NCBI GenBank assembly: GCA_046757765.1 | Contig: JBHHYX010000001.1 | Span: forward strand, 1 to 54,670 | Direction of reading: 5' to 3' | Origin: Acidobacteriota bacterium | Lineage (GTDB): Bacteria; Acidobacteriota; UBA6911; RPQK01; JBHHYX01 | Length of the DNA: 54,670 bases | Part shown: piece after piece, positions 1-54,670 of the stretch | Position numbering within the stretch: position 1 is the stretch's first letter | Layout: each line of letters opens with the position of its first letter | Made by a program: the position numbers and the translations under genes | Notes under the pieces: generated by a model | The model's database searches: none | What the model saw: only the letters and a program-made list of their open reading frames with translations | Told to the model about the DNA's origin: nothing

Positions 1-802
<802 letters not shown>

Positions 803-917
803 ATTAACCTTGACGGGGGAGACGAGGATACGGTTCTGGATCGCGTCTGTTTCGGAACCGACACTGGTGGTCCCGTGAACATCGACCTTCGGCAGTGGCT
901 CCACCATCGTTCTGCCG

Positions 918-1892
918 TCACACCTCTTGTGGGACCCGGTTTTGTGGCAGGCCGCACTTTGCGAGGACATCTTCCAGGGCGGGAATGGAGGCCCGAACAC
1001 CATAGCGCGTGCAGGCCAGGGCTCCCGCCACATTGGCAAAACGCAGACACCGGTAGACACTCCAGTTCTGGAACAGACTGTAAATAAAGGCGCCATGAAA
1101 AACATCCCCGGCACCGCTGGTATCGACCGCGTTGACGCGGAAACCGGGAACCTCGATGATCTCGCCATCCCAAACTGCAGCGCAACCCTCCTTTCCCCGT
1201 GTGACGGCGAGAAATCCCGGCGTGATTTCCGCCACGTCGAGAAGGCAATCGCGCCACGATCGCCTGCGGGCGAACTGCTGTACGAAGTTGACACTGGGAA
1301 GGGCAAAATCAATCAGCCTCAGGAGTGCCTCGACCCCAGGCTGAGCCTTGTCGATGTCGATACAGACCTTCACTCCTCTTTCTCGTGCCCAGCGCGCGGC
1401 CTGGATGGCAGCCCCTTGGTCATGGCCGTCCAGGTGAAGAATCTGGGCGTCGATGACCCACTCCCTCTTCAACTCGCCGGGACCATAGTTGAGTCTCGAG
1501 TCCCGATCCCACAGTATGGTCCGTTCTCCTGTGGGCCGGTCGACCAGGATGATCGCAAATTGACTGGAGGCTCCTTCGATGGTCTCCACACAGGAGATGT
1601 CCATCGGTTCGGAGGCCAGGCTGTGGAGCGAAAAACGCCCAATGTCATCGTCCCCGACGCGACCGATATAACGCACGCTGAATCCCCACCGGCCACAGAG
1701 TGCCGACGCCGTGGCCACCTGTCCTCCGCCCAGCTTGCGGAGGCGGTCAATCTGAACCTTGGTGTTGTGGGAAGGATAGCGGGGAAGCTGGCAGATCCAG
1801 TCAACGGCGTTCAGGCCCAGACCGATCATCTGCCAGCGGCGATCTCGAGGCCAATCAATATTGAAGTAGACTTGATCGAGGTCGGTCATCAC
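918..1892 (-). CDS. PfkB-family carbohydrate (ribokinase-like) kinase
   Basis: 324-aa ORF with an N-terminal GG motif ([11 protein letters not shown]) and the C-terminal PfkB signature [16 protein letters not shown] start at 1892 or ATG at 1889. Confidence 0.85.
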
Positions 1893-1970
1893 TCAAGCTG
1901 GGAAATTCACCACCCCTTCAAGCGTCGACAGGCTCCTCTCGGGTCCGCCGGGCAGGGGTAACGTCCGGGA

Positions 1971-2633
1971 CTAAAGCATTCCCTGATCGGCAAAACTGAA
2001 ATAACTGCGCGCCCCAATAATAACATGGTCCAGGGGGCGAATCCCGACGATCCGACCGGCCTCGACCAGCCGGCGGGTGATTTGCACGTCTTCCCGGCTG
2101 GGCTGCGGATCGCCGCTGGGGTGATTGTGCACAAAGAGAACTCCAGCAGCCGCTTCCTGGATGGCAGGACGGTAAACCTCCCGGGGATGGGCCAGAGAGG
2201 AAGTCAACGAACCCTCCGAGATCCGAACCAGGCGGAGCATGCGGTTCTTCCCATCCAGGAGGACATTCCAGAAGCACTCCTTCTTCAAACCCTCGAATCG
2301 AGGCTGGAAATGCCGAAAGATCTCTACGCTGGAACGAAAGGTCTGGCCGGGAAGAAGAGAAGTACTTTGAATACGAGTGATCAGGGTGAAAGTGGCCAGG
2401 AGAGCGACGGCTCTCTTCCGTTCCAAGCCGCATCGGCGCAACTCCCGGTAGCCCGCTTGACGCAGGCGCTCCGCTGATCCTTGCATCCTGAGCAGGTTGT
2501 GGGCCTGGTGAAAGGCTCCCGCTTCAGAATTGCCGGGACCCAGAATCAGAGCCAGCAACTCCAAGTCGGAGAGTTCGTCCCAGGCGCTCTGGAAAAGGCG
2601 CCGGGCTGGCAGATAGTCGGGTAAGGAACTCAC
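1971..2633 (-). CDS. radC: RadC-family JAB/MPN-domain protein
   Basis: 220 aa. The C-terminal part carries the JAMM-like motif FVHNHPSGDPQPSREDVQITRRL. The N-terminal part is HhH-like (LSDLELLALILG). GTG start. Confidence 0.88.
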   Translation of the reverse strand: MSSLPDYLPARRLFQSAWDELSDLELLALILGPGNSEAGAFHQAHNLLRMQGSAERLRQAGYRELRRCGLERKRAVALLATFTLITRIQSTSLLPGQTFRSSVEIFRHFQPRFEGLKKECFWNVLLDGKNRMLRLVRISEGSLTSSLAHPREVYRPAIQEAAAGVLFVHNHPSGDPQPSREDVQITRRLVEAGRIVGIRPLDHVIIGARSYFSFADQGML

Positions 2634-2735
2634 AATCTTCCCTAACGACCGACTTTTGAAATCTGCGAGAATACGGCCACGCTGCCCTGAGCTGCTCAGC
2701 GCCGAATTCTGAGAGTTTTGCGGTGGGGTTGGGAA

Positions 2736-5098
<2,363 letters not shown>

Positions 5099-5228
5099 TG
5101 GGCTTCTGGCAGATCGACCTTCCTACACCTTTTTGCGATCAAGGTCGTTCTCAATCAACGGGCACAACCCCAACCACAGCTTAATTCCCTCCAGGCGCTC
5201 GCAAGAGCGAAGTCCAATAGACCCCTTT

Positions 5229-5349
5229 TAGCCCACCTTCTCACACTCAATCTACTCCGGCTGCAGAGAGGCTCCCGTCTGCTGCGTTCTCTTCCGCCCG
5301 GCTCCTCGACATAGAGTCCGGCGGGACTGCTGGGCCCTCGGTCGCAACG
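5229..5349 (+). repeat. R2 repeat family, long copy (a)
   Basis: TAGCCCACCTTCTCACACTCAATCTACTCC...CTCCTCGACATAG...GGGCCCTCGGTCGC aligns with the reverse complement of 6730-6840. Confidence 0.7.
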
Positions 5350-5424
5350 TCTTCTATTCACACGCGTTGGGAGTTAAGAGTTTCCACCGCCTCACTCCAA
5401 CCCCTCATGAGAACTGTGGGTTCA

Positions 5425-5625
5425 TTAAGACCTTTCCAGGTCTCGAATGCGTTCATGGGTCGGATCGGCGGAAGCGGGCTCCTGGCTCCGGCGCCTGACG
5501 TCACCGGCAATTTGCTCAACGACATCGATCGCCTTCAAGGCGGCTTCGAGCCGGGATCTCCGGGCTTGAAGCTGAGCAAGTTCTTTTTGGATTCTGGTCC
5601 GTAATTCGCTGGTTTCGACATTCAT
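5425..5625 (-). CDS. Small coiled-coil protein, paralog 1 of 3
   Basis: 66 aa, MNVETSELRTRIQKELAQLQARRSRLEAALKAIDVVEQIAGDV... A strong SD (GGAGGA) lies 6-7 nt upstream of the ATG. Paralogous to 5864..6079 and 37004..37384. Confidence 0.7.
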   Translation of the reverse strand: MNVETSELRTRIQKELAQLQARRSRLEAALKAIDVVEQIAGDVRRRSQEPASADPTHERIRDLERS

Positions 5626-5722
5626 CGTTCATCCTCCGAGCCAGTTTGGCTCAATCGGTCGAAATCTGCCCCCAAAATTACTTCTGAGCAGATCCGCTGT
5701 GACAAAACTGTGGCCATCGTCC

Positions 5723-5756
5723 CTAGCCCGCATTTCTCACACCCAATCTACTACGG
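5723..5756 (+). repeat. R2 repeat family, short copy (b)
   Basis: CTAGCCCGCATTTCTCACACCCAATCTACTACGG. Its first ~30 nt are nearly identical to the reverse complement of 6805-6840. Confidence 0.7.
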
Positions 5757-5863
5757 CGGCGGATATGCGCGCGTCTACTGCGGGGCACTCCCCCGTAACG
5801 CCTTTTCGGCGCCTCGCTTCCGGCGCCTCGCCACAACCCCTCAAGGCGTCGAGACGATCACCT

Positions 5864-6079
5864 TCAAGACCGCTCCGGCGAAAGGGTGGCGAGATGCGGT
5901 CCAGCCAACAGAGGGTCTGGGTTGGCACCTGGGCGTTCGGCCTGAGAATCAAAGCTGCGGGCGACTTCTTCCAGGACGTCAAGCGCCTTCAAGCTCTCCT
6001 CCAACCGGGACCGACGTTCCGCTATCCGTTGGATTTCTTTTTCGATCCTACTCTTCAACAGCTCAGTGTTCAGGTTCAT
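5864..6079 (-). CDS. Small coiled-coil protein, paralog 2 of 3
   Basis: ORF 5864..6112 trimmed to the ATG at 6079, which is preceded by AGGA. This gives MNLNTELLKSRIEKEIQRIAERRSRLEESLKALDVLEEVARSF... It ends in ...ERS, like paralog 1. Confidence 0.7.
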   Translation of the reverse strand: MNLNTELLKSRIEKEIQRIAERRSRLEESLKALDVLEEVARSFDSQAERPGANPDPLLAGPHLATLSPERS

Positions 6080-6729
6080 CGAACTCATCCTGTTTACGAA
6101 CCGGGTTAACAAGTCGGCCAGGCCAGGCCGATCCTCGACATGGGCCAGCTGAAATGGTGTCTGACCCAGCGCCTCCTGGCGGCCACCGTCTGCTGGAAGG
6201 AGATGAACCGCCGGGACCCCGGCTCACAGACTCAAGCGGCGGGATCTCCGCCTGATTACTGCTCTGAGAGTGCGGGCCAGCGGTTCACTTGCCTACCTTG
6301 GCCGTGTTCCCGAACTTTCTCCAAACCCAATTGGTCACCCGCGCGTCCCAAGCTCGGATCTCTCCAGCCGATCGTCCCCGCAAGTGATCGAGTCAAGGCC
6401 ACCGTCTTCTCGATTCAGGCAGCTTGCCGCTACCTGTCAGAGAGAGGAGGCAATCCTCATGCCCCTGTGGTCGTCTTTTCTCCTTTCGAGTTTTTGTTCT
6501 CGGTTCAATCTCACTTAGAAAACACGGGTTAGGGGAAAAGTAATTTCGGGAATTCAGCCTTGAATTCAGTCTCATGTCAAGCGGCCTGTAACAGGCTCTG
6601 GGTCGTCTGCTCCACTTTTTGGGTAACAAACTGCACCTGGCGAAAGGTTCATGGCTAACCGCCGCTTGGTTTCTCCGGCCCCCCGGATTTCCCTACCAAG
6701 CGGCGAAGGCGTCGGGCTGACAAGGCGCC

Positions 6730-6840
6730 GCGACCGAGGCCCCCGGAGGCGTAGTGGTGCACTACGTCGAGGAGGCCGAAGCGTCGGCGGGAATGGTTCC
6801 GGCTCTGCAAGTAGCTTGGGTGTGAGAAATGCGGGCTAGC
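6730..6840 (-). repeat. R2 repeat family, long copy (c), abutting the stop codon of the 1159-aa gene
   Basis: The reverse complement reads CTAGCCCGCATTTCTCACACCCAAGCTACTTGCAGAGCC...CCTCCTCGACGTAGTGCACCACTACGCCTCCGGGGGCCTCGGTCGC. It contains the hairpin GTAGTG-CAC-CACTAC. Confidence 0.75.
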
Positions 6841-6841
6841 G

Positions 6842-9800
6842 TCACCGTTGCGCCGGCAGGACCTTGACGGCGATGAGCGACCAGTCGTCCGCTCCCTCGA
6901 ATGTGCCATTGACCGGCGCACCTAAAGCCGGCGTTGCGGTGAAGTCCTGCAGTGTGAGCCACACCTCGTTCGGTCCAATGGAGCTACCAACCCTGGCGCG
7001 CCTCACGTATCCAGGACCCGGTCTGTGCTCGTGACCCCGCGACGTAACAGCCGTAAACAGAAGAGAACGACCCTGGTGCCCCGATAAGTCCATCGAATAC
7101 CCTGTACTGTCCACTCCCCCGGAGCACGCCCCGTCTATTCCGTTCGTGTTGGCCCAAAACTGAACGCCAACGGAAGGGCCGCCGGCCTTTGCCCCGGAGT
7201 ATCGGACTACGGCAATCACCGCATTCCGGGGGGCGGCTGACAGCAAGGCTGTCACTTTCCCGCTTCGCTCTGGCAGTCCCAGGCCACGCCACAAGGAGAG
7301 ACGGGTCTGGTTGCGACCGGAACAACCGGCGCTCACCCTCAACCAGGTCATTCCGAGACCGGAGACCTTGTTCACCTGGAAGCTTCCCGTCGTAGCGACC
7401 GCGGCCAGGTAGAGTTGTCGTCGGGCACCCGTGACCCCGGCCGAAGTGGTGACAACGGGGACTCCCGATGAGCGCCCAGTTTGAGATTCTTCAAAGACGA
7501 GTTCCTTCGTCAGGGGTTCAAATAGAGCCACAACGTTTTTATCCGAATCCATCATGAGGGTGGCGGGATTGCTCGCGGCGTTGATATCGCCACCCCAACC
7601 GCCAAATGCAAAGCCAGTAGCAGGGGTCGCCGTAAGGGTGACCACCGTCCCCGCCGCATAAACCCCTCCCGGCGGAGAAATCGCGACACTGCCGGAACCA
7701 GACGTAGTGAGACTGAGCGTGAACCCCGGCGTGAAGGTGGCCGTCACGCTCTTATCAGCGTCCATCGTGAGTGTCGCCGGGTTGGTGGAGCCGCTCAGGT
7801 CCCCGCCCCACCCGCTAAAGACGAAACCTGCGGCGGCAGTGGCGGTCAGGGTGACTACAGTGCCTTCATCATAAGAGCCTCCCGAGGGGTTGAGACCCAC
7901 AGTGCCCGAGCCCGACAGAGTGACCGACAGGGTGTGGCGTGGAAGGGCAACCGGGCTGGAAAGAATCTCGGCGGCGATAACGGCCCAGTCCACGCTTGCG
8001 CTGAAGGAACCGTTGACGGGCTGCACCGCGACCAGGGGGACTGGCTGGTCTTGCAGGGCGACAGAGGCGACAGATCCGCCAACACCTTGCTGAACCTCCA
8101 CTCGTTCTGTGAAGCCCGCGCCGGGAGAATGCATTTTATTCCGCATGGCCACCGCAGCAAAGACCAGTGAATCATCGGCGCTGGTGGAGAGATCAAAAGA
8201 ATAGGAAGCGCTGTCGGTTCCGCCCGAACAGAACCCACCTGTCCCCGTGGTATTGCCGGAAATTACGTTCCCGATCGGCACGCCACCGCTTGCCCCAGAG
8301 TATCGTGACACTGCGATGACGGCGTTGTCCGCAACGCCCGCCAGGGTTGCCGTCACGTTCCCATTCCCACTCGGAAAGCCTTGCGCTTGCCAGAGGACGA
8401 CTCCAGTTTGATTGCGACCGGAGCATTGTTCTCCTACCGCGGTCCAGCTCAAACCAAGCCCGGACACCGCCACCACCGACTGGTGAGGTTTGGCTGAAAT
8501 CACCGCCAGATACAGATGGTCGGCGGCAGCTACAACATCTGCGGCAGTAGTCACGCCGCTGGATGCGGAGGAAGCACCGGTTTGAACCTCTTCGAAGGCC
8601 ACCGAGGCGCCCAACGGCGCAAAAGTGGCAATCAGGCTGGTATCGGAACGAATCGTCAGGAAGAAGGTGGGGGCGGTCGAGCTGACGTCTCCGCTCCAAC
8701 CCACAAACTCGGCGCCGGGATCAGGTTGGGCCGTCAGGGTAACCACAGTGCCATCTTCGTAGACACCCCCCGGGGGACTCAAACTGACGCTACCCGGTCC
8801 CACGACACTCACCATCAAACTGAATTGTCCGGCTGGGAGCTGGCTGAAAGTGGCGGTGACGCTCTTATCCGAGTCCATTGTGATGGTGGCGGGATTGTCG
8901 AAGCCGGCCAGGTCGCCGCTCCAGGCGCTAAACTCGAAACCGGGGGAGGGCAATGCGGTCAGGGAGACCAGGGTACCCTCCACGTATTCACCGCCCGGCG
9001 GACTCAAATCGACGGTGCCCAAACCCATCGTCTGGACCAGCAGGGTGTGAACGGGTGCCAGGGAAATGTGGTTATGAAGGTAGTATCGACTGGCCTGATC
9101 GCTTGCCAGGACCACCAGACCGCTGGCCAAACCCAGGTTCTGCTTGGTGGAGGTGGCATTGTTGATTTTGGCGTCAAGAGAGCTCTGAATGAAAGGTTGT
9201 CCCAGACCCGATTCGAAATTGATATTGTCGACAGGCGTGCTCTTGAAGTAAATGGCTCCGCCTGACTCGGGGGTGGTGGCAAACACGAACAAGTCATTGT
9301 TGTCCTCGTCGATCAAGACGATGGGCCGGGTATGGTGATCTCTTACAAGGCCGAAAACGTGTCCCAACCAGGAGCCGTCTGGATCGCGCGCCAAGATCAA
9401 GACAAGGGGATCGTCTGAAGCGCTGAGGCTCGTTTTGATGGCCGCAAAAACACGCCCTGTTCCGTCCGTCAACATGGACTTGAGACTAATGTGATCGTCC
9501 GAGGAGGCTCCAGGATCCGGCCCTGGCACGGCGATTGTCGTCACTCCCCACACTTGGTCGCTGTCTCCATCGTGATGCACGGCGAAGTGAAACTTCTTCA
9601 GTTTCTGGTTGCTCCACATGACACCGATCTTGTTGATGCCAAAAGAGATGATGGAAGAGATATCGTCGCTGGTAACGTCTGTGTTCACCACCGGAATCAC
9701 AAACGGCTGGCCCCAGTCCAGATCGCTGGATAGACTATGGTTGACCATCACCTGGCTATTCTCCACATAGGTGACCCAGAGCAGTCCCGTCGAATCCTTG

Positions 9801-10321
9801 GCGACGACCAGCGTCTCGGACTTCCCCCCTGTTACTTCTATTGGAAAGCCCGTATCCAACCCGTAGGAACGGGTCATGCTTTGATAGCTGAAGCGGTACA
9901 GTCTTCCCCACTGGGAAGGACTCGTGGACGGTTGGGCATTTTTTGTGAACACATGGGAGACGATGTAGAGCTTTTGTGTGGTCCCCTCCCAAAGCGCGTC
10001 CGCCAGGCTGTTGCTGCGATCGTCGACAGCGGTTCCCGTGTCAATCCAACACTGCGTCGACGGGTCCAGTTGATAGATGTGATAGCTCTGGGCCGCGTCA
10101 CTGTAAAGACTGCCCCACCAGTATCCGTCGTTGAACCAGAGTTTGCTCTCCGGTTTCTCCCCGGTTGGAGTGGAGAGACTGTCAGAACCATATGAAAAGT
10201 CTCGGTAGCCGGCTTCAGCGGGCGACGAGGGACTGACTCCAGACATCTGAAGAACGCCCGCCAAGAGGGCCGCCATCCCCCTGATCAGGCTCTGGTGCAG
10301 GAGAAAACGGGGAAGGCGCAA
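6842..10321 (-). CDS. Very large secreted protein: N-terminal beta-propeller/sialidase-like region followed by [2 x InlB-B-repeat-like ~75-aa modules + ~190-aa unknown domain] x 2
   Basis: The ORF runs to 10468. The proposed start is TTG at 10321 (MRLPRF...MAALLAGVLQMSGVSPSSPAEA, signal-like). An alternative is ATG at 10276. Four repeats of the type GSGTV.LSPPGG.Y..GTVVTLTA.P..GF.F.GW.GD......NPAT..MD.DKSVTATF were read directly. Two paralogous ~190-aa domains each contain ...LYLA....SGLG(L/M).W..V....SGRNQT....W... Confidence 0.8.
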   Translation of the reverse strand: MRLPRFLLHQSLIRGMAALLAGVLQMSGVSPSSPAEAGYRDFSYGSDSLSTPTGEKPESKLWFNDGYWWGSLYSDAAQSYHIYQLDPSTQCWIDTGTAVDDRSNSLADALWEGTTQKLYIVSHVFTKNAQPSTSPSQWGRLYRFSYQSMTRSYGLDTGFPIEVTGGKSETLVVAKDSTGLLWVTYVENSQVMVNHSLSSDLDWGQPFVIPVVNTDVTSDDISSIISFGINKIGVMWSNQKLKKFHFAVHHDGDSDQVWGVTTIAVPGPDPGASSDDHISLKSMLTDGTGRVFAAIKTSLSASDDPLVLILARDPDGSWLGHVFGLVRDHHTRPIVLIDEDNNDLFVFATTPESGGAIYFKSTPVDNINFESGLGQPFIQSSLDAKINNATSTKQNLGLASGLVVLASDQASRYYLHNHISLAPVHTLLVQTMGLGTVDLSPPGGEYVEGTLVSLTALPSPGFEFSAWSGDLAGFDNPATITMDSDKSVTATFSQLPAGQFSLMVSVVGPGSVSLSPPGGVYEDGTVVTLTAQPDPGAEFVGWSGDVSSTAPTFFLTIRSDTSLIATFAPLGASVAFEEVQTGASSASSGVTTAADVVAAADHLYLAVISAKPHQSVVAVSGLGLSWTAVGEQCSGRNQTGVVLWQAQGFPSGNGNVTATLAGVADNAVIAVSRYSGASGGVPIGNVISGNTTGTGGFCSGGTDSASYSFDLSTSADDSLVFAAVAMRNKMHSPGAGFTERVEVQQGVGGSVASVALQDQPVPLVAVQPVNGSFSASVDWAVIAAEILSSPVALPRHTLSVTLSGSGTVGLNPSGGSYDEGTVVTLTATAAAGFVFSGWGGDLSGSTNPATLTMDADKSVTATFTPGFTLSLTTSGSGSVAISPPGGVYAAGTVVTLTATPATGFAFGGWGGDINAASNPATLMMDSDKNVVALFEPLTKELVFEESQTGRSSGVPVVTTSAGVTGARRQLYLAAVATTGSFQVNKVSGLGMTWLRVSAGCSGRNQTRLSLWRGLGLPERSGKVTALLSAAPRNAVIAVVRYSGAKAGGPSVGVQFWANTNGIDGACSGGVDSTGYSMDLSGHQGRSLLFTAVTSRGHEHRPGPGYVRRARVGSSIGPNEVWLTLQDFTATPALGAPVNGTFEGADDWSLIAVKVLPAQR

Positions 10322-10574
10322 ATGCTGCGGAAGTCCAGGTCCTGTCTCAGGCCTCGAGAGTGACCCCCTCTCAGACCTTCTCTCTTCCTCGGTGCTTCTC
10401 TCGGACAACAAGTATGTCCCTCCCTGGGCGGAATGGGATCCCGGGCGAACCCGAGTTGTTGGCAGCATCTTGGACCTCCGACGACCTCGCGTTCGAGCCG
10501 GTTGGCTAGCCCGGACTATTCACCAGCTTTCTGCTGCGGCGCCGTTATCATCCGCGCTGACTGCGTTGCCCACC

Positions 10575-10624
10575 CTCGACCTCCTCAACGTAATGCACGA
10601 CTACGCCTCCGGGGGCCTCGGTGG
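10575..10624 (+). repeat. R2 repeat family, partial copy (d), inverted relative to copy c
   Basis: CTCGACCTCCTCAACGTAATGCACGACTACGCCTCCGGGGGCCTCGGT matches the reverse complement of 6733-6778 with a few mismatches. It lies between the 1159-aa gene start and the ATP-grasp gene stop. Confidence 0.7.
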
Positions 10625-11893
10625 CTACTTGATCAGAGTATTCCCCGTTCTGACCGGGCGCAGGGCTCGGGTGGGCCGCGCTGCCATCTTCCTCCGCCGC
10701 CGCTTCCCGCCCAGCAGAAGCCTGCCGATTCTGAAGAGATCGTGAAAAAAGGGGGCGGGATCAGTCACGGAAAAGAGGGCACAGGCTTTGCGGCCACGCC
10801 ATGACCGCCACCATTCCTTCAGGGTGAGGTCACCGCGGCACCAATAGTACAAGGCGGACTGCAGATCACGACGCAAGTGAACCCACTTGACGCCGCTAGG
10901 AGGCTGGTGCAAGTTCGGCGGCAGAGGACGACCCACCGTCTCGCAGTACTGTGTGTAGAGGAGTTCTACGCCGCCCGCTTCGGCAATGGCGGATCTCCCC
11001 GTCGGCCGACCGATGTTGGGTTCAATGATATAGTGTTTGCCATCCCGGCGATGGCGTTTCATCTCGATGTAGCCGAGACCTCTGTAGCCGACGCTGCGAA
11101 ACAGGCCAATGCAGGCCTTTTGAACCTCATCATTGCGGCACTCAACGGCCAGGCATCCCATTCCCGTTTCAGGAGGCCACTGCCGAACCTTGCGACTGAC
11201 AAAGGTCACGAGCGGTCGTGAATGGGCATCGAAATAGCAATTACAAGTGTAGAGATTGCCGTCGGGTCCCTCGATCCACTCCTGAACCATGAGTTCCTGG
11301 ACCCACCCCCGGCAACGATCATACAGGACCAGAAACTCGTCCGCGTGCGTCGCCTTGAAGACCTTCTGCCGGGTTTCTCTTTCCCAACCCGGTGTCTTGA
11401 TCGGCGGTTTCAAGATGCAAGGGAAGGTGAGCGACCGGGCCGCCTTCTCGGCGTCAGGCCGACTCTTCAAAAGGAAGGTTCGGGGAACGGGCAAGCCCTT
11501 TTCCTGAGCAAAGGTATAGAACCGGATCTTATCAATCAACGTTTCAACCACGTCCCTTTCGGGCAAAACAACATGGTAGTTTTCCCGCACCAAGTGACGA
11601 TGTCTTGACAACAACAACACGCTCGTGTCTGTGCAGGGAAAGAGCACGGCTTTCGCCCCCAATTCCCGTCCCAGCATTCGGAGTGTCGTGACGAAATCGA
11701 GGCTGGCGGTGTCGGCAAAAAGGATTTTTCGGCAGACTCTCGTACGACAGCAGTAGTGGGTGGGGTCCTTTGCGATAGCGATGACCGGAACTCCGCGACT
11801 GGCGAGTATCCGCGCTGTTTGCAGACCCGTTACGCAGTCGAGTCCGATGACCACGGCAGAGGGATTTTCGATCACTTGGGCACTTGATTGCAT
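10625..11893 (-). CDS. ATP-grasp domain enzyme (carboxylate-amine ligase-like, COG3919-type)
   Basis: ORF 10625..12034 trimmed to the ATG at 11893 (MQSSAQVIENPSAVVIGLD...). It has a pre-ATP-grasp Rossmann-like N-terminus. The ATP-grasp core includes FPCILKP, LMVQEWIEG and YIIEPNIGR. Confidence 0.7.
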   Translation of the reverse strand: MQSSAQVIENPSAVVIGLDCVTGLQTARILASRGVPVIAIAKDPTHYCCRTRVCRKILFADTASLDFVTTLRMLGRELGAKAVLFPCTDTSVLLLSRHRHLVRENYHVVLPERDVVETLIDKIRFYTFAQEKGLPVPRTFLLKSRPDAEKAARSLTFPCILKPPIKTPGWERETRQKVFKATHADEFLVLYDRCRGWVQELMVQEWIEGPDGNLYTCNCYFDAHSRPLVTFVSRKVRQWPPETGMGCLAVECRNDEVQKACIGLFRSVGYRGLGYIEMKRHRRDGKHYIIEPNIGRPTGRSAIAEAGGVELLYTQYCETVGRPLPPNLHQPPSGVKWVHLRRDLQSALYYWCRGDLTLKEWWRSWRGRKACALFSVTDPAPFFHDLFRIGRLLLGGKRRRRKMAARPTRALRPVRTGNTLIK

Positions 11894-11999
11894 CTGGATT
11901 TCTCCGTTTCGTGGCTGCCTCCCGAACCAACAGGAGACGGAAGCGTGACTAGCCCGCGCTGTGCCCCGAAAAAGCCACACCGATGTTGAGTTCAGATTG

Positions 12000-13142
12000 T
12001 CAAGTCGTGATGGATGCGGCGATATTGGCGGCAACGGAGCGGTGGTGGAGGATCTCCGAGTATTTTAGCAGTTGAGCACGGAGAGTTGTCAGCGCGGTGC
12101 GGGATCCAATGTTGATCCGCCGCAAGCGCAGCCGATGGGCGGGGGGGAAAAAGTTGATTCCAGGCTCGGTCGTAAAGGCGAGAAGGAATCCCTCTCTGGC
12201 CAGGAGGCGAACGATTCGGTCCGTAACTCGGCCACCTGGATAGGCGAAAACCGGGAGCACGGGGCCGACCTGGAGTTCCAAATCCCTCATCGAACCGGTC
12301 ACTTCATCGCGAGCCTCTTGCCAAGAGATGTGATCCATCAGCGGATGAGTGCGGGAGTGCGCGGCCAGCGATACGCCTTCACCTGCCAGCCGTCGCAGGG
12401 CGCTCCAGCTCAATACCAGGTTCCGGGGGGAGGGAGCGTCAAGCTGGAAGCAGATCTCCTCCACCAAGCCCATAGCTTCCTGATGCGGCAACGATTCAAC
12501 ACCTCCCTTCAACCGGTTAAAGGACTGATCCCGCTGCCGTGCCGTTTTGAGAGAAAAACGTCCCCAAGGGGTCGACAGCAGGTCCCTTCGCAAGGTGGAG
12601 TGCAGGGCCTGGTGCAGTCGATCCCACCAGAACATCCGCCCGGGTTGTCCCGGAAAAGTGGTGGGCACAAAGAGTGTTGCGGGAAGGCGGTAACGCTTCA
12701 GGATTGGCCAGGCGTGCTCTGAAAAGTCGCGGTAGGCATCATCAAAAGTCAGAAGCACCGCCCGGGGTGGGAGCGTCCTGCCGCGGCGAAAACAATCGAC
12801 CAGCTCCGCCATTGAGAGCACGCGGTAACGAGTCGAAAGGTGCCTCATGTGCTGGTCAAAAACATCCGGCGCAACGGTGCCTCTTGGGTAGAGTAAACTT
12901 CCCGGGTCCGGCCAGTCGACTCTATGGTAAGTCAGAACCCGCAACAGGTTGGGAGTATTCTGATCCCAGTGTTCCAGAAGAGTCACGAATTTGGCAACCA
13001 CTCGGCTCCGAGAGGCCACTGAAACGGCAGTCTTGATCAGCAAACTCATTGACAAAGTTCCTTGCCAGGGCCGCCTAGAGGCCCGAAACAAGTTCACAAA
13101 ACGGTCAAGTCGCGCCAGCGGACAGGCCAGGAGGGCCGACAC
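12000..13142 (-). CDS. Polysaccharide deacetylase (NodB-homology domain) family protein
   Basis: VLTYHRV..., LLTFDDAYRDF, ATLFVPT and AHSRTHPLM are typical NodB-domain motifs. GTG start at 13142, or ATG at 13049. Confidence 0.8.
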   Translation of the reverse strand: MSALLACPLARLDRFVNLFRASRRPWQGTLSMSLLIKTAVSVASRSRVVAKFVTLLEHWDQNTPNLLRVLTYHRVDWPDPGSLLYPRGTVAPDVFDQHMRHLSTRYRVLSMAELVDCFRRGRTLPPRAVLLTFDDAYRDFSEHAWPILKRYRLPATLFVPTTFPGQPGRMFWWDRLHQALHSTLRRDLLSTPWGRFSLKTARQRDQSFNRLKGGVESLPHQEAMGLVEEICFQLDAPSPRNLVLSWSALRRLAGEGVSLAAHSRTHPLMDHISWQEARDEVTGSMRDLELQVGPVLPVFAYPGGRVTDRIVRLLAREGFLLAFTTEPGINFFPPAHRLRLRRINIGSRTALTTLRAQLLKYSEILHHRSVAANIAASITT

Positions 13143-13218
13143 AAAGGCGGTTATGGCAGCCGAGTCATCACTTCAATGGTCGTTTGGAGGTATGAGGTTG
13201 CTGGCTACCTGCTTGTCG

Positions 13219-13347
13219 CCGAATTCTGAGAATTTCGCTCCCATGCGGCACTGCAAACTGAACCGAAGCGTCAGAGCCCGGCCCAATCCGGATGGCCACT
13301 CACTGACGTTCGTGGTGCAGTCACCGCGCCGGAATCGCTCAACCTGC
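13219..13347 (+). repeat. R1 structured repeat, copy A (internally deleted variant; mini-ORF stop lost)
   Basis: GAATTCTGAGAATTT...ATGCGGCACTGCAAACTGAACCGAAGCGTCAGAGCCCGGCCCAATCCGGATGGCCACTCACTGACGTTCGTGGTGCAGTCA...GGAATCGCTCAACCTG. Confidence 0.85.
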
Positions 13348-13469
13348 GGAACCCAATTTCAAATCTCTCTGGTTAGATTTGGCGCGCCCCGGGTGCTTTC
13401 ACTCCCTTGCTGCCCACACCCGAAAAACGATTGCGCGGTACCGGCGTGAAACCAGCTGGATGAACCGGA

Positions 13470-14180
13470 CTATCCTCCGGGGCGGGGCGTCTGGCACGAG
13501 TCCTCTCCTGGTAAGAAATTCCGAATCGACTCGGCTACTGTGCGTGTGACCTCATCGGCTGGCCGCGCAGCGTCCAGGATGAGAAAATTCGGGACGATTC
13601 TCTTCAGTCGCAGGTACTCTCTACGGCGCTTTTCCAGCAACTCGACGCTCCCTTCGCCCTTGCGAGCGAAGAGCACTTCAGCCGGGGCGTCAAGGCAGAT
13701 CACTAAATCAGGCCTGGGATAGAAGCGTTTGAGCACAAGGCCGTGGATTCGGCGGACGAGTCCTCGCCGGTCCTCACTCTGGACATCATGGGCGTAATAG
13801 TCGCAAAAAAAGTGCCGGTCAAGCAGGACGATGAAGCCACGGTATTGGCAATACCATGCGTAGACTTGCCGAAACCACTCTTCGGCCATGAGGTTGAGCA
13901 CCCACAATGTGGATTTGAGTTGCCTCAGGGCGCACGCGATCCCGTTCCCGGAACGTCTTCGGGCGACTGCCGCAGGAGGGGGGCCACCTTGACAAGTGGA
14001 CTTGCCCAGGCCGCGCTTCATGCTGTGCAGGAAACGCGTAGTGGGTAAGAGGAGATTGCAGGAGTCCAGGTTGACGCCCATGTAAAGGTACTTCAGGGGG
14101 AGCCGGAGTTCATGCGGAAGCCGCCGACCGACCGTGGACTTGCCCGCCCCGTCGGCTCCGACCAGCGCAACAGTTATCAT
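13470..14180 (-). CDS. Stand-alone P-loop NTPase / nucleotide-kinase-like protein (paralog of the C-terminal half of 29113..30501)
   Basis: Walker A ALVGADGAGKST. The segments FIVLLDRHFFCDYY and YPRPDLVICLDAPAEVLFARKGE align with RFVVFDRYVYDSW and FPRPDLVLLLDAPGQVLYRRKGE of the fused protein. Confidence 0.7.
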   Translation of the reverse strand: MITVALVGADGAGKSTVGRRLPHELRLPLKYLYMGVNLDSCNLLLPTTRFLHSMKRGLGKSTCQGGPPPAAVARRRSGNGIACALRQLKSTLWVLNLMAEEWFRQVYAWYCQYRGFIVLLDRHFFCDYYAHDVQSEDRRGLVRRIHGLVLKRFYPRPDLVICLDAPAEVLFARKGEGSVELLEKRRREYLRLKRIVPNFLILDAARPADEVTRTVAESIRNFLPGEDSCQTPRPGG

Positions 14181-15375
14181 GATCTATTCCCTCGTTGCGG
14201 CATCTCAACAGGGTCTCGATCACCTGATTGACCTTGTCGCCGCTCTGATTCCATGCAAAGTTTCTCTCCACGAAGCGACGGGCTCGGGCATCCGGCCGGG
14301 GGTCCCGGGAGAGTTCGATGATTCGGCCAGCGACCTCTTCGACCCAAGACCGCCATCCCCTCACCACCTGGATGGGGGCCGGTTGACCCCGCTCCGTTCG
14401 CAATCCCTCAGCCGCCAATGGAGAGGCGATGATCGGCACTTCCATGGCCATCGCTTCCAGCAGCTTGTTCTGCATACCGGCCGCAAAGCGCAAGGGGGCA
14501 ACAAACAGGGTGGCGGCGTTCAAGTAGGGGCGCACGTCATGAACAAACCCCGTCACGCTGACACCCGGCTGCCGGCCCAGTTCAACAAGCCGAGGAGTGG
14601 GATCACGGCCGACGACTATGACGCGAACATCTGGAAGCACGGTTCTCAAGGGGGGAAGAATCTTTCTGATCAGGCAAACCGCGGCATCCACGTTGGGCCG
14701 GTAATCCATGGCCCCGGTAAAGACGAGGGTACGATCACCCAGCCTTGCCGCCGACCGTTTCCAGAAATCAAGATCTACGCCGTTGTGCACGATCGTTGTG
14801 GGGTTTCTGTGGTTTCCCACAACTGCCTCCCGATCGCGGGCGGAAATAAAGAGGGAATGCTGGGCCCGCAACAGGAGACGTCGTTCCCTTTGACGGACGG
14901 AGAGGTACTCCAGGAGAAGCAGAATCAGCCGCGGCGGGCCCGCATACCGCATGCTCCGACGGATTCTCATGGAGGTCGCGTCGCAGAAGTCGGCAATCAG
15001 GGGCAACTCAGCGACGGGTTGGACGGCCGGGAAGGTGTATTTACCACAAAAAACCAGGTCGAAGCGCTCCCTTGAAGCCAACTCCTCGACCGCTTGCCGC
15101 ATTTGGCCCACCGACTTGTCGACCCCCATCAGGGACCGCATGCGTCTCAGGCACTTTTGAAGAGGCGCACGGCGCCTGGCGGGAACGCGAAAGACCTGAA
15201 CGCTCCGGGTAAACGGGCGCAGTGCCGCCAGGTGCTCTCGCCTGAAGGTTGGAGTGGCCAGAGAGAGGAGAGTAATAGTGTGGCGGCGAGCCAGTTCCTT
15301 GATCAGGAAATAGTGCCGCAAGTACCCGCTTGTCAGTGGATAAGGGAAACCATTGCTCAGATACAGAATATGCAT
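14110..15375 (-). CDS. GT4-family (GT-B fold) glycosyltransferase
   Basis: 421 aa. MHILYLSNGFPYPLTSGYLRH... is typical of a GT4 N-terminus. The C-terminal domain has the E-x7-E-like region (NKLLEAMAMEVPIIAS). The 3' end overlaps the next gene by 71 nt. Confidence 0.8.
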   Translation of the reverse strand: MHILYLSNGFPYPLTSGYLRHYFLIKELARRHTITLLSLATPTFRREHLAALRPFTRSVQVFRVPARRRAPLQKCLRRMRSLMGVDKSVGQMRQAVEELASRERFDLVFCGKYTFPAVQPVAELPLIADFCDATSMRIRRSMRYAGPPRLILLLLEYLSVRQRERRLLLRAQHSLFISARDREAVVGNHRNPTTIVHNGVDLDFWKRSAARLGDRTLVFTGAMDYRPNVDAAVCLIRKILPPLRTVLPDVRVIVVGRDPTPRLVELGRQPGVSVTGFVHDVRPYLNAATLFVAPLRFAAGMQNKLLEAMAMEVPIIASPLAAEGLRTERGQPAPIQVVRGWRSWVEEVAGRIIELSRDPRPDARARRFVERNFAWNQSGDKVNQVIETLLRCRNEGIDHDNCCAGRSRRGGQVHGRSAASA

Positions 15376-15521
15376 CCTTCACTCTCCAGTCGTGGATTTC
15401 CCACACCCGCCGACTGCGGTCCCCAACCTCGGTCTGGTGGCGGGAGCGACACCGCCACTCGCGAGCCTCAGTTTTCCACAAGACGAGTGGCTGCTCCGGC
15501 CGGGCCTGGCTCTGCCGGCGG

Positions 15522-16556
15522 TCACCACTCCAACTCGGCATGGTGTTCGATGGAATAGCGCCATAATGCGTAGTATCGGTTTTGTCGCAGCCAACTGGCC
15601 GAGTGACCTTCAAGCGGCCCCCCCCGCTCGTTGCGAAAGCTAATGCGACACACCAGATTGGCCAGATAGCGGACCCAGACTGCCACGAACAAGGCTTTGA
15701 GGATCTCGGTTGTTAATTTCAGCCGAACCGCATACGCCTCGGCATAGACCCCGGCCCAGGCGGCCGGATTGAAGAACGCCGCCTGAAACGCCTTCAAACA
15801 GGCCTCGGTCGAACGGGCCTTGTGGCGAGCAAAGGCCGCATAGGTCAGAAAGAGGAAGAGGTCACAGGCCGGTAGCCCTATCGGATCGGCCAACTCCCAG
15901 TCGACAACGCCGACCCTCCCGTTTCCGAGAGAGATCAGGTTGGGGTGGCTCAAATCCCCGTGCTCAAACACCAAGGGAAGGTCTACGCGGCGCAAAGCTG
16001 CCACGATTTCCCCTGTCCGCTCCAACAGGAGCTTCTCTTCGCCGCAAGGGGAAAGTCCCTCTTCCAAACGCCGCAGGGGCTTTTCGACGAGTCTTTCATA
16101 CCAGGCGGAGTCAACTGCCGACGAAGTGTGCGCCGGCAACTGCAGTGCGAACAGCCAGCTGAGGATGGACTGACACCACTGATCGGGGTCTGCCCTCAGC
16201 GCCGCGGGATTCAATGGGAGCCCGACAAGGGCGGTTTCGACCAGGATGGATCGCCCTCGATACATTTCAAATGCCAGCACTCGTGGTGTCGAATCGAAAC
16301 CGTTCGGCCGACGTGCCTGGATCGCCCGCAGATTGGCCGCCTCCCGCCACAGGTTTCTGGCGGGGCCACTCAGGCGGGGCACTTTAGCCACCAGCACCGG
16401 ATCGGGCAGCCCTTCCGGCAGAGCGATGAACAGAACATGGGTCGATGTTCGAAAGCGGGGAGTCAGAATGACGCAGGTCAATTGTTCGGGAGCCCCAAAT
16501 TGCTGAAGTCCACAGCGTTCCCAGTTCTCTCGGAGAAAAGAAGAGAAAGTATTCAT
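15522..16556 (-). CDS. Aminoglycoside-phosphotransferase (APH)/choline-kinase-like protein kinase-fold enzyme
   Basis: Catalytic-loop motif FEHGDLSHPNLI followed by VVDWE. Paralogous to the C-terminal half of 25512..27293. Confidence 0.65.
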   Translation of the reverse strand: MNTFSSFLRENWERCGLQQFGAPEQLTCVILTPRFRTSTHVLFIALPEGLPDPVLVAKVPRLSGPARNLWREAANLRAIQARRPNGFDSTPRVLAFEMYRGRSILVETALVGLPLNPAALRADPDQWCQSILSWLFALQLPAHTSSAVDSAWYERLVEKPLRRLEEGLSPCGEEKLLLERTGEIVAALRRVDLPLVFEHGDLSHPNLISLGNGRVGVVDWELADPIGLPACDLFLFLTYAAFARHKARSTEACLKAFQAAFFNPAAWAGVYAEAYAVRLKLTTEILKALFVAVWVRYLANLVCRISFRNERGGPLEGHSASWLRQNRYYALWRYSIEHHAELEW

Positions 16557-16644
16557 GACTCGCTCTGCCTACATCCCTCTGGTCGGACCTGCGAGGGCGA
16601 CATCGCCATGTCGGAGATGCAGGTCGTCCGTCGGCTCGATTTCA

Positions 16645-17718
16645 TCAGCGCGCGGAGTTGCCTCCGGGGACCGAATGTGTCCAGTCAGTCCAACCCATGT
16701 TCTTGCCGCAGGCTGTAGGCGAATGGTTCCAGAAGCTGGTTCCATAGAAGTAATCCACCAGCGGCAGTTGCCAGGCGTCGTCCCCCTGGACGGGAAACCC
16801 TGCCTCACGATAGAGCCACTTATAGGCCCGCAGCAAAGCTCGATCCCCCCACTCAAAACTGTCGAAACCCGCACGGTGCAAAATCACTGCTTGGACAATG
16901 GCCCCTTGCAAGGCCTCATAGACGTAGTTTTCATGGGGTGGAGGCCATCTGAACTCGCCGCCCCGACGCTGGTCATCGGGCAAGACACCGTCAATCAAAT
17001 GAGCGCCTTTCCAGCAACCTCTTGGGTTGATTCCGACGGGGTTGTTGGGATCACACTGCCAGGAAAGATCGTTTCCGAACTGGAAACCGTTGTAGGCCTT
17101 TGTCTCACCCAGCCATCCCCTGAAGACCCGGGCAGTGCGCTCCAGTTCTTCCTGATCTCTCAGGTAGGCGGCGACCGCCGCCCGGCTGGCACCCGCATGA
17201 GTACCCCAGTTGTTGGGCCTTTTTTCGTGGGTCGATCGTAGCGTTCTGTCCCGCAGAGGCTCGTCCAGCGTTTCCCCTAACCAGGATCGAAAAGGGCGGT
17301 CTCCAGCTTCTGGAAGGTGGACGAGGTCGGCGGCGATAACGTAGGCGGCCAACTTTCGCCCCAGCGCCAGCGTGCGCCCCCCCCGCTCGCTGCCGATCGC
17401 ATCGAGACAGTGTTGGATCACTTCGAGACGGTATTTCTCTTCTCCGGTGCGGGCATACACGAGAGCCTTGGCCAGAACGCTGACATTGTTGTACTGATCC
17501 TGGTCGCTCAAGTCAGGGGGCCCGGCAGGCCGGTCGGCTCCCTTTTTCAAGCGCGCCCAGGCCCGGCCCCAGGTCGGCAGTTCGGCCAACTCATCCGGGC
17601 TGATCCAGATTCCCTGCTGGTTCTGTCGACCGGGAGGGGCGGCGGCAAGAAGGCTCGCCAGCAAGACCAGGGTGGTGACACTAACGCTAACCAAAAATAT
17701 TTGAAATTTTGATTGCAT
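16645..17718 (-). CDS. Secreted alginate-lyase/heparinase-like (alpha/alpha-toroid) polysaccharide lyase candidate
   Basis: Signal/anchor MQSKFQIFLVSVSVTTLVLLASLLAAA. The internal KRPNNWGTHAG resembles the NNHSYW-type motif of alginate-lyase-domain proteins. Assignment is from memory. Confidence 0.5.
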   Translation of the reverse strand: MQSKFQIFLVSVSVTTLVLLASLLAAAPPGRQNQQGIWISPDELAELPTWGRAWARLKKGADRPAGPPDLSDQDQYNNVSVLAKALVYARTGEEKYRLEVIQHCLDAIGSERGGRTLALGRKLAAYVIAADLVHLPEAGDRPFRSWLGETLDEPLRDRTLRSTHEKRPNNWGTHAGASRAAVAAYLRDQEELERTARVFRGWLGETKAYNGFQFGNDLSWQCDPNNPVGINPRGCWKGAHLIDGVLPDDQRRGGEFRWPPPHENYVYEALQGAIVQAVILHRAGFDSFEWGDRALLRAYKWLYREAGFPVQGDDAWQLPLVDYFYGTSFWNHSPTACGKNMGWTDWTHSVPGGNSAR

Positions 17719-17838
17719 CGGTTGGGCGATTCTGGCGGCAAGTCACTGAACCACGAACGTGAGCGAGTGGCCATCCGGATTGGGCCGGGCGCTGACGCTT
17801 CGGTTCAGTTGACACGGCATGGGCAAGGACCCTCCGCA
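17719..17838 (-). repeat. R1 structured repeat, copy B (mini-ORF 17743..17820, minus strand)
   Basis: The reverse complement reads GGAGGGTCCTTGCCCATGCCGTGTCAACTGAACCGAAGCGTCAGCGCCCGGCCCAATCCGGATGGCCACTCGCTCACGTTCGTGGTTCAGTGACTTGCCGCCAGAATCGCCCAACC. Confidence 0.85.
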
Positions 17839-17978
17839 TACGTCACCGTATTTATGAACCGTAGTCCAAGGCGGTGACGGACGCGCTTCAATTGGCGGAC
17901 TGCTTCCTGCTCGATCATTCCCGGTGTTTCCCCCTGATTGTCCCCACCCGACCCCGCCGGCGAGAGCATCCATTGTGA

Positions 17979-19496
17979 TCACGATCCGGCTCCACCAGTC
18001 CATGCCATCGGCTCCAAGGCGGCATCGACTGGAGCTTTCTCCCGGGCCTGAAAAATACGTAACGCGGCTCCGGCCAGGCCCAGCAAAAGCCAGTAATAGC
18101 GCTGGTAGGACATGTGAAGAAACAGGGCGGTCCCCAGGTAGCACACAATCCCAAAAAAGAAGGCGGTGGCCAGACCCGCCAGGTCGGGATGCGCCTCCCG
18201 CATCCGGGAACGGGCCACCCACAGCCGCCGCAGCATGGAGCCGACGATCGCCATGAACAGACAAAGCCCGATCAACCCGGTCTCAGCCGCCAGCTCAAAA
18301 TAGAGTGTGTGAGCTCTTCTGGGCTTGGGGAGGTCGCGAAAGGCAACAGCGGGATTCAACTGGTACTCCATCGAGTAAAAAGGCGTGTAATTTCCGGGTC
18401 CGACACCCAGAAGAGGATGGTCGAGGAAAACCATCAGAGCTGCCAGCATCTCGGTGGTCCGCCCCCTGATGACTGCTTCCGGCTCGATCTCGGCCTGGCG
18501 CGAAAACAATCCTTCAACACCCCAAAGAGTTTCCAGCCTTGTCAGATAGCCCGGGGCTGCGAACAGCGCCATTATGACGAGACCGCCAACAGCGGCCAAC
18601 CCCCGGGAAGGCCGGATCATCCGCAGCAGGGGAGCCAGGAGGATAACGACGACAATTGTGACGAACGCCCCGCGGGAATAGGAGAGCAAAATTCCCGAAA
18701 GAATGAGCAATCCAATGGCGGCGGCCACAATTCTCTTCCACCGGTGACGGGCCACCCAGTACTGAAAAAACGCCAGGGGCAAGATCATCAGGAGGATTTG
18801 CGCGTAGCGATTGGGGTCGCCCAGCGGGCCCTGGGCCCGGTCGCCCGTGCGGACCCTTTCATCCGGTGCGGTCTCCTTCGTCACGAACAGACGATTTCTC
18901 TGCGCCAGCCCCCCAAACTGATTCTCGTAGGAATGGGTCACCTCCTGGAACAGGCTGAGTGCGCCAAGCAACGCGCCCGTGAGCAGCAGCACCCAGATGA
19001 TGCGCCTCAGGGTGGAGGGCCGGCGCACCACGTTGACAACAAGCCAGTAGAGCACCAGCCCTTCAACGACGAAGTTGGCCGTCCAGCCGACCGCAACCTT
19101 CAGATCTTTCGCGAAAACGCTGGAAATCAGGAGAGCGAACAGGAACATGAACATCCAGATAAAAGTTCGATCGGCGACCAGGTTCTCCTGGCGCAGGAAC
19201 AGCTGATCGGTCAACGGAATGAGGAGCAGCAATGAAGCTGAGCCGGCCACTAAGGAAGGGACTCCGTAAAGCTGGGTGGCAATCCCACCGACATTGCTGT
19301 AGAGAAAACAGACGACGGCCAAAGTCGCCAGCTCCGGCCAGCGGGAAGCGATACCCACACCGACCCCCAGCGCCAGGGCCGCCGCCAGCAGGAAGGGGTT
19401 GTGTGCCAACATCAAGAGCACCAGAGCACCGCAACCAAGAAACAGTGCCGCCGGTCGGAGCCTTCTCTCCAATGAGACGAAGTCAGGATTGAGCAT
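17979..19496 (-). CDS. O-antigen ligase/Wzy-like polymerase family membrane protein
   Basis: 505 aa, polytopic. The central Wzy_C-like block is LLILSGILLSYSRGAFVTIVVVILLAPL. Confidence 0.75.
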   Translation of the reverse strand: MLNPDFVSLERRLRPAALFLGCGALVLLMLAHNPFLLAAALALGVGVGIASRWPELATLAVVCFLYSNVGGIATQLYGVPSLVAGSASLLLLIPLTDQLFLRQENLVADRTFIWMFMFLFALLISSVFAKDLKVAVGWTANFVVEGLVLYWLVVNVVRRPSTLRRIIWVLLLTGALLGALSLFQEVTHSYENQFGGLAQRNRLFVTKETAPDERVRTGDRAQGPLGDPNRYAQILLMILPLAFFQYWVARHRWKRIVAAAIGLLILSGILLSYSRGAFVTIVVVILLAPLLRMIRPSRGLAAVGGLVIMALFAAPGYLTRLETLWGVEGLFSRQAEIEPEAVIRGRTTEMLAALMVFLDHPLLGVGPGNYTPFYSMEYQLNPAVAFRDLPKPRRAHTLYFELAAETGLIGLCLFMAIVGSMLRRLWVARSRMREAHPDLAGLATAFFFGIVCYLGTALFLHMSYQRYYWLLLGLAGAALRIFQAREKAPVDAALEPMAWTGGAGS

Positions 19497-19532
19497 GAGC
19501 TATTCGCCCGGGAGGTTTTAACCTTGGCAGCT

Positions 19533-19748
19533 AGGTTGAGCGATTCCGCCGCCAGGTCACTGAACCACGAACGTTAGTGAGTGGACCATCCGGATTTTGG
19601 CGGGGCGCTGACGCTTCGGTTCAGTTTACAGTGTTCCAGAGTGTTGCATGAAATTTTGTCCCTCGGCTGCTGCCAGTTGCCAGCTCTGAGAAAGGGGCGC
19701 ACGTCGTCAAGACAACGCATCTGAGAGTAAAATTCTCAGAATTCCGCG
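19533..19748 (-). repeat. R1 structured repeat, copy C (longest copy; mini-ORF disrupted by a 10-nt duplication and a frameshift)
   Basis: The reverse complement reads GCGGAATTCTGAGAATTTTACTCTCAGATGCG...CAGAGCTGGCAACTGGCAGCAGCCGAGGGACAAAATTTCATGCAACACTCTGGAACACTGTAAACTGAACCGAAGCGTCAGCGCCCCGCC...CGTTCGTGGTTCAGTGACCTGGCGGCGGAATCGCTCAACCT. Confidence 0.85.
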
Positions 19749-19756
19749 GCAAGCAG

Positions 19757-20395
19757 CTAACAGCCGGAGCGTTGGGCCACCACGCTGAAGCGCCGCAACG
19801 TGCGCATGAGTATGCCGCTCTGGACCGCCAGACGAACAAGCAGCCGCAGGCAGCGCCCCGCAGACTTGCCGCGGACGGAGTGGGTACCGTAAAGCAGGGC
19901 CGCCGGGTCTTGGAGCGGAATGATCCTGGTGCAGGCGGCAAAATCCCTGCAGTGCCAGTAAGCCTCCACTTCCCGAAATCCAAGTTGCTCGAAGGTAGAG
20001 ATGTAGTGGTGAGGATAACAAGGCCGCGCTCCATCTTTTCTCGTCCTGCGGAGCGAGGCCCAAGAGAATGGAGAAGAGCCCTTCCAGTGATGGGACTCGA
20101 CGTAGAGAAAACCTCCAGGCCGGAGCAGGTCAGCCGCGCTCCGCAGTGTCCTGTAGGAGGGTCTGCTGGCGACGGCAACGTCGAAGTGTCCACTGACGGG
20201 GGCGTCGCCCGCCCCCGTCTCGAAAACAGTCAGATCGAAGCTGAACAAGCGCAACGACTCTACCAGTGGCCCGTCGACAACGCCCAGATAGGCCACGCGC
20301 CCTAGATTCGGGTCCGGCAGCAGGAAGCGCCAGTCCACTCGCCGCGAGGCCTCAAGTACGGCGTCGGAACGAGTCAGTGTCTGTTTGGTGATCAA
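19757..20395 (-). CDS. Class-I-methyltransferase-like fold protein (paralog of the N-terminal domain of 25512..27293)
   Basis: 212 aa with a TTG start. It shares DWRFL(L/M)P, an LLRPGGFLYVE-type block and an (E/Q)(A/S)YW block with the N-terminus of the 593-aa protein. I could not identify a clear SAM-binding GxGxG motif. Confidence 0.5.
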   Translation of the reverse strand: MITKQTLTRSDAVLEASRRVDWRFLLPDPNLGRVAYLGVVDGPLVESLRLFSFDLTVFETGAGDAPVSGHFDVAVASRPSYRTLRSAADLLRPGGFLYVESHHWKGSSPFSWASLRRTRKDGARPCYPHHYISTFEQLGFREVEAYWHCRDFAACTRIIPLQDPAALLYGTHSVRGKSAGRCLRLLVRLAVQSGILMRTLRRFSVVAQRSGC

Positions 20396-20586
20396 TGCGT
20401 TCTCCCTGCAAGTTCACCAACTGTCTACTGCAGCGGCGAAATCATCCGGGCTTAGGAGCCCTTTTCTCCGAGGGATTGTAGCGAGGCGCCGGAAAGCCTG
20501 TTCTGGTCGAAGATCCCGTTGTCCCCGCTGCGGGAGCCTGCTCCCTACCGACAGCTATACCCCCTTGCCCAACCTTTGCCCCGTTT

Positions 20587-20736
20587 TCAGAATCTGGCAA
20601 CTGGCTGCAGCCGAGGGACAAGATTTGATGGAACACTGCAAACTGAACCGAAGCGTCAGCGCCCGGCCAGGTCCGGATGGCCACTCACCCACGTTCGTGG
20701 TTCAGTGACTTGGCAGCCGAATTGCTCAACCTGGCT
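20587..20736 (+). repeat. R1 structured repeat, copy D (intact mini-ORF 20628..20708, plus strand)
   Basis: TCAGAATCTGGCAACTGGCTGCAGCCGAGGGACAAGATTTGATGGAACACTGCAAACTGAACCGAAGCGTCAGCGCCCGGCCAGGTCCGGATGGCCACTCACCCACGTTCGTGGTTCAGTGACTTGGCAGCCGAATTGCTCAACCTGG. The stop codon of gene 20726..21991 lies inside the 3' flank of the repeat. Confidence 0.85.
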
Positions 20737-21991
20737 GCCCTGGAGCCTGACCCCACAAGGGGTGGAGAGCATGAAACAGGGCCTGCATGGGCACTGGGTA
20801 GGGGTGGTAGACCGAGTAGGTCTCTTTTCCCGTCAACAACCGGCGGAGGGCCGACCTCTCGAGCTCTTCCACCCCCTCAATGAATTCGTTGCTGGCCTCC
20901 GGGAAAGCGAAGCGAAACTTCCGATAGTAGGACATGAAGCGCATTCGCTCTTCCTGTAACGAAAAGACCATCCGCCTGGCCACCTTGCGCGGGTCGGCGG
21001 GCCGGACGGTGACCCTCGGTTCCCGGTGACTGGCGACAAAGAGAAGGCGCTCGAAAGTGGCCCCATCTTTCGAATTGGGACCGAAGAGATCTCGGGGAGC
21101 AATGTTGATCCACTGCTGATCCTTCAACAAGGCCCTCAGCCGTCGGGCCAGGCCGTGCCAGGCCCAAGAGCGCCCGCTGCTCTGTCGCAAAGCCCCCTCG
21201 ACCAGCCCGACCAGACGGCGCAGCGTCCAGAGCCGGACACGATCACGCCTCCCGATGCAGCTCCGGAACTGGGGCAGGTTCTGGAGGTGCCAGTCCCAGA
21301 TCCGGATAGGCTCGGGAATCCCGTACATGCGTCCCTCATCATTGATGTAGACCCACTCGTCACCCACATAGTTGGCTCCGTTGGCCGCAAACGCCAGCAG
21401 TGTCTCGGTCTTTCCGCCCTTTGCCCAACCGGTGGCCAGAACGCCAACTCCCTGGTAGTCAAAGGCAGAAGCGTGGAGGGGGAGCACGCCCTTGGCAAGG
21501 GCGGTCAGATTGAGAATGGGAACCAGTAGCGGAACAGCCGGCAGCCCCTTTTCACAATGGATATGGCAATGGCCGCCGATCTGGTCAAAAGGAATCCGCA
21601 CTCGGACGCGCGACTTCCCTTTGCCGCTCAAAACAAAAAAGCCGTCACGGCTGAATCCCGCGTCCTCCACGCCAAGATAGCGGAGGGGAGGGTCAGGGAG
21701 CTGGTCTGCAAAGTGAATGACGATCTCAGGCGGACGACCCAGGGGCCTTCGAATGGGCCCCAGTTGCCCGTCTACCGCGGCCACATCACCCGGAGAAGGG
21801 TTGAGCAGGCGCACGCCAACGATGCCGTGGAGATCGTAGTCGACCCGCGTCCGGGCGCGGTCGGCGGTCAGGTGGCGAACAGATCCCTTTCCGAGCAGGT
21901 TCTCTGAACCCGGCCGGTGCTGAGACTCAGAGCTCAGATCCGAAAATCCGGAGGAGCCGGTTTCATGAGCGGAAAGGCCTGTCGCTCCCAT
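20726..21991 (-). CDS. HPr-kinase-C-terminal-domain-like P-loop protein (HprK-related kinase candidate)
   Basis: ORF 20726..22120 trimmed to the ATG at 21991, which overlaps the upstream gene by 29 nt. LHASAFDYQGVGVLATGWAKGGKTETLLAFAANGANYVGDEWVYI resembles the HprK catalytic-domain pattern (H.s.v...G.GvL..G.sG.GKS..al.l...G...v.DD). Confidence 0.5.
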   Translation of the reverse strand: MGATGLSAHETGSSGFSDLSSESQHRPGSENLLGKGSVRHLTADRARTRVDYDLHGIVGVRLLNPSPGDVAAVDGQLGPIRRPLGRPPEIVIHFADQLPDPPLRYLGVEDAGFSRDGFFVLSGKGKSRVRVRIPFDQIGGHCHIHCEKGLPAVPLLVPILNLTALAKGVLPLHASAFDYQGVGVLATGWAKGGKTETLLAFAANGANYVGDEWVYINDEGRMYGIPEPIRIWDWHLQNLPQFRSCIGRRDRVRLWTLRRLVGLVEGALRQSSGRSWAWHGLARRLRALLKDQQWINIAPRDLFGPNSKDGATFERLLFVASHREPRVTVRPADPRKVARRMVFSLQEERMRFMSYYRKFRFAFPEASNEFIEGVEELERSALRRLLTGKETYSVYHPYPVPMQALFHALHPLWGQAPGQPG

Positions 21992-24248
21992 AATCGTAAA
22001 GGTATTCGGGCCTGCTGATGTCCACATTGTTGATGACCGTACCCAAAACTCGGGCCTTGACCCGGGCCAGGTGCCAGAGAGCCTTCTCGACTGCGGCCCG
22101 AGGCGTCTTGCCTCCTTCAATCACCACAACGACCTGGTCCGCTTTGCGGGCAAGAATCAACGCATCGGTATTGGGAATCAGAGCCGGCGTATCCATGACA
22201 ATAGCATCAAAGAACTGGCTCAGCAGGTTCAGTGCACGGTCCATTTGAGGTGAAGCGATCAGCTCCACCGCGCTGCCTGCCCCAGTCCCGGCGGGGAGGA
22301 GAAACAGATCCCGCATCTCGGTCTCCCGAACCTGCGAACACAGATTGGACTGGGCGCAAAGGAATTGACTGATCCCCTGCCCGCTCTCAATGCCAAAAAA
22401 ACGGGGAATTGACGGAGAGCGCAGATTGAGGTCGATGAGGAGAGTGCAGGCGCCGCTTTGGGCCAGGGAGATAGCCGTGTTGACGGCCGTGGCCGTCTTC
22501 CCTTCTCCCTGCAAGGCCGAGGTTATGAGAACTCTGACGGGTCGCGCCGCCTCACCCTGCAAAATTGCCGTGCGTAACCAGCGGTAGGCTTCCCAGTGCC
22601 GACTCTCACGTCCATCACCAGCAACGGGCACCACTTCGACAGGTGGACCGCCGTTCTCAGGGGGGGGCAATCGTCCAGAAAGAGTGGGAATCGCCTCAAG
22701 TTTCGGAATCACTCCCAGGCAGGGCGCCGAAAGAAGTCTCTCCGCTTCCTCCGCCGTTCTGAGAGTATCGTCACTGGATTCCAGCAGCAGAGCCGACCCC
22801 AGACCAATCATCAATCCGAGGAGCAACGAGATGGCGAGGTATTGAGACCTGTTCGGCCAATAGACCTGCCGTGGCACTCGTCCACGCTCGACCAATCCGG
22901 TCTCAACGGAATCCTCCGCCACCGCCACACCGGCTTCTTTGACCCGCTGCAGGAGGCCTTCGTAAAGGGACTTGTTGGTTTCCACCTCTCGCTGGAGCAT
23001 CTTGAATTCGATCAGATCCTGATCCAGCTGGCTGGCGGACTTCACTTGTTTTCGCAGGCGTTCCGAAAGAATCCGGTAATGGTCCAGCGATACCTGGTAG
23101 TCTTGCTTTGCCTGGTCCAGAGCCCGTTGTTTCTCGAGGCGGAGCTGTTGGGCCACCGTCCCCGTTTGTTTCTCAATTCGGACCGTCTCAGGCCAGTTGC
23201 GCCCGAACTGAGTCTGCAAACTGGACCGTTTCTGTCTCAGAGTGGTGAGCCGAGCTTCCAGGTCGAGGATGGTGGGGTTTTCCAGGCCAGCGGGAAAATT
23301 CTCCGCGGAAGCTTCATTCAAGGCCAACCGTTCTGCCTGCAGCGACATCAAAGTCGATTCCACTTTGGTCAACTCACGGTTCAGGTCGACCAACTTCTGC
23401 AACGCGATTCCCTGGTTCTCATCGAGTTTCAAAATGTCATTTTGACGGGCGTATCGGACCCACTTGGCCTCAGATGCCTCCAGATTCGCCTTCACCTCCA
23501 GCAACTGCTTCTGAAGCGCGTCCCGAGTCCTTTCCAGAGCCTGACTCCGAGCCTCGAACTCCGACTCGAAGAAGGTCTCGGCAAAGGCGTTGACGATTTT
23601 GGCGGCAAGTCGAGGATCGTGGGCATCGTAGTCAAGCTGAAGAAGCTGGGTGCCCGAAATGAGATGCACTTCAAGGTTTTTCAGCAGTTCGTCGGCAAGC
23701 TCCACGTCCTTCGCCCCACCGTCTGACGGCTCTGTCTTGAAGAGGCGGTGGACGGAAGTGAAGAGCTGGAAGATCGGATCCAATAGCACTCCCCGGTGGC
23801 TTTCGAGGTTGAAGACGGGGTCCTCCGCCAGACCCAGACGTTGCACGACTCGTCCAGCCAACCGATCACCCCGCACAATCTCTTTCTGCGTCTGAACATA
23901 AGTTTCGACTCCCCGTAGTCCCCAGGTGGCGCCGCCCGGGCTCGGGTAGGGCGACACGTTGCCGGAGCCGGGACTGACCTGGATCTTGGCAGTGGAGCGG
24001 TAGGTCGGGGTAAGCGTCATGAGCTGTGCCACCGTCATCAGCATGAGCACGAGCGTAGCGCTTGAGATCAGCAGCCAACGCCTCAGCAACAGGTGCCACA
24101 AATAGGAATAGAGGTTGGGCAGGCTGATTTCATCCCTCCGGGGAGGGGGCGTTGGCCGGGCTTGCTCCCGTGCAAGCCAACCAAAGGAGGCCAGGATGGA
24201 GCGGCGTCTCACCAGGTCGTTCAGATTTCGTCCGCTGACGCTTTCCAT
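21963..24248 (-). CDS. Polysaccharide co-polymerase / tyrosine autokinase (Wzc/GumC/EpsG-like: Wzz domain + CpsD/CapB-type ATPase)
   Basis: The ORF runs to 24365. It is trimmed to the ATG at 24248, 1 nt after the upstream stop codon. It has two TM segments flanking a long coiled-coil periplasmic region. The C-terminal P-loop is LITSALQGEGKTATAVNTAISLA, and the DxD-like region is LLIDLNLRSPS. Confidence 0.85.
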   Translation of the reverse strand: MESVSGRNLNDLVRRRSILASFGWLAREQARPTPPPRRDEISLPNLYSYLWHLLLRRWLLISSATLVLMLMTVAQLMTLTPTYRSTAKIQVSPGSGNVSPYPSPGGATWGLRGVETYVQTQKEIVRGDRLAGRVVQRLGLAEDPVFNLESHRGVLLDPIFQLFTSVHRLFKTEPSDGGAKDVELADELLKNLEVHLISGTQLLQLDYDAHDPRLAAKIVNAFAETFFESEFEARSQALERTRDALQKQLLEVKANLEASEAKWVRYARQNDILKLDENQGIALQKLVDLNRELTKVESTLMSLQAERLALNEASAENFPAGLENPTILDLEARLTTLRQKRSSLQTQFGRNWPETVRIEKQTGTVAQQLRLEKQRALDQAKQDYQVSLDHYRILSERLRKQVKSASQLDQDLIEFKMLQREVETNKSLYEGLLQRVKEAGVAVAEDSVETGLVERGRVPRQVYWPNRSQYLAISLLLGLMIGLGSALLLESSDDTLRTAEEAERLLSAPCLGVIPKLEAIPTLSGRLPPPENGGPPVEVVPVAGDGRESRHWEAYRWLRTAILQGEAARPVRVLITSALQGEGKTATAVNTAISLAQSGACTLLIDLNLRSPSIPRFFGIESGQGISQFLCAQSNLCSQVRETEMRDLFLLPAGTGAGSAVELIASPQMDRALNLLSQFFDAIVMDTPALIPNTDALILARKADQVVVVIEGGKTPRAAVEKALWHLARVKARVLGTVINNVDISRPEYLYDYGSDRPFRS

Positions 24249-24249
24249 G

Positions 24250-25512
24250 TTACTCCTCACTTGCCCCTGTCGCTCGGCACTGAGTACGAAAGAGCCGGGA
24301 GAGACGGGAGGCATTGATCTCGAGGTTAAAGTCCCGTATGACCGTCCTTCGGGACGACTGCCCAATCCGCCGGCGAAGTCCGGGATCCTGTTTCAGCCTT
24401 CGCAAAGCTCTGGCCAGCCCGCGCGAGTCTCGGGGGCGAACCAGAAACCCATTGCGGCCGGACTCAATCAACTCCGGAATCCCGGAGATGTTGCTGGCGA
24501 CAACTGGAAGAGAACAGGCCATGGCCTCCATCAGGGCCACGGGAATCCCCTCCCGTTTCCCCTCCCTCGTTGGGACGCTCGCCAGAACCACAACGTCGGC
24601 TTTCCCAAGCATGTTCAACACCTCCTGCCTGGACCTGGCCCCGAGCAGATGGACGCAGTCCCGCAATTCCCAGCGGACAATAAGCCTTTCAATTTTGGCG
24701 CGGAGCGGCCCTTCGCCCACTACATGGCATCGAAAATCGACACCTCCCCGTACCAGTTCGGAACAAGCTTCCAGCAAGTATCGATGCCCCTTAACTTCTT
24801 CCAGTGATCCGACACAGAGAACCTGGAGTGGAGCCTGGGCATCGCCACCGCCGTTGGTCAGGCGGGGATGGAACAGCTCGGTATCGACCCCACAATGAAT
24901 GACATGAATCTTCTGGCGGCTTTTCTCCCCGCATTCCCGAACCATGAGCTCCTTGTTGTAGCGTGAGACGGTAATGCCAAAGGCGGAGGCCTCGGTCTTC
25001 CGGGCCAGCATCCGCCTGTCAACATGCAGGTCCGAGCCGTGAGCCGTAAAGCTGTAGGGTATGCCGGTCAGTCGATGAATAATAAATGCAGCCATGGTGG
25101 GGTGGTTCACGAAGTGGCAATGGATGTGGTCGATCCCCTCTTCTTGCATGAGGTACGCAAAGCAGACAGACTTCGGCAGAATGGCGATGGCGCCACAGAA
25201 AAAATTGAGGCTGCCCCAAGTCTCCGACAACACCTCCATCCACAACCTGAAATAGCTTTTCCAGCTTCGGCGCATGAAGTAGAGGTTGGCCTTCAGAATC
25301 GAAAGCGAGAAGAAATGAAGATAGTGGGCCCGTTGGACCAGCCGTTGAGCTTCAGGGTGATTGACCGGCCGGCGCTCTCGCAGCAAAGGGTAGACCTCTA
25401 TTGAAAACCCTTCTTGCTCCATTCGAATCATTTCGTAGAGAACAAAGGTCTCCGTCAACTTGGGAAAACGAGACATGATATAGGCAATTTTCGGCCCGGC
25501 CGAGTCCGTCAT
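24250..25512 (-). CDS. GT4-family glycosyltransferase (WcaL-like)
   Basis: The ORF runs to 25548. It is trimmed to the ATG at 25512, which overlaps the upstream stop as TGATG. KIAYIMSRFPKLTETFVLYEM..., HCHFVNHPT and FTAHGSDL are typical of this GT4 subgroup. The EX7E region is EGIPVALMEAMACSLPVVAS. Confidence 0.8.
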   Translation of the reverse strand: MTDSAGPKIAYIMSRFPKLTETFVLYEMIRMEQEGFSIEVYPLLRERRPVNHPEAQRLVQRAHYLHFFSLSILKANLYFMRRSWKSYFRLWMEVLSETWGSLNFFCGAIAILPKSVCFAYLMQEEGIDHIHCHFVNHPTMAAFIIHRLTGIPYSFTAHGSDLHVDRRMLARKTEASAFGITVSRYNKELMVRECGEKSRQKIHVIHCGVDTELFHPRLTNGGGDAQAPLQVLCVGSLEEVKGHRYLLEACSELVRGGVDFRCHVVGEGPLRAKIERLIVRWELRDCVHLLGARSRQEVLNMLGKADVVVLASVPTREGKREGIPVALMEAMACSLPVVASNISGIPELIESGRNGFLVRPRDSRGLARALRRLKQDPGLRRRIGQSSRRTVIRDFNLEINASRLSRLFRTQCRATGASEE

Positions 25513-27293
25513 CACGCTCCAGCGACCGAATCGTCCGCGGGCTGCCATGGCGACGCTTCACACCAAACGGCGGCTCTGGACGGGTGGGGAAAAACAAGAG
25601 CAGCCAGGCGTGCTCTGTTGCGCGGTTCCAAGATCAGACGAAGCAGGCTGACGTAACGCCCGTCTTGCACGGAAGAGGGGGCGAGCATCGCGACTTCCTT
25701 CAGAGCCCGATGCATCCAGCAACTATAAAAGAGCGGCTCTACCAGACTCTGCCTCACTCCTATTCTCTGGCAGTAGTCTCGAATCGCCTCGGAGAAGAGG
25801 AGCGTCAAAGGTGAACCGAGCAAAAAATGTCGGACAAAGTTATCCAGGGCATCGCCATGGCCCTTGATTCGACGAGCCCAGGACCCGTAAGCCCTCAGAA
25901 AATAGAAAAGATCCCAAAGCGGCATGCCTTTGAGCTCACTGGACTCCCAGTCGAGGAAAATGACGTCGCCGGAGGGGGAAACCAGGATGTTGTGAGTGCC
26001 CGGGTCTCCATGCTGGACGACCGTCGGAAGTCTCACTTCGCGACGAGTCAGTCGTTCCAGTTGGCCCTCCAGGAAAGCTCTTTGGCGCATGTCGAGCCGA
26101 TAGATTCCATTAAAACCATGGTACAGTCGTTGCAGGGCAGTGCCCATTGCTTCACGTTGGCTCTCCCGGGCGGAAGAGGCTCCGAGTTGAGTGATCCAGG
26201 AAATGCCGGCCCGGGCTATTGGACAGGAGGACGTCGCCCGGGTTCGGGCTCGAAACGGGTCTCCCTCGATGGCCTTTTGCACCGCGATCGCCCTCCCGGC
26301 GTGATACCCGAGGAAGAGTGGTGTCGGCAGCGTCCCCTCCTTGACAAACCCTTTGTGAACCAATAATGAGAGAACTCGATGCTCATGTTCCAGCCGGTAG
26401 TTGAAGCAGGGCGACCGCGTCACCTTCGCCACCACATCGGCGCAACCCCTCCTGGTGAAGAAGAAAAAGATGATTTTGTTGGAGTTGCACTTGCCCCGAG
26501 CCGAGACTCCAAACCGATGGTCCTCGAGATCGATCCCGTGATCGGCCGCCAAAGTGACCAAGTACTCAGGCGGGCGCTTCCGTTCATCCGGCATGAGCGA
26601 TCGCCGGATGAGACCGGCCCTGCGGGGGAGGATGTGCTGAAGCACACCCATCCGGCTCAAACATCTTCCGATTCGGCTCAGCACCCGGTTCAGCAGCGAT
26701 CGCCCCGTCAAGACCTTGCTGAAAAAAAAGTGGCCGATGCGTTCATCTCCGACAGGCCCAGCCGTACGCATGGGGCCATGAAAGGGAGTCAGCCAGTAGC
26801 TTTGCACCGCGCCCAGACCCTCTTGCCTCAGATGCCTGAGGAGGCTCCGCTTGAGTCGGTGGCCGGCGAGGCGAGAGTGCTCGAAGTAGATCACTCCATT
26901 CGAGTTCAAAACCCGATTCAGGTCGGCGATCAGAAAATCGTCCCGGGCCAGTCCCTCAATGGATTCCAGTCTTTCGATGAAAACAAGGTCTATCGTCCGC
27001 GCCTGGAAAGGCAAGCTCTGGTTCTCGCTTCTCCCAATGACGGTCAGGTTCCATTCGGGAAAGCTCTTGCTGAGGAATTGGGCTCTTTCCAGTTCGGATC
27101 CATCCCTGACCACGACCGACAAGTCCGTCGACCCTTTTGACAAGACTGTCAGCGTCGATGGCGAGGGCATGCCCAGCGAGACAATGCGCCTCATCTCAAG
27201 GCTCGGCATCAGGAATCGCCAGTCGGCGCCAGCCAGATCGTTTTCAAGGTTGGTGCCTGGAGAGAAATCGCTTTCTAAGCAAGTTTCGAGCAT
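25512..27293 (-). CDS. Fusion protein: N-terminal methyltransferase-like fold + C-terminal APH/kinase-fold domain
   Basis: 593 aa. The N-terminal ~180 aa are paralogous to 19757..20395 (DWRFLMP...). The C-terminal part carries VVQHGDPGTHNIL and FLDWE, and is paralogous to 15522..16556. Confidence 0.65.
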   Translation of the reverse strand: MLETCLESDFSPGTNLENDLAGADWRFLMPSLEMRRIVSLGMPSPSTLTVLSKGSTDLSVVVRDGSELERAQFLSKSFPEWNLTVIGRSENQSLPFQARTIDLVFIERLESIEGLARDDFLIADLNRVLNSNGVIYFEHSRLAGHRLKRSLLRHLRQEGLGAVQSYWLTPFHGPMRTAGPVGDERIGHFFFSKVLTGRSLLNRVLSRIGRCLSRMGVLQHILPRRAGLIRRSLMPDERKRPPEYLVTLAADHGIDLEDHRFGVSARGKCNSNKIIFFFFTRRGCADVVAKVTRSPCFNYRLEHEHRVLSLLVHKGFVKEGTLPTPLFLGYHAGRAIAVQKAIEGDPFRARTRATSSCPIARAGISWITQLGASSARESQREAMGTALQRLYHGFNGIYRLDMRQRAFLEGQLERLTRREVRLPTVVQHGDPGTHNILVSPSGDVIFLDWESSELKGMPLWDLFYFLRAYGSWARRIKGHGDALDNFVRHFLLGSPLTLLFSEAIRDYCQRIGVRQSLVEPLFYSCWMHRALKEVAMLAPSSVQDGRYVSLLRLILEPRNRARLAALVFPHPSRAAVWCEASPWQPADDSVAGA

Positions 27294-27583
27294 TGACCTC
27301 TTCTCCTGCTGCCCACAGCGGCGGCGGTGGTAAAGAGTTGAAGAAATGGGGGATCGGAAAGTGGGAGCCGCCTCAGGCGGCGAACGACCCCCTTGCGCGT
27401 TTCGCTTCCTCTCAAGTTCCCGAGGCGTTTGAGTTCGGACAACTGCTTTTTTCCATCATTTATACGCGTCCGGATGAGAGCCAGTTGACCTTTGCAAGCG
27501 AGGGACCCGAGAGAACCTGGAGTCAGACGGATGATTCCATCCTTTGGATCGATCGGCTCCGGGAGACTAATAGGGTCAGGCAA
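27275..27583 (-). CDS. Hypothetical small protein filling the only gap in this sub-operon
   Basis: 102-aa ORF that overlaps the flippase stop by 8 nt and the next gene start by 19 nt. I recognised no motif. The coding call rests only on position and frame continuity. Confidence 0.3.
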   Translation of the reverse strand: MPDPISLPEPIDPKDGIIRLTPGSLGSLACKGQLALIRTRINDGKKQLSELKRLGNLRGSETRKGVVRRLRRLPLSDPPFLQLFTTAAAVGSRRRGQCSKLA

Positions 27584-29165
27584 GGAAGAAACGGAGAACA
27601 GGTATCCGCAACAGGGCTGGAAAAGTCTGGCCGATATCCAGTTTTTTCCTGCCCGCGGCCAGCACGAATAGAGCCGTCAAAAGCACAAAAGTCGCCCCCA
27701 GGTAGACGTTGCGGGGAGCGAAAAACTGTACTGCCACCAGGGCAAGCACTCCACCGCCGATGGTCAGGTAGAAGGAGACATATTTCCAGTCCAGCACGTG
27801 CAGCCCCGAAACGAGTCCCAGCCCGGCCTGTTTGAGGATGTTATGGAAAACCATTGTTCCCGCGGTCCCCAAGGCGGCGCCCAGTGCTCCGTAACGGTAA
27901 ATCAGAATCATGTTCGCGGCCGCGTTGGTGGCCAATGTCAGCAGGTCAATGGCCACTGTGTAGCGCACTTTGCCCAGGACCTTGAGGGTGACACCGTTAA
28001 ACCCGAGGGAGGCATTGAAGTAATAGCCCAATGCCAACAAGGCCAGTATCGTTGCCGACGACTCATAACGGGCCCCGTAGAGAAAAGTGGTCAAGGGAGA
28101 GGCCATACAGAAGGTCATGGCAAAGATTGGAAAAGAGAGAACGGCTGTCCAAGCCGCAGTGTTCCAGTAAAGGCTGTTGATGCCACGGGTATCCTTCCTG
28201 GCAAACAAACGGGCGGCCGCGGGAGTGTAGAGCATGCCCAGACTCGACATGACGAGAGTGTTGAAGCGGGCCGCCGGCAACACGACCCGAAAGCGAGCCA
28301 CTTCCGAGGCATCGTGAAAATACCCCAGCAGAAGGACACTCACCGGGTTCATCACCACAGTCAACAAGTCGGAAGTCAGCACGGGGAGAGTGAAGGAAAG
28401 AACTTCTCGCACCGGGATGCGGAGCGTCCGGAGGCGGCAAGACTGAAAAAGCCCTCGACGGCGAAAGATGCCCAACAACACCCAGAGGTAAAGAGTCAAC
28501 CCGGCGACACTGGCCAGTAGGTACCCCCAGGCCAGAAACTTGACGCTAGTCCCCAAGCTGATCAAGAGCAAAACCACCAGGAGTTTCAGACCCGGACCCA
28601 AAACATACTTGCGGAAGAAGATCGCCCGCGGCTCGCCGAAGGCAGCAAACAAGTGCACAAGAAGCAAGTCAAGTCCTTCCACGGGAACCAGAAAGACCAG
28701 AATGGAAAGCAAAACTACAGCCCGGTCTCCCTGAATCAGAAAATGAGAGAAAAGCCCCGGGGCAAGGTAGAAAGTGCCGATGATTGTCAAACCGGTTGCG
28801 ATGACGACACCGCCTGACAGGAGAATCGTTCCGAACAATTTTTCGATCTCACCCTTCTCGTCGTAGATGGGCACAAAGCGACTGATCGCGCGCTTGAACC
28901 CCAAGGTGGCAAACGCCTGCCAGAATGCGACGAACGAGAGTGCATAGAAAAACAGGCCGTAATCGTCCGTGCCAAGGTAGCGGGCAAGTGACACCTGGGC
29001 CGCAAAGTTGAGCCCTACGGCGATCAGCCTGCCTGTCACCAGAAGGGTCGAACCTCGGATCTGCGGAGCTGCCGTTCCGCCGCCCGACTGGGAAGAAACC
29101 TTCTCCAACCCCTCAACTGTCACAGCTGGGCCTCTGACGACTTTCCTGACGGTTTCCGTAGACAT
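27576..29165 (-). CDS. Wzx-type polysaccharide flippase (MOP superfamily)
   Basis: 529 aa with about 12-14 predicted TM helices. The N-terminal block LLVTGRLIAVGLNFAAQVSLARYLG is typical of polysaccharide biosynthesis (Wzx/RfbX) proteins. Confidence 0.75.
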   Translation of the reverse strand: MSTETVRKVVRGPAVTVEGLEKVSSQSGGGTAAPQIRGSTLLVTGRLIAVGLNFAAQVSLARYLGTDDYGLFFYALSFVAFWQAFATLGFKRAISRFVPIYDEKGEIEKLFGTILLSGGVVIATGLTIIGTFYLAPGLFSHFLIQGDRAVVLLSILVFLVPVEGLDLLLVHLFAAFGEPRAIFFRKYVLGPGLKLLVVLLLISLGTSVKFLAWGYLLASVAGLTLYLWVLLGIFRRRGLFQSCRLRTLRIPVREVLSFTLPVLTSDLLTVVMNPVSVLLLGYFHDASEVARFRVVLPAARFNTLVMSSLGMLYTPAAARLFARKDTRGINSLYWNTAAWTAVLSFPIFAMTFCMASPLTTFLYGARYESSATILALLALGYYFNASLGFNGVTLKVLGKVRYTVAIDLLTLATNAAANMILIYRYGALGAALGTAGTMVFHNILKQAGLGLVSGLHVLDWKYVSFYLTIGGGVLALVAVQFFAPRNVYLGATFVLLTALFVLAAGRKKLDIGQTFPALLRIPVLRFFLA

Positions 29166-30501
29166 TCCAAATCAGAGAAATGGCCTGGCGGCGCACCGCG
29201 TCGGCTCCAACAGTGGAGTCCACGACCGCCATCCGGGTAATTCTGTCCTTCAGACCCAGGTAGGCTTGTCGTTGAGCCTCCAGCCACCCCGGCGTGTGCT
29301 CGCCTTTTCTCCGGTAGAGAACCTGCCCCGGGGCATCCAGCAGGAGAACCAGATCGGGGCGGGGAAACCCGAATCCGAGCAGCCGCCGCTTCAATCTTTT
29401 CAGGCCTGAGGGTTTCTCCCTGGCCACCCAGGAGTCGTAAACGTAGCGATCGAAGACGACGAACCGTCCCCGCAACCGTTGGTACACCGCTACAGTCAAT
29501 CTGTACTGCTGATCGAGCCATCGATGGATGGCTCGGATGACCTTCAAGAACGCCCTCTTGAGACTGTAAGAACCTGCCCGGGAGGAGGACCCTGGGAAAT
29601 CCTCGATCCATCCGGGAGAAGGCAAACCGACCGTTCGGGAACGGGGATTACCGCCCATGTAAATCGGAATCCCACGAATGAAGGCATCCTTCGAGAGGTG
29701 GCGTGCCAGCGTACTCTTGCCTCCCCCGTCGGGGGCCAGCAGGACCACCCATACGCCCTGCCGAAAGAGAGCAAAGAGAAGACGTCGGCCTTTTCTCAGG
29801 GTCAGACCCCGGAGGAGACGCCACAGGGTGGCGAGGGGTTCGCACCAGAACATCCTCCGGATCAGAGCCGCGCGCCGCGCCATGAGCGACTGCCAATTCC
29901 GCCGCTCCACACTCTTAAAAATAAGAGAGGCCGAAAGGGCCGGGGCCAGCATCCCGTTGACGGCCCTTTCCAGCCTCCGCTCACCACCCGGCTCGTCCAG
30001 GACCCTACGATACAATGCGACCAACTCCCGGCCCCGCAGGAGGAAACTGTGAAAACCCGTATTGTGGATCAGACACTTGGTCAGCAGCACGATAAAGCCA
30101 TCTTCGGGAGCGAGGAGATAGGTTTCACCAAAGCGCCGACGCCTCTCCAGACAGGCGCCGGCAAAGCCCAGACGAAGGGCTCGGATCGGCTTGCCAAAGC
30201 AAAGATCCGTCACCACATCGAGCTTGATCCAGAGATCTTCTTCTCGGGCATAGGACACGAAGAAGTGATGGGGGGCGTGTCCCCAGGAGGGAACAGGGAT
30301 GAAACCAAGCCGGCAAAGGACCTCACATAAGCGACTCAAATGAGCGGCCCTTGCCAGAAGATCGATTTCCCGGACCGGTTTTTCCGCACGCAATTGTCTG
30401 TAGGGACCTATCAAGGCATAGCGAATGCACTTCTCTTCAAAGGCCGAGAAAACTGCGGCCAGGAGAGGGTGCAACTCGGGCTGGAACGTCTTGGTTGGCA
30501 T
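29113..30501 (-). CDS. Fusion protein: N-terminal uncharacterised nucleotidyltransferase-like domain (NTP_transf_5-like) + C-terminal P-loop kinase-like domain
   Basis: The ORF runs to 30570 and is trimmed to the ATG at 30501 (MPTKTFQPELHPLL...). The N-terminal part (CIRYALIGPY...EIDLLA...LGF) resembles the PF14907-type family from memory. The C-terminal part has Walker A LLAPDGGGKST and is paralogous to 13470..14180. Confidence 0.55.
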   Translation of the reverse strand: MPTKTFQPELHPLLAAVFSAFEEKCIRYALIGPYRQLRAEKPVREIDLLARAAHLSRLCEVLCRLGFIPVPSWGHAPHHFFVSYAREEDLWIKLDVVTDLCFGKPIRALRLGFAGACLERRRRFGETYLLAPEDGFIVLLTKCLIHNTGFHSFLLRGRELVALYRRVLDEPGGERRLERAVNGMLAPALSASLIFKSVERRNWQSLMARRAALIRRMFWCEPLATLWRLLRGLTLRKGRRLLFALFRQGVWVVLLAPDGGGKSTLARHLSKDAFIRGIPIYMGGNPRSRTVGLPSPGWIEDFPGSSSRAGSYSLKRAFLKVIRAIHRWLDQQYRLTVAVYQRLRGRFVVFDRYVYDSWVAREKPSGLKRLKRRLLGFGFPRPDLVLLLDAPGQVLYRRKGEHTPGWLEAQRQAYLGLKDRITRMAVVDSTVGADAVRRQAISLIWNVYGNRQESRQRPSCDS

Positions 30502-31288
30502 TAATATCTGGCTTCGCCGCCGAGTGCGAGCCAAGGTGTGGCCCCGGCTCGCCCCCGGAATCGTGGTCACAGCGCCGTGACAACGGCGGTGTGCCTCTGA
30601 AGCACCTCAGATTGAAAACGAAGAAAAGCACAACTCCCAGGTAAAGGATCGACTCCATCACTTCGTTGTACTCGGATATAGCAAAGGAATAGCTCTTGGG
30701 TCTCGGAAACGAGATGCGGTAGAGCCGCCACACAAATATGGGAAAAAAATAGGGGATGAGGCTGAAGTGCGGCACTACAAGCTTGAAGGTGTCGCTGTCA
30801 GGTCGAAGCCTGTTCCAGCCGATAAGCGCCAGCCCCGGCAAGAGGCTGCCCAAAGCTCCGGCAATCAACTGCAGCCCTCTGAAAGCGGACTCGACGCCAT
30901 GGACATTGTGGAGATTCGACTCCGCCTGCCGGTTCAGCGTATTGAGCCACTCCGGTGTCTCCCAGCCCAGCAGCCTCTGTCCCCAGCTCAGTTCCTCCCC
31001 CATCAGAAACAGGAACCCTCCAGCCAGAAAGAAATAGAGAGTGCGCATTCCTTTGCTCGAAAGGCGACGACCAATGAGAACAGTCAAGACCAGGCTGGTG
31101 GCACAACAGCCCACTTGCATATTCTCCAGAAAGCCGTCCTCGCCGGTCAGCCATTTGTAACCCTCCTTGCTGATGACTCCGACCGGCAGCGGGATCAGAG
31201 CCACGAGAAACGGCGTCACCAGAATGAGCATCGCCACCAGCACCGAAGTGTTCCAATCGTGAGTCGTCTTCCGCAACAGCCTTCGCAT
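30437..31288 (-). CDS. Polytopic membrane protein of unknown function (conserved-looking GEELSWGQR motif)
   Basis: 283 aa with at least 6 hydrophobic segments. The last ~45 aa are hydrophilic and overlap the next gene, so the true 3' end is uncertain. Confidence 0.5.
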   Translation of the reverse strand: MRRLLRKTTHDWNTSVLVAMLILVTPFLVALIPLPVGVISKEGYKWLTGEDGFLENMQVGCCATSLVLTVLIGRRLSSKGMRTLYFFLAGGFLFLMGEELSWGQRLLGWETPEWLNTLNRQAESNLHNVHGVESAFRGLQLIAGALGSLLPGLALIGWNRLRPDSDTFKLVVPHFSLIPYFFPIFVWRLYRISFPRPKSYSFAISEYNEVMESILYLGVVLFFVFNLRCFRGTPPLSRRCDHDSGGEPGPHLGSHSAAKPDINANQDVPARVAPSPGRSFLGL

Positions 31289-31299
31289 TTTTTCGGGAT

Positions 31300-31520
31300 T
31301 CTGGTTCTACGTCGCCTCAAGTCACTGAACCACGAACGTGAGTGAGTGGCCATCCGGATGGGGCCGGGCGCTGACGCTTCGGTTCAGTTTACAGTGCTGC
31401 ATGAAACTTTGTCCTTCGGCCCCTGCCAGTAACCAGGCTCTGACAACGAGGCGAAGGCAGGCCAACGGCAAGGGGACCCCGTCAAAACAACGCATCTGAG
31501 AGCAAAATTCCCAAAATACG
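31300..31520 (-). repeat. R1 structured repeat, copy E (intact mini-ORF 31322..31402, minus strand)
   Basis: The reverse complement reads ...GGGAATTTTGCTCTCAGATGCGTTGTTTTGACGG...CAGAGCCTGGTTACTGGCAGGGGCCGAAGGACAAAGTTTCATGCAGCACTGTAAACTGAACCGAAGCGTCAGCGCCCGGCCCCATCCGGATGGCCACTCACTCACGTTCGTGGTTCAGTGAC. Confidence 0.85.
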
Positions 31521-31524
31521 GCGG

Positions 31525-33678
31525 TCATCCGTCGACGATCGCCAAGGCCTGCCCCTCAATTGCGGAAAGGAAATGTGAACCGCCAAAAAGGCTGAACACC
31601 ACAACCGGACCGGTGGATAAGATCTGAAGTGAACCTCCCACCTGTTCGAATTCAGCGCCGAAGAAGCGTGAATCGTCGAGTAAGCCGGCGACCCGCTCCA
31701 GTGCCTCCATCGGGAAGGTGGCTTCTCGCCTCAACTTTCCATTACGTTCATAAACCTGGACGCTCACTGAAATGGGGTCCTGGGACGAATTGAGCAGAGC
31801 GAGTCCCTGAAAAACGCCGGCGGCTTGAGAATGAGCCACATGTGGAAACAGGGTCTGGAGTCGCCCTTTGCTTTCCATGGGCAGGCTGGAGAGTGTATCG
31901 CCGTCAGACCCTTGATAGGTCACGAGACCCGCCAGGCGCCCACGTTCCACCAGTGTGCCCAGGCTTCGGCCCCGATGCAGAATTTCGAGGTATCCCTGGA
32001 TGATGCCATCCTCGTTCTCTACTCGGATCCCGAACAGCTCCCCCAGGTCGGCAACAAAGAGTTCCCCGGCCTGAAGGTGAAGAGAAGCCGTACCGATCTC
32101 ACGGCGATGATCGTCAAAGGCGGTCACCTGCGCGCTGCCGGGCGTTTGCGCGAGGTTCAGCAACCTGAGAGTAGTAGTGGCTCCCTGGTCGGCAATAAAA
32201 AAGTGAGGAGCCACCAGTGTGCCGCTGGAACTTCCCTGCTGGCCACCTATTGCGGCCAGGTTGCGATCCTGGACAAGCAACTCGAAGCCCTTGACGGGAA
32301 GAGTCGAGTCCACTCTCAGGTAGCCATCATGGATGGGAAGCTCGGCATCGAAAGTCGACCTCAATGGAGTGTTGATTGAAGCCAGCGGCTGGAGAGCGAA
32401 GGAAACCTCCTTCACCGTCCCTCCCGCCTTGTCATGGAGGGTGAGTGTTACCCCTGCGTCCTTCCAACTGCTGGGATTGAAGAGGAAAAGAGTAGTCGAC
32501 TCTGAAGTGTTCTCAGGCGTGGCGAGGAAATAGTGCAGAGTCGCTGCCTCCAGCCCTCCACCCACTCCGTCCAATCGGGCCAGTTGCGAGTCGCCGACCA
32601 TGAAGAGGCCCTGAAAAGGCCCCCGCTGGCTCCGAATGACGAGGCTGGCGAGGTCGATCCCACCAGCAGAGAAAACCGATGAAGAAGCCACCTCCATTGT
32701 GGAAGAGAGGTCACTGGTCAAGTGGGAAGTCTGGCCCAAAGCCGGCATGGTCTCCAGTTGAACGAAGCCCTGCTGGCGGCCGCTGGCCGTGTAGCCCTCG
32801 ATATTGAGGGAGTTGGGCTGGTCGCTGAGGTTCACCGCGGCGAAAGCGACAAAGGAGTCATCGAAATCAGCCCTCGAGGGCAACGCCAGCACTTCCCGTG
32901 GAGAAGTGAAGCAAAGGAGACTTCCATCCACATCAGCGACCAGGCAGGTCCGATCCTGGCCGATGTTGGCAATTCCCTCGGGGTCCCCTATGCCCAGAGC
33001 CTCGGGAGTCGAGAGCGTCTCAATCAGTTCTCCCGCGGTTGAGACCCGGTAAATGGTCTTGGAGGCGTCGGCGTCATCGGTGATCAACAAATCCGTGCCA
33101 TAAAAGGCAAGGCCTTGAGGTTCACTGAATCCCGGCACCAAAGCGCTGGTACTGAAAGAGCTGAGGACACGCCCGGTGCGATCGACCTCAGAGACGGTTT
33201 CATTACTGTCGTCCGCCACAAAGATGTGGCCCGTGATGGGATGGATGGCAATACCATCGGGGGCGCTTGGAGGAGAAAGAGAGAGGTAGACGTCCACAAG
33301 ACTTCCATCTGGTGCCACCTTGAAGATGATTTCGCTTCCCCGACAAATGAGAAGGTCACCGGTCACAGAATCATAGGCAATTCCTTCAGGCTTTCTGATC
33401 TCAGGGATGTCGAACGAACTCACAACCCCTCCCGAAAGGGTGAGCTCGAAGACTCGGCCAGGGTTCTTCGCTACCAGGAAGAGTGTCTGCCGCTGGGGGT
33501 GATAGGTGACCCCTTGCGGGTCGTTGATCCCCAGGGCGCGAAGATCGACCCTGAGCGGCTCTTCGACCTTGAGCTGAGCCTGGGCTGTGAGGGAAAAAAG
33601 GCAGAGACAAGCCAGCGCGACGGTAAGGGCACTGCGCCAACGTCCAACTCCTTCCGGCCCAAACCGGGGCAGTCTCAA
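31525..33678 (-). CDS. Secreted beta-propeller protein (NHL/SdiA-regulated-like repeats) with a large C-terminal beta-rich region
   Basis: The ORF runs to 33834. The proposed start is TTG at 33678 (MRLPRFGPEGVGRWRSALTVALACLCLFSLTAQA), with ATG at 33759 as an alternative. It contains repeated motifs of the type PEGIAYD / PDGIAIHP / PQGLAFY / PEGIANI. Confidence 0.7.
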   Translation of the reverse strand: MRLPRFGPEGVGRWRSALTVALACLCLFSLTAQAQLKVEEPLRVDLRALGINDPQGVTYHPQRQTLFLVAKNPGRVFELTLSGGVVSSFDIPEIRKPEGIAYDSVTGDLLICRGSEIIFKVAPDGSLVDVYLSLSPPSAPDGIAIHPITGHIFVADDSNETVSEVDRTGRVLSSFSTSALVPGFSEPQGLAFYGTDLLITDDADASKTIYRVSTAGELIETLSTPEALGIGDPEGIANIGQDRTCLVADVDGSLLCFTSPREVLALPSRADFDDSFVAFAAVNLSDQPNSLNIEGYTASGRQQGFVQLETMPALGQTSHLTSDLSSTMEVASSSVFSAGGIDLASLVIRSQRGPFQGLFMVGDSQLARLDGVGGGLEAATLHYFLATPENTSESTTLFLFNPSSWKDAGVTLTLHDKAGGTVKEVSFALQPLASINTPLRSTFDAELPIHDGYLRVDSTLPVKGFELLVQDRNLAAIGGQQGSSSGTLVAPHFFIADQGATTTLRLLNLAQTPGSAQVTAFDDHRREIGTASLHLQAGELFVADLGELFGIRVENEDGIIQGYLEILHRGRSLGTLVERGRLAGLVTYQGSDGDTLSSLPMESKGRLQTLFPHVAHSQAAGVFQGLALLNSSQDPISVSVQVYERNGKLRREATFPMEALERVAGLLDDSRFFGAEFEQVGGSLQILSTGPVVVFSLFGGSHFLSAIEGQALAIVDG

Positions 33679-33806
33679 CAGAGGGCTGCGGGCTGATTCA
33701 GGACCCGCTATCTGGCAGAGGCAGGCGTCGGCACATTCCTTCTCGCGGGAGCCTTCCATTCCATCAGTCCTCCCACCGGGCCGGGATCCTCTCCCGGATG
33801 TCCGCC

Positions 33807-34967
33807 TCAGCCTTCTTGTCGTTGCTGTTTCCATAGTTCAATCCTTCGCCCGCGAAGCAGGTTGATAAAGGCCAACAGAGCACAAGTATTAGCCAGACAA
33901 TAGAAGAACGGCAGCAGGAGAAACTTGGACTGTCCTGCCGGCTGACGTCTGAGAACGTATCCGATTGCAGCGGCAGCGTAAAAAAGAATCTGTAAGAGAG
34001 TCAGACTCGCATACAGGAGGCCGGAGGAGCTCAGAACCATCCCCGAAACCAACAGCATTGGAAGAACAAACGGCACCAGCCGGCGGAGCAACTTGTGAGA
34101 AAACAGGATGATTGAATAAAATCCGAATCGAAACGGATTGAGAAGTTTCTTCCTCAGAATGAGGCCTCGAAGTCCTCTGGTCATCAACCGTACCTTGCGC
34201 GAGAATTCCTGCTCGGCAGTCGGGGAGGCTGCCTCGTAGGCACGGGCCTCGGCCTCAAAAATCAACCGGTACCCTTGCTCGATGACTCCCGTTGAAAGGG
34301 CAAAGTCATCGGTGACAGCCGGGTCGAGGGGAAGCTGGTAAAGTTGCCGGCGAATGGCATACACTGCCCCATCCGCCGAGACCGTGCTTCCACTCAATGA
34401 TTCCAGAGATTTCAGCCACTTATCATACGACCAATACAGCCGCTCACCTCTGCTGATCGACTCGCTCTCGGAGGGGATGCGGTAAATCTTGTTGCCTACC
34501 ACCCCTCCCACTCGAGGATCCGCGAAGGCTCGCACCAGCTTCAACAAGGTTTGCCGCTGGTAAAGGATGTTGGCGTCTGAAAAGACGAGTATCTCGCCGC
34601 AAGACCGTTCCGCCGCTCGATTGAGAGCGTGCGCCTTGCCGCGCCTGGGCAGCCGGAGAAGCCTCACAAGGGGGGCGAAACCGGAGACGATGGAGTCGGT
34701 CGAGTCATTCGATCCATCGGAAGCCACAAGAATTTCGAGCTTCGAGGAAGGGTAGACCAGAGACAATGCATTGTCTAGGCGCTGGCCGATGTTCTTCTCT
34801 TCATTGTAAGCGGCGATGATGAGCGAGACGGAAGGGGTCACGGATTCCTTCCGCACAGGAGAACGAAAGAGAGCGGCAACGATTGCCAGAAGAACCGGGA
34901 AACCCAAGTAGACGTAAGCGATGAGGCCAACTGAGAGCCAAAATGTGAAGGTCCAGATGCTGAGCAT
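33807..34967 (-). CDS. GT2-family membrane glycosyltransferase
   Basis: VSLIIAAYNEEKNI, ILVASDGSNDST and ILVFSDAN (DxD) are present. TM helices lie at both ends, giving a processive-GT2-like architecture. Confidence 0.8.
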   Translation of the reverse strand: MLSIWTFTFWLSVGLIAYVYLGFPVLLAIVAALFRSPVRKESVTPSVSLIIAAYNEEKNIGQRLDNALSLVYPSSKLEILVASDGSNDSTDSIVSGFAPLVRLLRLPRRGKAHALNRAAERSCGEILVFSDANILYQRQTLLKLVRAFADPRVGGVVGNKIYRIPSESESISRGERLYWSYDKWLKSLESLSGSTVSADGAVYAIRRQLYQLPLDPAVTDDFALSTGVIEQGYRLIFEAEARAYEAASPTAEQEFSRKVRLMTRGLRGLILRKKLLNPFRFGFYSIILFSHKLLRRLVPFVLPMLLVSGMVLSSSGLLYASLTLLQILFYAAAAIGYVLRRQPAGQSKFLLLPFFYCLANTCALLAFINLLRGRRIELWKQQRQEG

Positions 34968-35008
34968 GTCAGGGAGTCCGGATTGTCACACCCGATTCGA
35001 CCGCGGCG

Positions 35009-35045
35009 CCAACTGTGCGAATTTATTCTTGCGCAAACGCTTAGT
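35009..35045. promoter_or_regulatory. Conserved 37-nt intergenic motif, copy 1 (contains the palindrome TTGCGCAA)
   Basis: CCAACTGTGCGAATTTATTCTTGCGCAAACGCTTAGT. I counted 32 of 37 positions identical to 36867..36903. It lies 42-78 nt upstream of the GT2 start codon. Confidence 0.5.
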
Positions 35046-35057
35046 GCTCCCTCCTCG

Positions 35058-35819
35058 TCAGCAGGCCCCTTTCCCCACGATGATGCCGTAAATCGTGCGA
35101 ACAAGGATGGCAACGTCCAAACTGAGCGACCGGTTTCGGACATAAGCGATGTCCAGTCGCAGCCTCTCGTCAAAACCAAGTTCACTGCGACCCGAGATCT
35201 GCCAAAGGCCCGTCAGGCCCGGCTTGACTTCCAGCCGGGCCGTGTGCCACAGACTGTAGCAACGGGCGGCAAAAGAAGTCGGTCTTGGCCCCACCAGACT
35301 CATCTCCCCCCGAATGACGTTGAAAATCTGAGGGAGTTCGTCCAGGCTCGTCTTTCGCATCACGCGCCCCACGCGGGTAATGCGGGGATCATTTGGGATC
35401 TTGAAATCAGGGTAGGAGAGCTGGTTGAGGTGAAGATACTTCTTTTTGAGCTCCTCCGCATTCGTCACCATGGTCCGCAACTTGTACATTTTGAAGCGGC
35501 GACCCCCTTTGCCCGTCCTGCGCTGGGCAAAGAAGACAGGGCCGGGACTGTCGAGCTTGATGGCAAAGCAACAGACGCCCAGAACAGGCAGCACCAAAGG
35601 AAGAGCGGCGAGGGCGAGGCCCAGATCGAGCCCCCGCTTGAGGCGCTGGTACACCTCCTGACCGAACGGGTTGCAGATGGCAGATCTTACGTACCACGGC
35701 TTCGCCGGAAGGAACACAGGAGGGACCCGGACCAGGGAAGAGAATTGCGACTCCAGCCCGGCCCTGACCGAACGGTCATCCAGGGTTCCCAAGTGGGTCT
35801 CGGATTTCAACCTGGCCAT
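35058..35819 (-). CDS. Initiating polyprenyl-phosphate sugar-1-phosphate transferase (bacterial sugar transferase family, WbaP/EpsL-like)
   Basis: The ORF runs to 35945 and is trimmed to the ATG at 35819. The family signature was read directly: RRFKMYKLRTM...DPRITRVGRVMRKTSLDELPQIFNVIRGEMSLVGPRP...KPGLTGLWQISGR. Confidence 0.9.
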   Translation of the reverse strand: MARLKSETHLGTLDDRSVRAGLESQFSSLVRVPPVFLPAKPWYVRSAICNPFGQEVYQRLKRGLDLGLALAALPLVLPVLGVCCFAIKLDSPGPVFFAQRRTGKGGRRFKMYKLRTMVTNAEELKKKYLHLNQLSYPDFKIPNDPRITRVGRVMRKTSLDELPQIFNVIRGEMSLVGPRPTSFAARCYSLWHTARLEVKPGLTGLWQISGRSELGFDERLRLDIAYVRNRSLSLDVAILVRTIYGIIVGKGAC

Positions 35820-36027
35820 TACAGAATCTCTCAGACAGTCTTGTAGTGTGAGAGGTTGAGATGTGGGGGCGGGAATAACCGAAAACAAGCAACGCGGGCT
35901 AGTAGTGGCTTGTTGCGAAAGTCTTTTCCCTCTATGGGCGAGCAATTCTTGCCGCCGGAGTGGACAGTTTATGAATAATCCTCGGGGTGGGAGAATCTGT
36001 CATCTCGATCCAGGTTTTTGAGGCTCC

Positions 36028-36100
36028 GGCTCGGTATCAGTATCGCAATCGACGGCGACAGCGATGGCGAACCCGATTGGGATACCGATGAAGACGCGGC
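36028..36100. repeat. R3 hexamer-periodic element, copy 1
   Basis: GGCTCGGTATCAGTATCGCAATCGACGGCGACAGCGATGGCGAACCCGATTGGGATACCGATGAAGACGCGGC. The core ATCGACGGCRAYWGCGATKGCGAACCCGATTSSGATACCGAKGAAGACGCGGC is shared with 52412..52468. Confidence 0.7.
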
Positions 36101-36143
36101 TAACCGACCGCTGGTCGGTCTGAGGCACCGCCTCGCTATGATC

Positions 36144-36166
36144 GAGTGTGAGAAATTCGGGCTAGC
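36144..36166 (-). repeat. R2 repeat family, short copy (e), overlapping the stop codon of 36162..36785
   Basis: The reverse complement reads GCTAGCCCGAATTTCTCACACTC. Confidence 0.6.
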
Positions 36167-36785
36167 GTGCCACGGTTTGTTTCCCCAGCCTCATTCTGCC
36201 ATGGCCGGTGGCGCATGCTTGCTCGGCACGGCGCACCAGATCTTCGATGATCAAACCGCCGGCTGGAAACTCTGCCACACCGCCCACCAACTCGAGCTGA
36301 GTGCGCTTCCGGACCAAGTCTCTTATTCGGTCCAGGGTCCGAGTGGCCTGCAGTCGATCCGATTCGACGAGTACGAGAACATACTGGTTCCGCTCGGGCC
36401 GGTAGGTGACAATGTCCTGGGCTCTCAGGGCGTCCTCTACGATCGAACCCACGAAAAGGAAAGTCGTTTCTTGCGCTCGTTGCAGGAAAGTGTTTCCCCG
36501 GCTTCTGGGCGCTCCGAAGGGGCCGGTTTGGGTGAAACCGCTTCGGCTGAAGGACCCGGTGCTGGGTTGAACAACGGCCACCGACAAGCAGCGCTTGTAG
36601 CGGCGCGCTCGCGACAGTTCTTCGGCTATAGTACTCAGCGATCGAAAGTAGGTAGGGACCTGCACCGCCCGAAGAATCAGCGAGTGCGGAAGAGGGACTT
36701 CTGACCTGAAATGGCGATAGCGCCTGACGCAAAGTACCGCCACCAACAGGTTGACAAGTGCAAAAACCGGCAGCCAGGTCAACAT
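36162..36785 (-). CDS. Membrane-anchored protein with a degenerate GGDEF-like domain (no GGDEF/GGEEF motif)
   Basis: One N-terminal TM segment (MLTWLPVFALVNLLVAVLCV). The remainder follows the GGDEF-fold pattern (R.RRY.R.LSVAVV ... LR..DIVTYRPERNQYVLVLVESD...A...LDRIR..V......VGG.AEFP..G..IEDLVRRAEQA). PERNQY stands in place of GGDEF. Confidence 0.45.
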   Translation of the reverse strand: MLTWLPVFALVNLLVAVLCVRRYRHFRSEVPLPHSLILRAVQVPTYFRSLSTIAEELSRARRYKRCLSVAVVQPSTGSFSRSGFTQTGPFGAPRSRGNTFLQRAQETTFLFVGSIVEDALRAQDIVTYRPERNQYVLVLVESDRLQATRTLDRIRDLVRKRTQLELVGGVAEFPAGGLIIEDLVRRAEQACATGHGRMRLGKQTVAR

Positions 36786-36866
36786 CCTAACTAATCCTGA
36801 GTTCTCAGGGCTGGCGCAAGAATAACGTCACATTTTGGCATCTCATCTTCACACCAAATCTTAACA

Positions 36867-36903
36867 CCAACTGTTCGAAGCTAGTCTTGCGCAAACCCTT
36901 AGT
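36867..36903. promoter_or_regulatory. Conserved 37-nt intergenic motif, copy 2 (contains the palindrome TTGCGCAA)
   Basis: CCAACTGTTCGAAGCTAGTCTTGCGCAAACCCTTAGT. It lies 82-118 nt upstream of the 36785 start codon. Confidence 0.5.
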
Positions 36904-37003
36904 TTGCAGCGGCCTGGCGAAATGGCCGTTGAAGTCTCGGGGCCCCCGGCAACGGCGCCGGGTGGATCCGCCTTCGAATCGGCCGTCGACAGCCCAGAGA
37001 GCT

Positions 37004-37384
37004 TCATCCCTCCATCCCAGGTTGACCGACGTCGAGTAGCCGCTCCCCGGAGACCCTTTCCGCCTCTCCGATCCGCCTCAGCAGATTCTTGGGGCTGGTT
37101 CGGGGTCGATGGAAAGCAACTCCTTCGGAGGTTGCATTCTCGACCAGACGCTGCTGCATCCCCGGGCCGAATCGACCTTTGGACACCGCCGCGTCTCTTT
37201 CGGGAAGGGGCGGGAAGGTCGTTGCGATCTCCTCCACCACCCGGAGGACTTTGAGGTTGAGTCGAAGAACGTGTTCTTCCTCTTCCACCTCTTCGAGCCT
37301 CTTGAGAAGCCGCTGCTTGATGGACTGGTTTCGAGAGAGTCGACTTTTGATTGCGTTGCCGATTTGGTCGGTGTTGAGGTTCAT
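37004..37384 (-). CDS. Small coiled-coil protein, paralog 3 of 3 (longer C-terminal tail)
   Basis: MNLNTDQIGNAIKSRLSRNQSIKQRLLKRLEEVEEEEHVLRLNLKVLRVVEEIATTF... The SD GAGGAG lies upstream of the ATG. The gene starts 86 nt downstream of the wza-like gene. Confidence 0.65.
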   Translation of the reverse strand: MNLNTDQIGNAIKSRLSRNQSIKQRLLKRLEEVEEEEHVLRLNLKVLRVVEEIATTFPPLPERDAAVSKGRFGPGMQQRLVENATSEGVAFHRPRTSPKNLLRRIGEAERVSGERLLDVGQPGMEG

Positions 37385-37469
37385 TTTCTCCTCATTGACC
37401 TCGGGTTCCCATCCAAATCTGTTAACCTATGTTTTTCCAACGACTTGATCTTTCTGGGATGGGAACGAT

Positions 37470-38453
37470 CTAGGGTACGACAATGGCTCGAGAAAGCGTG
37501 CGTGGCAGCGCTCCCAACATCGCGTACAGGATGTCTTTGGAAGTGCTGCCGGGAACAAAGATGACGTCATCCGAACGCATCGCGAAATCGGGTTTCTTAC
37601 CGCCCAAAATAGCCTTGATATTGAGCCTAAGTCTTTCGCGCCGATCGCCGTCGCCATAGCGAAGCAAGACGCTTTTTGAGGTCTTTGCGGTTTTCGTAGG
37701 GCCGCCTGCCTGTGCCAGCGCCTGGGTCAGCAATGTTTCTCGCCCTCGCGAGAGCTCATAGGCTCCCGGACGATTCACGTCACCGATCACATAGAACAAC
37801 TTCGCCTCTCGGGGCGGGATCCGAATGACGTCCCCTTTTCGGATGAGGAGGTTGACGGAAGGGTTCCCATTCTCCAGCAATTCCTTTAGACTCACTCGAA
37901 GCCGCTCAGGCTGTGGAGAGGATTGACCCGAACCCGAGGTCCCCGCGACCTTCCTTTGAACGGTGACGTCTTCGGCCGCCCGATCCTCTCGGATTCCACC
38001 CGCCATAGCGATGACATCAACCAACCGCAGTGGCCGCGTCATCTGGTATTGGCCCGGTTGATTGACCATTCCCAGAATGAAGACCGGGTGAGAGCGATAC
38101 TCCCGGATCAATACCGACACCTGAGCGTTGCGGATCAGTTCCTTCCGCTCCAGCGCGGCCCCCACGTTCACTGCGAGCTCAGCTGCCGTGAGCCCGGCAA
38201 CCGCTATCGTTCCCAATAGAGGCACCGCGATTGAACCCGAGCCGCTGACGCGAAGGAGATGATGGAAATCCTCGACTCCGAAGACTAACAACTCGAGCAG
38301 ATCCCCGCTCCCAATCCGATATTCGGAATCTTCTTCGGAGGGCAGGCTCAGCTCGTTGAGACGCTGATTCCAGTTTGGATGCTGGGCGTGGAGCAGGCAT
38401 GCCCAGAGGCTGACAACCAGGATCGGGAAGTAGCGCCTCTCCTTCCTGCTCAT
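37470..38453 (-). CDS. Polysaccharide export protein (Wza/OPX family: Poly_export + SLBB domains)
   Basis: Signal-like N-terminus. The motif YRIGSGDLLELLVFGVEDF...VSGSGSIAVPLLGTIAVAGLTAAEL is typical of the Poly_export domain. Later SLBB-like segments follow (GDVIRIPP, VIGDVNRPGAYEL). Confidence 0.85.
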   Translation of the reverse strand: MSRKERRYFPILVVSLWACLLHAQHPNWNQRLNELSLPSEEDSEYRIGSGDLLELLVFGVEDFHHLLRVSGSGSIAVPLLGTIAVAGLTAAELAVNVGAALERKELIRNAQVSVLIREYRSHPVFILGMVNQPGQYQMTRPLRLVDVIAMAGGIREDRAAEDVTVQRKVAGTSGSGQSSPQPERLRVSLKELLENGNPSVNLLIRKGDVIRIPPREAKLFYVIGDVNRPGAYELSRGRETLLTQALAQAGGPTKTAKTSKSVLLRYGDGDRRERLRLNIKAILGGKKPDFAMRSDDVIFVPGSTSKDILYAMLGALPRTLSRAIVVP

Positions 38454-38672
38454 GACTTTTCCCCCCTCTCCCGGCGGCTCGACAAAGCACTTGGACCGTC
38501 AGGCCCGCGAAGTCGTAAGCCCCGGTCGGACACAGCTTCGCCGCCTCAGTCACAAGAAGTCACGGGTTGCCGTTTCACCCATTTGGGCTGCACCCGGGTC
38601 TTCCGGCTACCCATTCTCAGCGGCGACCGAATCATCCTCTTCCACGCCACAACTCGGCGTGACAAAGTCGGG

Positions 38673-38969
38673 TCACTCCAACTCCGGGCGGCCCGGCTCG
38701 AGCAGGTCTCTGATGGTTTCAAGTTCAGCTCGATTAACCTGGTAATGGCTGCGCAAATCCCAACCCTTGCTCTCTACCACGAAACCGTCCGAAACCAGGA
38801 TGCTCAGAGCCCGCTTGACCCGGGCGACTTCCACACCGATATTGCACTCAGGCAGCCACCACTCAACGATCCCTTCCAGTGTGTCCTGGGCATCTGGATT
38901 CTGGGCCAAATAAGCCAGGACCTTGAGAGCTACGCGCGGTTCATCAGTTGTAGGGAAGGCAGCTGTCAT
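38673..38969 (-). CDS. Small (98-aa) winged-helix-like protein, first gene behind the sigma54 promoter
   Basis: Clean 98-aa ORF. The segment VARVKRALSILVSDGFVVESKG looks like a wHTH recognition helix plus wing. The ATG lies only ~13 nt downstream of the -12 element. Confidence 0.55.
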   Translation of the reverse strand: MTAAFPTTDEPRVALKVLAYLAQNPDAQDTLEGIVEWWLPECNIGVEVARVKRALSILVSDGFVVESKGWDLRSHYQVNRAELETIRDLLEPGRPELE

Positions 38970-38982
38970 AGGTTAGCCTTCG

Positions 38983-38998
38983 GCAAGAACTGTGCCAA
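38983..38998 (-). promoter_or_regulatory. sigma54 (RpoN) -24/-12 promoter
   Basis: The minus strand reads TTGGCACAGTTCTTGCC. This is an exact match to TGGCAC-N5-TTGC with GG-N10-GC spacing. It lies next to a sigma54 enhancer-binding protein gene. Confidence 0.8.
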
Positions 38999-39364
38999 CC
39001 GGAAACCGGTCTGTTTCGGGAAAGCGAGGCTGGCACATCGGTCCTTCTTCTTGGAAATTGCAACCGCTCACCAAGGAAGCAGCCCCCAGAAAAATCGGGC
39101 CGGATGAGGAGGCGATTCCGGGCAGAGAAGCACTCCGATGCTCCTACATGAAGAGCCAGAAGACGAACGTCGACAAGGCGTTACGCCCCACATCCACGGC
39201 AGTCGGCGAGCCGCAATGCGTCGACCAGCCTGAGACCGGGAAATCCGGTCGGTACTGCGCCTGATCCCGGTTCCGGCGGACTGGTTGTGGGAAACTCGGG
39301 TGGGGACGGCGGCGACCCGGCTAGGACAATTTTGTCTCACGGCCGAGGGGTGATTGTCCGGGTC

Positions 39365-40753
39365 TTACTGAGGGGAGGACCGGAAGACTTGCGGATCGAT
39401 CTGGTGCTTCCGGATGAGCTCCCAGAAAGCGCGCCTGTTCTTCCGGGCCGCATCTGCCGCTCGGGTGATGTTCCCTCGGTGGGCCGACAGCAGAGCGTGT
39501 ATGTATTGTCTCTCGAATTGGGCCACGACTTTCGCCTTCGCCGCCTGAAAAGAATCCGTTTTCTGATCGCTGTCGAGAGGGTGGGAAAAGATCATGTCGC
39601 CCGCCCGCAGCACCAGTTTATCGGACAGTACGAGGGCGCGTTCGATGACATGTTCCAGCTCCCTCACGTTGCCAGGCCAGCGGTGAAGCATCAGCTTTTG
39701 CAGGGCCCCGGCCGAAAGATCCGTGGGGGACCTGGAAAACTCTCCCGTGTACTTCTTGAGGAAGTGACGAGCCAATCGGGGAATGTCCTCAATTCGCTTG
39801 CGGAGAGGAGGAAGGACAAAAGGAATGACGTTGAGCCGATAGTAGAGATCTTGGCGCAGCGTACCTTGTTCGACCTTTTGTTCCAGACAACTATTACTGG
39901 CGGCAACGACCCGCACGTCGGACTTCCTCAGCCGCGTGGAACCCAAGAGCCGGTACTCCTTGTCTTGCAGAAAACGCAGCAACTTGGCCTGGACAAGGAG
40001 TGGGGTCGCGTCGATTTCGTCGAGGAAGAGCGTACCGCCGTCGGCGGCGCCAATCAGACCGGGCCGCGCGGACTCGGCTCCGGTAAAAGCCCCTCTTTCG
40101 TGGCCGAATAATTCATTTTCGGCAAGTTCGGCAGGGATTGCGCTGCAGTTAACCGGAACAAACGGCTTTTTTGATCTGGGACTCAGGTAATGAATTGCCC
40201 GGGCAAACAATTCTTTCCCTGTGCCGGTCTCACCTGTAATGAGGACACCGACGTCACATTTGGCCACGATGGGGATCTTTTTCAGCTCCGAAACAAAAAC
40301 AGGACTGCTCCCCACCAGCCGTTGGAGACCCAGCTTCTTCTTCAGACCTTGAACCAGGGTTTCGTCTTCGCTCCTTGGGCGCAGGAGTCTCCACAGCCGA
40401 GGAAGTACGTTCGCTTCATTCAACGGTGGGAGAATGAAATCGGCCGCCCCAAGCTTAAGTAACTCCAGCAGATACGTCGCGCCTCCGTTCTCTGCCGCCA
40501 CCAGTATGGGCAGGGTCGGTGTCGCCGCTAGAAAGAATTGAAGCAGCTCGGCAACCTTGTCTCTCGAACCACTGTCCGGAATCAAAAAGATTGCGTCTGG
40601 AATTGCTCTTCCGAGAACATCCCCGGCAGTGACCTCGCTACTGAGTTGTGCCGCCGACCCCTCAACCGTCTCAACGGCGAGACCGCGAGTGGACTCCAGC
40701 AGCCCGCGCAGGGTGTCGGTCAAAGTGCCTGACGTGCTGAGATTCAGCAACAT
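39365..40753 (-). CDS. sigma54-dependent transcriptional activator (NtrC family) with a degenerate receiver-like N-terminal domain
   Basis: The ORF runs to 40945 and is trimmed to the ATG at 40753. AAA+ Walker A is GETGTGKELFARAIH. The GAFTGA loop is HERGAFTGA. The C-terminal Fis-type HTH is GNITRAADAARKNRRAFWELIRKH. The N-terminal ~120 aa are REC-like, but they lack the N-terminal acidic pair and the conserved Lys (GAADFILPP). Confidence 0.88.
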   Translation of the reverse strand: MLLNLSTSGTLTDTLRGLLESTRGLAVETVEGSAAQLSSEVTAGDVLGRAIPDAIFLIPDSGSRDKVAELLQFFLAATPTLPILVAAENGGATYLLELLKLGAADFILPPLNEANVLPRLWRLLRPRSEDETLVQGLKKKLGLQRLVGSSPVFVSELKKIPIVAKCDVGVLITGETGTGKELFARAIHYLSPRSKKPFVPVNCSAIPAELAENELFGHERGAFTGAESARPGLIGAADGGTLFLDEIDATPLLVQAKLLRFLQDKEYRLLGSTRLRKSDVRVVAASNSCLEQKVEQGTLRQDLYYRLNVIPFVLPPLRKRIEDIPRLARHFLKKYTGEFSRSPTDLSAGALQKLMLHRWPGNVRELEHVIERALVLSDKLVLRAGDMIFSHPLDSDQKTDSFQAAKAKVVAQFERQYIHALLSAHRGNITRAADAARKNRRAFWELIRKHQIDPQVFRSSPQ

Positions 40754-41224
40754 CACTCTGGCCTTTTTCAACTCCGAACCCTTTCTCGCCGCCCAGAACC
40801 TGGACTTGGACAAACTCCCCCGGGGCCGCCCGGTAAGAGACGAGCGGCACCCCCCCCTTTCCTCCAGAACTGGTCTGAACAAGCTGGAGCCTTGGACTCT
40901 GCGGTGAGAGCAGCGACACCTCACCTCCATACCCCTGCCCGTCAACGACGACAGTTGCTTCGAAAAGACACCGATTTTAGGACGAACGAATGATTAGCGG
41001 TTGACATGCTACACGAAGGAGTGGCGAAAAGAAAGCGTTTTCTTGCGCCGACGTGCAAGGGACCGGCACCCATCCCCTTGGAAAGAACACTTCACTTGAG
41101 TTTGACGAAACCCAGTCAACCCGGTAAGCCCCACGCGCCGAGCCCGTCAAGGGAGGCGGCGCCTGCCGCGGAATCTCACTCGGCATTTACTTTTGGCACA
41201 GCAACCTGGAGAATAAGATTTTGT

Positions 41225-41806
41225 ATGAAAAAGAAGGAGCAACTGAAGAAGCTCGACCAGATCGCGCGTGAGATTATCCAGGACTGGTATGAACGAGTGA
41301 AACCGAACTATGTCACCGAAGAGGAGAGTCGGCAACTGGGTGTTGAGCCGGAACTGAAGTATTTTCCCGCCCAGGGCAGGCACCGAATCAAATTCGCTCG
41401 CAAGAAAGAATTGGACGTCACTTATGGGCTCGGGGCCCTGGAGAACGACAATCGACTGTGCGTTGAGTCGAGTGTGAACAATAAGTCCGACGGTTTCGAC
41501 TATAACTGTTTTGTGGAGGGATTGGAGGCTCACTATCTGCGCAGCCGGAACGAAAAGCCTTGGACGCAAACGGATTTCGACCGTTTCACCTACGGAGATC
41601 TCTTGCTTTTTGAACCTCGCATGGGCGCATCGGTGGAACTGGAAGCCCACAAGGGCGCGGCCGACATCATCCGTCTCCACTTCACGATAAATCCCCGCCA
41701 TGAAGAGCTACTCATGTCTCATCCCGACATTCTTCGGGACCTGATCGAGAATTACTGTATCCATCCACTGAACCGAATTTTCGCCGGAGCCTATCGGGAA
41801 AAGTAG
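41225..41806 (+). CDS. Hypothetical protein (193 aa), the only convincing plus-strand gene in the right half
   Basis: ORF 41006..41806 trimmed to the ATG at 41225 (MKKKEQLKKLDQIAREIIQDWYERV...). Its codon usage is visibly more A/T-rich than that of its neighbours. I recognised no motif. Confidence 0.55.
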   Translation: MKKKEQLKKLDQIAREIIQDWYERVKPNYVTEEESRQLGVEPELKYFPAQGRHRIKFARKKELDVTYGLGALENDNRLCVESSVNNKSDGFDYNCFVEGLEAHYLRSRNEKPWTQTDFDRFTYGDLLLFEPRMGASVELEAHKGAADIIRLHFTINPRHEELLMSHPDILRDLIENYCIHPLNRIFAGAYREK

Positions 41807-41835
41807 GTCCAGCACCGCCTGATCCGCCCCCGGGA

Positions 41836-42609
41836 TCAACTCAGATCAGCCAGCACCGGAGCGTGGTCGGATGCCGTGAGACCCGCCTTCTTCTTCCGAT
41901 AATCTCGATCGATTTCAACGTGGTGGATTCTCGCCATGAGGGAGCGGGTGGCGAGCAGGAAATCGATCCGCAGGCCCTGATTCTTGTGGAAAGCCCCGCC
42001 GCGGTAATCCCACCATGAGAAAGACCGCCCCTGCGGAAACGTCGCTCGGTAGACGTCGACAAGGCCCCAGTCCAGGAGTTTCTGGAATCGAGACCGCTCC
42101 TGGACAGTGTGAAAGATCCTACCGCCAAGCTCTTTTTCGTTCCACGTGTCCAGGAGGGACGGACAGATGTTGAAATCGCCGCACAAAACCATCGGTTCAT
42201 TGGGGCTGCGGCGCTCTTGCAGGTAACTGGACAGTGAGTCGAACCAACTCAACTTGCACGGAAAGTCGGGATGGCCAACCTGTTTGCCATTAGGGCAGTA
42301 AACCGTGGTGAAAGAGATACCGGCGACCTGCCCGGTGATCAGACGAGCCCCCTCTTGCTCCTGCCCGGGTAGACCCTTCTGTCGGATTTCCGCCGGCCGT
42401 CGACTCAGAATGGCAACACCGTTCCAGGCCTTCTGGCCGTGGACAATAGATTGGTAACCCGCCAACTCCAACTCCCTGTAAGGAAAACTGTCTTCCTCCA
42501 CTTTGAGCTCCTGCAGTCCCACCACGTCGGGCTGACGGTCCCGCAGCCAGTGGATCAGGAAGTCCAAGCGCGCCCGAAGTCCATTGATGTTCCATGTGGC
42601 GATACGCAT
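41836..42609 (-). CDS. xthA: Exodeoxyribonuclease III (AP endonuclease, EEP fold)
   Basis: The ORF runs to 42786 and is trimmed to the ATG at 42609. Motifs read: MRIATWNINGLRAR, VVGLQELK, CGDFN and the C-terminal SDHAPVLADL. Confidence 0.92.
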   Translation of the reverse strand: MRIATWNINGLRARLDFLIHWLRDRQPDVVGLQELKVEEDSFPYRELELAGYQSIVHGQKAWNGVAILSRRPAEIRQKGLPGQEQEGARLITGQVAGISFTTVYCPNGKQVGHPDFPCKLSWFDSLSSYLQERRSPNEPMVLCGDFNICPSLLDTWNEKELGGRIFHTVQERSRFQKLLDWGLVDVYRATFPQGRSFSWWDYRGGAFHKNQGLRIDFLLATRSLMARIHHVEIDRDYRKKKAGLTASDHAPVLADLS

Positions 42610-42629
42610 TCTCTTGGTTCCTGCCTGAC

Positions 42630-42661
42630 TTGGCCTCAGGGCGCCGCCGCCCTGAGGCCAA
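42630..42661. other. Perfect 14-bp GC-rich stem-loop between two co-oriented genes
   Basis: TTGGCCTCAGGGCG-CCGC-CGCCCTGAGGCCAA, read directly. On the minus strand it ends 20 nt upstream of the xthA ATG, and no U-tract follows it. Confidence 0.8.
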
Positions 42662-42695
42662 GTGAGACGGCGGGCTGGTGCCCTCGAAGATTCCC

Positions 42696-43313
42696 CTACT
42701 CGGACTGTCGCTTCTCTACTCTGGCCTTGTAAACGAGGTAGCCACCGATCCCAATCAGGACCACGGGCCACCAGTCCTCCAACCACTCCAGGGGGATCTG
42801 CAAGAGATTGTGTCCCAGGAAGAGGAGGCCGAGAAGAAGGAGCACGACGCCGCCCAGAAGGGCGCCCTGGCTGCTGGGCATCTCCATCTCCTCGGGCAAG
42901 TGCAACGGATCCAAGCCGACCAGCGCCTGATTGTAAAAGGCGGCGCGTCGACCGGCGTCCACCAGGTTGTAGAGCCAGTAGAAGGCCATGAAGAGCGCCA
43001 GCAGTGGCGTCAGGGCGCCGGCCTCTGCGCTCAACAGGGTGATCAGTGAAGCCACCACAAGAATGTTAATGAAGCCCTGTCGGTAGTAGCCGACATAGAT
43101 TTGGCCCAGCCCCGGCATGAGTGAGAGCACGGTTGCCAGGACGGGAGATTTACGCCGAGGATCCACCACGGGGTTCCCCTGTGCAAAAGGGGGGGGAGGT
43201 GTGTAGGCGGGGGCCCTCTCCGCGCCCTTGGATCCACCGATTGGTGGCTCTGCTTCCACACTTCTGCTTCGTTCTTCCAGATTGTTCATCACTCTCTCCA
43301 GCAATTCTGTCAT
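42696..43313 (-). CDS. Membrane protein (TM2-like PGLGQIYVG motif plus a C-terminal LiaF/DUF5668-like TM pair)
   Basis: 205 aa with four hydrophobic segments. Motifs: LMPGLGQIYVGYY and WWPVVLIGIGGYLVY. Confidence 0.6.
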   Translation of the reverse strand: MTELLERVMNNLEERSRSVEAEPPIGGSKGAERAPAYTPPPPFAQGNPVVDPRRKSPVLATVLSLMPGLGQIYVGYYRQGFINILVVASLITLLSAEAGALTPLLALFMAFYWLYNLVDAGRRAAFYNQALVGLDPLHLPEEMEMPSSQGALLGGVVLLLLGLLFLGHNLLQIPLEWLEDWWPVVLIGIGGYLVYKARVEKRQSE

Positions 43314-43488
43314 GCGCTCGCCGGTTCTCTTCCACCTGAAGAGAAAGTCTCACCGGCAGCCTCCGAACTTCGAAAGCTTTCAGAGAGTAAACGCATCCCC
43401 CGAGACAGAGGTTCGGTGAGAGCCGTAAATCAAACAGAATCGATACAGAGATGGGGGGGCTCCTTTCCCGTTTTGTCTGCAATCGCCA

Positions 43489-43992
43489 TCAAGCCTCAGG
43501 GGACTCGATCTGCCTGAGGGATTCTTCAATGATGACTTGGTTTGCTTCACGAGTCAGGTTTTTTCGGATCAGCTTCGAAGCCACTAACAACGACAGGTTC
43601 ACAACCTCACTCTTGATTTCGGCAATTGCCTTGTTTTTCTCGATGTGAATCTGCTCTTCGGCCTCTGCCAGAATGGCGTTTGCCTGCTGCTTGGTCTTGA
43701 TAAGTGTCTCTTGCCGCGCCTTCTCCCCAACGGTCTTTGCCCTGGCGACAATTGACTCCGCCTCACGCTGGGCCTTGGCGATCACTTTTTTCGATTCCTC
43801 CTGAAGCTGCTCCATTTCTCTCTGCACCCTGTCGGCTTCGTCCAGCGAGTCGCGAATCATCTCCTCACGCTTTCTCAACGCGGCCAGGAGCGGCTTCCAG
43901 GCAAACTTCGCCAGCAGCGTGAGCAGAACCAGGAACGTGATGAGCGTCCAGATGTACAATCCAGGGTCCGGCTGTACCAGAGGATTATTCAT
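43489..43992 (-). CDS. atpF: F0F1 ATP synthase subunit b
   Basis: 167 aa with a single N-terminal TM segment, then a long charged helix (KPLLAALRKREEMIRDSLDEA...). It lies directly downstream of the c-subunit gene. Confidence 0.9.
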   Translation of the reverse strand: MNNPLVQPDPGLYIWTLITFLVLLTLLAKFAWKPLLAALRKREEMIRDSLDEADRVQREMEQLQEESKKVIAKAQREAESIVARAKTVGEKARQETLIKTKQQANAILAEAEEQIHIEKNKAIAEIKSEVVNLSLLVASKLIRKNLTREANQVIIEESLRQIESPEA

Positions 43993-44053
43993 AGCCTACT
44001 CCGTTCAAATAGCTGCGCTCTGGAATCCAGGCAAGCTCGATCTATTGACTCCC

Positions 44054-44278
44054 TTATTTCAACAAGATAATCAAGAGAACCAGCACTTCAGCAATGATCG
44101 CCACGCCTTCGAGCAGGAAAAGCGGCAGGTTGATAGCCGCAGTGATCTTATCGGCTGCCGCCGGCTGGCGCGCGATCGCTTCGGCGGCGGCGGCGGCAAA
44201 GCGGCCGATGCCGAGGCCGGCGCCGATAACAATCACACCCAGTCCAATGCCTGCTCCAAAGTAGTGTAGAACTTCCAT
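44054..44278 (-). CDS. atpE: F0F1 ATP synthase subunit c
   Basis: 74-aa helical hairpin with a Gly-rich helix 1 (GAGIGLGVIVIGAGLGIG), the polar loop ARQP and the carboxylate in LFLLEGVAI. Confidence 0.93.
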   Translation of the reverse strand: MEVLHYFGAGIGLGVIVIGAGLGIGRFAAAAAEAIARQPAAADKITAAINLPLFLLEGVAIIAEVLVLLIILLK

Positions 44279-44301
44279 TCGAGTTACCTCCGTTTTCTTC
44301 T

Positions 44302-45243
44302 CTAGTGATGCACATTGATCGCCATGCCGATAAAGACAGCAGATAGAATAGTGAAGACGTACGCCTGCACGATCACCACCACAATCTCAAGCGCCGAGAT
44401 CCCGACAGCCAGGGGTACAGAAAGCAGGACACCGACCCCCAGACCTGCCAAAACGCTGTGGAATAGATCCGTGAAAATAAAAACAAACGAGAGACAGGCC
44501 ATAATGGCGACATGCCCTGCCGTCATGTTGGCTGCAAGTCGCATGGTCAAGGCGAAGGGCTTGACAAACATCGCCATCACTTCAATGGGGATCAAAATGA
44601 TGTAGACCGGCCAGGGGAGTCCGGAAGGCGCCAGATTTTTCCAGTGCTGGATAAAACCATGGGCCTTGGTTCCAGCCAGAATGATGGCGAAGAAGGTGAT
44701 CGTGGCCAGGGCGGCGGTCACATTGTAATTCCCCGTTGCCGTCGTCCCCCCGTGCAGGATCCGGTTGATGAAGGATTCCTGACCCGTCCGCAGGATGAAC
44801 CTGTCGATCGCCCCCAAAAGGTCAAAGAACGGGATCAGCCCGATCCCGTTGGCTGTGACAATGAAAAGGAAAAGCGTCAGCACCAGCGGCGTCCAGGAGT
44901 CCAAAAACTTGCTTCCCACATTGGGCAGGACCACGCTGTCCCGAATGAACTGAACCACGATTTCCAGAGCGTTCATGAAACCGCTGGGGATCAGGCGCTC
45001 CTGTTTGAGATAGCGCCTCACGCTCCAGGTGATGACGGTGAAAACGAGCACCGCCACGATCCACAGCATCAATACATGCTTGGTGACGGACAGGTCGACG
45101 CCCAGGACGGTTGGCAATTTCAAGATCGGATGTTCAACCGAGGTATTGGCAACATGATGAATAATCGTTTCACCCGCGTTGAATCCCTCCGACTGAGCCA
45201 CTTCCTCAATGAGCTTCATAGCCATAGCTGGATCCCATCTCAC
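44302..45243 (-). CDS. atpB: F0F1 ATP synthase subunit a
   Basis: Polytopic protein. The conserved Arg region is ALTMRLAANMTAGH. The GTG at 45243 overlaps the atpI stop as GTGA. ATG alternatives are at 45225 and 45219. Confidence 0.92.
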   Translation of the reverse strand: MRWDPAMAMKLIEEVAQSEGFNAGETIIHHVANTSVEHPILKLPTVLGVDLSVTKHVLMLWIVAVLVFTVITWSVRRYLKQERLIPSGFMNALEIVVQFIRDSVVLPNVGSKFLDSWTPLVLTLFLFIVTANGIGLIPFFDLLGAIDRFILRTGQESFINRILHGGTTATGNYNVTAALATITFFAIILAGTKAHGFIQHWKNLAPSGLPWPVYIILIPIEVMAMFVKPFALTMRLAANMTAGHVAIMACLSFVFIFTDLFHSVLAGLGVGVLLSVPLAVGISALEIVVVIVQAYVFTILSAVFIGMAINVHH

Positions 45244-45605
45244 TCAGTTTGAAACAGCCATCGAAAGTGCAACGCCTCGGTCAAATGAAGCACCACAAAG
45301 TAGCTCACTAAGCTGATCGCGAAGACTTCCACCCGTGGATCAAGAAGGGCAACAATCAAAGTCACATAAAGACCGTAGAAGACAAGTTTCAACCAGAAGG
45401 CCTTGACCATGAAAGCAGTCACCAGCCGGGGCTCAATCCGGTGCAGCCTCCGCACCTGCCAGAGGGTGAGCACTCCAGTCAACCAAGGCGCCACCATGCC
45501 CAGGAAAACCTCGACAGCGATGTCCGGCCTGAACAGGCCACACAAGATGGCCCAGGAACCAAAACTAAGCAGGCTGATGGAAGCCAGGACATTCATTTCT
45601 TCCAA
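45240..45605 (-). CDS. atpI: ATP synthase protein I-like membrane protein
   Basis: 121 aa with four hydrophobic segments, positioned immediately upstream of atpB. Confidence 0.7.
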   Translation of the reverse strand: MEEMNVLASISLLSFGSWAILCGLFRPDIAVEVFLGMVAPWLTGVLTLWQVRRLHRIEPRLVTAFMVKAFWLKLVFYGLYVTLIVALLDPRVEVFAISLVSYFVVLHLTEALHFRWLFQTE

Positions 45606-45835
45606 ACCGCTCTGGCCAGTTCATAGAATCCGATGACCAATCCTACCAGCAAGCCGGTTAACAAAAACCAGGGGGATCTGTCCAACCACCGGTCCAGGAA
45701 GTAACCCGCGGCACCAAACACCAGAAGTGCCCCGAGGAGAGTGGAAGAGGCTCCCGCCGCCGGGCCCGCTTTCTGAAGATTCTTCTGAAAGAATTCTAAG
45801 GATTTCGCCAAAAAGTCGCTCTTCTCATCCGGCAT
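45593..45835 (-). CDS. AtpZ/AtpI-family small membrane protein (first gene of the F0 operon)
   Basis: The ORF runs to 45892 and is trimmed to the ATG at 45835 (MPDEKSDF...). It has two TM segments (LLGALLVFGAAGYFLD and FLLTGLLVGLVIGFY). Confidence 0.65.
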   Translation of the reverse strand: MPDEKSDFLAKSLEFFQKNLQKAGPAAGASSTLLGALLVFGAAGYFLDRWLDRSPWFLLTGLLVGLVIGFYELARAVWKK

Positions 45836-46169
45836 GGAGTGACCCGCCAGAACTCGATCGTCCGGAAAGACCGGGCAGAATCGAGGCCCCAAACTTGGAT
45901 TGAGGAAGAGCCGCTTTACCGTTCACACCTGCAAACAAACCATCAACACGAGTGGATCAAGCGAACCTGACCCGGATTTCTCACAAACGGGCTATTGCGG
46001 AGCCGAATGCATCCGTCCTGACTGAAGGAGACACCCCACTCTCTTCGCCTCAGAGCCCAAAAAGAAGCATGGATGATAGCAGAAACGACCTTCGACATCA
46101 ACAGGGGTCAGCAGGTCGAGCCGGGCCGGAAGCGTTGCGCCTCAGAGGTTCCGACCAGCAGCCGGAAAA

Positions 46170-49100
46170 TCAGATTTTGACCAGGTTGTGGCTGCGGCCT
46201 TCCAGCCACTCGTAGACCATGGGCAGGATCACGATCTTGATGGGACGGGTGACCAGGCCGCCCACCACCACGATTGCCAGCGGCTTCTCGATTTCAGCAC
46301 CCGTACCGGTGGAAAAGATAAAGGGGAGCAGGCTGATGCTGCCGATGAGGGCGCTCAGAAGCTCGGCCCGCAAGCGCGTGCCGGCGCCCTGGATGACGGC
46401 ATCATGGAGGGCCATCCCGCCGGCCCGCAACTTATTGATGTAGGCCACCATCACCATGGCGTTCTGGACAGCCACGCCGAAGACGGCAATGAATCCCACA
46501 ATGGCGGGAACGCTCAACGGAAAACCCGAAAGCATCAGGAATGCCGTGCTTCCAACCAGGGCGACCGGGATGTTGAAGACAATTGTGAGCGTATTGCGCA
46601 AAGAATCAAAACAGGAAAAAATCAGCACAAACACCAGCACCAGGGCAACCGGAATGGCGATCAGGAAGCGGCTGACGGCATGTCTCTCGTTCTGAAACTG
46701 CCCTCCCCAGGTAATGAAGTAGCCTGGGGGGAGGGTGACCGTCCGGGCCACGGCTGCCTGGGCGTCGTTGACAAAGCCCCCGATATCCCGCTTACTCACA
46801 TTGCACATGACGACGATGCGACGCAGGGAGTTCTCTCGACTGATCACCGAAGCCCCGCTGGAAAGTTGAAACCTGGCCAGTTGGCCCAGCGGGACACGGG
46901 TTCCGATGGGAGCTGAGACCAGGATATCGGACAGCTTCTCCACCTGGTCGCGAAAACTTTTCTTCATCCGAACAAAGATGGCAAAGCGGCGTTGGCCTTC
47001 CAATACCTCACCGGCTTCGTCTCCACCCACAGCAATCTTGACCACCTCCAACACCTCGGCCACGTTGAGCCCATAGCGGGCAATGGCATTGCGGTCGAGC
47101 AGAATTTCCAGGTGCTCCTCACCGGCCACCTGCTGCACGCTGAGGTCTTCGACGCCCGTAATTCCGGAGAGGGACCGGCGCACCTCTTCCGAAAGGCGCA
47201 GCAGAGTCTCCTGGTCTTCGCCGAAGATCTTAACCGCAATCTGGGCGTTGATCCCCGAGATCAGTTCGTCGTTGCGAGTCTCAATCACCTGAGAAAAATT
47301 GAATCGGATTCCCGGAAACCCCTTCACTGCGTCGCGCATCCTGTTCACCAGTTCCTCTTTCGTCTGGGCCGTAGTCCATTCGCTCTTCGCTCTCAGGCGA
47401 ACGTACAGTTCGTCGTTGCTCACGCTCTCGGGGTCCCCGCCCAGCTCAGCGCGGCCGATCTTGGCCACTACGGTGACGACTTCAGGGAAGGCCAGAAACG
47501 TCTTTTCAATCTGACTGGACACCTCCAGTGCCCGGTTCAGTGAAATGCTGGGCGGCAGAGTGGCCCGCACCAGCAGATTGCCTTCGTCGATGGTGGGCAA
47601 GAACTCGCTGCCCAGGAAGAAGAAATCGGCCCCACTCCACCCGATCAGCGCAACGGCAATGCTCAAAGTCGCCACTCGGTGAGCGATCGACCATTCGAGA
47701 ACCGGAATATAGATGCCCTTGGCCCAACGCAGGAAGGGATTGACACGCGGCGGACGCTTCTTGGAGCGCAGCCAAAGAGCGCACAGCAAAGGCGCAATGC
47801 AAAGCGCCATCAGCACAGAGCCGATCATCGAGAAGGTAACGGCATAGGCCAATGGCTTGAACAACTTACCCTCGATGCCCTGCAACGTGAAAACCGGAAC
47901 AAATACGGAGACGATGATCAGGATGGCGAAGAGAATGGGCCCGCCGATCTCCTGGCTTGCCGCCAGAACGGTGGATGGGACGGAGGCCTTCGGGTGCTCC
48001 TCCAGGTGGCGGTAGATATTTTCGACCATGACGACCGTGGCATCCACCATCATGCCGATGCTGATGGCCAAACCTCCCAGGGAAGTCAGGTTGAGAGAAA
48101 CATCGGCGCCCCACATGAGAATGAAGGCGAGCAGCATGCAGATGGGAATACCGGAGGCGGCAATCACGGAACTGCGGAAGTTGCCGAGCAGAAAAAGCAG
48201 GATCAGCAACACCAGCAACTCTCCTTCAAGCAGCGACTCCACCACCGTGTGAAGGCTGTTTTCGATCAGTTTTGACTGGTCGTAGTAGTCGACAATTCGT
48301 ACCCCTGCGGGCAAGGACCGGTTGATCTCGACGACCTTTTGTTCGATTCGGTCGATGACTTGTTTCGTGTTCTCGCCAATCCGTTTGAGCACGATACCGG
48401 TGACGACCTCACCCCGCCCGTCCTTGGAGACAGCCCCCTGCCGGATTTCATTTCCGACTCTCACCGAAGCCACGTCTTTCACCCGAATCGGGCTTCCTTG
48501 ACGCGACTCCAGCACAACCTCCCCAATATCTCCGACGTCCTGGATCAGGCCGATGCCCCGTACGATGTACTGTTGATCACCGTGCTCGATGAAGTTGGCA
48601 CCGGCATTCTGGTTGTTGGCCGCCAGGGCTTCAAAGAGGACGTTGAGAGGGATGTTGTAGTTGACCAGAGCCCGCTGGTCGACGATGACTTGATACTGCT
48701 TGACGTTTCCTCCAAAGCTCAAAACGTCCGCCACCCCGGGAACCGTCCGCAGTTGGAGCTTGACGATCCAGTCCTGGAGGGTACGCAGCTCGCGAAGGCT
48801 CCTCCCCGGGCCCACGATTTGGTAGAGATAGACTTGACCGGTTCCCGTGGTGATGGGCCCCATCTCCGGCTCAAAACCCTGCGGGATTCGACTTCTGGCC
48901 AGGGACAGACGTTCAAACACCTGGGCTCGGGCAAAGTAGATGTCGATGTCGTCGCGAAAATAGACGGTGACGACGGAGAGGCCGAATTTTGAAATGGACT
49001 GGACCCGGACAACCCCGGCAATTCCGTTCATTACATTCTCAATGGGAAAAGTGATGAGCTGTTCCACCTCCTGGGGCGCCAGGCCGGGCGCCTCCGTCCC

Positions 49101-49247
49101 GATTTCGACCTGCACGGGGGTCACATCGGGAAAGGCGTCGACGTTCAAGTTGAAGAGGGCCCAGCACCCCCCTCCGACCACCAGCGCCAACAGAAAGGCA
49201 ACCAGCAGCCGTTCTCGGAAGAAAAAAGCAATCACTCTATTCGTCAT
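46170..49247 (-). CDS. Heavy-metal efflux RND transporter, CusA/CzcA family
   Basis: 1025 aa with the N-terminus FFFRERLLVAFLLALVVGG...NLNVDAFPDVTPVQVEI, typical of HME-RND pumps. It has a 12-TM architecture with two large periplasmic loops. Confidence 0.95.
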   Translation of the reverse strand: MTNRVIAFFFRERLLVAFLLALVVGGGCWALFNLNVDAFPDVTPVQVEIGTEAPGLAPQEVEQLITFPIENVMNGIAGVVRVQSISKFGLSVVTVYFRDDIDIYFARAQVFERLSLARSRIPQGFEPEMGPITTGTGQVYLYQIVGPGRSLRELRTLQDWIVKLQLRTVPGVADVLSFGGNVKQYQVIVDQRALVNYNIPLNVLFEALAANNQNAGANFIEHGDQQYIVRGIGLIQDVGDIGEVVLESRQGSPIRVKDVASVRVGNEIRQGAVSKDGRGEVVTGIVLKRIGENTKQVIDRIEQKVVEINRSLPAGVRIVDYYDQSKLIENSLHTVVESLLEGELLVLLILLFLLGNFRSSVIAASGIPICMLLAFILMWGADVSLNLTSLGGLAISIGMMVDATVVMVENIYRHLEEHPKASVPSTVLAASQEIGGPILFAILIIVSVFVPVFTLQGIEGKLFKPLAYAVTFSMIGSVLMALCIAPLLCALWLRSKKRPPRVNPFLRWAKGIYIPVLEWSIAHRVATLSIAVALIGWSGADFFFLGSEFLPTIDEGNLLVRATLPPSISLNRALEVSSQIEKTFLAFPEVVTVVAKIGRAELGGDPESVSNDELYVRLRAKSEWTTAQTKEELVNRMRDAVKGFPGIRFNFSQVIETRNDELISGINAQIAVKIFGEDQETLLRLSEEVRRSLSGITGVEDLSVQQVAGEEHLEILLDRNAIARYGLNVAEVLEVVKIAVGGDEAGEVLEGQRRFAIFVRMKKSFRDQVEKLSDILVSAPIGTRVPLGQLARFQLSSGASVISRENSLRRIVVMCNVSKRDIGGFVNDAQAAVARTVTLPPGYFITWGGQFQNERHAVSRFLIAIPVALVLVFVLIFSCFDSLRNTLTIVFNIPVALVGSTAFLMLSGFPLSVPAIVGFIAVFGVAVQNAMVMVAYINKLRAGGMALHDAVIQGAGTRLRAELLSALIGSISLLPFIFSTGTGAEIEKPLAIVVVGGLVTRPIKIVILPMVYEWLEGRSHNLVKI

Positions 49248-49252
49248 GATCT

Positions 49253-50479
49253 CTAAAATTCGTTGCCGGAGGCGGGACCCTGCCGCCGACTTTGCTCGAG
49301 CAGCAGATAGTTTCCCTTGATTACCACTTTGTCGCCCTCCCTCAGCCCTTTTCGAATCTCGACCTTGTCTCCTTCCTGAATTCCCGTCAGGACGGCGCGC
49401 TTCTGGTAGCCGCCATCGGACCAGACAAAGACGACGCTGGCGGCTCCATCATTGAGAACAGCGCCCCGCGGCACGGCCAGAGTCGCGCGCTTTAGCCGGG
49501 TTTCGATCTGAATATCCGCGAACATGCCCAGCTTGAGTTTTCCCACCGGGTTGGGGACCTCGGTGCGCACCTTGACGGTTCGCGTTTCCGCATCCACCAA
49601 AGGAGAGATGAAAATGACGCGTCCTGAAAAGCTCTGGCCCGGATAAGCCGAGACGCTCACTTTGACGGATTGGCCCAAGCTGACCCTGGCCACATCCTTT
49701 TCGAAGACATCGGCATCGATCCAGACGCGGGAGGGGTTCACGATCTTGAACACATTGGCATCGGCACCCACGGTGGCGCCGATGGTGGCATTCCGTTCCA
49801 CCACCACGCCGGCGATGGGCGAGAGCAGCGAAAAGGTGGCTTCCAGATTCGGCGAGTCGTGGAAAGCCTCGATCAGGGCAGGGCTCAGGCCCAGGATGAG
49901 CAAACGCCGCCGAGCCGCCTCCAGAGCCGCCCCAGCCGAAGCCAGGGAGTTCTCGGCATTCGACTTGGCAACCTCCAGGTCCCGTTCGGCGGCCAGCAGA
50001 TTCTTTCTGGCCGTGATGGTTTTCTTGTAGAGAAGCTGTGTTCGATCGTAAGTGGACTGAGCCAGCTTCACTTCGGATTCCGACACGCGACGGGCATTTT
50101 CGCGATCGGCCAGAGCGCGCAGATAATCCGCCTTGGCCTCGTCGATGTCGGCCGATTCCAAATCGGCCAATCTTTGACCCCGTTTCACTCGGCTCCCCTG
50201 CCCCACATAAAACTTCACCAGGCGGCCCTCGTGCACCGGTCCAATGACCGCGACTCGGTCCTCCGGAATCCGAATGCTCCCGGTGGCCGCAATGAGCGGG
50301 GAGAGCACGGAAGAGGTGACGGTCTGGGTTTCAATGGTGGAGCTGAACGGATCAGGGGTGGGGTCCAGGCCCTGGACCTCGCTCCCGGCTCGGTCAGTCT
50401 GCTCTGAGGAGGTACACCCGGCGGTGACAATGCAGGCCAGGAAAAGAGCATTTCGACAGTTCTTACAGCACATCGTCAT
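49253..50479 (-). CDS. Efflux RND periplasmic adaptor (membrane fusion protein, CzcB/CusB-like)
   Basis: Lipoprotein-like N-terminus (LACIVTAGC). It has a lipoyl/barrel-sandwich domain and a coiled-coil hairpin. It ends 6 nt before the RND pump start. Confidence 0.88.
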   Translation of the reverse strand: MTMCCKNCRNALFLACIVTAGCTSSEQTDRAGSEVQGLDPTPDPFSSTIETQTVTSSVLSPLIAATGSIRIPEDRVAVIGPVHEGRLVKFYVGQGSRVKRGQRLADLESADIDEAKADYLRALADRENARRVSESEVKLAQSTYDRTQLLYKKTITARKNLLAAERDLEVAKSNAENSLASAGAALEAARRRLLILGLSPALIEAFHDSPNLEATFSLLSPIAGVVVERNATIGATVGADANVFKIVNPSRVWIDADVFEKDVARVSLGQSVKVSVSAYPGQSFSGRVIFISPLVDAETRTVKVRTEVPNPVGKLKLGMFADIQIETRLKRATLAVPRGAVLNDGAASVVFVWSDGGYQKRAVLTGIQEGDKVEIRKGLREGDKVVIKGNYLLLEQSRRQGPASGNEF

Positions 50480-50487
50480 GATCCCCC

Positions 50488-51756
50488 TTACTTCACCAGA
50501 GTGGTGGCGGTGGCGAGCTCCAGGTCGAGCAAAGACATTTGATAGTCAAAAAGCGTGTCATAGTAACCGGATTGGGTTTCTCGACGAGTACGGACGGCGT
50601 CGAGAAGATCCAGGACGGAGGCTTCGCCTGCCTGGTAGGAGTCCTCGGTGAGCTTCTGGATCTCGTCCAGTCGGCTCAGTACCCCGGAACGATAGGTCTC
50701 GACCCGCTCTTTTTGAATTTCGAACAAGGCCAGGGCCTTGTCCACGTCACTGAGGATGTTGTTGGTAACAATCCTCTCTTCATTCCGGGCACGCCTCTTC
50801 TGGATGAGAGCTTTGGCCCTCTCCCCCTGATTGCGATCAAAAATGGGCAGGCTGATCCCGCCTCCAAAGTCATAGGTGTTGTCGGGTCCATTTCTTTTGT
50901 AACCCCATTCCAGGGTCAAGTCGGGAATCCGCAGCGCCCTCTGGAGGCGAATGTCGGCATCTGCCGCCGCCTCTCTTCGGCGCCCCGCTCGTAGATCCGG
51001 CCGCGCTTCCAGCGCCTTCCTCTCAAGCTCGGAAAGGGAGAATTGATAAGGGCGGTCATCCAGCTTTCCCTCCACCGCGAAGTCCATTCTCCGATAGTCA
51101 CCCCCCAGCGCCAGGCGCAGGTCGCGCAGCGCCAGTTGGAAGTCGCCGCGGGCATTGGCCACATCAATGTCAAACTTGAGCTTCTCCATTTCCAAACGGC
51201 GAAGATCGAGACCTGAGATTTCGCCCAATTGGAAGCGCTGCCTGTTGTCCTCCAGAATGTCGGCGAAAGTCTTCTGGTTGGCTTCGGCCAGCTCCCGCTT
51301 GGACTGGGCCAGCACGAGGCGGAAAAACTTTCGCTTGAAGTCATTGGTCAGCTGCCACATGGTGGCTTCGAACTCCGCCTCAGCTACCTTGGCATGGGCG
51401 CCGGCGCTATCCATACGCTTCCTCCGCTTTCCACCCAGTTCCAGGGTGTAGCCCAACACGGGAGCAATTTCCTGTTGCTGGAAAAACTTGCCCCCAAAAT
51501 CGGTGGGCAGGTCCTCCGCCTCGAGGCTGAACTCCGGGTTGGGTCTCAGGCGGGCGCTCAACTTTTCCGCTTCGGCGGTCTCGACATCAAACCTGGCCGC
51601 GACCAGGAACAGGTTTTCCCGCAAGAAGAGGGACACTGCTTCGGACAGGGTCAGGGACTTCCTTTTCGGGGCCGGAGTCGGCCGCCGTGCGGTTTGCGCC
51701 GAGCAGAGGCTCTCGGCCAGGCACAGAACACAAACAAACAAGGCAATTCGTCTCAT
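50488..51756 (-). CDS. TolC-family outer-membrane efflux protein (CzcC/CusC-like)
   Basis: 422 aa with a signal peptide MRRIALFVCVLCLAESLCSAQ. It has two OEP-type repeats and is the first gene of the CBA operon. Confidence 0.88.
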   Translation of the reverse strand: MRRIALFVCVLCLAESLCSAQTARRPTPAPKRKSLTLSEAVSLFLRENLFLVAARFDVETAEAEKLSARLRPNPEFSLEAEDLPTDFGGKFFQQQEIAPVLGYTLELGGKRRKRMDSAGAHAKVAEAEFEATMWQLTNDFKRKFFRLVLAQSKRELAEANQKTFADILEDNRQRFQLGEISGLDLRRLEMEKLKFDIDVANARGDFQLALRDLRLALGGDYRRMDFAVEGKLDDRPYQFSLSELERKALEARPDLRAGRRREAAADADIRLQRALRIPDLTLEWGYKRNGPDNTYDFGGGISLPIFDRNQGERAKALIQKRRARNEERIVTNNILSDVDKALALFEIQKERVETYRSGVLSRLDEIQKLTEDSYQAGEASVLDLLDAVRTRRETQSGYYDTLFDYQMSLLDLELATATTLVK

Positions 51757-51809
51757 CGATTGCCTCCTTTATGAGAAGGTATTGGGTGCTGGATGTAAGA
51801 GCGGAGAGA

Positions 51810-52157
51810 CTAGTTGGCCCGACTCGGCGGAGCGCGTTTGCGCACCCCTTCGAGGAACCGGGAACCTGCCGGGGCTGACCTGGAAAGATCTAGGAAAGTA
51901 TTGGATTGCAACCCCAGGATGAGCTGTCTGCCAGAGGGAGTCGAGGCCGAAATATTGGGGTGCGCAACCAAACAGCTGTGGCAATCATGAACGTGGTTGG
52001 AAGAGAAGGACAACTGGTAACTGCCCGGACCAGCAAGATCGGAGTGGAGAGCTGCTTCGCGGATTCGGTGAGAAGTGCCCAGCTCCTGGCTCCCCAGAAA
52101 ATGGACACTGACCACGAGGAGCAACAGGGGATAACCCAAAAGCCGTTGAAGTTTCAT
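51810..52157 (-). CDS. Possible small secreted His/Cys-containing protein upstream of the efflux operon
   Basis: ORF 51810..52175 trimmed to the ATG at 52157 (MKLQRLLGYPLLLLVVSVHFLG...HVHDCHSCLVAHPN). Only position and the signal-like N-terminus support it. Confidence 0.3.
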   Translation of the reverse strand: MKLQRLLGYPLLLLVVSVHFLGSQELGTSHRIREAALHSDLAGPGSYQLSFSSNHVHDCHSCLVAHPNISASTPSGRQLILGLQSNTFLDLSRSAPAGSRFLEGVRKRAPPSRAN

Positions 52158-52411
52158 CTTCCGGCAAGGCGCCATATCGCGCTCAGTTTAACAAAAACAA
52201 CTGGAAAGGGAAAAATCTTCCGTCACTCGAGGCATTCGCGCTGTAGATGTTTTCAGCCTGACGGCTTCAGGGAATCTGATCGGGTTGTGGCCGACAGGAG
52301 GCTCAAGTCGCCACCGGTACAAGGATGTCCGATCAGTTCACCTGTTTCCACCCTTTTCGCGCTCTTTCAAAAACACTACTCCGTATCGCGCCAGCTACGC
52401 CGCCGGCCGTT

Positions 52412-52468
52412 GCCATCGACGGCAATTGCGATTGCGAACCCGATTCCGATACCGAGGAAGACGCGGCC
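52412..52468. repeat. R3 hexamer-periodic element, copy 2
   Basis: GCCATCGACGGCAATTGCGATTGCGAACCCGATTCCGATACCGAGGAAGACGCGGCC. On the reverse strand it shows a 6-nt periodicity of the type ATCGNN. Confidence 0.7.
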
Positions 52469-52909
52469 ACCGGTCCTCTGGGGCTTCCACATCAACCCCA
52501 TTCAGGCGCCGGGATGAGAAGTCCTGGAGCAAGAAGGAGGAGATATCGATCAAGCCGATCCGTCAACTCGATCTGCGCCCCCGCCGGGGCTTCAGGTCAA
52601 GCCTGGCCTGCATGGCGAGATGTGGACGAGGGCACGGGTTAGATAGGGACGCAACCGGAGCTGTTGTGAAAAAGCGCGGCAGTGTCGCCGGCAGTTCCAG
52701 ATTGGGAGGGATGGGAGAGAAGATAGAGGGGGGCGGGGGGCTTGCTCGCTCTTTTGGCTTGATTGGCGACAGGAGCAAAGAAAGGGGTTGGATGGTCGTG
52801 TTGCCGCCAGAAGTTTTCTCTTCCAGCCCAGTCTAGATGTAACCTCATCGGGCTTGAAGCGTTCTCCCTCCCCTTGCGCGAGTCCTCGGAAAGCATCGCC
52901 TCTTTGGTC

Positions 52910-54133
52910 TCAACGAAAGAGAAAGAATCCTAAAGCTGTATTGAGGATTATTGGGTTGTTCGAGCCCCCCATTGGCAGCGCGAGGAGATGACGAAACCGA
53001 ACTGGTTGATCGGCTCCGGTACGGCTCAGCTTGAGTGTCCTTTGCTTTTGAAGCTGAGTCGAATCCACCCACACGGCATTCCTGGCGAGTTCCTCAGGCG
53101 TCAACTGCGCCGGACCTAAGAATCCGGCGGCGCCGAAAAGGTGCCGGGTGGCCGGAGAAATGCCGAAAACGACGACTTCCCGGCCCACGGCCATCGTTGA
53201 GCGCTGCTTGGCTTGGCTGACCACATGCAGCAGAACCAGAGAAGGGGGAGAGAGGGAGGACATCCCCACGAAATAAACTCTTTGACCGGCAAGGTTCGGG
53301 TAAAGTTCCAGCCGGGCCATCCCGACGTCAAGATCTGCCAGAGCCGAATTGAAGCGTCGAAAATTGATCACGTGGTATGAGGGGACCACGATCTCGTTGT
53401 GCCCATCACCATCAAAGTCAATCACCTGAAGTCCCTCCCACCCCTCGGCTGGGGCCAGGAAATTCAGCTGTGGGTTCAATTCCTCGTTCTTATAGCTCAG
53501 AAGGATGACTCGAACAAAGGAAAATCCGTGCTGAGTGCGGCCAGCATGAGCGGAGACCAGAATCTCGTTGCTTCCGTTATTGGTCACGTCTCCAACGGCA
53601 ATCAAATAGCCCCGCTCTGTGAAGGGCCTCGTGGAGAGAGGGCTTCCCGGCCGCATGACTTCGTTGCTGTCGAGCTGGGACGCGGTCCCGACTCTGCCGT
53701 AGAGTCCCCAGCGTACCCTGACCTGGACTTCCCGCAATGTCGAGGGGTTGAGAGAACAGACATAAAGAAACCGGTTTGTCAGCAGCAGCAATTCTGTCTG
53801 TTGATCTTCATCCACGTCGGCCAGAAGACCGAAGTTAACGAATTCATCAAGGGCTGGAATCTCTGTGACTCCCTCCAGTCGGATTGAGCCTGGCGACTGA
53901 CCAGTCTCTTCCACGCGTGCCAGAAAAGATCGCCGAAACGTTGTGTCCTCAAAAACGACAACGTTGTCACCGGTCTCGGCCAGCCGAGAGACGGAGAGGA
54001 CGTTGAACCCGGCCGTGAAACCTTCTTTCACGACCTCAAGGTTTTCAGTGATTCGTGCCCCGGCAAGCCGAAGCGGACAGAGTAGACAGAGAACTGTTGT
54101 GATTTGAGCCAGAGAAGTTATTGCTTTCACCAT
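52910..54133 (-). CDS. Secreted FG-GAP/VCBS-like repeat protein
   Basis: Signal-like N-terminus. It has Ca-binding-type repeat loops GDVTNNGSNEILVS and DFDGDGHNEIVV. Confidence 0.6.
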   Translation of the reverse strand: MVKAITSLAQITTVLCLLCPLRLAGARITENLEVVKEGFTAGFNVLSVSRLAETGDNVVVFEDTTFRRSFLARVEETGQSPGSIRLEGVTEIPALDEFVNFGLLADVDEDQQTELLLLTNRFLYVCSLNPSTLREVQVRVRWGLYGRVGTASQLDSNEVMRPGSPLSTRPFTERGYLIAVGDVTNNGSNEILVSAHAGRTQHGFSFVRVILLSYKNEELNPQLNFLAPAEGWEGLQVIDFDGDGHNEIVVPSYHVINFRRFNSALADLDVGMARLELYPNLAGQRVYFVGMSSLSPPSLVLLHVVSQAKQRSTMAVGREVVVFGISPATRHLFGAAGFLGPAQLTPEELARNAVWVDSTQLQKQRTLKLSRTGADQPVRFRHLLALPMGGSNNPIILNTALGFFLFR

Positions 54134-54636
54134 GCCCCGTGAATCCTCGTCGCGTTGTTAAAATCCGGCTCAGCAATGCGCTCAACGAAATTCGTGCCGG
54201 CCATCGCGTTGAAAATGGCTTGGTTTTCCGCCACCGTCAAACCGTCCATATCGACTGCTGTCCCCTTCACATGAAAGCTGTTTTGGACTCCACCGACTCT
54301 CTGGTTTGCGGCAGGGTTTCGATAGCCGCTACTGAGGGGAATAGCGGCTCCAAAGTTTGTGCGAGTAGCGTTAAAGCCTGTGCACAGGCTGCTTCTCAGA
54401 ATGAACCAGCTGAAGTCGTCATCCTGGGTGTACTCCGAAAGCGCGATGTTCTGGCAGTTGATACTCTGCGTAAAATCAGAACAGCCAGGGGTAAAGTTCA
54501 CCCCAAAATCGACGTACTCCTGGATGATCTGATCCCGCTGATCCCCGCAATTAACCTGCACCGGCTCAGGAGGCTGATAGACCACGGGAAAGGGCTCGGC
54601 TGTGCAGGTGGAGAGGTTGCACAGGAGTCTCTCCAT
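54127..54636 (-). CDS. Peptidase M15 / D-Ala-D-Ala carboxypeptidase-like (Hedgehog/DD-peptidase fold) protein; may extend past the window end
   Basis: SGYRNPAANQRVGGVQNSFHVKGTAVDM matches the SGYR...N...GG...S.H..G.A.D zinc-site pattern. The reading frame stays open from 54636 to the window edge. Confidence 0.6.
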   Translation of the reverse strand: MERLLCNLSTCTAEPFPVVYQPPEPVQVNCGDQRDQIIQEYVDFGVNFTPGCSDFTQSINCQNIALSEYTQDDDFSWFILRSSLCTGFNATRTNFGAAIPLSSGYRNPAANQRVGGVQNSFHVKGTAVDMDGLTVAENQAIFNAMAGTNFVERIAEPDFNNATRIHGAW

Positions 54637-54670
54637 CTCCAGGTGGCCGGTGATCTGGCAGCTTCCGGCG

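Follow-up and report, generated by a model that had tools for sequence, protein, structure and literature searches.

A family of small single-helix coiled-coil proteins at an Acidobacteriota polysaccharide locus and its relation to a GGDEF cyclase

Because c-di-GMP is diffusible and several cyclases produce it, one open question in its biology is how it is directed to particular targets. Plant LITTLE ZIPPER and animal Id exemplify microProteins, small proteins of one domain that are paralogous to the oligomerisation module of a larger, multidomain protein, and PspA and HrpV restrain PspF and HrpS, respectively, which are sigma54 activators without a receiver domain. In c-di-GMP signalling, SiaC of Pseudomonas aeruginosa is a separate small protein that controls the cyclase SiaD via its helical stalk (PMC8457831), and the single-motif RsiG proteins of basal Actinobacteria are small proteins that homodimerise into a c-di-GMP-binding coiled coil (PMC8325347).

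We analysed a stretch of 54,670 nucleotides from an Acidobacteriota genome (contig JBHHYX010000001.1; hereafter the window), with a polysaccharide locus and three small genes, P1, P2 and P3. By analogy with microProteins, their products are small paralogues of what may be a larger protein's oligomerisation module and could form non-productive or re-targeted heteromers; LITTLE ZIPPER and Id, however, are eukaryotic and act on transcription factors, whereas the family described here is bacterial and its heteromers are a proposal. The likeness to SiaC-SiaD lies in the cyclase, which lacks a sensory domain and needs a coiled-coil stalk to dimerise productively, and in a small partner that would act on this helical region. 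SiaC differs in being a mixed alpha/beta protein (six beta-strands, three alpha-helices) with no coiled coil, in being controlled by phosphorylation and in not being a paralogue of its cyclase's own helix; no sequence similarity between the small proteins and SiaC was found. RsiG is likewise a small single-helix protein and works as a coiled-coil dimer in c-di-GMP signalling, as is proposed here, but it belongs to another phylum, and the present family has neither its c-di-GMP-binding motif nor a WhiG-type sigma partner. With PspA/PspF and HrpV/HrpS the shared arrangement is a sigma54-dependent operon that encodes a small helical protein, together with an activator that has no working receiver; in contrast, neither PspA, which is much larger, nor HrpV is related in sequence to the family, and no family member is conserved beside an activator gene.

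The three small genes and their family

The three genes and the miniature inverted-repeat elements (MITEs) near two of them, the latter mapped from their terminal repeat and blastn coverage, are as follows.

5425..5625, minus strand: P1, 66 aa (MNVETSEL...DLERS), short class; one long amphipathic helix and a tail ending ...THERIRDLERS
5864..6079, minus strand: P2, 71 aa (MNLNTELL...SPERS), short class
37004..37384, minus strand: P3, 126 aa (MNLNTDQI...), long class
5225-5365, no strand assigned: MITE copy 3' of P1
5718-5845, no strand assigned: MITE copy between P2 and P1, directly 3' of P2
6685-6840, no strand assigned: MITE copy 3' of the gene for a 1208-aa protein

The original prediction had described three paralogous small coiled-coil genes with strong Shine-Dalgarno boxes. 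All three open reading frames are present, on the minus strand, and the boxes were found as described: GGAGGA, 6 nt 5' of the ATG of P1; AGGA, 7 nt 5' of that of P2; and GAGGAG, ahead of that of P3. P2 probably starts at the ATG at 6079, which opens the family-conserved MNLNT, leaving the TTG at 6112 unused. P3 carries an exact 14-residue (two-heptad) insert, which sets the long class of the family apart, followed by a linker and a second short helix (LLRRIGEAER). From their sequences, none of the small proteins has a signal peptide or membrane segment.

P1 and P2 are 45% identical (E=9e-15) and P2 matches P3 (E=3e-5); a pairwise comparison of P1 with P3 gave no match, and all three are linked through the family profile and outside homologues, those closest to P1 being P0004, P0006 and P0007 (E about 1e-12). 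Against a 10-sequence profile P1, P2 and P3 score 1e-22 to 4e-18, and they align in register with 16 other sequences. The features by which we define the family are the N-terminal M-x-(L/V/I)-D-(T/L), a 40-55-residue heptad-like helix ending L(E/K)AI(E/D)VVExIA and a disordered tail. P1, P2 and P3 are members of this undescribed family of small cytoplasmic single-helix coiled-coil proteins.

Members of the family have a single amphipathic helix of this length with a heptad-like hydrophobic stripe, a conserved N-terminal cap and a conserved polar patch in mid-helix, (K/R)-S-R-L-E-x-R. The disordered tail is usually acidic and in many members bears a short terminal motif, xERIxD(F/L). An AlphaFold2 model of P2, built with a 19-sequence family alignment, is a single continuous helix over residues 5-47 (pLDDT 94-98) with a disordered tail at 48-71. 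Start codon, N-terminal motif and hydrophobic periodicity are conserved across the family, and nine pairs of orthologues or paralogues gave dN/dS values of 0.04-0.29; on these sequence comparisons the family is under purifying selection. Because of the conserved start, the length classes, the dN/dS values, the Shine-Dalgarno boxes and the predicted helix, we regard P1, P2 and P3 as real coding genes rather than chance reading frames. This 66-126-aa gene class in Acidobacteriota is thus real and under selection, and whatever its mechanism it defines a new small-protein family, currently unnamed by annotation pipelines.

A word-based homologue search with P2 alone returned only P2, and an exhaustive profile search was needed; run against 1.84 billion representatives, it gave 11 matches at E<=1e-3, of which three were the sequences used as query. 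Pattern scans of assembled genome contigs and of metagenome contigs added one locus each. The roughly 20 members found all come from one order of Acidobacteriota, and among 401 genomes sampled across the phylum the family occurs in eight, all in that order. The proteins had been said to belong to no known family, and profile checks of P1, P2 and P3 against Pfam, NCBIfam and PDB agreed. No member reaches a curated Pfam-A or NCBIfam cut-off; the sub-threshold matches are generic coiled coils, each in one member (Nnf1, at 22.2 bits for a cut-off of 23.7, Cfap43, Prefoldin and YabA), and the best match in the PDB profile search (E=0.27) is to engineered zippers and fusion helices.

P1 and P2 had also been called tandem duplicates. 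They are paralogous, but a recent tandem duplication that carried the MITE along is ruled out, since synonymous sites are saturated (pS 0.79 vs pN 0.39) and the flank that the two units share is a genome-wide MITE. The terminal repeat of this element is CTAGCCCGCATTTCTCACACCCAATCTACT; its 19-nt core matches 365 sites in the genome at three or fewer mismatches, often paired in inverted orientation at a spacing of about 170 bp. The abundant MITE copies at 5225-5365 and 5718-5845 thus account for the DNA likeness of the two units outside the genes. The P1 gene lies outside the MITE and is single in the genome. RNA-family searches and promoter and terminator scans around P1 and P2 gave nothing above chance.

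Paralogues in the genome and the GGDEF cyclase

Where three paralogues had been predicted, the kinship is real, but the genome holds seven: P1, P2, P3, C69:2422-2835 (C69cc), a copy on contig C234, C356:5409-5813 and the N-terminus of a cyclase on contig C80.

C80:7249-8076, minus strand: P0010, family module (profile E=1.8e-9), proline-rich linker and GGDEF domain

The strongest clue to the family, absent from the original prediction, is this occurrence of its module as the N-terminus of P0010. The GGDEF domain of P0010 (Pfam E=4.7e-54) has both GGEEF and RPGD, and its sequence identifies P0010 as an active diguanylate cyclase. The first ~60 residues of the cyclase are a family member in their own right, 51% identical to P3 residues 1-61 (E=2e-13). 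P3 and C69cc also have in common with the cyclase its linker and the first part of the stalk helix ahead of the GGDEF domain, and the two align over their full length with P0010 residues 1-115, as far as the point where that domain begins. Unlike the cyclase, P1, P2 and P3 have no catalytic domain (no GGDEF domain was found in them with Pfam, and P0010 is the only paralogue to carry one); P1 and P2 also lack the 14-residue insert and the second helix. By sequence, the three are paralogues of the cyclase's N-terminal region and are not themselves cyclases. P3 is, as in the definition of a microProtein, a small paralogue of the putative interaction region of a multidomain protein, P0010, of the same genome.

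One further paralogue adjoins a REC-PAS-GGDEF-EAL gene. The family is fused or adjacent to a GGDEF-type gene in 3 of 6 independent placements, in a genome with only 10 Pfam-detectable GGDEF genes (rough chance estimate <1e-4). The GGDEF fusion was seen in this one metagenome-assembled genome only, and no GGDEF gene lies beside the foreign homologues in the contexts that we read.

The polysaccharide locus, here and in relatives

The window features that bear on a link between the family and polysaccharide export are these.

6450..6463, minus strand: GGCATGAGGATTGC, possible weak promoter of the sigma54 type, between genes, with the P2 ATG 371 nt downstream; a lead only
36162..36785, minus strand: dead-GGDEF protein, 207 aa, downstream of P3; N-terminal membrane helix and degenerate GGDEF domain, with weak GGDEF and DgcR matches
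37470..38453, minus strand: wza-like export gene, directly upstream of P3; Poly_export and SLBB domains, similarity to EpsE/pepcterm_export
38983..38997, minus strand: sigma54 promoter TGGCACAGTTCTTGC, heading the operon of wza, P3 and the dead-GGDEF gene; the sole exact TGGCAC-N5-TTGC match in the window
39365..40945, minus strand: sigma54 enhancer-binding protein; Sigma54_activat, AAA_lid_14 and HTH_8 matches

The positions first given for the small genes relative to the 1208/1159-aa secreted protein, wza, the GGDEF-like reading frame and the sigma54 promoter are correct. P3 starts 85 nt past the wza stop within the sigma54-driven operon, and no convincing terminator was found between the two genes. 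P1 and P2 lie at the end of the locus and have no GGDEF neighbour, their only tie to it being position and the weak promoter match. The window holds four GGCAY-N5-TTGC sites vs 1.1 expected, and the other paralogues have no upstream site like that at 6450..6463. None of P1, P2 and P3 has a sigma-factor gene as a neighbour.

The dead-GGDEF protein has lost the GG(D/E)EF motif and kept the RxxD I-site (RAQD), whose R121 and D124 align with the I-site of the cyclase and are invariant in five orthologues. A tblastn search with the C80 cyclase picks up the dead-GGDEF gene, aligning GDLVGRYGGEEF with QDIVTYRPERNQY (E=6e-4); there is also a weak NCBIfam match to SiaD (E 0.04). That P3 and the dead-GGDEF reading frame are a split or frameshifted copy of the cyclase was considered and ruled out, as the latter has orthologues with their own membrane helix beside wza in relatives without P3. 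This conservation next to wza in the absence of P3 indicates two separate genes, with P3 a lineage-specific insertion.

The proposed link of the family to polysaccharide loci survives in part. It goes well beyond chance in this genome, where two Wza/Wzc-type loci hold four of the seven paralogues, two of these directly after wza. The P3-like C69 paralogue stands directly after a second wza, to which the wza of the window is 49% identical, in a second Wzx/Wzy/Wzc exopolysaccharide locus, mirroring the order of wza and P3; P1 and P2 lie at the end of the first locus. Elsewhere, the foreign homologue P0004 is encoded in a Wzc/FemAB/sulfotransferase locus, between the FemAB-like and Wzc genes. The link is not family-wide, however: the remaining three paralogues are not encoded in polysaccharide loci, nor are most foreign homologues, which occur in mixed contexts (DUF6982, OmpA or outer-membrane barrels, G6PD, or none of these). 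Co-occurrence with wza in other genomes, proposed as a check of the link, did not bear it out as a family-wide rule. Five related genomes have orthologous loci running from wza to the dead-GGDEF gene and a sugar-transferase gene, none with a family gene, and the family is missing from these genomes altogether (nothing matched the family profile in G014, G028 and G038 within the 401-genome sample, and an earlier three-sequence search found nothing in G004 and G024). The dead-GGDEF gene comes directly after wza in G014 and G004, and in G038 and G028 it has no family gene on either side. Among 20 further wza neighbourhoods in the order, 0 have a family gene. The family thus lacks the conservation in orthologous loci that a core Wza/Wzc component would show, and its genes are lineage-specific accessories rather than core parts of export.

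Possible roles of the small proteins

We tentatively propose, rating the chances at somewhat below even, that P1, P2 and P3 act as free-standing zippers or docking modules: by pairing with the N-terminus of the cyclase they would adjust c-di-GMP signalling at the polysaccharide machinery or confine it there. The family helix would be a homo- or hetero-oligomerisation zipper, which in the fused cyclase would join two GGDEF domains, as catalysis requires. The stand-alone paralogues would pair with the cyclase's N-terminal region, foremost P3 and C69cc, because these match the whole of that region including the start of the stalk helix. Such pairing could either dock the cyclase at the polysaccharide machinery, beside the I-site receptor, or lower c-di-GMP synthesis by tying the cyclase up in inactive heterodimers. 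In this zipper network P1 and P2 would act as additional partners or competitors, perhaps co-regulated via the weak sigma54-like promoter. Several observations count against this proposal: the GGDEF fusion is confined to this one genome in our searches, neither the foreign homologues in the contexts read nor P1 and P2 have a GGDEF neighbour, the family bears no known c-di-GMP-binding motif, the hydrophobic pattern of the family helix shows 4-4 and 3-3 irregularities, from which neither an oligomeric state nor even binding to a non-helical partner is predictable, and relatives with orthologous loci do without the family. Were the helices to pair, the mechanism would be a simple one of enzyme recruitment or titration, a bacterial counterpart of the eukaryotic microProteins.

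Our proposal has to be weighed against readings in which c-di-GMP plays no part or another one. In the chief alternative the small proteins would act in trans on the locus's sigma54 enhancer-binding protein, in the manner of PspA on PspF or HrpV on HrpS, which we consider unlikely although several features speak for it. P3 sits in an operon headed by an exact sigma54 promoter and a candidate promoter of this type precedes P2; expression from such promoters is what suggests feedback on the activator. Control in trans is plausible as the activator lacks a detectable receiver domain (there is no Response_reg match, and the alignment to a PEP-CTERM response-regulator model begins only at model position 50). 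A second-order link runs through DUF6982, encoded directly downstream of a sigma54 activator gene in 8 of the 19 regions read in this order and, in two foreign lineages, directly downstream of a family gene. Yet in about 15 contexts read no family member adjoins an activator gene, nor is one fused to it, and around most foreign homologues there is no activator. GGDEF is the one domain to which the family is fused, no member was assigned to a Pfam or NCBIfam family at the E-value cut-offs used, PspA not appearing even below threshold, and relatives with the orthologous locus lack the family. More doubtful again is a role apart from c-di-GMP, in which the proteins would serve the Wza/Wzc machinery of export and polymerisation as accessory subunits or adaptors in the cytoplasm, for example by binding the cytoplasmic kinase domain of Wzc or a glycosyltransferase. 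The paralogues in two Wza/Wzc-type loci, the two genes directly after wza and the setting of P0004 would fit it; direct contact with outer-membrane Wza is unlikely for proteins without signal peptide or membrane segment, and the orthologous loci, the 20 other wza neighbourhoods, the three paralogues elsewhere and most foreign homologues all argue against it.

That the small proteins are themselves c-di-GMP receptors, their helices dimerising into an antiparallel coiled coil that clamps the nucleotide, has a precedent in single-motif RsiG homodimers (PMC8325347) and would suit both the family's ties to GGDEF genes in this genome and the conserved mid-helix polar patch. We think it very improbable: regular expressions for the RsiG motif E(X)3S(X)2R(X)3Q(X)3D, strict or loosened, match 0 of 21 members, P1 and P2 lack an R-x3-R pair, and no sigma-factor partner gene is nearby. 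Least credible is that the genes are non-functional leftovers or chance reading frames, whether decayed 5' cyclase fragments or frames made by the MITE. MITE copies do flank both P1 and P2, P3 does resemble the 5' third of the cyclase gene, and relatives have no gene at its position. The conservation pattern nevertheless largely refutes this reading, as the small form is the usual one in several families within the order and keeps its start and length classes; the dN/dS values, the excess of pS over pN between P1 and P2, the strong Shine-Dalgarno boxes, the placement of the genes outside repeated DNA and the high-confidence predicted helix argue likewise.

Returning to zipper modules that pair with the cyclase, a bolder and rather improbable extension is that this lineage runs a bacterial microProtein network. 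Seven zipper helices, one bearing a GGDEF cyclase, would assemble combinatorially, with free zippers encoded in exopolysaccharide operons capturing or poisoning the cyclase and the membrane-anchored I-site receptor reading local c-di-GMP pools at each export machine. Such a network, if true, would amount to protein-level addressing of a second messenger by detachable copies of the enzyme's own dimerisation helix. The genome offers a compact testable system for these ideas: a sensor-less cyclase with a tethered zipper helix, six free copies of the helix, two of them in polysaccharide export operons, and an adjoining dead-GGDEF candidate receptor with an intact I-site.

DUF6982, which counts here as a neighbourhood observation only and not as a pointer to c-di-GMP, was considered in its own right as a PilZ-like c-di-GMP receptor. 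No published mention of it was found, no overlooked family gene turned up ahead of other DUF6982 genes or after other wza genes, and its model matches nothing in the PDB at E<0.001. The PilZ assignment is ruled out by the AlphaFold2 model (pLDDT 85), which consists of two small beta-barrels of the Sm/Tudor/SH3 type.

Three small genes and their family

The three small genes predicted in the window, which is an entire contig of a 5.6-Mb MAG in 698 contigs, are all on the minus strand and were confirmed from the ORF listing and the raw sequence:

5425-5625, minus strand: P1, 66 aa
5864-6079, minus strand: P2, 71 aa
37004-37384, minus strand: P3, 126 aa

As originally described, the proteins begin with MNVET or MNLNT, P1 and P2 end in ERS, and a Shine-Dalgarno box lies 6-7 nt upstream of each gene. 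P1 and P2, proposed to be tandem duplicates, share 45% identity (E=9e-15) and are clearly paralogous; their synonymous sites are saturated (pS 0.79, pN 0.39), indicating that the duplication is old and that both copies were kept. Outside the coding regions, the likeness of the two tandem units derives from a miniature inverted-repeat transposable element (MITE); the genes themselves are unique sequence. The similarity between P2 and P3 is weak (E=3e-5) and pairwise comparison of P1 with P3 detects none, but the three are joined through outside homologues and the family profile.

The ~170-bp MITE is abundant in the genome and has the terminal inverted repeat CTAGCCCGCATTTCTCACACCCAATCTACT. With up to 3 mismatches allowed, a 19-nt core of this repeat occurs at 365 sites across the 5.6-Mb assembly. 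The sites are often paired in inverted orientation ~170 bp apart, and copies frequently sit directly 3' of stop codons. Those in the window are:

5225-5365: MITE copy just 3' of P1
5718-5845: MITE copy just 3' of P2
6685-6840: MITE copy just 3' of a 1208-aa gene
36140-36162: MITE

The original prediction recognized no known family, and searches of Pfam, NCBIfam and the PDB likewise returned nothing beyond generic coiled-coil noise below threshold. When 1.84 billion representative proteins were searched exhaustively with a profile, 11 scored E<=1e-3, including the three from the window; word-based and whole-genome searches added further members. All positive genomes among 401 sampled across the phylum belong to the window's own order, and an HMM of a 19-sequence alignment detected seven paralogues in the six-frame translation of this genome. 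The family is narrowly distributed and undescribed, with no curated model matching it and no description found in a limited full-text literature search (DUF6982; diguanylate-cyclase coiled coils). Orthologue pairs have dN/dS of 0.04-0.29, so the family is under selection, and pseudogenes or chance ORFs are essentially excluded.

The family alignment conserves the initiator and cap, M-x-(L/V/I)-D-(T/L), a heptad-like spacing of hydrophobic positions, and the end L(E/K)AI(E/D)VVExIA. Two length classes are separated by an exact 14-residue, two-heptad insert. The tail is acidic and of low complexity, and many members carry a C-terminal xERIxD(F/L)-type motif (THERIRDLERS in P1, SERIHDFKQWA in genome G011). 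With the family alignment, AlphaFold2 predicts a single unbroken helix (residues 5-47, pLDDT 94-98) and a disordered tail. Because a 43-residue amphipathic helix that stands alone has to pack its stripe against other helices, the predicted coiled coil is well supported; the 4-4 and 3-3 irregularities of its hydrophobic pattern mean that an oligomeric state is not. In the representative library, the 281-aa protein P0005 comprises five tandem ~57-aa repeats (…LSNLDQLDVIEDLASDF…); its match to the family profile (E=1e-7) covers the C-terminal half.

Polysaccharide loci and other gene neighbourhoods

P3 starts 85 nt past the export gene wza (37470-38453, minus strand), with no convincing terminator in the gap, in an operon headed by the window's only exact σ54 promoter, about 530 nt from the wza start (38453-38983). 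A second Wzx/Wzy-type locus of the same genome, on contig C69 (L087:1365-15823), encodes wza2 (49% identical to the window's wza), a DegT aminotransferase, a GFO_IDH oxidoreductase, Wzx, Wzy, a FemAB-like protein and Wzc. The start of its 137-aa family member (C69cc, 2422-2835) lies 70 nt beyond wza2, and the gene overlaps the one that follows. Outside this genome, member P0004 lies within a Wzc/FemAB/sulfotransferase locus. In the orthologous loci of G014 and G004, however, wza runs straight into the dead-GGDEF gene with no space for a further gene; the family is also absent from G038, G028 and G024, and from each of 20 other wza neighbourhoods in the order. The remaining foreign members adjoin DUF6982, OmpA or outer-membrane barrel genes, G6PD, or nothing recognizable. 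The family genes are therefore lineage-specific accessories rather than core machinery, and the proposed link to polysaccharide loci is real in this genome but not general.

The gene following P3 encodes a GGDEF-like protein:

36162-36785, minus strand: dead-GGDEF ORF, 207 aa, one N-terminal membrane helix and a GGDEF-like domain

Here RPERNQY replaces GGEEF, and the RxxD of the c-di-GMP inhibitory site (I-site) is kept as RAQD; five orthologues all share R121 and D124, which line up with the I-site of the C80 cyclase described below, so that P3 lies beside a dead GGDEF protein whose I-site is intact. Orthologues of 200-250 aa, with one membrane helix and invariant RxxD, include:

L063:8020-8664: dead-GGDEF orthologue
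L064:1941-2543: dead-GGDEF orthologue
L065:7964-8587: dead-GGDEF orthologue
L066:73-843: dead-GGDEF orthologue

In several genomes of the order, the gene lies between wza (or a Wzc-like P-loop gene) and a priming sugar transferase. Its logic, a replaced catalytic motif with RxxD kept, resembles that of PelD, and the protein is probably a PelD-like c-di-GMP receptor for this exopolysaccharide system.

In two foreign lineages a family gene is directly upstream of DUF6982 (PF22478), which itself directly follows a σ54 enhancer-binding protein gene in 8 of the 19 regions read in the order (L089, L090, L093, L094, L096, L097, L104 and L108, the last being the genome's own C8:24138-26193) and lies within 10 kb of a wza (7-9 kb) in several genomes. 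In the AlphaFold2 model, DUF6982 folds into a pair of small β-barrels, each five-stranded and Sm/Tudor/SH3-like. The PDB contains no significant match to this fold, so DUF6982 adds no mechanism. A weak σ54-type promoter candidate (GGCAT-N5-TTGC, 6450-6463, minus strand) is intergenic, 371 nt upstream of P2, in a 600-bp stretch (6080-6685) with no convincing ORF; no comparable element was found upstream of the other paralogues.

A cyclase fusion and candidate functions

One profile match, P0010, is the 275-aa product of a gene on contig C80 of this genome. A long-class family member makes up its first ~60 residues, which share 51% identity with P3 (E=2e-13); after these come a proline-rich linker, a short helix and a complete GGDEF domain (Pfam E=4.7e-54) with GGEEF and an RPGD I-site, a fusion known from a single MAG. 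P3 and C69cc align end to end with P0010 residues 1-115, including a second helix, (L/I)xRR(I/L)xxxER, that in the cyclase leads into the GGDEF domain; they thus look like the cyclase's whole N-terminal region without the enzyme. A further paralogue, on C234, and a REC-PAS-GGDEF-EAL gene are convergently oriented neighbours. Although Pfam detects just ten GGDEF genes in the genome, a GGDEF-type gene is fused or adjacent in three of six independent placements of the family, which by rough estimate is far beyond chance (<1e-4).

GGDEF catalysis requires two domains to be brought together, so the tethered helix of the C80 cyclase would most simply be a dimerization or docking element. Stalk-mediated dimerization is described for SiaD (PMC8457831). 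Free paralogues of the helix would be natural partners or competitors: those encoded in the polysaccharide operons could bring the cyclase to the export machinery and the I-site receptor there or, alternatively, form one-headed inactive heteromers. We advance this pairing, whether it recruits or inactivates the cyclase, as a tentative reading somewhat short of an even chance; the functional evidence is entirely genomic. Small coiled-coil regulators and adaptors are known as a general kind, but the arrangement here, in which a cyclase's N-terminal helix has detachable paralogues inside polysaccharide operons, looks like a new variation.

In the main rival reading, the receiver-less σ54 activator (39365-40945, minus strand) would be controlled in trans in a PspA/HrpV-like manner. 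This fits the operon position of P3 and the association of DUF6982 with activator genes; no family gene is directly paired with an activator, and we consider such control unlikely. Slightly less likely still is that the proteins act in the cytoplasm as adaptors for Wzc or glycosyltransferases. RsiG-like direct binding of c-di-GMP is disfavoured, since the family lacks the defining motif.

Two features were noted on L024 (5160-6197 and 1-2315). A gene for a PilZ-domain protein lies two genes upstream of another family member, P0007, and the same contig encodes an MshEN-T2SSE ATPase that, unusually, is fused to GFO_IDH domains.

Follow-up and report, generated by a model that had tools for sequence, protein, structure and literature searches.

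A short repeat, here called R1, occurs five times among the genes of an exopolysaccharide cluster in an uncultured member of the Acidobacteriota, and it has the look of a common type of small repeat, mobile or recombining, and not of an RNA dedicated to regulation. The reading we prefer, with a confidence of about one half, is that R1 belongs among MITE/BIME-like elements, as a non-coding palindromic repeat of mosaic build that is specific to its lineage and places a hairpin between cistrons. The copies and their clustering were judged on one stretch of DNA, hereafter the window, which is an entire 54.7-kb contig and belongs to an Acidobacteriota MAG without close relatives (LigA 69% and GumC 37% for the nearest). 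All genes of the cluster are on the minus strand, in a polysaccharide operon of ∼28 kb that is otherwise tightly packed.

We found exact matches to the 17-mer CTGAACCGAAGCGTCAG at 13258(+), 17792(-), 19608(-), 20643(+), and 31371(-) in the whole window (five versus 0.20 expected; 0 of 100 shuffles reached five), which places the copies essentially where the sequence-only reading had put them. Alignments of the ∼80-nt core gave 85 to 94% pairwise identity. Copy boundaries were set from nhmmer, BLAST, and inspection by eye, and the copies span 157 to 257 nt. The features are as follows.

13201 to 13377, plus strand: copy A, antisense to the genes; M1, core, M3, and tail1, without M2 (M1 ∼13206-13243; core hairpin 13257-13322; M3 to ∼13346; tail1 to 13377).
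17687 to 17843, minus strand: copy B, gene-sense; core, M3, and tail1, without M1 and M2 (core 17741-17809; M3 17720-17740; tail1 17687-17719).
19503 to 19759, minus strand: copy C, gene-sense and the fullest; M1, M2, a 10-nt insert, core, M3, and tail2 (M1 hairpin TCTGAGA-N7-TCTCAGA ∼19722-19759; M2 ∼19640-19698; core 19555-19625).
20555 to 20745, plus strand: copy D, antisense to the genes; M2, core, M3, and tail2 (M2 ∼20578-20637; core 20642-20707; then M3 and tail2).
31295 to 31524, minus strand: copy E, gene-sense; M1, M2, core (31320-31388), and a degenerate M3 after a 10-nt insertion.
2692 to 2721, plus strand: solitary M1 fragment, CTGCTCAGCGCCGAATTCTGAGAGTTTTGC, 83% identical to M1 of copy A.

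R1 is built from modules (M1, M2, core, M3, and tail) that are combined differently from copy to copy, and its constant unit is an imperfect palindrome of 66 to 71 nt. The core has a perfect terminal stem of 8 bp (ACTGAACC/GGTTCAGT), continued by bulged arms of ∼18 nt around a small GGCC...GGCC hairpin. Its arms were correctly described as imperfect reverse complements with bulges: they pair as 8 bp, a bulge, 3 to 5 bp, a bulge, and up to 6 bp, and the left arm is a run of 19 nt that is invariant across copies. The additional ∼60 nt attributed to copies C, D, and E are module M2, whose absence from copy A agrees with the proposal that this copy is an internal-deletion form; copy A is also the most diverged, having lost 2 nt of M3 and carrying a T>G substitution in its terminal stem. 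The second hairpin assigned to copies C and E exists as their common M1; the left arm in E is indeed changed (C>T and A>G), but G.U pairs are still possible on the gene-sense strand. M3 (GGAATCGCTCAACC) is shared by copies A to D, as had been stated, but E also keeps a degenerate version, CAGAATCCCGAAAA, after its 10-nt insertion. A and B share a further flank of ∼30 nt, partly coding, and C and D share a different tail, tail2.

Neither nhmmer nor a covariance model with filters off detected a sixth copy in the window, in line with the claim that the housekeeping flanks hold no full copy; the lone M1 fragment at 2692-2721, directly 3' of ligA and outside the polysaccharide locus, includes the left arm of the M1 hairpin but not the right one. 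No conserved open reading frame (ORF) is common to the R1 copies, orientation 2 having stops in all three frames, and two translated searches returned no protein family and no relative. Scanning reference genomes, JGI metagenomes, and IMG/VR for exact patterns likewise gave no relative, nor did model searches of ∼90 kb of DNA from related organisms.

We considered the position of the copies relative to the genes. They had been described as confined to intergenic gaps, which is not strictly the case, as two of the five overlap gene ends. The homology between A and B extends ∼30 nt beyond ATG 17718, with this start codon and the opening ∼10 codons of the lyase-like gene downstream (16645-17718) falling in tail1 of B, and a 421-aa gene takes its final 6 codons and its TGA stop (20726-20728) from the 3' end of copy D. 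Copy C covers 254 of the 260 nt between stop codon 19757 and the start of a Wzy-like gene at 19496, and copy E covers 230 of the 236 nt between stop 31525 and ATG 31288, which comes directly after the degenerate M3. Since these full copies nearly equal their gaps, R1 creates the very gaps to which it seemed confined. A position just 5' of a start codon, claimed for every copy, applies to B, C, and E, which end 0 to 7 nt from start codons, but not to D, which abuts a stop codon and is 160 to 190 nt from the start at 20395, nor to A, whose distance is 59 nt to GTG 13142 or ∼150 nt to ATG 13049, the more convincing start. When all genes of a cluster share a strand, any gap between them precedes a start codon anyway.

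Along the contig, the orientations run + - - + -, with spacings of 4.5, 1.8, 1.0, and 10.7 kb that bracket 4, 1, 1, and 7 genes. We favor a repeat over a dedicated signal because the copies are mosaic or cut down, lie in both orientations, overlap coding ends, and show no compensatory change (see below), and because the same contig carries, outside the polysaccharide locus, a second family of short intergenic repeats unrelated to R1, so that the genome harbors such elements in general. R1 also appears much younger than the genes, since its copies are 85 to 94% identical whereas the proteins of the paralogous genes neighboring it share 27 to 38% identity, with no similarity left at the DNA level.

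From this arrangement, we infer how R1 may have spread and what it could do in RNA. R1 would have spread, or been homogenized, long after the genes were in place, partly via recombination or segmental duplication, as suggested by the ∼30-nt flank of A and B and the other tail of C and D, and possibly in part with the hairpin or arms as substrate of a transposase supplied in trans. Each insertion would have opened a gap of 230 to 330 nt in a compact same-strand operon and, in two cases, would now supply the start or stop codon of a gene. The operon transcript would carry the core stem-loop in either orientation, and the likeliest effect, if any, would be that of a generic REP/MITE barrier or cleavage site setting the stability of upstream versus downstream mRNA. 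The inverted and direct copies would also provide homology for rearranging blocks of polysaccharide genes.

We analyzed the folding of R1. Both strands have hairpin potential, the core alone being moderately stable on each (-19.5 to -32.5 kcal/mol; z of -1.1 to -3.4 versus shuffles). On the orientation-1 strand, only B folds better over the whole repeat than its shuffles do; the other four copies do not, and on the opposite strand no copy is clearly better. Eighteen of the 21 pairs are invariant, and all three changes break pairs. No compensatory change was seen, either among these 21 pairs or among 37 predicted pairs, in a comparison of five near-identical copies that has little power. Variable columns make up 3/42 of the paired and 8/25 of the unpaired positions (Fisher P = 0.014). 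Searched against Rfam 15, the window had no match at the gathering score, and R1 had none even at E ≤ 10. The earlier argument that mixed orientation speaks against a strand-specific riboswitch is sound, and we rejected such a riboswitch, or any curated cis-regulatory RNA, on the absence of Rfam matches, the three sense and two antisense copies, and the zero compensatory pairs.

Two branches had been proposed for R1, a REP/MITE-like repeat and a locus-specific hairpin module, and our results favor the former. In the latter, R1 would be a cis-acting hairpin module selected to split the operon into expression units, either as a signal for RNA stability or processing that works in either orientation or as a binding site for a locus-specific protein. 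We regard this as unlikely, although not negligibly so. Every copy is inside the polysaccharide locus, with five copies in 18 kb and none in the ∼6 kb of non-coding DNA on the rest of the contig, a clustering that is weakly significant (P ∼ 0.04, from five copies on one contig); stems are less variable than loops; full copies reach exactly from stop codon to start codon; M3 is followed by the start codon at equal spacing in B and E; and the M1 hairpin of copy E is preserved by two G.U pairs on the gene-sense strand. The clustering, the lower variability of paired columns, which also fits selection for a hairpin, and the equal M3-to-start spacing count against the MITE/BIME reading as well. The invariant 19-nt left arm could be taken as a further mark of a selected module, but by our estimate such a run is not unusual for this divergence, and although the sense copies are not followed by a Shine-Dalgarno motif, this hardly sets them apart, as only 15 of the 33 genes have one. 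A selected module also fits poorly with folds that match shuffles in all copies but B, with paired-column changes that all disrupt pairs and are never compensated, with modules that are absent or degenerate depending on the copy, and with two of the five copies being antisense. Nothing like R1 was seen in the distantly related polysaccharide loci examined, nor was a relative found in the collections searched.

It is improbable that R1 persists passively as a leftover of duplications and inversions within the locus, its copies kept similar by gene conversion and neither mobile nor functional. The ∼30 nt, including a gene start, that A and B share beyond the element, the tail2 common to C and D, and the old paralogue pairs present in the locus agree with such an origin, but the similarity ends sharply at gene borders beyond which paralogous genes have diverged to 27 to 38% identity, and conversion limited to ∼80 to 250 nt of non-coding DNA, at five places and in both orientations, would be unusual without a driver. 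Just as improbable, in our estimate, is a dedicated boundary module, that is, a folded DNA or RNA site usable in either orientation, which either a recombinase encoded elsewhere would use to invert or exchange blocks or an RNA-binding or processing factor would use to set operon stoichiometry; if true, it would represent a new way of varying or tuning a surface polymer in Acidobacteriota.

We give slightly less credence to R1 being a portable promoter-plus-leader cassette, with sense copies driving or tuning the adjacent gene (lyase-like, Wzy, or membrane protein), M3 serving as a sigma-54 -24/-12 element, and antisense copies producing antisense RNA. M3 of copy D (TGGCAGCCGAATTGCT) is sigma-54 promoter-like (TGGCAG-N5-TTGCT), as is that of C (TGGCGG-N5-TCGCT), with the correct GG-N10-GC spacing; a sigma-54 activator gene (39365-40945) adjoins the locus; and B, C, and E end 0 to 7 nt from start codons. 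However, the resemblance is at chance level (14 sigma-54-like matches in the window versus 14.4 expected), the best site of the window (38982-38997) is outside R1, and the best-matching copy, D, is antisense. The GG doublet is missing in A and B, E carries an insertion, the "TGGCAA...GC" of M2 has the wrong spacing, and a sigma-70 scan gave nothing convincing in R1 (3 matches versus 3.7 expected). Least probable is a folded recombination site of the attC/Vibrio cholerae repeat type, bounding exchangeable gene blocks that a recombinase encoded elsewhere would shuffle or invert: the 66- to 71-nt imperfect palindrome has bulges and, read by eye, arms of ∼7 + 4-5 + 6-7 nt with an AAC...GTT outer stem (a lead only as to attC), the copies are highly alike, as are the sites within chromosomal integron arrays, and B-C and C-D each enclose one gene over 1 to 1.8 kb, but the orientations are mixed, the other blocks comprise 4.4 kb (4 genes) and 10.7 kb (7 genes), the enclosed genes are those of the core pathway (Wzc, Wzx, Wzy, glycosyltransferases), the ORFs scanned over the 54.7 kb yielded no tyrosine recombinase domain, and conserved modules reach well beyond the palindrome.

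Even as an ordinary repeat, R1 would be of some consequence. It would explain the unusually wide gaps in a compact operon, offer homology for the rearrangement of polysaccharide genes, and add a new family of small repeats in a lineage of Acidobacteriota that has been poorly sampled. It would also break short-read assemblies; a Logan contig from the same sample stops within copy D. If R1 proved restricted to polysaccharide loci genome-wide, it would be a tractable candidate for a new intercistronic signal, for control or recombination, in the synthesis of exopolysaccharides.

R1 can be compared with several known systems. JUMPstart/ops is a short conserved non-coding element of enterobacterial polysaccharide operons, present once per operon and in the sense orientation. 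R1 is likewise short, non-coding, and tied to a polysaccharide gene cluster, but it is present in five copies of mixed orientation. The ops 8-mer GGCGGTAG does not occur in R1, its two matches in the window (42119 and 48008) being elsewhere and at chance level, and no NusG/RfaH-like gene was seen in the window. The REP-based BIMEs of E. coli and the pneumococcal boxA-boxB-boxC elements are modular, palindromic, and intercistronic, and form mRNA hairpins. R1 resembles them in that varying subsets of modules surround a palindromic unit, which is combined with other short motifs as in REP/BIME mosaics, and in its intercistronic position and predicted mRNA hairpin. Its sequence is unrelated, and whereas a REP is a palindrome of 20 to 40 bp ending on one side in an unpaired GTAG or CGTC tag (PMC3733652), the R1 unit has 66 to 71 nt and no such unpaired tag, the CGTC in its left arm being within the stem. 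In Thauera sp. MZ1T, REP arrays flank clustered exopolysaccharide synthesis and export genes, and a possible modulation of expression was suggested (PMC3733652). R1 is similarly short, palindromic, and concentrated at exopolysaccharide genes, but it is untagged and was read on one contig, unlike the GTAG-tagged, genome-wide family of Thauera.

attC sites and Vibrio cholerae repeats are imperfect palindromes of 57 to 141 nt with bulged bases, and those of one array are on the same strand, <4 kb apart, with cassettes of ∼2 kb or less (PMC4889954). R1 is also a bulged imperfect palindrome whose highly similar copies separate genes, but its orientations and its spacings of up to 10.7 kb, with multigene blocks, depart from the layout of an attC array or CALIN, and its conserved sequence continues past the palindrome. 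The lack of an integron integrase in the scanned ORFs weighs little, as most CALINs are also without one.

Bacterial MITEs measure 70 to 300 bp, lie beside genes, are co-transcribed, and fold, and Acidobacteria carry tyrosine transposases with associated families of inverted repeats (PMC3733652). Several features set R1 apart from MITEs and count against our preferred reading. There is no visible target-site duplication, that is, no copy-specific direct repeat at the outer borders. The arms appear to lie inside the repeated unit and not at its termini, since the bases directly outside them are alike in all copies (CACTGYAA on one side, GACYTG on the other); the inverted repeat is perfect over 8 bp and extends to ∼18 nt with bulges (15 to 30 bp for MITE terminal repeats), and conserved M2 and M3 continue beyond it. 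R1 has no known parent insertion sequence, and the ORFs that were scanned in the 54.7 kb yielded neither a transposase nor a recombinase. It is also known from only five copies at one locus, on the one contig read. In other respects, R1 is like the MITEs Correia/NEMIS of Neisseria, ERIC, and RUP (PMC3733652 and general knowledge): it is non-coding and within 70 to 300 bp, its inverted-repeat arms fold into an imperfect hairpin, it lies in either orientation between genes and sometimes over gene ends, and it has an internal-deletion variant and sits within an operon.

The sequence-only reading, made by a model, had described R1 as a short hairpin-forming repeat present in five copies, and our searches bore out this number. 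The window spans the complete contig (54,670 bp) of an Acidobacteriota MAG. The 17-mer CTGAACCGAAGCGTCAG was found in it as exact matches at 13258(+), 17792(-), 19608(-), 20643(+), and 31371(-) (5 found versus 0.20 expected, with no shuffle reaching five). Alignment of the five regions delineated an R1 core of ~80 nt with 66 invariant columns, and the core identity between copy pairs ranged from 85 to 94%. The limits of the copies were set by BLAST and nhmmer and are listed below, with modules ordered in the orientation reading CTGAACCG... The core is the constant unit; M1 (a second hairpin), M2 (~60 nt), M3 (on the core's other side), tail1, and tail2 are variable flanking modules.

13201-13377, + strand: R1 copy A, M1 + core + M3 + tail1
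17687-17843, - strand: R1 copy B, core + M3 + tail1
19503-19759, - strand: R1 copy C, M1 + M2 + core + M3 + tail2
20555-20745, + strand: R1 copy D, M2 + core + M3 + tail2
31295-31524, - strand: R1 copy E, M1 + M2 + core + degenerate M3 behind a 10-nt insertion

Neither a profile HMM nor an unfiltered covariance-model search revealed a sixth copy in the window. The single outlier was a 30-nt M1 fragment (2692-2721) directly 3' of ligA, in keeping with the earlier statement that the housekeeping flanks hold no full copy. R1 is real, and its first description was good.

R1 is a mosaic of modules. The outer stem of the core is a perfect 8-bp pairing (ACTGAACC/GGTTCAGT), followed inward by a bulge, 3 to 5 bp, a second bulge, up to 6 bp (perfect in copy A only), and a small GGCC...GGCC hairpin; folding and alignment thus recovered, as an imperfect palindrome, the bulged inverted arms first read by eye. 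Both orientations occur, as had been claimed, with B, C, and E in the sense of the genes and A and D antisense. From upstream stop codon to downstream start codon, copy C fills 254 of the 260 nt of its gap and copy E 230 of 236 nt, and therefore R1 creates the gaps that it occupies. Confinement to intergenic gaps had also been proposed; it describes C and E well but not the two copies that overlap coding sequence. The A/B homology does not end at the ATG of a lyase-like gene (17718) but runs ~30 nt on into the codons for its signal peptide, and the end of copy D supplies the final six codons, with the TGA stop, of the upstream 421-aa gene. Likewise, every copy had been placed directly before a start codon; this is true of B, C, and E (0 to 7 nt) but not of A, which is 59 to ~150 nt from candidate starts, or of D, which abuts a stop codon and lies 160 to 190 nt from the start at 20395.

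Nearly all genes from ~10.6 to 38.5 kb are on the minus strand, and this block is a Wzx/Wzy-type exopolysaccharide locus. It encodes a GumC/Wzc-type chain-length/tyrosine-kinase protein, a Wzx flippase, a Wzy-like polymerase, GT2 and GT4 glycosyltransferases, a polysaccharide deacetylase, a polyprenyl glycosylphosphotransferase, and a Wza-like exporter, together with two APH-family and two P-loop kinase-like paralogues. Next to the locus, at 39365-40945, is a gene for a sigma-54 activator, and ligA, radC, pfkB, atpB/atpF, and an RND efflux pump are the flanking housekeeping genes. Both paralogue pairs are old: the P-loop kinase-like pair (13470-14180 versus 29113-30570) shares 30% identity and the APH-family pair (15522-16556 versus 25512-27293) 27%. 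A DWRFL(L/M)P motif is common to the 212-aa protein encoded between copies C and D (19757-20395) and the 593-aa APH protein (25512-27293), where it lies in the N-terminal domain. The polysaccharide chemistry may involve phosphorylation steps. Of the sigma-54 promoter-like sites in the window, the best one (TGGCACAGTTCTTGCC, 38982-38997, minus strand, 1 mismatch) is in the 911-nt gap that separates the activator gene from the Wza-like exporter gene (37470-38453) and is a plausible head promoter of the locus.

All five R1 copies are located in an 18-kb stretch of this locus, and R1 is absent from the ~6 kb of noncoding DNA elsewhere on the contig, where R1-free gaps include ones of 1,985, 911, 734, 684, and 564 nt. 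With five elements placed randomly, either on the 37 gene boundaries or over the contig, a span this small has a P value of about 0.04, a weak and post hoc signal that, for five copies on one contig, is suggestive of clustering. The contig also carries a second short-repeat family, unrelated to R1, with the motif CTAGCCCGCATTTCTCACAC and members at ~5.2, 5.7, 6.8, 10.6, 20.5, and 36.1 kb:

5233-5262, + strand: second repeat family
5723-5752, + strand: second repeat family
6810-6839, - strand: second repeat family
36146-36168, - strand: second repeat family
6733-6779 versus 10576-10622: inverted pair of the second family (47 nt, 91%), bracketing the gene for a 1208-aa Flg_new_2 protein
5818-5842 versus 20470-20494: inverted pair of the second family

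Having short intergenic repeats is therefore a general trait of this genome. One second-family piece occupies the same gap as R1 copy D, and others are interleaved with paralogous small coiled-coil ORFs (5425-5625 and 5864-6112, both minus strand) in a 2-kb stretch without a Pfam-recognizable gene (4857-6841).

Several other repeats were seen. At the start of the contig (1-55), the heptamer CTGCCTA is repeated 7.9 times in perfect tandem, and long heptamer arrays also occur between the genes of a distantly related polysaccharide locus found in a different metagenome (its positions 5429-5638 and 7477-7589). A 70-nt direct repeat with 81% identity (36045-36114 and 52412-52481) encodes on the + strand an acidic motif, AIDGDSDGEPDWDTDEDAA, common to the unannotated ORFs 36018-36704 and 52325-52642, which may be real small genes replacing the assumed minus-strand ORFs. 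A 37-nt repeat with 86% identity (35009-35045 and 36867-36903, with an inverted match at 36799-36832) contains the palindrome TTGCGCAA, flanks the glycosylphosphotransferase gene region on both sides, and could be an operator-type site. A 36-nt near-perfect palindrome (42628-42663, 94% self-complementary) lies in or at the overlap of an endonuclease/exonuclease/phosphatase-family gene and a LiaF-like gene.

We then looked for relatives of R1, and exact-pattern scans, covariance-model searches, and translated searches found none. Exact patterns, with which only exact matches register and diverged relatives are missed, gave a single chance match with an unrelated loop among GTDB representative genomes (Mesorhizobium), none in JGI metagenomes with two different patterns, and two in IMG/VR, both by chance. 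A covariance model built from the five cores and searched with filters off gave nothing above noise in ~40 kb from the ligA regions of the two nearest relatives, or in ~50 kb of loci with the nearest GumC homologues (two of which are one locus from two samples), all compact operons without comparable repeats. Six-frame translations of R1 matched none of 5.8 billion proteins, and an exhaustive search of 1.84 billion representatives with the ORF spanning copy D retrieved only a WD40-repeat protein and a repetitive ORF, both coincidental. The lineage is poorly sampled, the nearest GumC homologue being 37% identical and the nearest LigA 69%. A Logan contig from the same sample (SRR29324609_198677, 5,980 bp) stops in the core of D, at ~20659 of the window, the expected outcome when a repeat exceeds the assembler k-mer in length. 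As this break in an independent short-read assembly shows, R1 fragments the assemblies obtained for this organism.

Between the two branches of the sequence-only reading, the REP/MITE-like one is better supported, and we judge it most likely, at about an even chance, that R1 is a MITE/BIME-like mosaic palindromic repeat. The other branch, a selected, locus-specific hairpin module that would partition the cluster into functional units, is possible but doubtful. In whole-copy folds, only B was more stable than dinucleotide shuffles on the orientation-1 strand (z = -2.2), and z ranged from -0.2 to -1.3 on the opposite strand. The 66- to 71-nt core alone was moderately stabler than mononucleotide shuffles on both strands (z = -1.1 to -3.4), the stabler strand in every copy being the one reading CACTGAACCACG... 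RNAalifold and a direct pair count agreed that 18 of 21 core pairs are invariant among the five copies and that the three varying pairs are all broken (A.G, A.C, and C.C). Compensatory changes in the arms had been put forward as a check on the structure; none of the 21 pairs changed on both sides (covariation score of zero), nor did any of 37 pairs once M2 was added for C, D, and E, five near-identical copies giving the test little power and no positive support for a selected structure. Variable columns were fewer among paired (3/42) than unpaired (8/25) positions (P = 0.014), a pattern compatible with selection on the hairpin but also with mere conservation of the inverted arms. The clustering, the conserved stems, and the identical M3-ATG spacing in B and E speak for a locus-specific module, against which stand the mixed orientation, the degenerate modules, and the zero covariation. 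A known structured RNA family was rejected, as Rfam gave no match at the gathering score, nor any on R1 at an E value of ≤10, and so was a tRNA-derived element, ARAGORN finding none.

The paralogous genes of the locus share 27 to 38% protein identity and no DNA similarity, and R1 was accordingly rejected as a remnant of the kinase-like/APH duplications. Since the R1 copies are 85 to 94% identical, their spread or homogenization came much later than the divergence of the genes. A and B have a common flank of ~30 nt, coding in B, and C and D another common tail, so we infer that at least some copies are products of recombination or segmental duplication (inversion included) and not of a fixed unit transposing cleanly. 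A passive duplication relic maintained by gene conversion would fit these flanks but would leave unexplained the sharp stop of similarity among copies at gene borders, and we consider it unlikely.

A promoter or leader cassette with a sigma-54-like M3 is quite unlikely: M3 reads TGGCAG-N5-TTGCT in D and TGGCGG-N5-TCGCT in C, but such matches occur at chance level in the window, the element is broken in A, B, and E, and the best R1 match points antisense. A sigma-54 promoter in M2 was rejected for its wrong spacing, and sigma-70 promoter and intrinsic terminator searches of the window gave nothing R1-specific. The absence of a Shine-Dalgarno motif after the sense copies was dropped as uninformative, the motif being found in just 15 of 33 window genes, and ops/JUMPstart was rejected because ops is absent from R1. 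An attC-like recombination site, reminiscent in its arm layout, is very improbable, as the mixed strands, multigene blocks, and lack of an integrase among the scanned ORFs contradict the defining array features (PMC4889954).

R1 is noncoding and, as a MITE/BIME-like repeat, would have spread in the locus through recombination, possibly also with the help of a trans-acting transposase. The copies show no target-site duplication, their inverted arms lie inside the conserved unit, and the ORFs scanned in the window included no transposase, recombinase, or NusG-like gene. In the operon transcript, R1 would now form a stem-loop whichever way a copy is oriented; its likeliest effect there would be generic, that of a stability barrier or of a cleavage site separating cistrons, and its copies could supply homology for rearrangements. 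Its interest is modest, and would be greater if it were confined to polysaccharide loci genome-wide or recombining in read data. R1 is new but of a known kind of element, as MITE- and REP-type elements are defined in PMC3733652: as a precedent, REP arrays flank exopolysaccharide genes in Thauera, and in Acidobacteria, inverted-repeat families are tied to tyrosine transposases (PMC3733652).

Follow-up and report, generated by a model that had tools for sequence, protein, structure and literature searches.

Five kinase-type enzymes and a nucleotidyltransferase within a conserved sugar-polymer export cluster of an Acidobacteriota bacterium

Introduction

Kinases, a nucleotidyltransferase (NTase) and methyltransferase-type genes lie together in or beside a glycan locus in the LicA/LicC/LicD phosphocholine and C. 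jejuni MeOPN (Cj1415-1418) pathways, and PAPS synthase provides a precedent for the fusion of an NTase to a P-loop kinase. Aminoglycoside enzymes (APH and the pol-beta-type ANT) O-phosphorylate or O-nucleotidylylate the hydroxyls of amino-sugars. The C-terminal Ser of a peptide is the substrate of a further pair, formed in lasso peptide clusters by an HprK-homolog kinase (paeninodin type) and the product of pseudomycoidin gene N, which we take to be a member of PF14907. The kinase installs a phosphate and the NTase adds to that same phosphate, the pseudomycoidin enzyme being termed only a putative nucleotidyltransferase (PMC8498205).

WbdD of E. coli O9a (PDB entries 4AZS, 4AX8, 4AZT, 4AZW and 4UW0) is the closest known analogue of a two-domain protein described below. 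This bifunctional enzyme joins an N-terminal methyltransferase to a kinase and transfers phosphate to a sugar hydroxyl in a lipid-linked glycan (PMC3482155, from which the domain limits used here are taken).

The window analysed here is a 54,670-nt stretch of DNA from an Acidobacteriota bacterium (GCA_046757765.1 JBHHYX010000001.1:1-54670), with 13470-30501 as the region studied; the source genome is that of an uncultured member of the phylum. The locus contains five kinase-type enzymes and an NTase, all uncharacterised, inside a conserved sugar-polymer export cluster (Table 1).

Layout and conservation of the cluster

The original prediction described three domain types that each occur once free and once fused, and held that the fusions mark the free versions as acting together. 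All three paralog pairs proved to be real, and the neighbourhood comparison revealed the whole gene set to be a conserved cluster shared by many uncultured phyla. Relatives occur in 79 genome loci, every one of them in a MAG, and represent at least eight phylum-level groups (KSB1, Calditrichia, Acidobacteriota, Chloroflexota, Actinomycetota and others), with the recurrent order BacTransf-Wzc-NTase/TMK-GT4-GT2-Wzy-Wzx-MT/APH-HprK-MT-APH-GT4-TMK-ATPgrasp-deacetylase. No published description of this gene set was found in the literature.

Joint action of the methyltransferase-like (MT-like) and APH domains is strongly supported, beyond what could be seen in the window's sequence alone. Of 32 loci with a free MT-like gene, 29 have the free APH gene directly after it. 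Fusion of the two is seen in 4 loci, and domain counts co-vary across loci (rho 0.68, p 1e-4). A global protein library contains MT-like/APH fusions in both domain orders and, once, an MT-like domain fused to a GNAT acyltransferase. Wzx is directly followed by the MT-like/APH fusion in 53/62 loci. APH and thymidylate-kinase-like (TMK-like) domain counts correlate weakly within +/-10 kb flanks (rho 0.37, p 0.055), and some loci (Gaiellales) carry the fusion with no TMK-like gene in range.

Catalytic motifs are retained in every kinase of the locus. On sequence inspection neither the kinases nor the deacetylase has a signal peptide, as would fit enzymes working on the cytoplasmic side.

Assignment to a PEP-CTERM/XrtA system was considered and is not supported by the family models or the protein tails. 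The system-specific GT, PCP and ligase models scored under their cutoffs (TIGR03087, 244.6 against 316.65 bits; TIGR03018, 127 against 230; TIGR03097, 79 against 188 bits), and a PEP-CTERM tail is absent from both large secreted proteins.

Table 1. Features of the cluster, in window coordinates
Feature	Position	Strand	Remarks
Large repeat protein, Flg_new_2 repeats	6842..10468	-	downstream end of cluster; relative in 8/79 related loci
ATP-grasp ligase	10625..11893	-	PF02786 and PRK12767-type model
Polysaccharide deacetylase (PF01522)	12000..13142	-	no obvious signal peptide
Free TMK-like P-loop kinase	13470..14180	-	paralog of C-terminal half of 29113..30501
GT4 glycosyltransferase	14110..15375	-	related to TIGR03087 (stp1), under model cutoff
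Free APH-fold kinase	15522..16556	-	paralog of 25512..27293 C-terminal domain; K58, HGD199-201, N206, D218-W-E intact
Alginate-lyase-like protein	16645..17718	-	N-terminal hydrophobic signal or anchor, therefore probably extracytoplasmic
Wzy-type polymerase (Wzy_C)	17979..19496	-	family profile match
Free MT-like domain protein, DWRFLLP motif	19757..20395	-	paralog of 25512..27293 N-terminal domain
HprK-C-terminal-domain-like P-loop kinase, GWAKGGKTETLLAF	20726..21991	-	distant PF07475 likeness
Wzc-type chain-length determinant fused to BY tyrosine autokinase	21963..24365	-	
GT4 glycosyltransferase, EpsE-like	24250..25548	-	
WbdD-like two-domain protein (MT-like + APH)	25512..27293	-	profiles, AF2 model, Foldseek
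Wzx-type flippase (Polysacc_synt)	27576..29165	-	directly upstream of MT-like/APH fusion
Pol-beta-type NTase fused to TMK-like P-loop kinase	29113..30501	-	NTP_transf_5-like N-terminal half
Polytopic membrane protein, family not assigned, invariant GEExSWGQR	30437..31288	-	in 22/79 related loci
GT2 glycosyltransferase	33807..34967	-	conserved cluster member
Initiating sugar-phosphate transferase (Bac_transf)	35058..35945	-	
Wza-type outer-membrane polysaccharide export protein	37470..38453	-	

Two MT-like/APH kinase units

Two paralogous units of an MT-like domain and an APH-fold kinase are present in the locus, one fused and adjacent to the flippase, the other split. In the fusion, residues 1-~215 adopt the class-I-methyltransferase fold, the SAM motif being degenerate, and residues ~250-580 that of an APH/eukaryotic-like kinase with an intact catalytic set (K290, HGD428-430, N435, D448-W-E); the AF2 model has a pLDDT of 85. 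The free kinase aligns to residues 275-527 of the fusion at 27% identity (E 4e-13), upholding the predicted paralogy, and both exceed the PF01636 gathering cutoff of 23.2 (free, 55.2 bits; fused, 41.0 bits). Each retains the catalytic Lys, HGDxxxxN loop and DWE motif, which are invariant in the alignment. Although the fold is that of APH(2'') and APH(3') (Foldseek target-normalised TM 0.45-0.59), the genes lie in an EPS assembly operon without resistance context, unlike those of aminoglycoside-modifying enzymes, and NCBIfam APH models give 26 bits against a cutoff of 205.

For the MT-like pair, the predicted paralogy stands at the profile level, but the name methyltransferase holds only for the fold. 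In a pairwise comparison the alignment is confined to 37 aa around DWRFL(L/M)P (E 3e-4), whereas profile-profile comparison of the free family with the first 215 residues of the fusion family yields a probability of 99.2% (E 8e-20, 157 columns), against E 0.13 for the control comparison with the kinase half. The free family alone has no match in Pfam or the PDB; the fusion-family profile matches class I methyltransferases at E 0.002 (residues 36-147), and Foldseek returns methyltransferases and WbdD. SAM motif I of the fusion family has the consensus V-C-L-G-V-P-S, that is, G-x-P-x-x instead of GxGxG, and in 28 of 32 sequences Ser or Cys occupies the position of the SAM-ribose-binding Asp, where strand beta2 ends. 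In the absence of conserved canonical SAM-binding motifs, the fold should not be taken to imply methylation. Judged from sequence, docking of a substrate or of the machinery, and not methylation, is the most likely role of the MT-fold domain. It no longer carries the canonical SAM signature and occurs in fusions with kinases, on either side of them, and with an acyltransferase.

WbdD, not named in the original prediction, accounts for all of the best five Foldseek PDB matches to the fusion model, with both domains covered (E 2.6e-9). The proteins share the order of an N-terminal class I methyltransferase fold (~210 aa) followed directly by a eukaryotic/APH-like kinase domain, and each is encoded within a polysaccharide biosynthesis locus. 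The differences are several. There is no detectable sequence similarity, WbdD not being listed at E<=1 when the 32-member family profile is compared with PDB sequences. Motif I and the beta2-terminal acidic residue are replaced in the fusion as described, and the ~250-aa C-terminal coiled coil of WbdD is lacking in the AF2 model, which ends ~60 residues past the kinase core in short helices only. The relative domain orientation also differs (rmsd above 17 Å), which explains the global TM of 0.22-0.28. WbdD acts in an ABC-transporter (Wzm/Wzt) pathway and caps O-antigen chains, whereas the present locus is of the Wzx/Wzy/Wzc/Wza kind, with no ABC transporter among the ORFs scanned from 6842 to 38453, and has the domain pair twice, one copy being split. 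On the predicted structure, then, the resemblance is one of fold and architecture only.

TMK-like kinases and the NTase fusion

The predicted relationship between the free TMK-like protein and the C-terminal half of the NTase fusion is confirmed by 30% identity over 232 aa (E 1e-22), the alignment covering residues 273-481 of the 29113..30570 ORF. Both proteins have a Walker A motif (free, GADGAGKST; fused, APDGGGKST) and DR[HY]. The profile of the fusion C-terminal half matches PDB TMK at E 9e-10, the best 50 Foldseek matches to the fusion are all TMK, and PF02223 is matched in 36/36 family members. The window proteins resemble Tmk in fold (target-normalised TM ~0.65), P-loop and DRY motif, but are not assigned as dTMP kinases, for they score 24.3 and 20.3 bits with PF02223 (cutoff 27) and 23.5 and 17.8 bits with TIGR00041, the dTMP kinase equivalog (cutoff 83.25). 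The stretch that links the P-loop helix to the DRY strand sets the family apart from Tmk, for it has an insertion of 40-50 residues and a Y-M-G-x-N motif. Given this insertion and family-specific motif, the substrate is probably not dTMP.

The nucleotidyltransferase character predicted for the N-terminal half shows only at the family level, where 22 of 36 members match PF14907 (NTP_transf_5; best E 2.6e-7), but the window copy is sub-threshold, with no match at E<=0.01. The pol-beta carboxylates are present as E45-x-D47 and D95, E45 being at least 90% conserved and both aspartates invariant. The Foldseek matches listed for the fusion are to TMK, with no structural match to the N-terminal half among them.

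These genes invite a different account, in which a donor is made first. The APH-fold kinases would phosphorylate a free small alcohol or sugar, in the manner of LicA, NahK or AmgK, and the NTase would convert the product to an NDP-activated donor. The fused P-loop kinase would 3'-phosphorylate that donor, following PAPS-synthase or C. jejuni MeOPN logic, or recycle released NMP, and the group would be attached to the polymer by a further transferase, for which the MT-fold domain and the GEExSWGQR membrane protein are possible candidates. APH-fold enzymes do include small-molecule kinases, profile scans found no ordinary NDP-sugar synthesis genes in the window's cluster, and the NTase is almost always fused to the TMK-like kinase (41 loci, against 5 with the NTase only). 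Exactly one NTase occurs in 23 of 27 full loci, as expected of a single donor pathway, and a phosphonate gene-cluster family has a TMK + PF14907 pair next to its PEP mutase (PMC8942020). The NTase, however, is of the pol-beta rather than the LicC/RmlA type, and the ORFs scanned include no phosphotransferase of the LicD, Stealth or TagF type. The protein families differ from those of the LicA/LicC/LicD, MeOPN and PAPS pathways, Pfam and NCBIfam scans of the locus ORFs giving no LicC/LicD, Cj1416-type NTase or APS-kinase equivalog match. The near-obligate adjacency of fusion and flippase, and the duplication together with an extra GT4, better fit modification of a carrier-linked glycan. The donor account is possible but, on balance, doubtful.

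The HprK-like kinase and accessory genes

The predicted HprK likeness of the P-loop protein at 20726..21991 is real but distant: it emerges at the family level, the window protein itself being sub-threshold. PF07475 is matched in 16 of 22 family members (window copy, 16.5 bits; cutoff 33.3), the family profile meets PDB HprK at E 0.002, and the P-loop GKTETLLAF is similar to that of HprK. TIGR04355 (HprK-related kinase B) matches 19 of 22 members, all under cutoff (window copy, 17.5 against 200 bits). Membership of HPr kinase/phosphorylase (PF07475) or of HprK-related kinases A/B (TIGR04352, TIGR04355) is not supported by the curated cutoffs. In the long ORF, homology with relatives sets in at about residue 90, and the true start probably lies downstream of the one given. 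The ATP-grasp enzyme is as predicted, with PF02786 above cutoff (23.4 against 19.8 bits) and a PRK12767-type model in agreement (E 8e-15).

HprK is a protein kinase whose lasso-peptide homologs phosphorylate peptides, eukaryotic-like kinases have the APH fold, and the Wzc BY-kinase belongs to the cluster. The kinase-fold proteins might, in the manner of BY- or Hanks-type kinases, act on Wzc, the glycosyltransferases, Wzx and Wzy, controlling polymer output. It is not obvious where TMK-like enzymes and an NTase would fit in such a cascade of protein phosphorylation, an operon-like block with as many as five regulators, each inherited together with particular glycosyltransferases, would be unusual, and the closest structural matches (APH(2''), APH(3'), WbdD) are small-molecule or glycan kinases rather than protein kinases. 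Regulatory phosphorylation is thus improbable.

Still less probable, to the point of being a marginal candidate, is peptide or protein modification, whereby the HprK-like kinase, PF14907 NTase and ATP-grasp enzyme would act on a ribosomal peptide or on the large secreted repeat protein, with Wzy_C as an O-oligosaccharyltransferase. HprK-type kinases and nucleotidyltransferases do tailor lasso peptides (PMC8498205), the closest model for the HprK-like family is HprK-related kinase B, and, as in the lasso pair, an HprK-C-domain-like kinase and an NTase share one cluster. Here, however, the family matches lie under curated cutoffs, and the fusion partner of the NTase is a TMK-like kinase, the HprK-like kinase not being associated with it. 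No precursor peptide was found, the intergenic gaps holding no conserved small ORF, nor was a lasso cyclase, lasso protease or PqqD-type gene among the ORFs scanned. The Flg_new_2 repeat protein does recur, but in only 8 of the 79 loci, and the complete Wzx/Wzy/Wzc/Wza machinery points to a polymer product.

Proposed function

We infer a phospho- or nucleotidyl-decoration pathway at the locus, the function of which would most likely be cytoplasmic phosphorylation of a lipid-linked repeat unit followed by elaboration of the phosphate. A joint reading, to which we accord an even chance, combines a Wzx/Wzy/Wzc-type exopolysaccharide tailoring core with WbdD-like glycan kinases, phosphate extension and an accessory block. 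Both MT-like/APH units would resemble WbdD in action, as glycan kinases of the cytoplasm that phosphorylate the repeat unit at its hydroxyls while it is linked to undecaprenyl diphosphate and prior to flipping by Wzx. The NMP-kinase-like enzymes would take phosphate groups as acceptors and, with the fused NTase, may extend the installed phosphate to a diphosphate, a nucleotidyl group or a glycosyl-phosphodiester, a step proposed because of the lasso-peptide precedent of an HprK-type kinase and a putative nucleotidyltransferase. The accessory block (HprK-like kinase, ATP-grasp ligase, deacetylase and second GT4) would add and decorate one more residue, probably an amino-sugar. The roles suggested for the TMK-like, NTase and HprK-like enzymes draw on analogy. 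Against the joint reading stand the weak correlation of APH with TMK-like counts, the Gaiellales loci with no TMK-like gene in range, and a likeness to WbdD that is confined to fold and architecture.

More speculatively, and with considerable doubt, the cluster may make a widely distributed, so far undescribed exopolysaccharide with a multi-step phosphate relay on its repeat unit, and the MT-fold DWRFLLP domain may be a new pseudo-methyltransferase adaptor. Such an adaptor would bring kinases, in either fusion order, or the GNAT acyltransferase to the Wzx-bound, lipid-linked repeat unit. In the relay the glycan kinase would act first, followed by NMP-kinase-like phosphorylation and/or NTase action on the installed phosphate and, if this is true, the polymer would carry sugar-diphosphate, nucleotidyl- or phosphodiester-bridged substituents.

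Paralogous domains and family assignments

The original prediction, that a P-loop kinase, an APH kinase and a methyltransferase-like (MT-like) domain each occur once as a free protein and once in a fusion, was borne out for all three pairs. Identity is 30% (E 1e-22) between the free P-loop kinase and the C-terminal half of the nucleotidyltransferase (NTase) fusion, and 27% (E 4e-13) between the free APH kinase and the corresponding half of the MT-like/APH fusion. The MT-like pair is weak by BLASTP. Because only the 37-aa DWRFL(L/M)P region aligned (E 3e-4), a free MT-like family was built from related loci and compared by hhalign with the first 215 columns, on the N-terminal side, of the alignment of the fusion family. 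The two matched over 157 columns (probability 99.2%, E 8e-20); a control comparison of the free family with the kinase half of the fusion gave E 0.13.

The family labels proposed for these proteins stand, though with reservations. Both APH copies exceed the Pfam threshold, and the ATP-grasp label is sound. The thymidylate kinase (TMK)-like label is supported by profile (E 9e-10) and by fold, the best 50 Foldseek matches of the NTase/TMK fusion all being TMKs (target-normalised TM ~0.65), but scores lie far under the dTMP kinase equivalog cutoffs, and true thymidylate kinases were ruled out on that ground. NTP_transf_5 is matched by 22 of 36 members of the NTase family, in which the carboxylate E45 is at least 90% conserved and D47 and D95 are both invariant, but the window copy has no match at E<=0.01. 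Similarly, the HprK-like label is consistent over its family but falls under curated thresholds for the window protein. The HprK-like open reading frame (20726..22120, minus strand; 464 aa from stop to stop) overlaps the end of Wzc, and similarity to relatives starts at about residue 85-93; to judge from the sequence, translation probably starts well downstream of both the long-ORF start and the earlier assignment of 21991.

Organization of the locus

The window is one complete 54,670-bp contig of an Acidobacteriota MAG. From ~6.8 to 38.5 kb every gene lies on the minus strand, in a Wzx/Wzy-type exopolysaccharide locus. Signal peptides are absent from all kinase-type proteins, and catalytic motifs are kept in all of them.

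Genes of the exopolysaccharide locus in order of transcription, from first (Wza) to last (Flg_new_2 repeat protein)
Product	Position	Strand
Wza	37470..38453	-
Bac_transf initiating transferase	35058..35945	-
GT2	33807..34967	-
NHL/SdiA-regulated-like protein	31525..33834	-
Membrane protein with GEExSWGQR motif, without assigned family	30437..31288	-
NTase/TMK-like fusion	29113..30501	-
Wzx	27576..29165	-
MT-like/APH fusion	25512..27293	-
EpsE-like GT4	24250..25548	-
Wzc	21963..24365	-
HprK-like protein	20726..21991	-
Free MT-like protein	19757..20395	-
Wzy	17979..19496	-
Alginate-lyase-like protein, secreted	16645..17718	-
Free APH kinase	15522..16556	-
stp1-like GT4	14110..15375	-
Free TMK-like kinase	13470..14180	-
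Polysaccharide deacetylase	12000..13142	-
ATP-grasp ligase	10625..11893	-
Flg_new_2 repeat protein, 1208 aa	6842..10468	-

The 1.5 kb between the initiating transferase and Wza (35946..37469) holds only the overlapping ORFs 36018..36704 (plus strand) and 36162..36785 (minus strand), neither of which matches Pfam; the stretch may contain a gene that escaped annotation or may be regulatory. Just upstream of Wza lies a gene for a sigma-54-dependent transcriptional activator (Sigma54_activat, HTH_8; 39365..40945, minus strand), which may control the cluster. An RND efflux operon (46170..51756, minus strand) encodes an AcrB-like protein of 1025 aa, an HlyD-type adaptor and an OEP outer-membrane factor; in the Chloroflexi locus L003, too, RND pumps are encoded downstream of the cluster.

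Other known systems were considered and set aside. For a PEP-CTERM/exosortase system, models stayed under cutoff and PEP-CTERM tails were absent from the two large secreted proteins; for the LicABCD phosphocholine and MeOPN pathways, no family of either matched among the scanned ORFs.

Conservation of the gene set

A scan of a genome collection with the MT-like/APH fusion family gave 79 distinct loci, in MAGs only, from KSB1, Calditrichia, Cytophagia-labelled bins, Acidobacteriota, Chloroflexota (many), Actinomycetota (Gaiellales and others), Latescibacterota, Planctomycetota and Armatimonadota. When 20 window proteins were searched against six-frame ORFs of the related loci, the gene set was found to recur, with co-occurrence counts that are lower bounds because the flanks examined were limited to +/-10 kb. 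A Chloroflexota example reads BacTransf-Wzc-NTase/TMK-GT4-GT2-Wzy-Wzx-MT/APH-HprK-MT-APH-GT4-TMK-ATPgrasp-deacetylase. A 'minimal' cluster consists of the NTase/TMK fusion, GT4, GT2, Wzy, Wzx and the MT/APH fusion, to which an 'extended' cluster adds HprK-like, MT, APH, GT4-stp1, TMK, ATP-grasp and deacetylase genes.

The MT-like/APH fusion directly follows Wzx in 53 of 62 loci and the free APH gene directly follows the free MT-like gene in 29 of 32; in four loci (L012 and L015, for instance) the latter two are joined as a second MT/APH protein. In 41 loci the NTase and a TMK-like domain form one protein, against 5 loci with the NTase by itself, and exactly one NTase is present in 23 of the 27 loci with full flanks. 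Numbers of MT-like and APH domains co-vary (rho 0.68, p 1e-4). The correlation of APH with TMK-like domains is weak (rho 0.37, p 0.055), so that strict one-to-one pairing of these two is unsupported.

Wzx/Wzy polysaccharide clusters are usually highly variable. Here Wzx and Wzy are strongly conserved over loci L004-L082 from different phyla, with phmmer E values down to ~1e-160 for Wzx and ~1e-130 for Wzy, which is unusual; such similarity points to a repeat unit of conserved structure and possibly to horizontal transfer of the cluster as a whole.

Several accessory features vary among the loci. In KSB1-type loci (L001:14814-16976, L002:13038-15200) a 720-aa protein with PK, PUA_2 and ATP-sulfurylase matches is encoded directly after Wzy, and sulfate activation may go with the module in some lineages. 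Two ATP-grasp types occur: one near to the window protein (E 1e-115 to 1e-180; L015, L019, L020, L022, L065), which adjoins the HprK-like gene in L015, L019 and L020, and one distant (E 1e-10 to 1e-16; L024, L027, L057, L068, L070), which has the free TMK-like gene on one side and the deacetylase on the other. The GEExSWGQR membrane protein is polytopic and has relatives in 22 of the 79 loci (e.g. L007:4759-5532 and L007:6285-6992), in some as two tandem copies. Its family invariants are W12, E50-D51, E55, G-E-E-x-S-W-G-Q-R (97-105), E123, H127, E209 and E212; Pfam and PDB searches returned nothing significant, and within the pathway it could serve as an extracytoplasmic transferase or hydrolase.

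The MT-like/APH unit and its likeness to WbdD

An AF2 model of the MT-like/APH fusion, from a 32-sequence alignment, has a mean pLDDT of 85.4 and a pTM of 0.86. Its top five PDB matches by Foldseek are all entries for WbdD (E 2.6e-9), the bifunctional E. coli O9a kinase-methyltransferase, followed by APH(2'')/APH(3') enzymes and class I methyltransferases. WbdD comprises a methyltransferase (residues 1-210), a kinase (211-459) and a C-terminal coiled coil (460-708), and in an ABC-transporter pathway it phosphorylates, then methylates, the terminal mannose of undecaprenyl-linked O-antigen (PMC3482155). The two proteins are alike in architecture and fold. Their global TM is only 0.22-0.28, since the two domains are oriented differently, and a sequence-level link was discarded, WbdD not being found by sequence profiles of the fusion family. 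At the motif I positions the family has V-C-L-G-V-P-S rather than GxGxG, and 28 of 32 sequences have Ser or Cys where the Asp that binds the SAM ribose would align; its own invariant motifs are A-x-A-[ND]-W-x-F-L-L-P and W-L-T-P-x-x-G-E-M-x-T-A-V-P. The model lacks the coiled coil. With no profile link, degenerate SAM motifs, no coiled coil and a Wzx/Wzy-type locus in place of an ABC-transporter pathway, the fusion departs from the WbdD family on four of five membership criteria, while being WbdD-like in design.

Among 1.84 billion proteins, the free MT-like family profile found 1166 cluster representatives at E<=1e-3, of which 391 reach E<=1e-30, mostly free proteins of 190-250 aa without a Pfam family; PDB and Pfam searches with the family gave nothing significant. 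Among the 150 matches listed from this global library, MT-like precedes APH in P0435, P0486 and P0490, the order is reversed in P0450 and P0463, and in P0439 MT-like precedes a GNAT Acetyltransf_6 (FemAB/CelD-like) domain. That MT-like and APH are fused independently in both orders is, by Rosetta-stone logic, strong evidence for a functional MT-like/APH unit. The acyltransferase fusion and the degenerate SAM motifs suggest that the MT-like domain is not catalytic and serves instead in docking or in presenting the substrate, and because the APH-MT and acetyltransferase arrangements occur besides MT-APH, the DWRFLLP domain may be a general adaptor for glycan-tailoring enzymes.

A proposed model of repeat-unit phosphorylation

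Functional roles are here drawn from folds, motifs, fusions and synteny. Each cluster block pairs a GT4 with an MT/APH unit, and the MT-like/APH fusion is tied to the flippase gene. The best-supported model is a WbdD-like phosphorylation, in which the MT/APH units would act at the cytoplasmic face, on the lipid-linked repeat unit that has yet to be flipped. Rival readings are a donor-precursor pathway with LicA/LicC- or PAPS-like logic and regulatory protein phosphorylation. A third, modification of a peptide or protein, loses weight since neither conserved small ORFs nor RiPP machinery turned up: intergenic-gap ORFs of at least 25 aa, compared by phmmer with small ORFs of 82 related loci, showed nothing conserved, and Pfam scans of the locus ORFs found no lasso cyclase, lasso protease or PqqD family. 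Lacking a conserved gap ORF and RiPP families, a lasso-peptide/RiPP system was rejected as the main reading.

Under repeat-unit phosphorylation, a further step can be proposed. Phosphate groups are the phosphorylation targets of NMP-kinase-type enzymes. In lasso-peptide pathways a phosphate is installed by an HprK-type kinase and a putative nucleotidyltransferase adds a hexose to it (PMC8498205), and in a phosphonate gene-cluster family PEP mutase is flanked by a TMK and PF14907 pair (PMC8942020). By analogy with this chemistry and these precedents, the TMK-like and NTase enzymes may then elaborate the installed phosphate further.

Significance

Glycan tailoring by WbdD-type kinases in polysaccharide loci is already known. 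What is new here is a duplicated and split MT/APH unit with a degenerate methyltransferase fold in a Wzy-dependent setting, accompanied by TMK-like, NTase and HprK-like enzymes and conserved over many uncultured lineages. A literature search found no paper combining the families of the locus in a polysaccharide context; neither the MT/APH fusion nor the free MT-like protein has a model in NCBIfam, and Pfam lacks one for the free MT-like protein and for the GEExSWGQR membrane protein.

The WbdD architecture is extended to a Wzy-dependent pathway, and an MT-like domain family is defined for which Pfam has no model. The cluster holds five uncharacterised kinase-type enzymes other than Wzc, and a nucleotidyltransferase. 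Recurrence of one gene set, including Wzx and Wzy, over KSB1, Calditrichia, Acidobacteriota, Chloroflexota, Actinomycetota and others implies that abundant uncultured lineages of the environment share one conserved polymer of unusual chemistry. If the proposed stepwise elaboration of phosphate, a phosphate relay, is true, the pathway would modify glycans by a novel type of chemistry and would supply new glycan kinases for glyco-engineering.

Follow-up and report, generated by a model that had tools for sequence, protein, structure and literature searches.

Mosaic palindromic repeats at gene junctions of an acidobacterial exopolysaccharide operon: a probable lineage-specific repeat family with a short reading frame that is most likely inherited

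The DNA analyzed here, referred to as the window, is an entire contig of 54,670 bp from an Acidobacteriota MAG (locus tags ACE5JX_...). Eight of its ORFs are identical to proteins deposited for this MAG. Its G+C content is about 58%, and the minus strand holds nearly all of its genes. A Wzx/Wzy-type exopolysaccharide cluster extends over the window from about 38.5 kb to about 10.6 kb. The genes for export and glycosyl transfer comprise Poly_export, Bac_transf, GT2 and GT4 glycosyltransferases, a Wzz/tyrosine-kinase, a Wzx flippase and a Wzy-like polymerase. The cluster also contains kinase-type genes, namely those for two APH-like phosphotransferases, P-loop kinase-like proteins and a weak HprK-like protein, together with genes for a weak PF14907-like/P-loop fusion, an alginate-lyase-like protein, a polysaccharide deacetylase and an ATP-grasp protein. 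Upstream of the operon is a gene for a sigma-54 activator, and a perfect sigma-54 -24/-12 match, TGGCACAGTTCTTGC, was found between this gene and the first export gene (Table 1). The original prediction had named three tailoring-enzyme homologues in this locus, an HprK-like kinase, a PF14907-type nucleotidyltransferase and an ATP-grasp ligase. The corresponding matches do exist, but they are weak: the HprK-like protein matches Pfam at E=0.006 and NCBIfam HprK_rel_B at E=0.0018, the PF14907 match (E=0.012) is below threshold, and the ATP-grasp gene (10625-12034) is matched by CPSase-like/RimK-type models.

The operon is interrupted by five copies of a repeat, R1, at about 13.2, 17.8, 19.6, 20.6 and 31.4 kb. 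Two 19-mers, AACTGAACCGAAGCGTCAG and ACGTTCGTGGTTCAGTGAC, each occur at the same five sites, where 0.01 would be expected by chance, and a covariance model of the R1 core detected zero additional copies within the window. The copies are 137-224 nt long, and it is at the R1 sites that the operon has its five widest gaps (236-330 nt). Most of the intergenic DNA of the window lies outside the operon, yet all five copies lie inside it, which suggests an operon-local function or operon-local spread rather than random dispersal. Three copies (A, C and E) are oriented in the sense of the genes and stand directly before start codons, and the other two (B and D) are inverted.

Table 1. Positions of the R1 copies, their mini-ORFs and purine boxes, and the sigma-54 match in the window
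Feature	Position	Strand	Core hairpin	Details
R1 copy A	19526..19749	-	19626-19559	gene-sense; longest copy; U1+U2+core+D1
R1 copy B	13240..13376	+	13256-13321	antisense to flanking genes; U1 fragment, then core, D1, D2
R1 copy C	17687..17823	-	17810-17745	gene-sense; end 24 nt before the alginate-lyase-like ATG (17718)
R1 copy D	20562..20739	+	20641-20706	antisense to flanking genes; U2+core+D1
R1 copy E	31318..31524	-	31389-31324	gene-sense; U1+U2+core
Mini-ORF, copy A	within 19526..19749	-		frame broken in the core by two 1-nt insertions and a 10-nt duplication
Mini-ORF, copy B	13243-13449	+		TGA changed to TCA; reads through D1 and D2 to 13449
Mini-ORF, copy C	17743-17820	-		MPCQLNRSVSARPNPDGHSLTFVVQ, then stop; 25 codons, 3-nt deletion relative to the others; intact
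Mini-ORF, copy D	20628-20708	+		MEHCKLNRSVSARPGPDGHSPTFVVQ; 26 codons and TGA; intact
Mini-ORF, copy E	31322-31402	-		MQHCKLNRSVSARPHPDGHSLTFVVQ, then stop; intact
SD-like box, copy C	17835-17830	-		GGAGGG; upstream DNA of copy C otherwise dissimilar
SD-like box, copy D	20613-20618	+		GAGGGA; 9 nt before the ATG
SD-like box, copy E	31417-31412	-		GAAGGA
Sigma-54 -24/-12 match	38983-38997	-		perfect match

The repeat is closely interwoven with the neighboring genes. Copy A spans the gap between the stop of the gene at 19757-20395 and the Wzy start (19496), leaving 60 nt before that start. Copy E begins directly after the stop of the gene at 31525-33834, and 33 nt separate its end from the start (ATG at 31288) of a hypothetical gene of 283 aa. 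The homology between copies B and C continues into the first ~10 codons of the alginate-lyase-like gene that follows copy C, and module D2 of copy B is a decayed version of these first codons. Module D1 of copy D provides the end of the HprK-like gene on the minus strand, namely its final four codons and its stop (20726-20728).

The constant part of R1 is a 66-nt imperfect palindrome, ACTGAACC...GGTTCAGT, which can also be written ACTGAACCGAAGCGTCAG...ACGTTCGTGGTTCAGT. The TCCGGA at its apex is invariant, and in the apical loop the 5' half varies while the 3' half, UCCGGAUGG, is invariant. Optional modules (U1, U2, D1 and D2) flank the core; they are shuffled between copies and their combination is different in each. 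About 110 nt upstream of the core are common to copies A and E, about 60 nt with the purine box and the ATG are common to copies A, D and E, and about 30 nt downstream of the stop are common to copies A, B, C and D. A further 30 nt are shared by copies B and C only; in copy C this stretch encodes the beginning of the gene that follows. When we compared the copies beyond the short reading frame that most of them carry (the mini-ORF), homology continued for 60-150 nt upstream in three copies and for about 30-55 nt downstream in four. The identity between copies is 89-97% in the core and 73-92% in the flanks. Since homology extends far past the reading frame and the core is better conserved than the flanks, the mini-ORF is not the unit of conservation.

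The core is predicted to form a stem-loop of about -20 to -39 kcal/mol, whichever strand is transcribed, and the hairpin recurs in all single-copy and whole-leader folds. Its stability relative to shuffled sequences is modest (z 0 to -3.4), and the whole-leader folds of copies A and E were no more stable than shuffles. One reading of these features is that R1 is a strand-specific structured RNA that specifically serves the polysaccharide operon, either in cis, for antitermination or as a leader, or as a family of small RNAs. The enrichment of copies inside the operon, the higher conservation of the core, the invariant 3' half of the loop beside its variable 5' half, and the U1 hairpin, in which the differences between copies A and E retain pairing solely through G-U on the gene-sense RNA, are all consistent with it. 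Binding of a CsrA-like protein at the invariant apical GGA would be one form of this reading, and we mention it as an idea only. However, both orientations are present, and in every copy it is the strand opposite the mini-ORF that folds better, by 4-8 kcal/mol. The core alignment shows no covariation because the stem columns hardly vary. In addition to the weak z-scores, Rfam contains no such family and related clusters have no R1, and a dedicated structured RNA is thus quite improbable in our view.

We then looked for transcription signals and for traces of mobility. Scans for sigma-70 promoters and intrinsic terminators gave nothing linked to R1. Two possible sigma-54 promoters were rejected. 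Module U2 (CTGGCAACTGGCTGCA) has the spacing GG-N9-GC instead of N10 and its motif is lost in copy E, and the candidate in D1 of copy D (20711-20725, plus strand) has one mismatch and is unconserved in the other copies, the match count being at chance level. No transposase, integrase or RAYT gene was found in the window by Pfam and NCBIfam scans, and no target-site duplication around the copies could be defined by eye from the sequence. The boundaries of R1 differ from copy to copy, which suggests recombination rather than clean transposition.

This leads to the question of whether R1 is itself a recombination substrate, serving for inversion between copies B and C, C and D or D and E, or for deletion between direct copies, with a phase-variable or reshuffled polysaccharide as the outcome, or else the scar of past module shuffling. 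The inverted pairs share 69-151 nt at 83-93% identity and bracket gene blocks of 2.8-10.6 kb, all window copies stand at module junctions of the operon, a duplicated gene start is common to copies B and C, and gene order differs among the related clusters. On the other hand, the genes of these blocks all point one way at present, no site-specific recombinase is nearby, and no alternative junctions were seen in the available assemblies, which break at the repeat. We consider this explanation very unlikely.

The mini-ORF was the feature on which the original prediction rested. Its reported translations were reproduced, together with the stop change to TCA in the copy starting at 13243 and the 10-nt duplication and frameshift in the 19.6-kb copy, and the five copies, which share the 66-nt core, were recovered at the reported places. 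In copy D, the start and codons 2-5 lie 5' of the hairpin, and codons 6-26 and the stop lie inside it. A start, frame and stop that are all intact are found in 3 of at least 7 R1 copies, the additional ones lying on other contigs as described below. Of the 16 variant sites counted in the four copies whose frame is continuous, 6 are synonymous in the peptide frame and 10 are non-synonymous. The remaining five frames gave 3-6 synonymous changes, with a neutral expectation of 24%, and there was no synonymous excess specific to the peptide frame, although this comparison has low power. The substitution pattern therefore did not support coding, and the stem columns were too invariant for covariation to be informative. 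A60G in copy C and C63G in copy B, both of them synonymous, each turn a stem mismatch into a pair. An ATG-initiated reading frame of 20-40 codons over such a core occurs in about 13% of composition-matched random 130-mers. If the mini-ORF was present in the founder copy, it would simply have been inherited thereafter. Based on the small share of intact copies and the lack of a synonymous excess (at low power), we rejected a conserved small-protein family.

Several features around the mini-ORF nevertheless have a flavor of translation. First, a purine box is located 9-10 nt before the ATG position in copies A, C, D and E; it is absent in copy B. The original prediction had described such boxes about 9 nt before the ATG, including one in a copy with unrelated upstream DNA, and they were evident in the sequence. 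Second, the box and the ATG sit outside the core hairpin. Third, the genes at 17718, 19496 and 31288, which follow the gene-sense copies, are without an SD; most ATG-start genes of the window have one. The annotated starts of these three genes are plausible, given their signal-peptide-like or TM N-termini and the Wzy alignment. Fourth, each of the three gene-sense copies has its mini-ORF stop in frame with the ATG that follows (spacers of 60, 24 and 33 nt in A, C and E). Fifth, the mini-ORF frame has zero stops across 202 upstream intergenic codons, where about 5 would be expected, and this upstream DNA shows no coding periodicity. Finally, the GC1/2/3 of the mini-ORF is 0.62/0.49/0.70, similar to that of real genes. 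These coincidences are individually weak, they were noticed post hoc, and they remain unexplained.

Taken together, these features could be read as a translated regulatory uORF. R1 would have split coupled genes, and the SD, the ATG and the 26-codon frame would then restore or tune translation of the next gene: ribosomes would melt the hairpin, terminate 24-33 nt before the SD-less start (copies C and E) and reinitiate, while copies A, B and D would be decayed or non-functional. Besides the features listed above, the co-orientation of copies C and E at 24 and 33 nt from an SD-less ATG speaks for this explanation, as does the comparison with related clusters, in which the counterparts of the genes after the gene-sense copies sit 3-18 nt from, or overlap, the preceding gene. 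This spacing indicates that the genes are coupled there. However, of the five copies two point away from any gene, copy B has neither box nor stop, and copy A, which precedes Wzy, retains a remnant of only 7 codons that ends about 125 nt upstream of it. The two copies found outside the window are without the Met, and the synonymous excess expected of a maintained frame was missing. When the gene-sense leaders of copies A and E are folded to minimum energy, the SD-like box is paired with an upstream pyrimidine box, and neither a terminator/antiterminator alternative fold nor a regulatory codon run was seen. We therefore regard a regulatory uORF as unlikely. A bolder version would be that R1 is a portable translation cassette with its own SD and a 26-codon uORF in a hairpin, handing ribosomes to an SD-less gene, so that a selfish repeat has been domesticated as a tunable coupling device; we hold this to be slightly more doubtful again. 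That the mini-ORF peptide is a substrate of the kinases of the cluster is less likely than this cassette.

The original prediction had gone further in this last direction and proposed a multicopy family of peptide or RiPP precursors. The precursors of lasso peptides have a leader with a penultimate Thr, a core that starts with Gly, Ala, Ser or Cys, and Asp or Glu at core position 7-9. The encoded R1 peptides conserve Cys4 and most other residues, are hydrophilic and basic, have no hydrophobic run, end in ...TFVVQ and contain one acidic residue; this sole Asp stands two residues after the sole candidate Gly, which is found before PDG in copy D only. The proposal would have these mini-ORFs, as RiPP-like precursors or small proteins, modified by the HprK-like kinase, the NTase-like protein or the ATP-grasp protein. 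It is in line with three intact ORFs with an SD, with the conserved residues beside some synonymous variation, and with the weak HprK-like, PF14907-like and ATP-grasp homologues in the same cluster. It is known that HprK homologues and nucleotidyltransferases tailor some lasso peptides and that the HprK-type lasso kinases phosphorylate a C-terminal Ser (PMC8498205). When we searched practically every window ORF of 100 aa or more with Pfam and NCBIfam models, no Asn-synthetase-like lasso cyclase, no B1/B2 protein or transglutaminase-like leader protease and no PqqD-type RRE was found. The R1 peptides lack the penultimate-Thr leader and the Gly1 to Asp/Glu7-9 geometry, and their C-terminal residue is Q, not the Ser targeted by the kinase; a lasso precursor was thus rejected. 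A graspetide core has several Thr/Ser/Lys donors and Asp/Glu acceptors. A graspetide precursor was rejected as well, since one acidic residue cannot form the cross-link sets and no dedicated ATP-grasp ligase adjoins the ORFs, the deacetylase gene lying between the ATP-grasp gene and the nearest R1 copy. R1 resembles the precursor genes of lasso peptides and graspetides in having a short ORF near HprK-like, NTase-like and ATP-grasp genes, but it differs from such loci in that the core enzymes and precursor hallmarks are missing and the ORFs are scattered, in both orientations and not adjoining the enzymes. Moreover, compact orthologous clusters retain the enzyme genes without such an ORF, intact copies number just 3 of at least 7, conservation of the DNA continues far past the ORF on both sides, and no homologue was found outside this MAG among 5.8 billion proteins. 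These results indicate that a precursor family is most improbable, and the proposal was abandoned. The evidence favors the alternative offered along with it, in which a conserved hairpin or repeat yields the frame as a by-product.

Other coding interpretations were also considered. In type I toxin-antitoxin repeats (the QUAD repeats of Ibs/Sib and the LDR repeats of Ldr), each intergenic unit is a few hundred nt long and combines strong RNA structure with an SD and an ORF of about 19-35 codons. R1 is similar in being a repeated intergenic unit with an SD, a short ORF and RNA structure, but its peptide is hydrophilic and basic with no membrane helix, its frames are decayed and no antisense RNA gene is evident; a type I toxin was therefore rejected. 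Longer proteins ending in the R1 peptide, represented by ORFs of 107, 152 and 173 aa in the window and by called ORFs of 82 and 74 aa on other contigs, were rejected because their upstream parts are mutually unrelated and rich in Arg, Cys and Pro, with flat GC1/2/3. Retron and selenocysteine or read-through readings were rejected on the anatomy of the repeat.

We next examined the distribution of R1 beyond the window. At least two additional copies are present on other contigs of the same MAG, which brings the family to at least 7 copies on three contigs. In both (P0001 and P0002), ...LNRSVSARPNPDGHSLT(FVVQ) forms the C-terminus of mutually unrelated ORFs, with no Met at the position of the mini-ORF start. 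The contig end of P0002 cuts inside the core, and two Logan contigs from the same sample also end inside the core, as is typical of a multicopy repeat. A protein search with a concatemer of four peptides against 5.8 billion proteins matched only the two ORFs of the same MAG, so the peptide has no relatives elsewhere in that collection, and the remaining open frames of R1, searched as a concatemer, gave no match. The protein accessions and locus tags of the deposited annotation are consecutive, which suggests that no ORF was called in any of the five window copies, and protein searches therefore under-count the family.

Nucleotide-level searches gave a similar picture. The two-part core pattern had 0 matches in GTDB species genomes and 1 chance match in JGI metagenomes (L001), which was unrelated on inspection. 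The core 19-mers had 0 matches in IMG/VR, and blastn of the longest R1 copy against plasmids and phages gave no match. No Rfam covariance model reached its gathering score on the 8 kb or the 221-nt slice, with just noise at E up to 10, and no family in Pfam or NCBIfam was matched by the mini-ORF peptide. R1, which belongs to a sparsely sampled lineage of Acidobacteriota, has not been described before, and nothing matching it was found, at the thresholds used, in Rfam, Pfam, NCBIfam or the genome and metagenome collections searched.

A genome scan with the Wzz/kinase protein for close relatives had its sole match in Akkermansiaceae, at 25% identity, and the closest Wzy homologues are 55% identical. 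Orthologues of the Wzy, HprK-like, NTase/P-loop kinase, APH and GT proteins, at 33-63% identity, are encoded in related clusters (L005, L006, L007 and one JGI contig), in which gene order varies. These clusters are compact, with gaps mostly of -31 to 50 nt, and just 2-50 nt at the kinase-like and NTase-like genes, compared with 236-330 nt at the R1 sites, and neither R1, by the core covariance model, nor a similar peptide was found in them. The compactness of these clusters in the absence of R1 points to a lineage-specific addition to a widespread cluster type. As judged by this comparison, in which the relatives have at most 63% protein identity, the absence of R1 shows lineage specificity, not a precise empty site.

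Based on these observations, we suggest that R1 is probably a new, lineage-specific family of mosaic intergenic palindromic repeats of the REP/BIME/MITE type, which would act, if functional at all, as an mRNA stem-loop, and in which the mini-ORF was inherited by descent. The copies may have spread by duplication, recombination or non-autonomous transposition, and the junctions they entered were perhaps translationally coupled originally. The ATG...TGA frame and the purine box would already have been present in the founder sequence and carried along with the repeat, not maintained as a peptide gene. If the stem-loop has a role, it is most likely that of an intra-operon mRNA element, that is, a 3'-exonuclease barrier, a processing site or a partial terminator, and by analogy with REP/BIME and SRPS elements such stem-loops could segment expression of the ~28-kb transcript. 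Operon-internal stem-loop elements have been documented before (PMC4423207, PMC8219983).

Comparison with known repeat families is in agreement with this placement of R1 as a mosaic palindromic repeat. As in REP, BIME and MITE families, the copies are multiple, intergenic and in both orientations, here on three contigs, with a hairpin palindrome and mosaic modules. REP/BIME and SRPS elements, for example those of the Clostridium cip-cel operon, are likewise multicopy intergenic imperfect palindromes that occur in both orientations as mosaics with flanking modules, lie between genes of one operon and give a stem-loop from either strand. The R1 core is longer than that of REP/BIME elements (66 versus 20-40 nt) and has neither a GTAG-type 5' motif nor a known RAYT, and R1 differs from REP/BIME and SRPS elements in its few known copies, the lack of sequence similarity and an RNA effect that is predicted. 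Bacterial MITEs (Correia/NEMIS, ERIC, RUP and BOX) and Rickettsia palindromic elements are non-autonomous repeats of 100-250 nt at gene junctions. Although they are not peptide genes, such elements can bear short ORFs and boxes that resemble promoters or RBSs, and they can donate codons and stops to their neighbors. R1 behaves similarly in that D1 provides the end of the HprK-like gene, but it differs from MITEs in that neither terminal inverted repeats past the core arms nor a target-site duplication could be defined.

The length and imperfect palindrome of R1 are also attC-like, and its ends, ACTGAAC...GTTCAGT, match 6 of 7 positions each of the integron attC consensus, RYYYAAC...GTTRRRY. 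An integron attC was rejected: there is no integrase, the orientations are mixed, and several large genes, with up to seven genes in all, separate the copies; these genes are ordinary operon members and not cassettes.

If the stem-loops do segment the sigma-54-driven 28-kb transcript, or if a uORF does couple translation, R1 would be a case of repeat domestication within an operon. Its adjoining kinase-like genes put R1 at risk of being mistaken for a RiPP precursor family. At present R1 is of interest chiefly for annotation, since it breaks assemblies and yields spurious 'hypothetical proteins', two of which have already been deposited for this MAG.

The last four codons (GQPG) and the stop codon of the HprK-like gene are derived from module D1 in copy D of R1, the mosaic intergenic repeat, and therefore R1 has reshaped the 3' end of a gene. 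In addition, comparison of R1 copies B and C revealed that their homology runs past the repeat into the signal-peptide codons of an alginate-lyase-like gene, whose start compares as MQSKFQIFLV versus TQFQISLV between the two copies. Based on this homology into the gene start, copy B is an inverted relic of a duplication comprising R1 plus the gene start.

Coordinates of the repeats, small ORFs, hairpins and promoter match in the window
Feature	Position	Strand	Detail
R1 copy D, module D1, part coding for the HprK-like gene end	20726-20739	-	
Homology past R1, copy B vs copy C	13325-13376 vs 17742-17687	+ vs -	
Module U1 small hairpin, copy A	approx. 19720-19700	-	TCTGAGA-N7-TCTCAGA
Module U1 small hairpin, copy E	approx. 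31495-31475	-	TTTGGGA...TCTCAGA
D5 direct repeat, ORF 1	36000-36128	-	contains ...RVFIGIPIGFAIAVAVD...
D5 direct repeat, ORF 2	52376-52501	-	contains ...RVFLGIGIGFAIAIAVD...
50-nt inverted repeat, two arms	6730-6779 and 10576-10625		arms 90% complementary
Sigma-54 -24/-12 consensus, perfect match	38983-38997	-	TGGCACAGTTCTTGC

The small hairpin of module U1, an optional part of R1, shows two differences between copies A and E, at which pairing is preserved only via G-U in the gene-sense RNA. With the stop codon of the upstream gene directly before it and a T-rich run after it, the hairpin could act as a weak terminator.

The D5 direct repeat, whose copies share 81% identity across 70 nt, corresponds to two paralogous ORFs of 41-42 aa, each with a single membrane helix. 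Between the end of the first ORF and the priming glycosyltransferase gene downstream of it lie 55 nt. Neither ORF gave a significant match in Pfam or NCBIfam, the sole sub-threshold Pfam match being DUF7670 (E=0.051). Compared with the R1 mini-ORF, the 25/26-codon frame found in R1 copies, the D5 ORFs appear more protein-like. The 50-nt inverted repeat, which is a second repeat family in the window, encloses the InlB-B-repeat (Flg_new_2) gene (6842-10468, 1208 aa), and both of its arms contain the inner palindrome GTAGTG-GTG-CACTAC.

The sigma-54 match, located in the 910-nt gap that separates the Poly_export gene (start 38453) from a sigma-54 activator gene (39365-40945), probably serves as promoter for the entire polysaccharide operon. 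This polysaccharide cluster type is conserved across distant metagenomic lineages (L005, L006 and L007; from JGI, Logan and ENA), where a Wzy-like gene occurs together with HprK-like, PF14907-like/P-loop, P-loop-kinase and APH-like genes, so that many of the encoded proteins are kinase-like. Gene order is shuffled among these three clusters, and the L007 cluster adjoins an NRPS-like/sulfotransferase gene.
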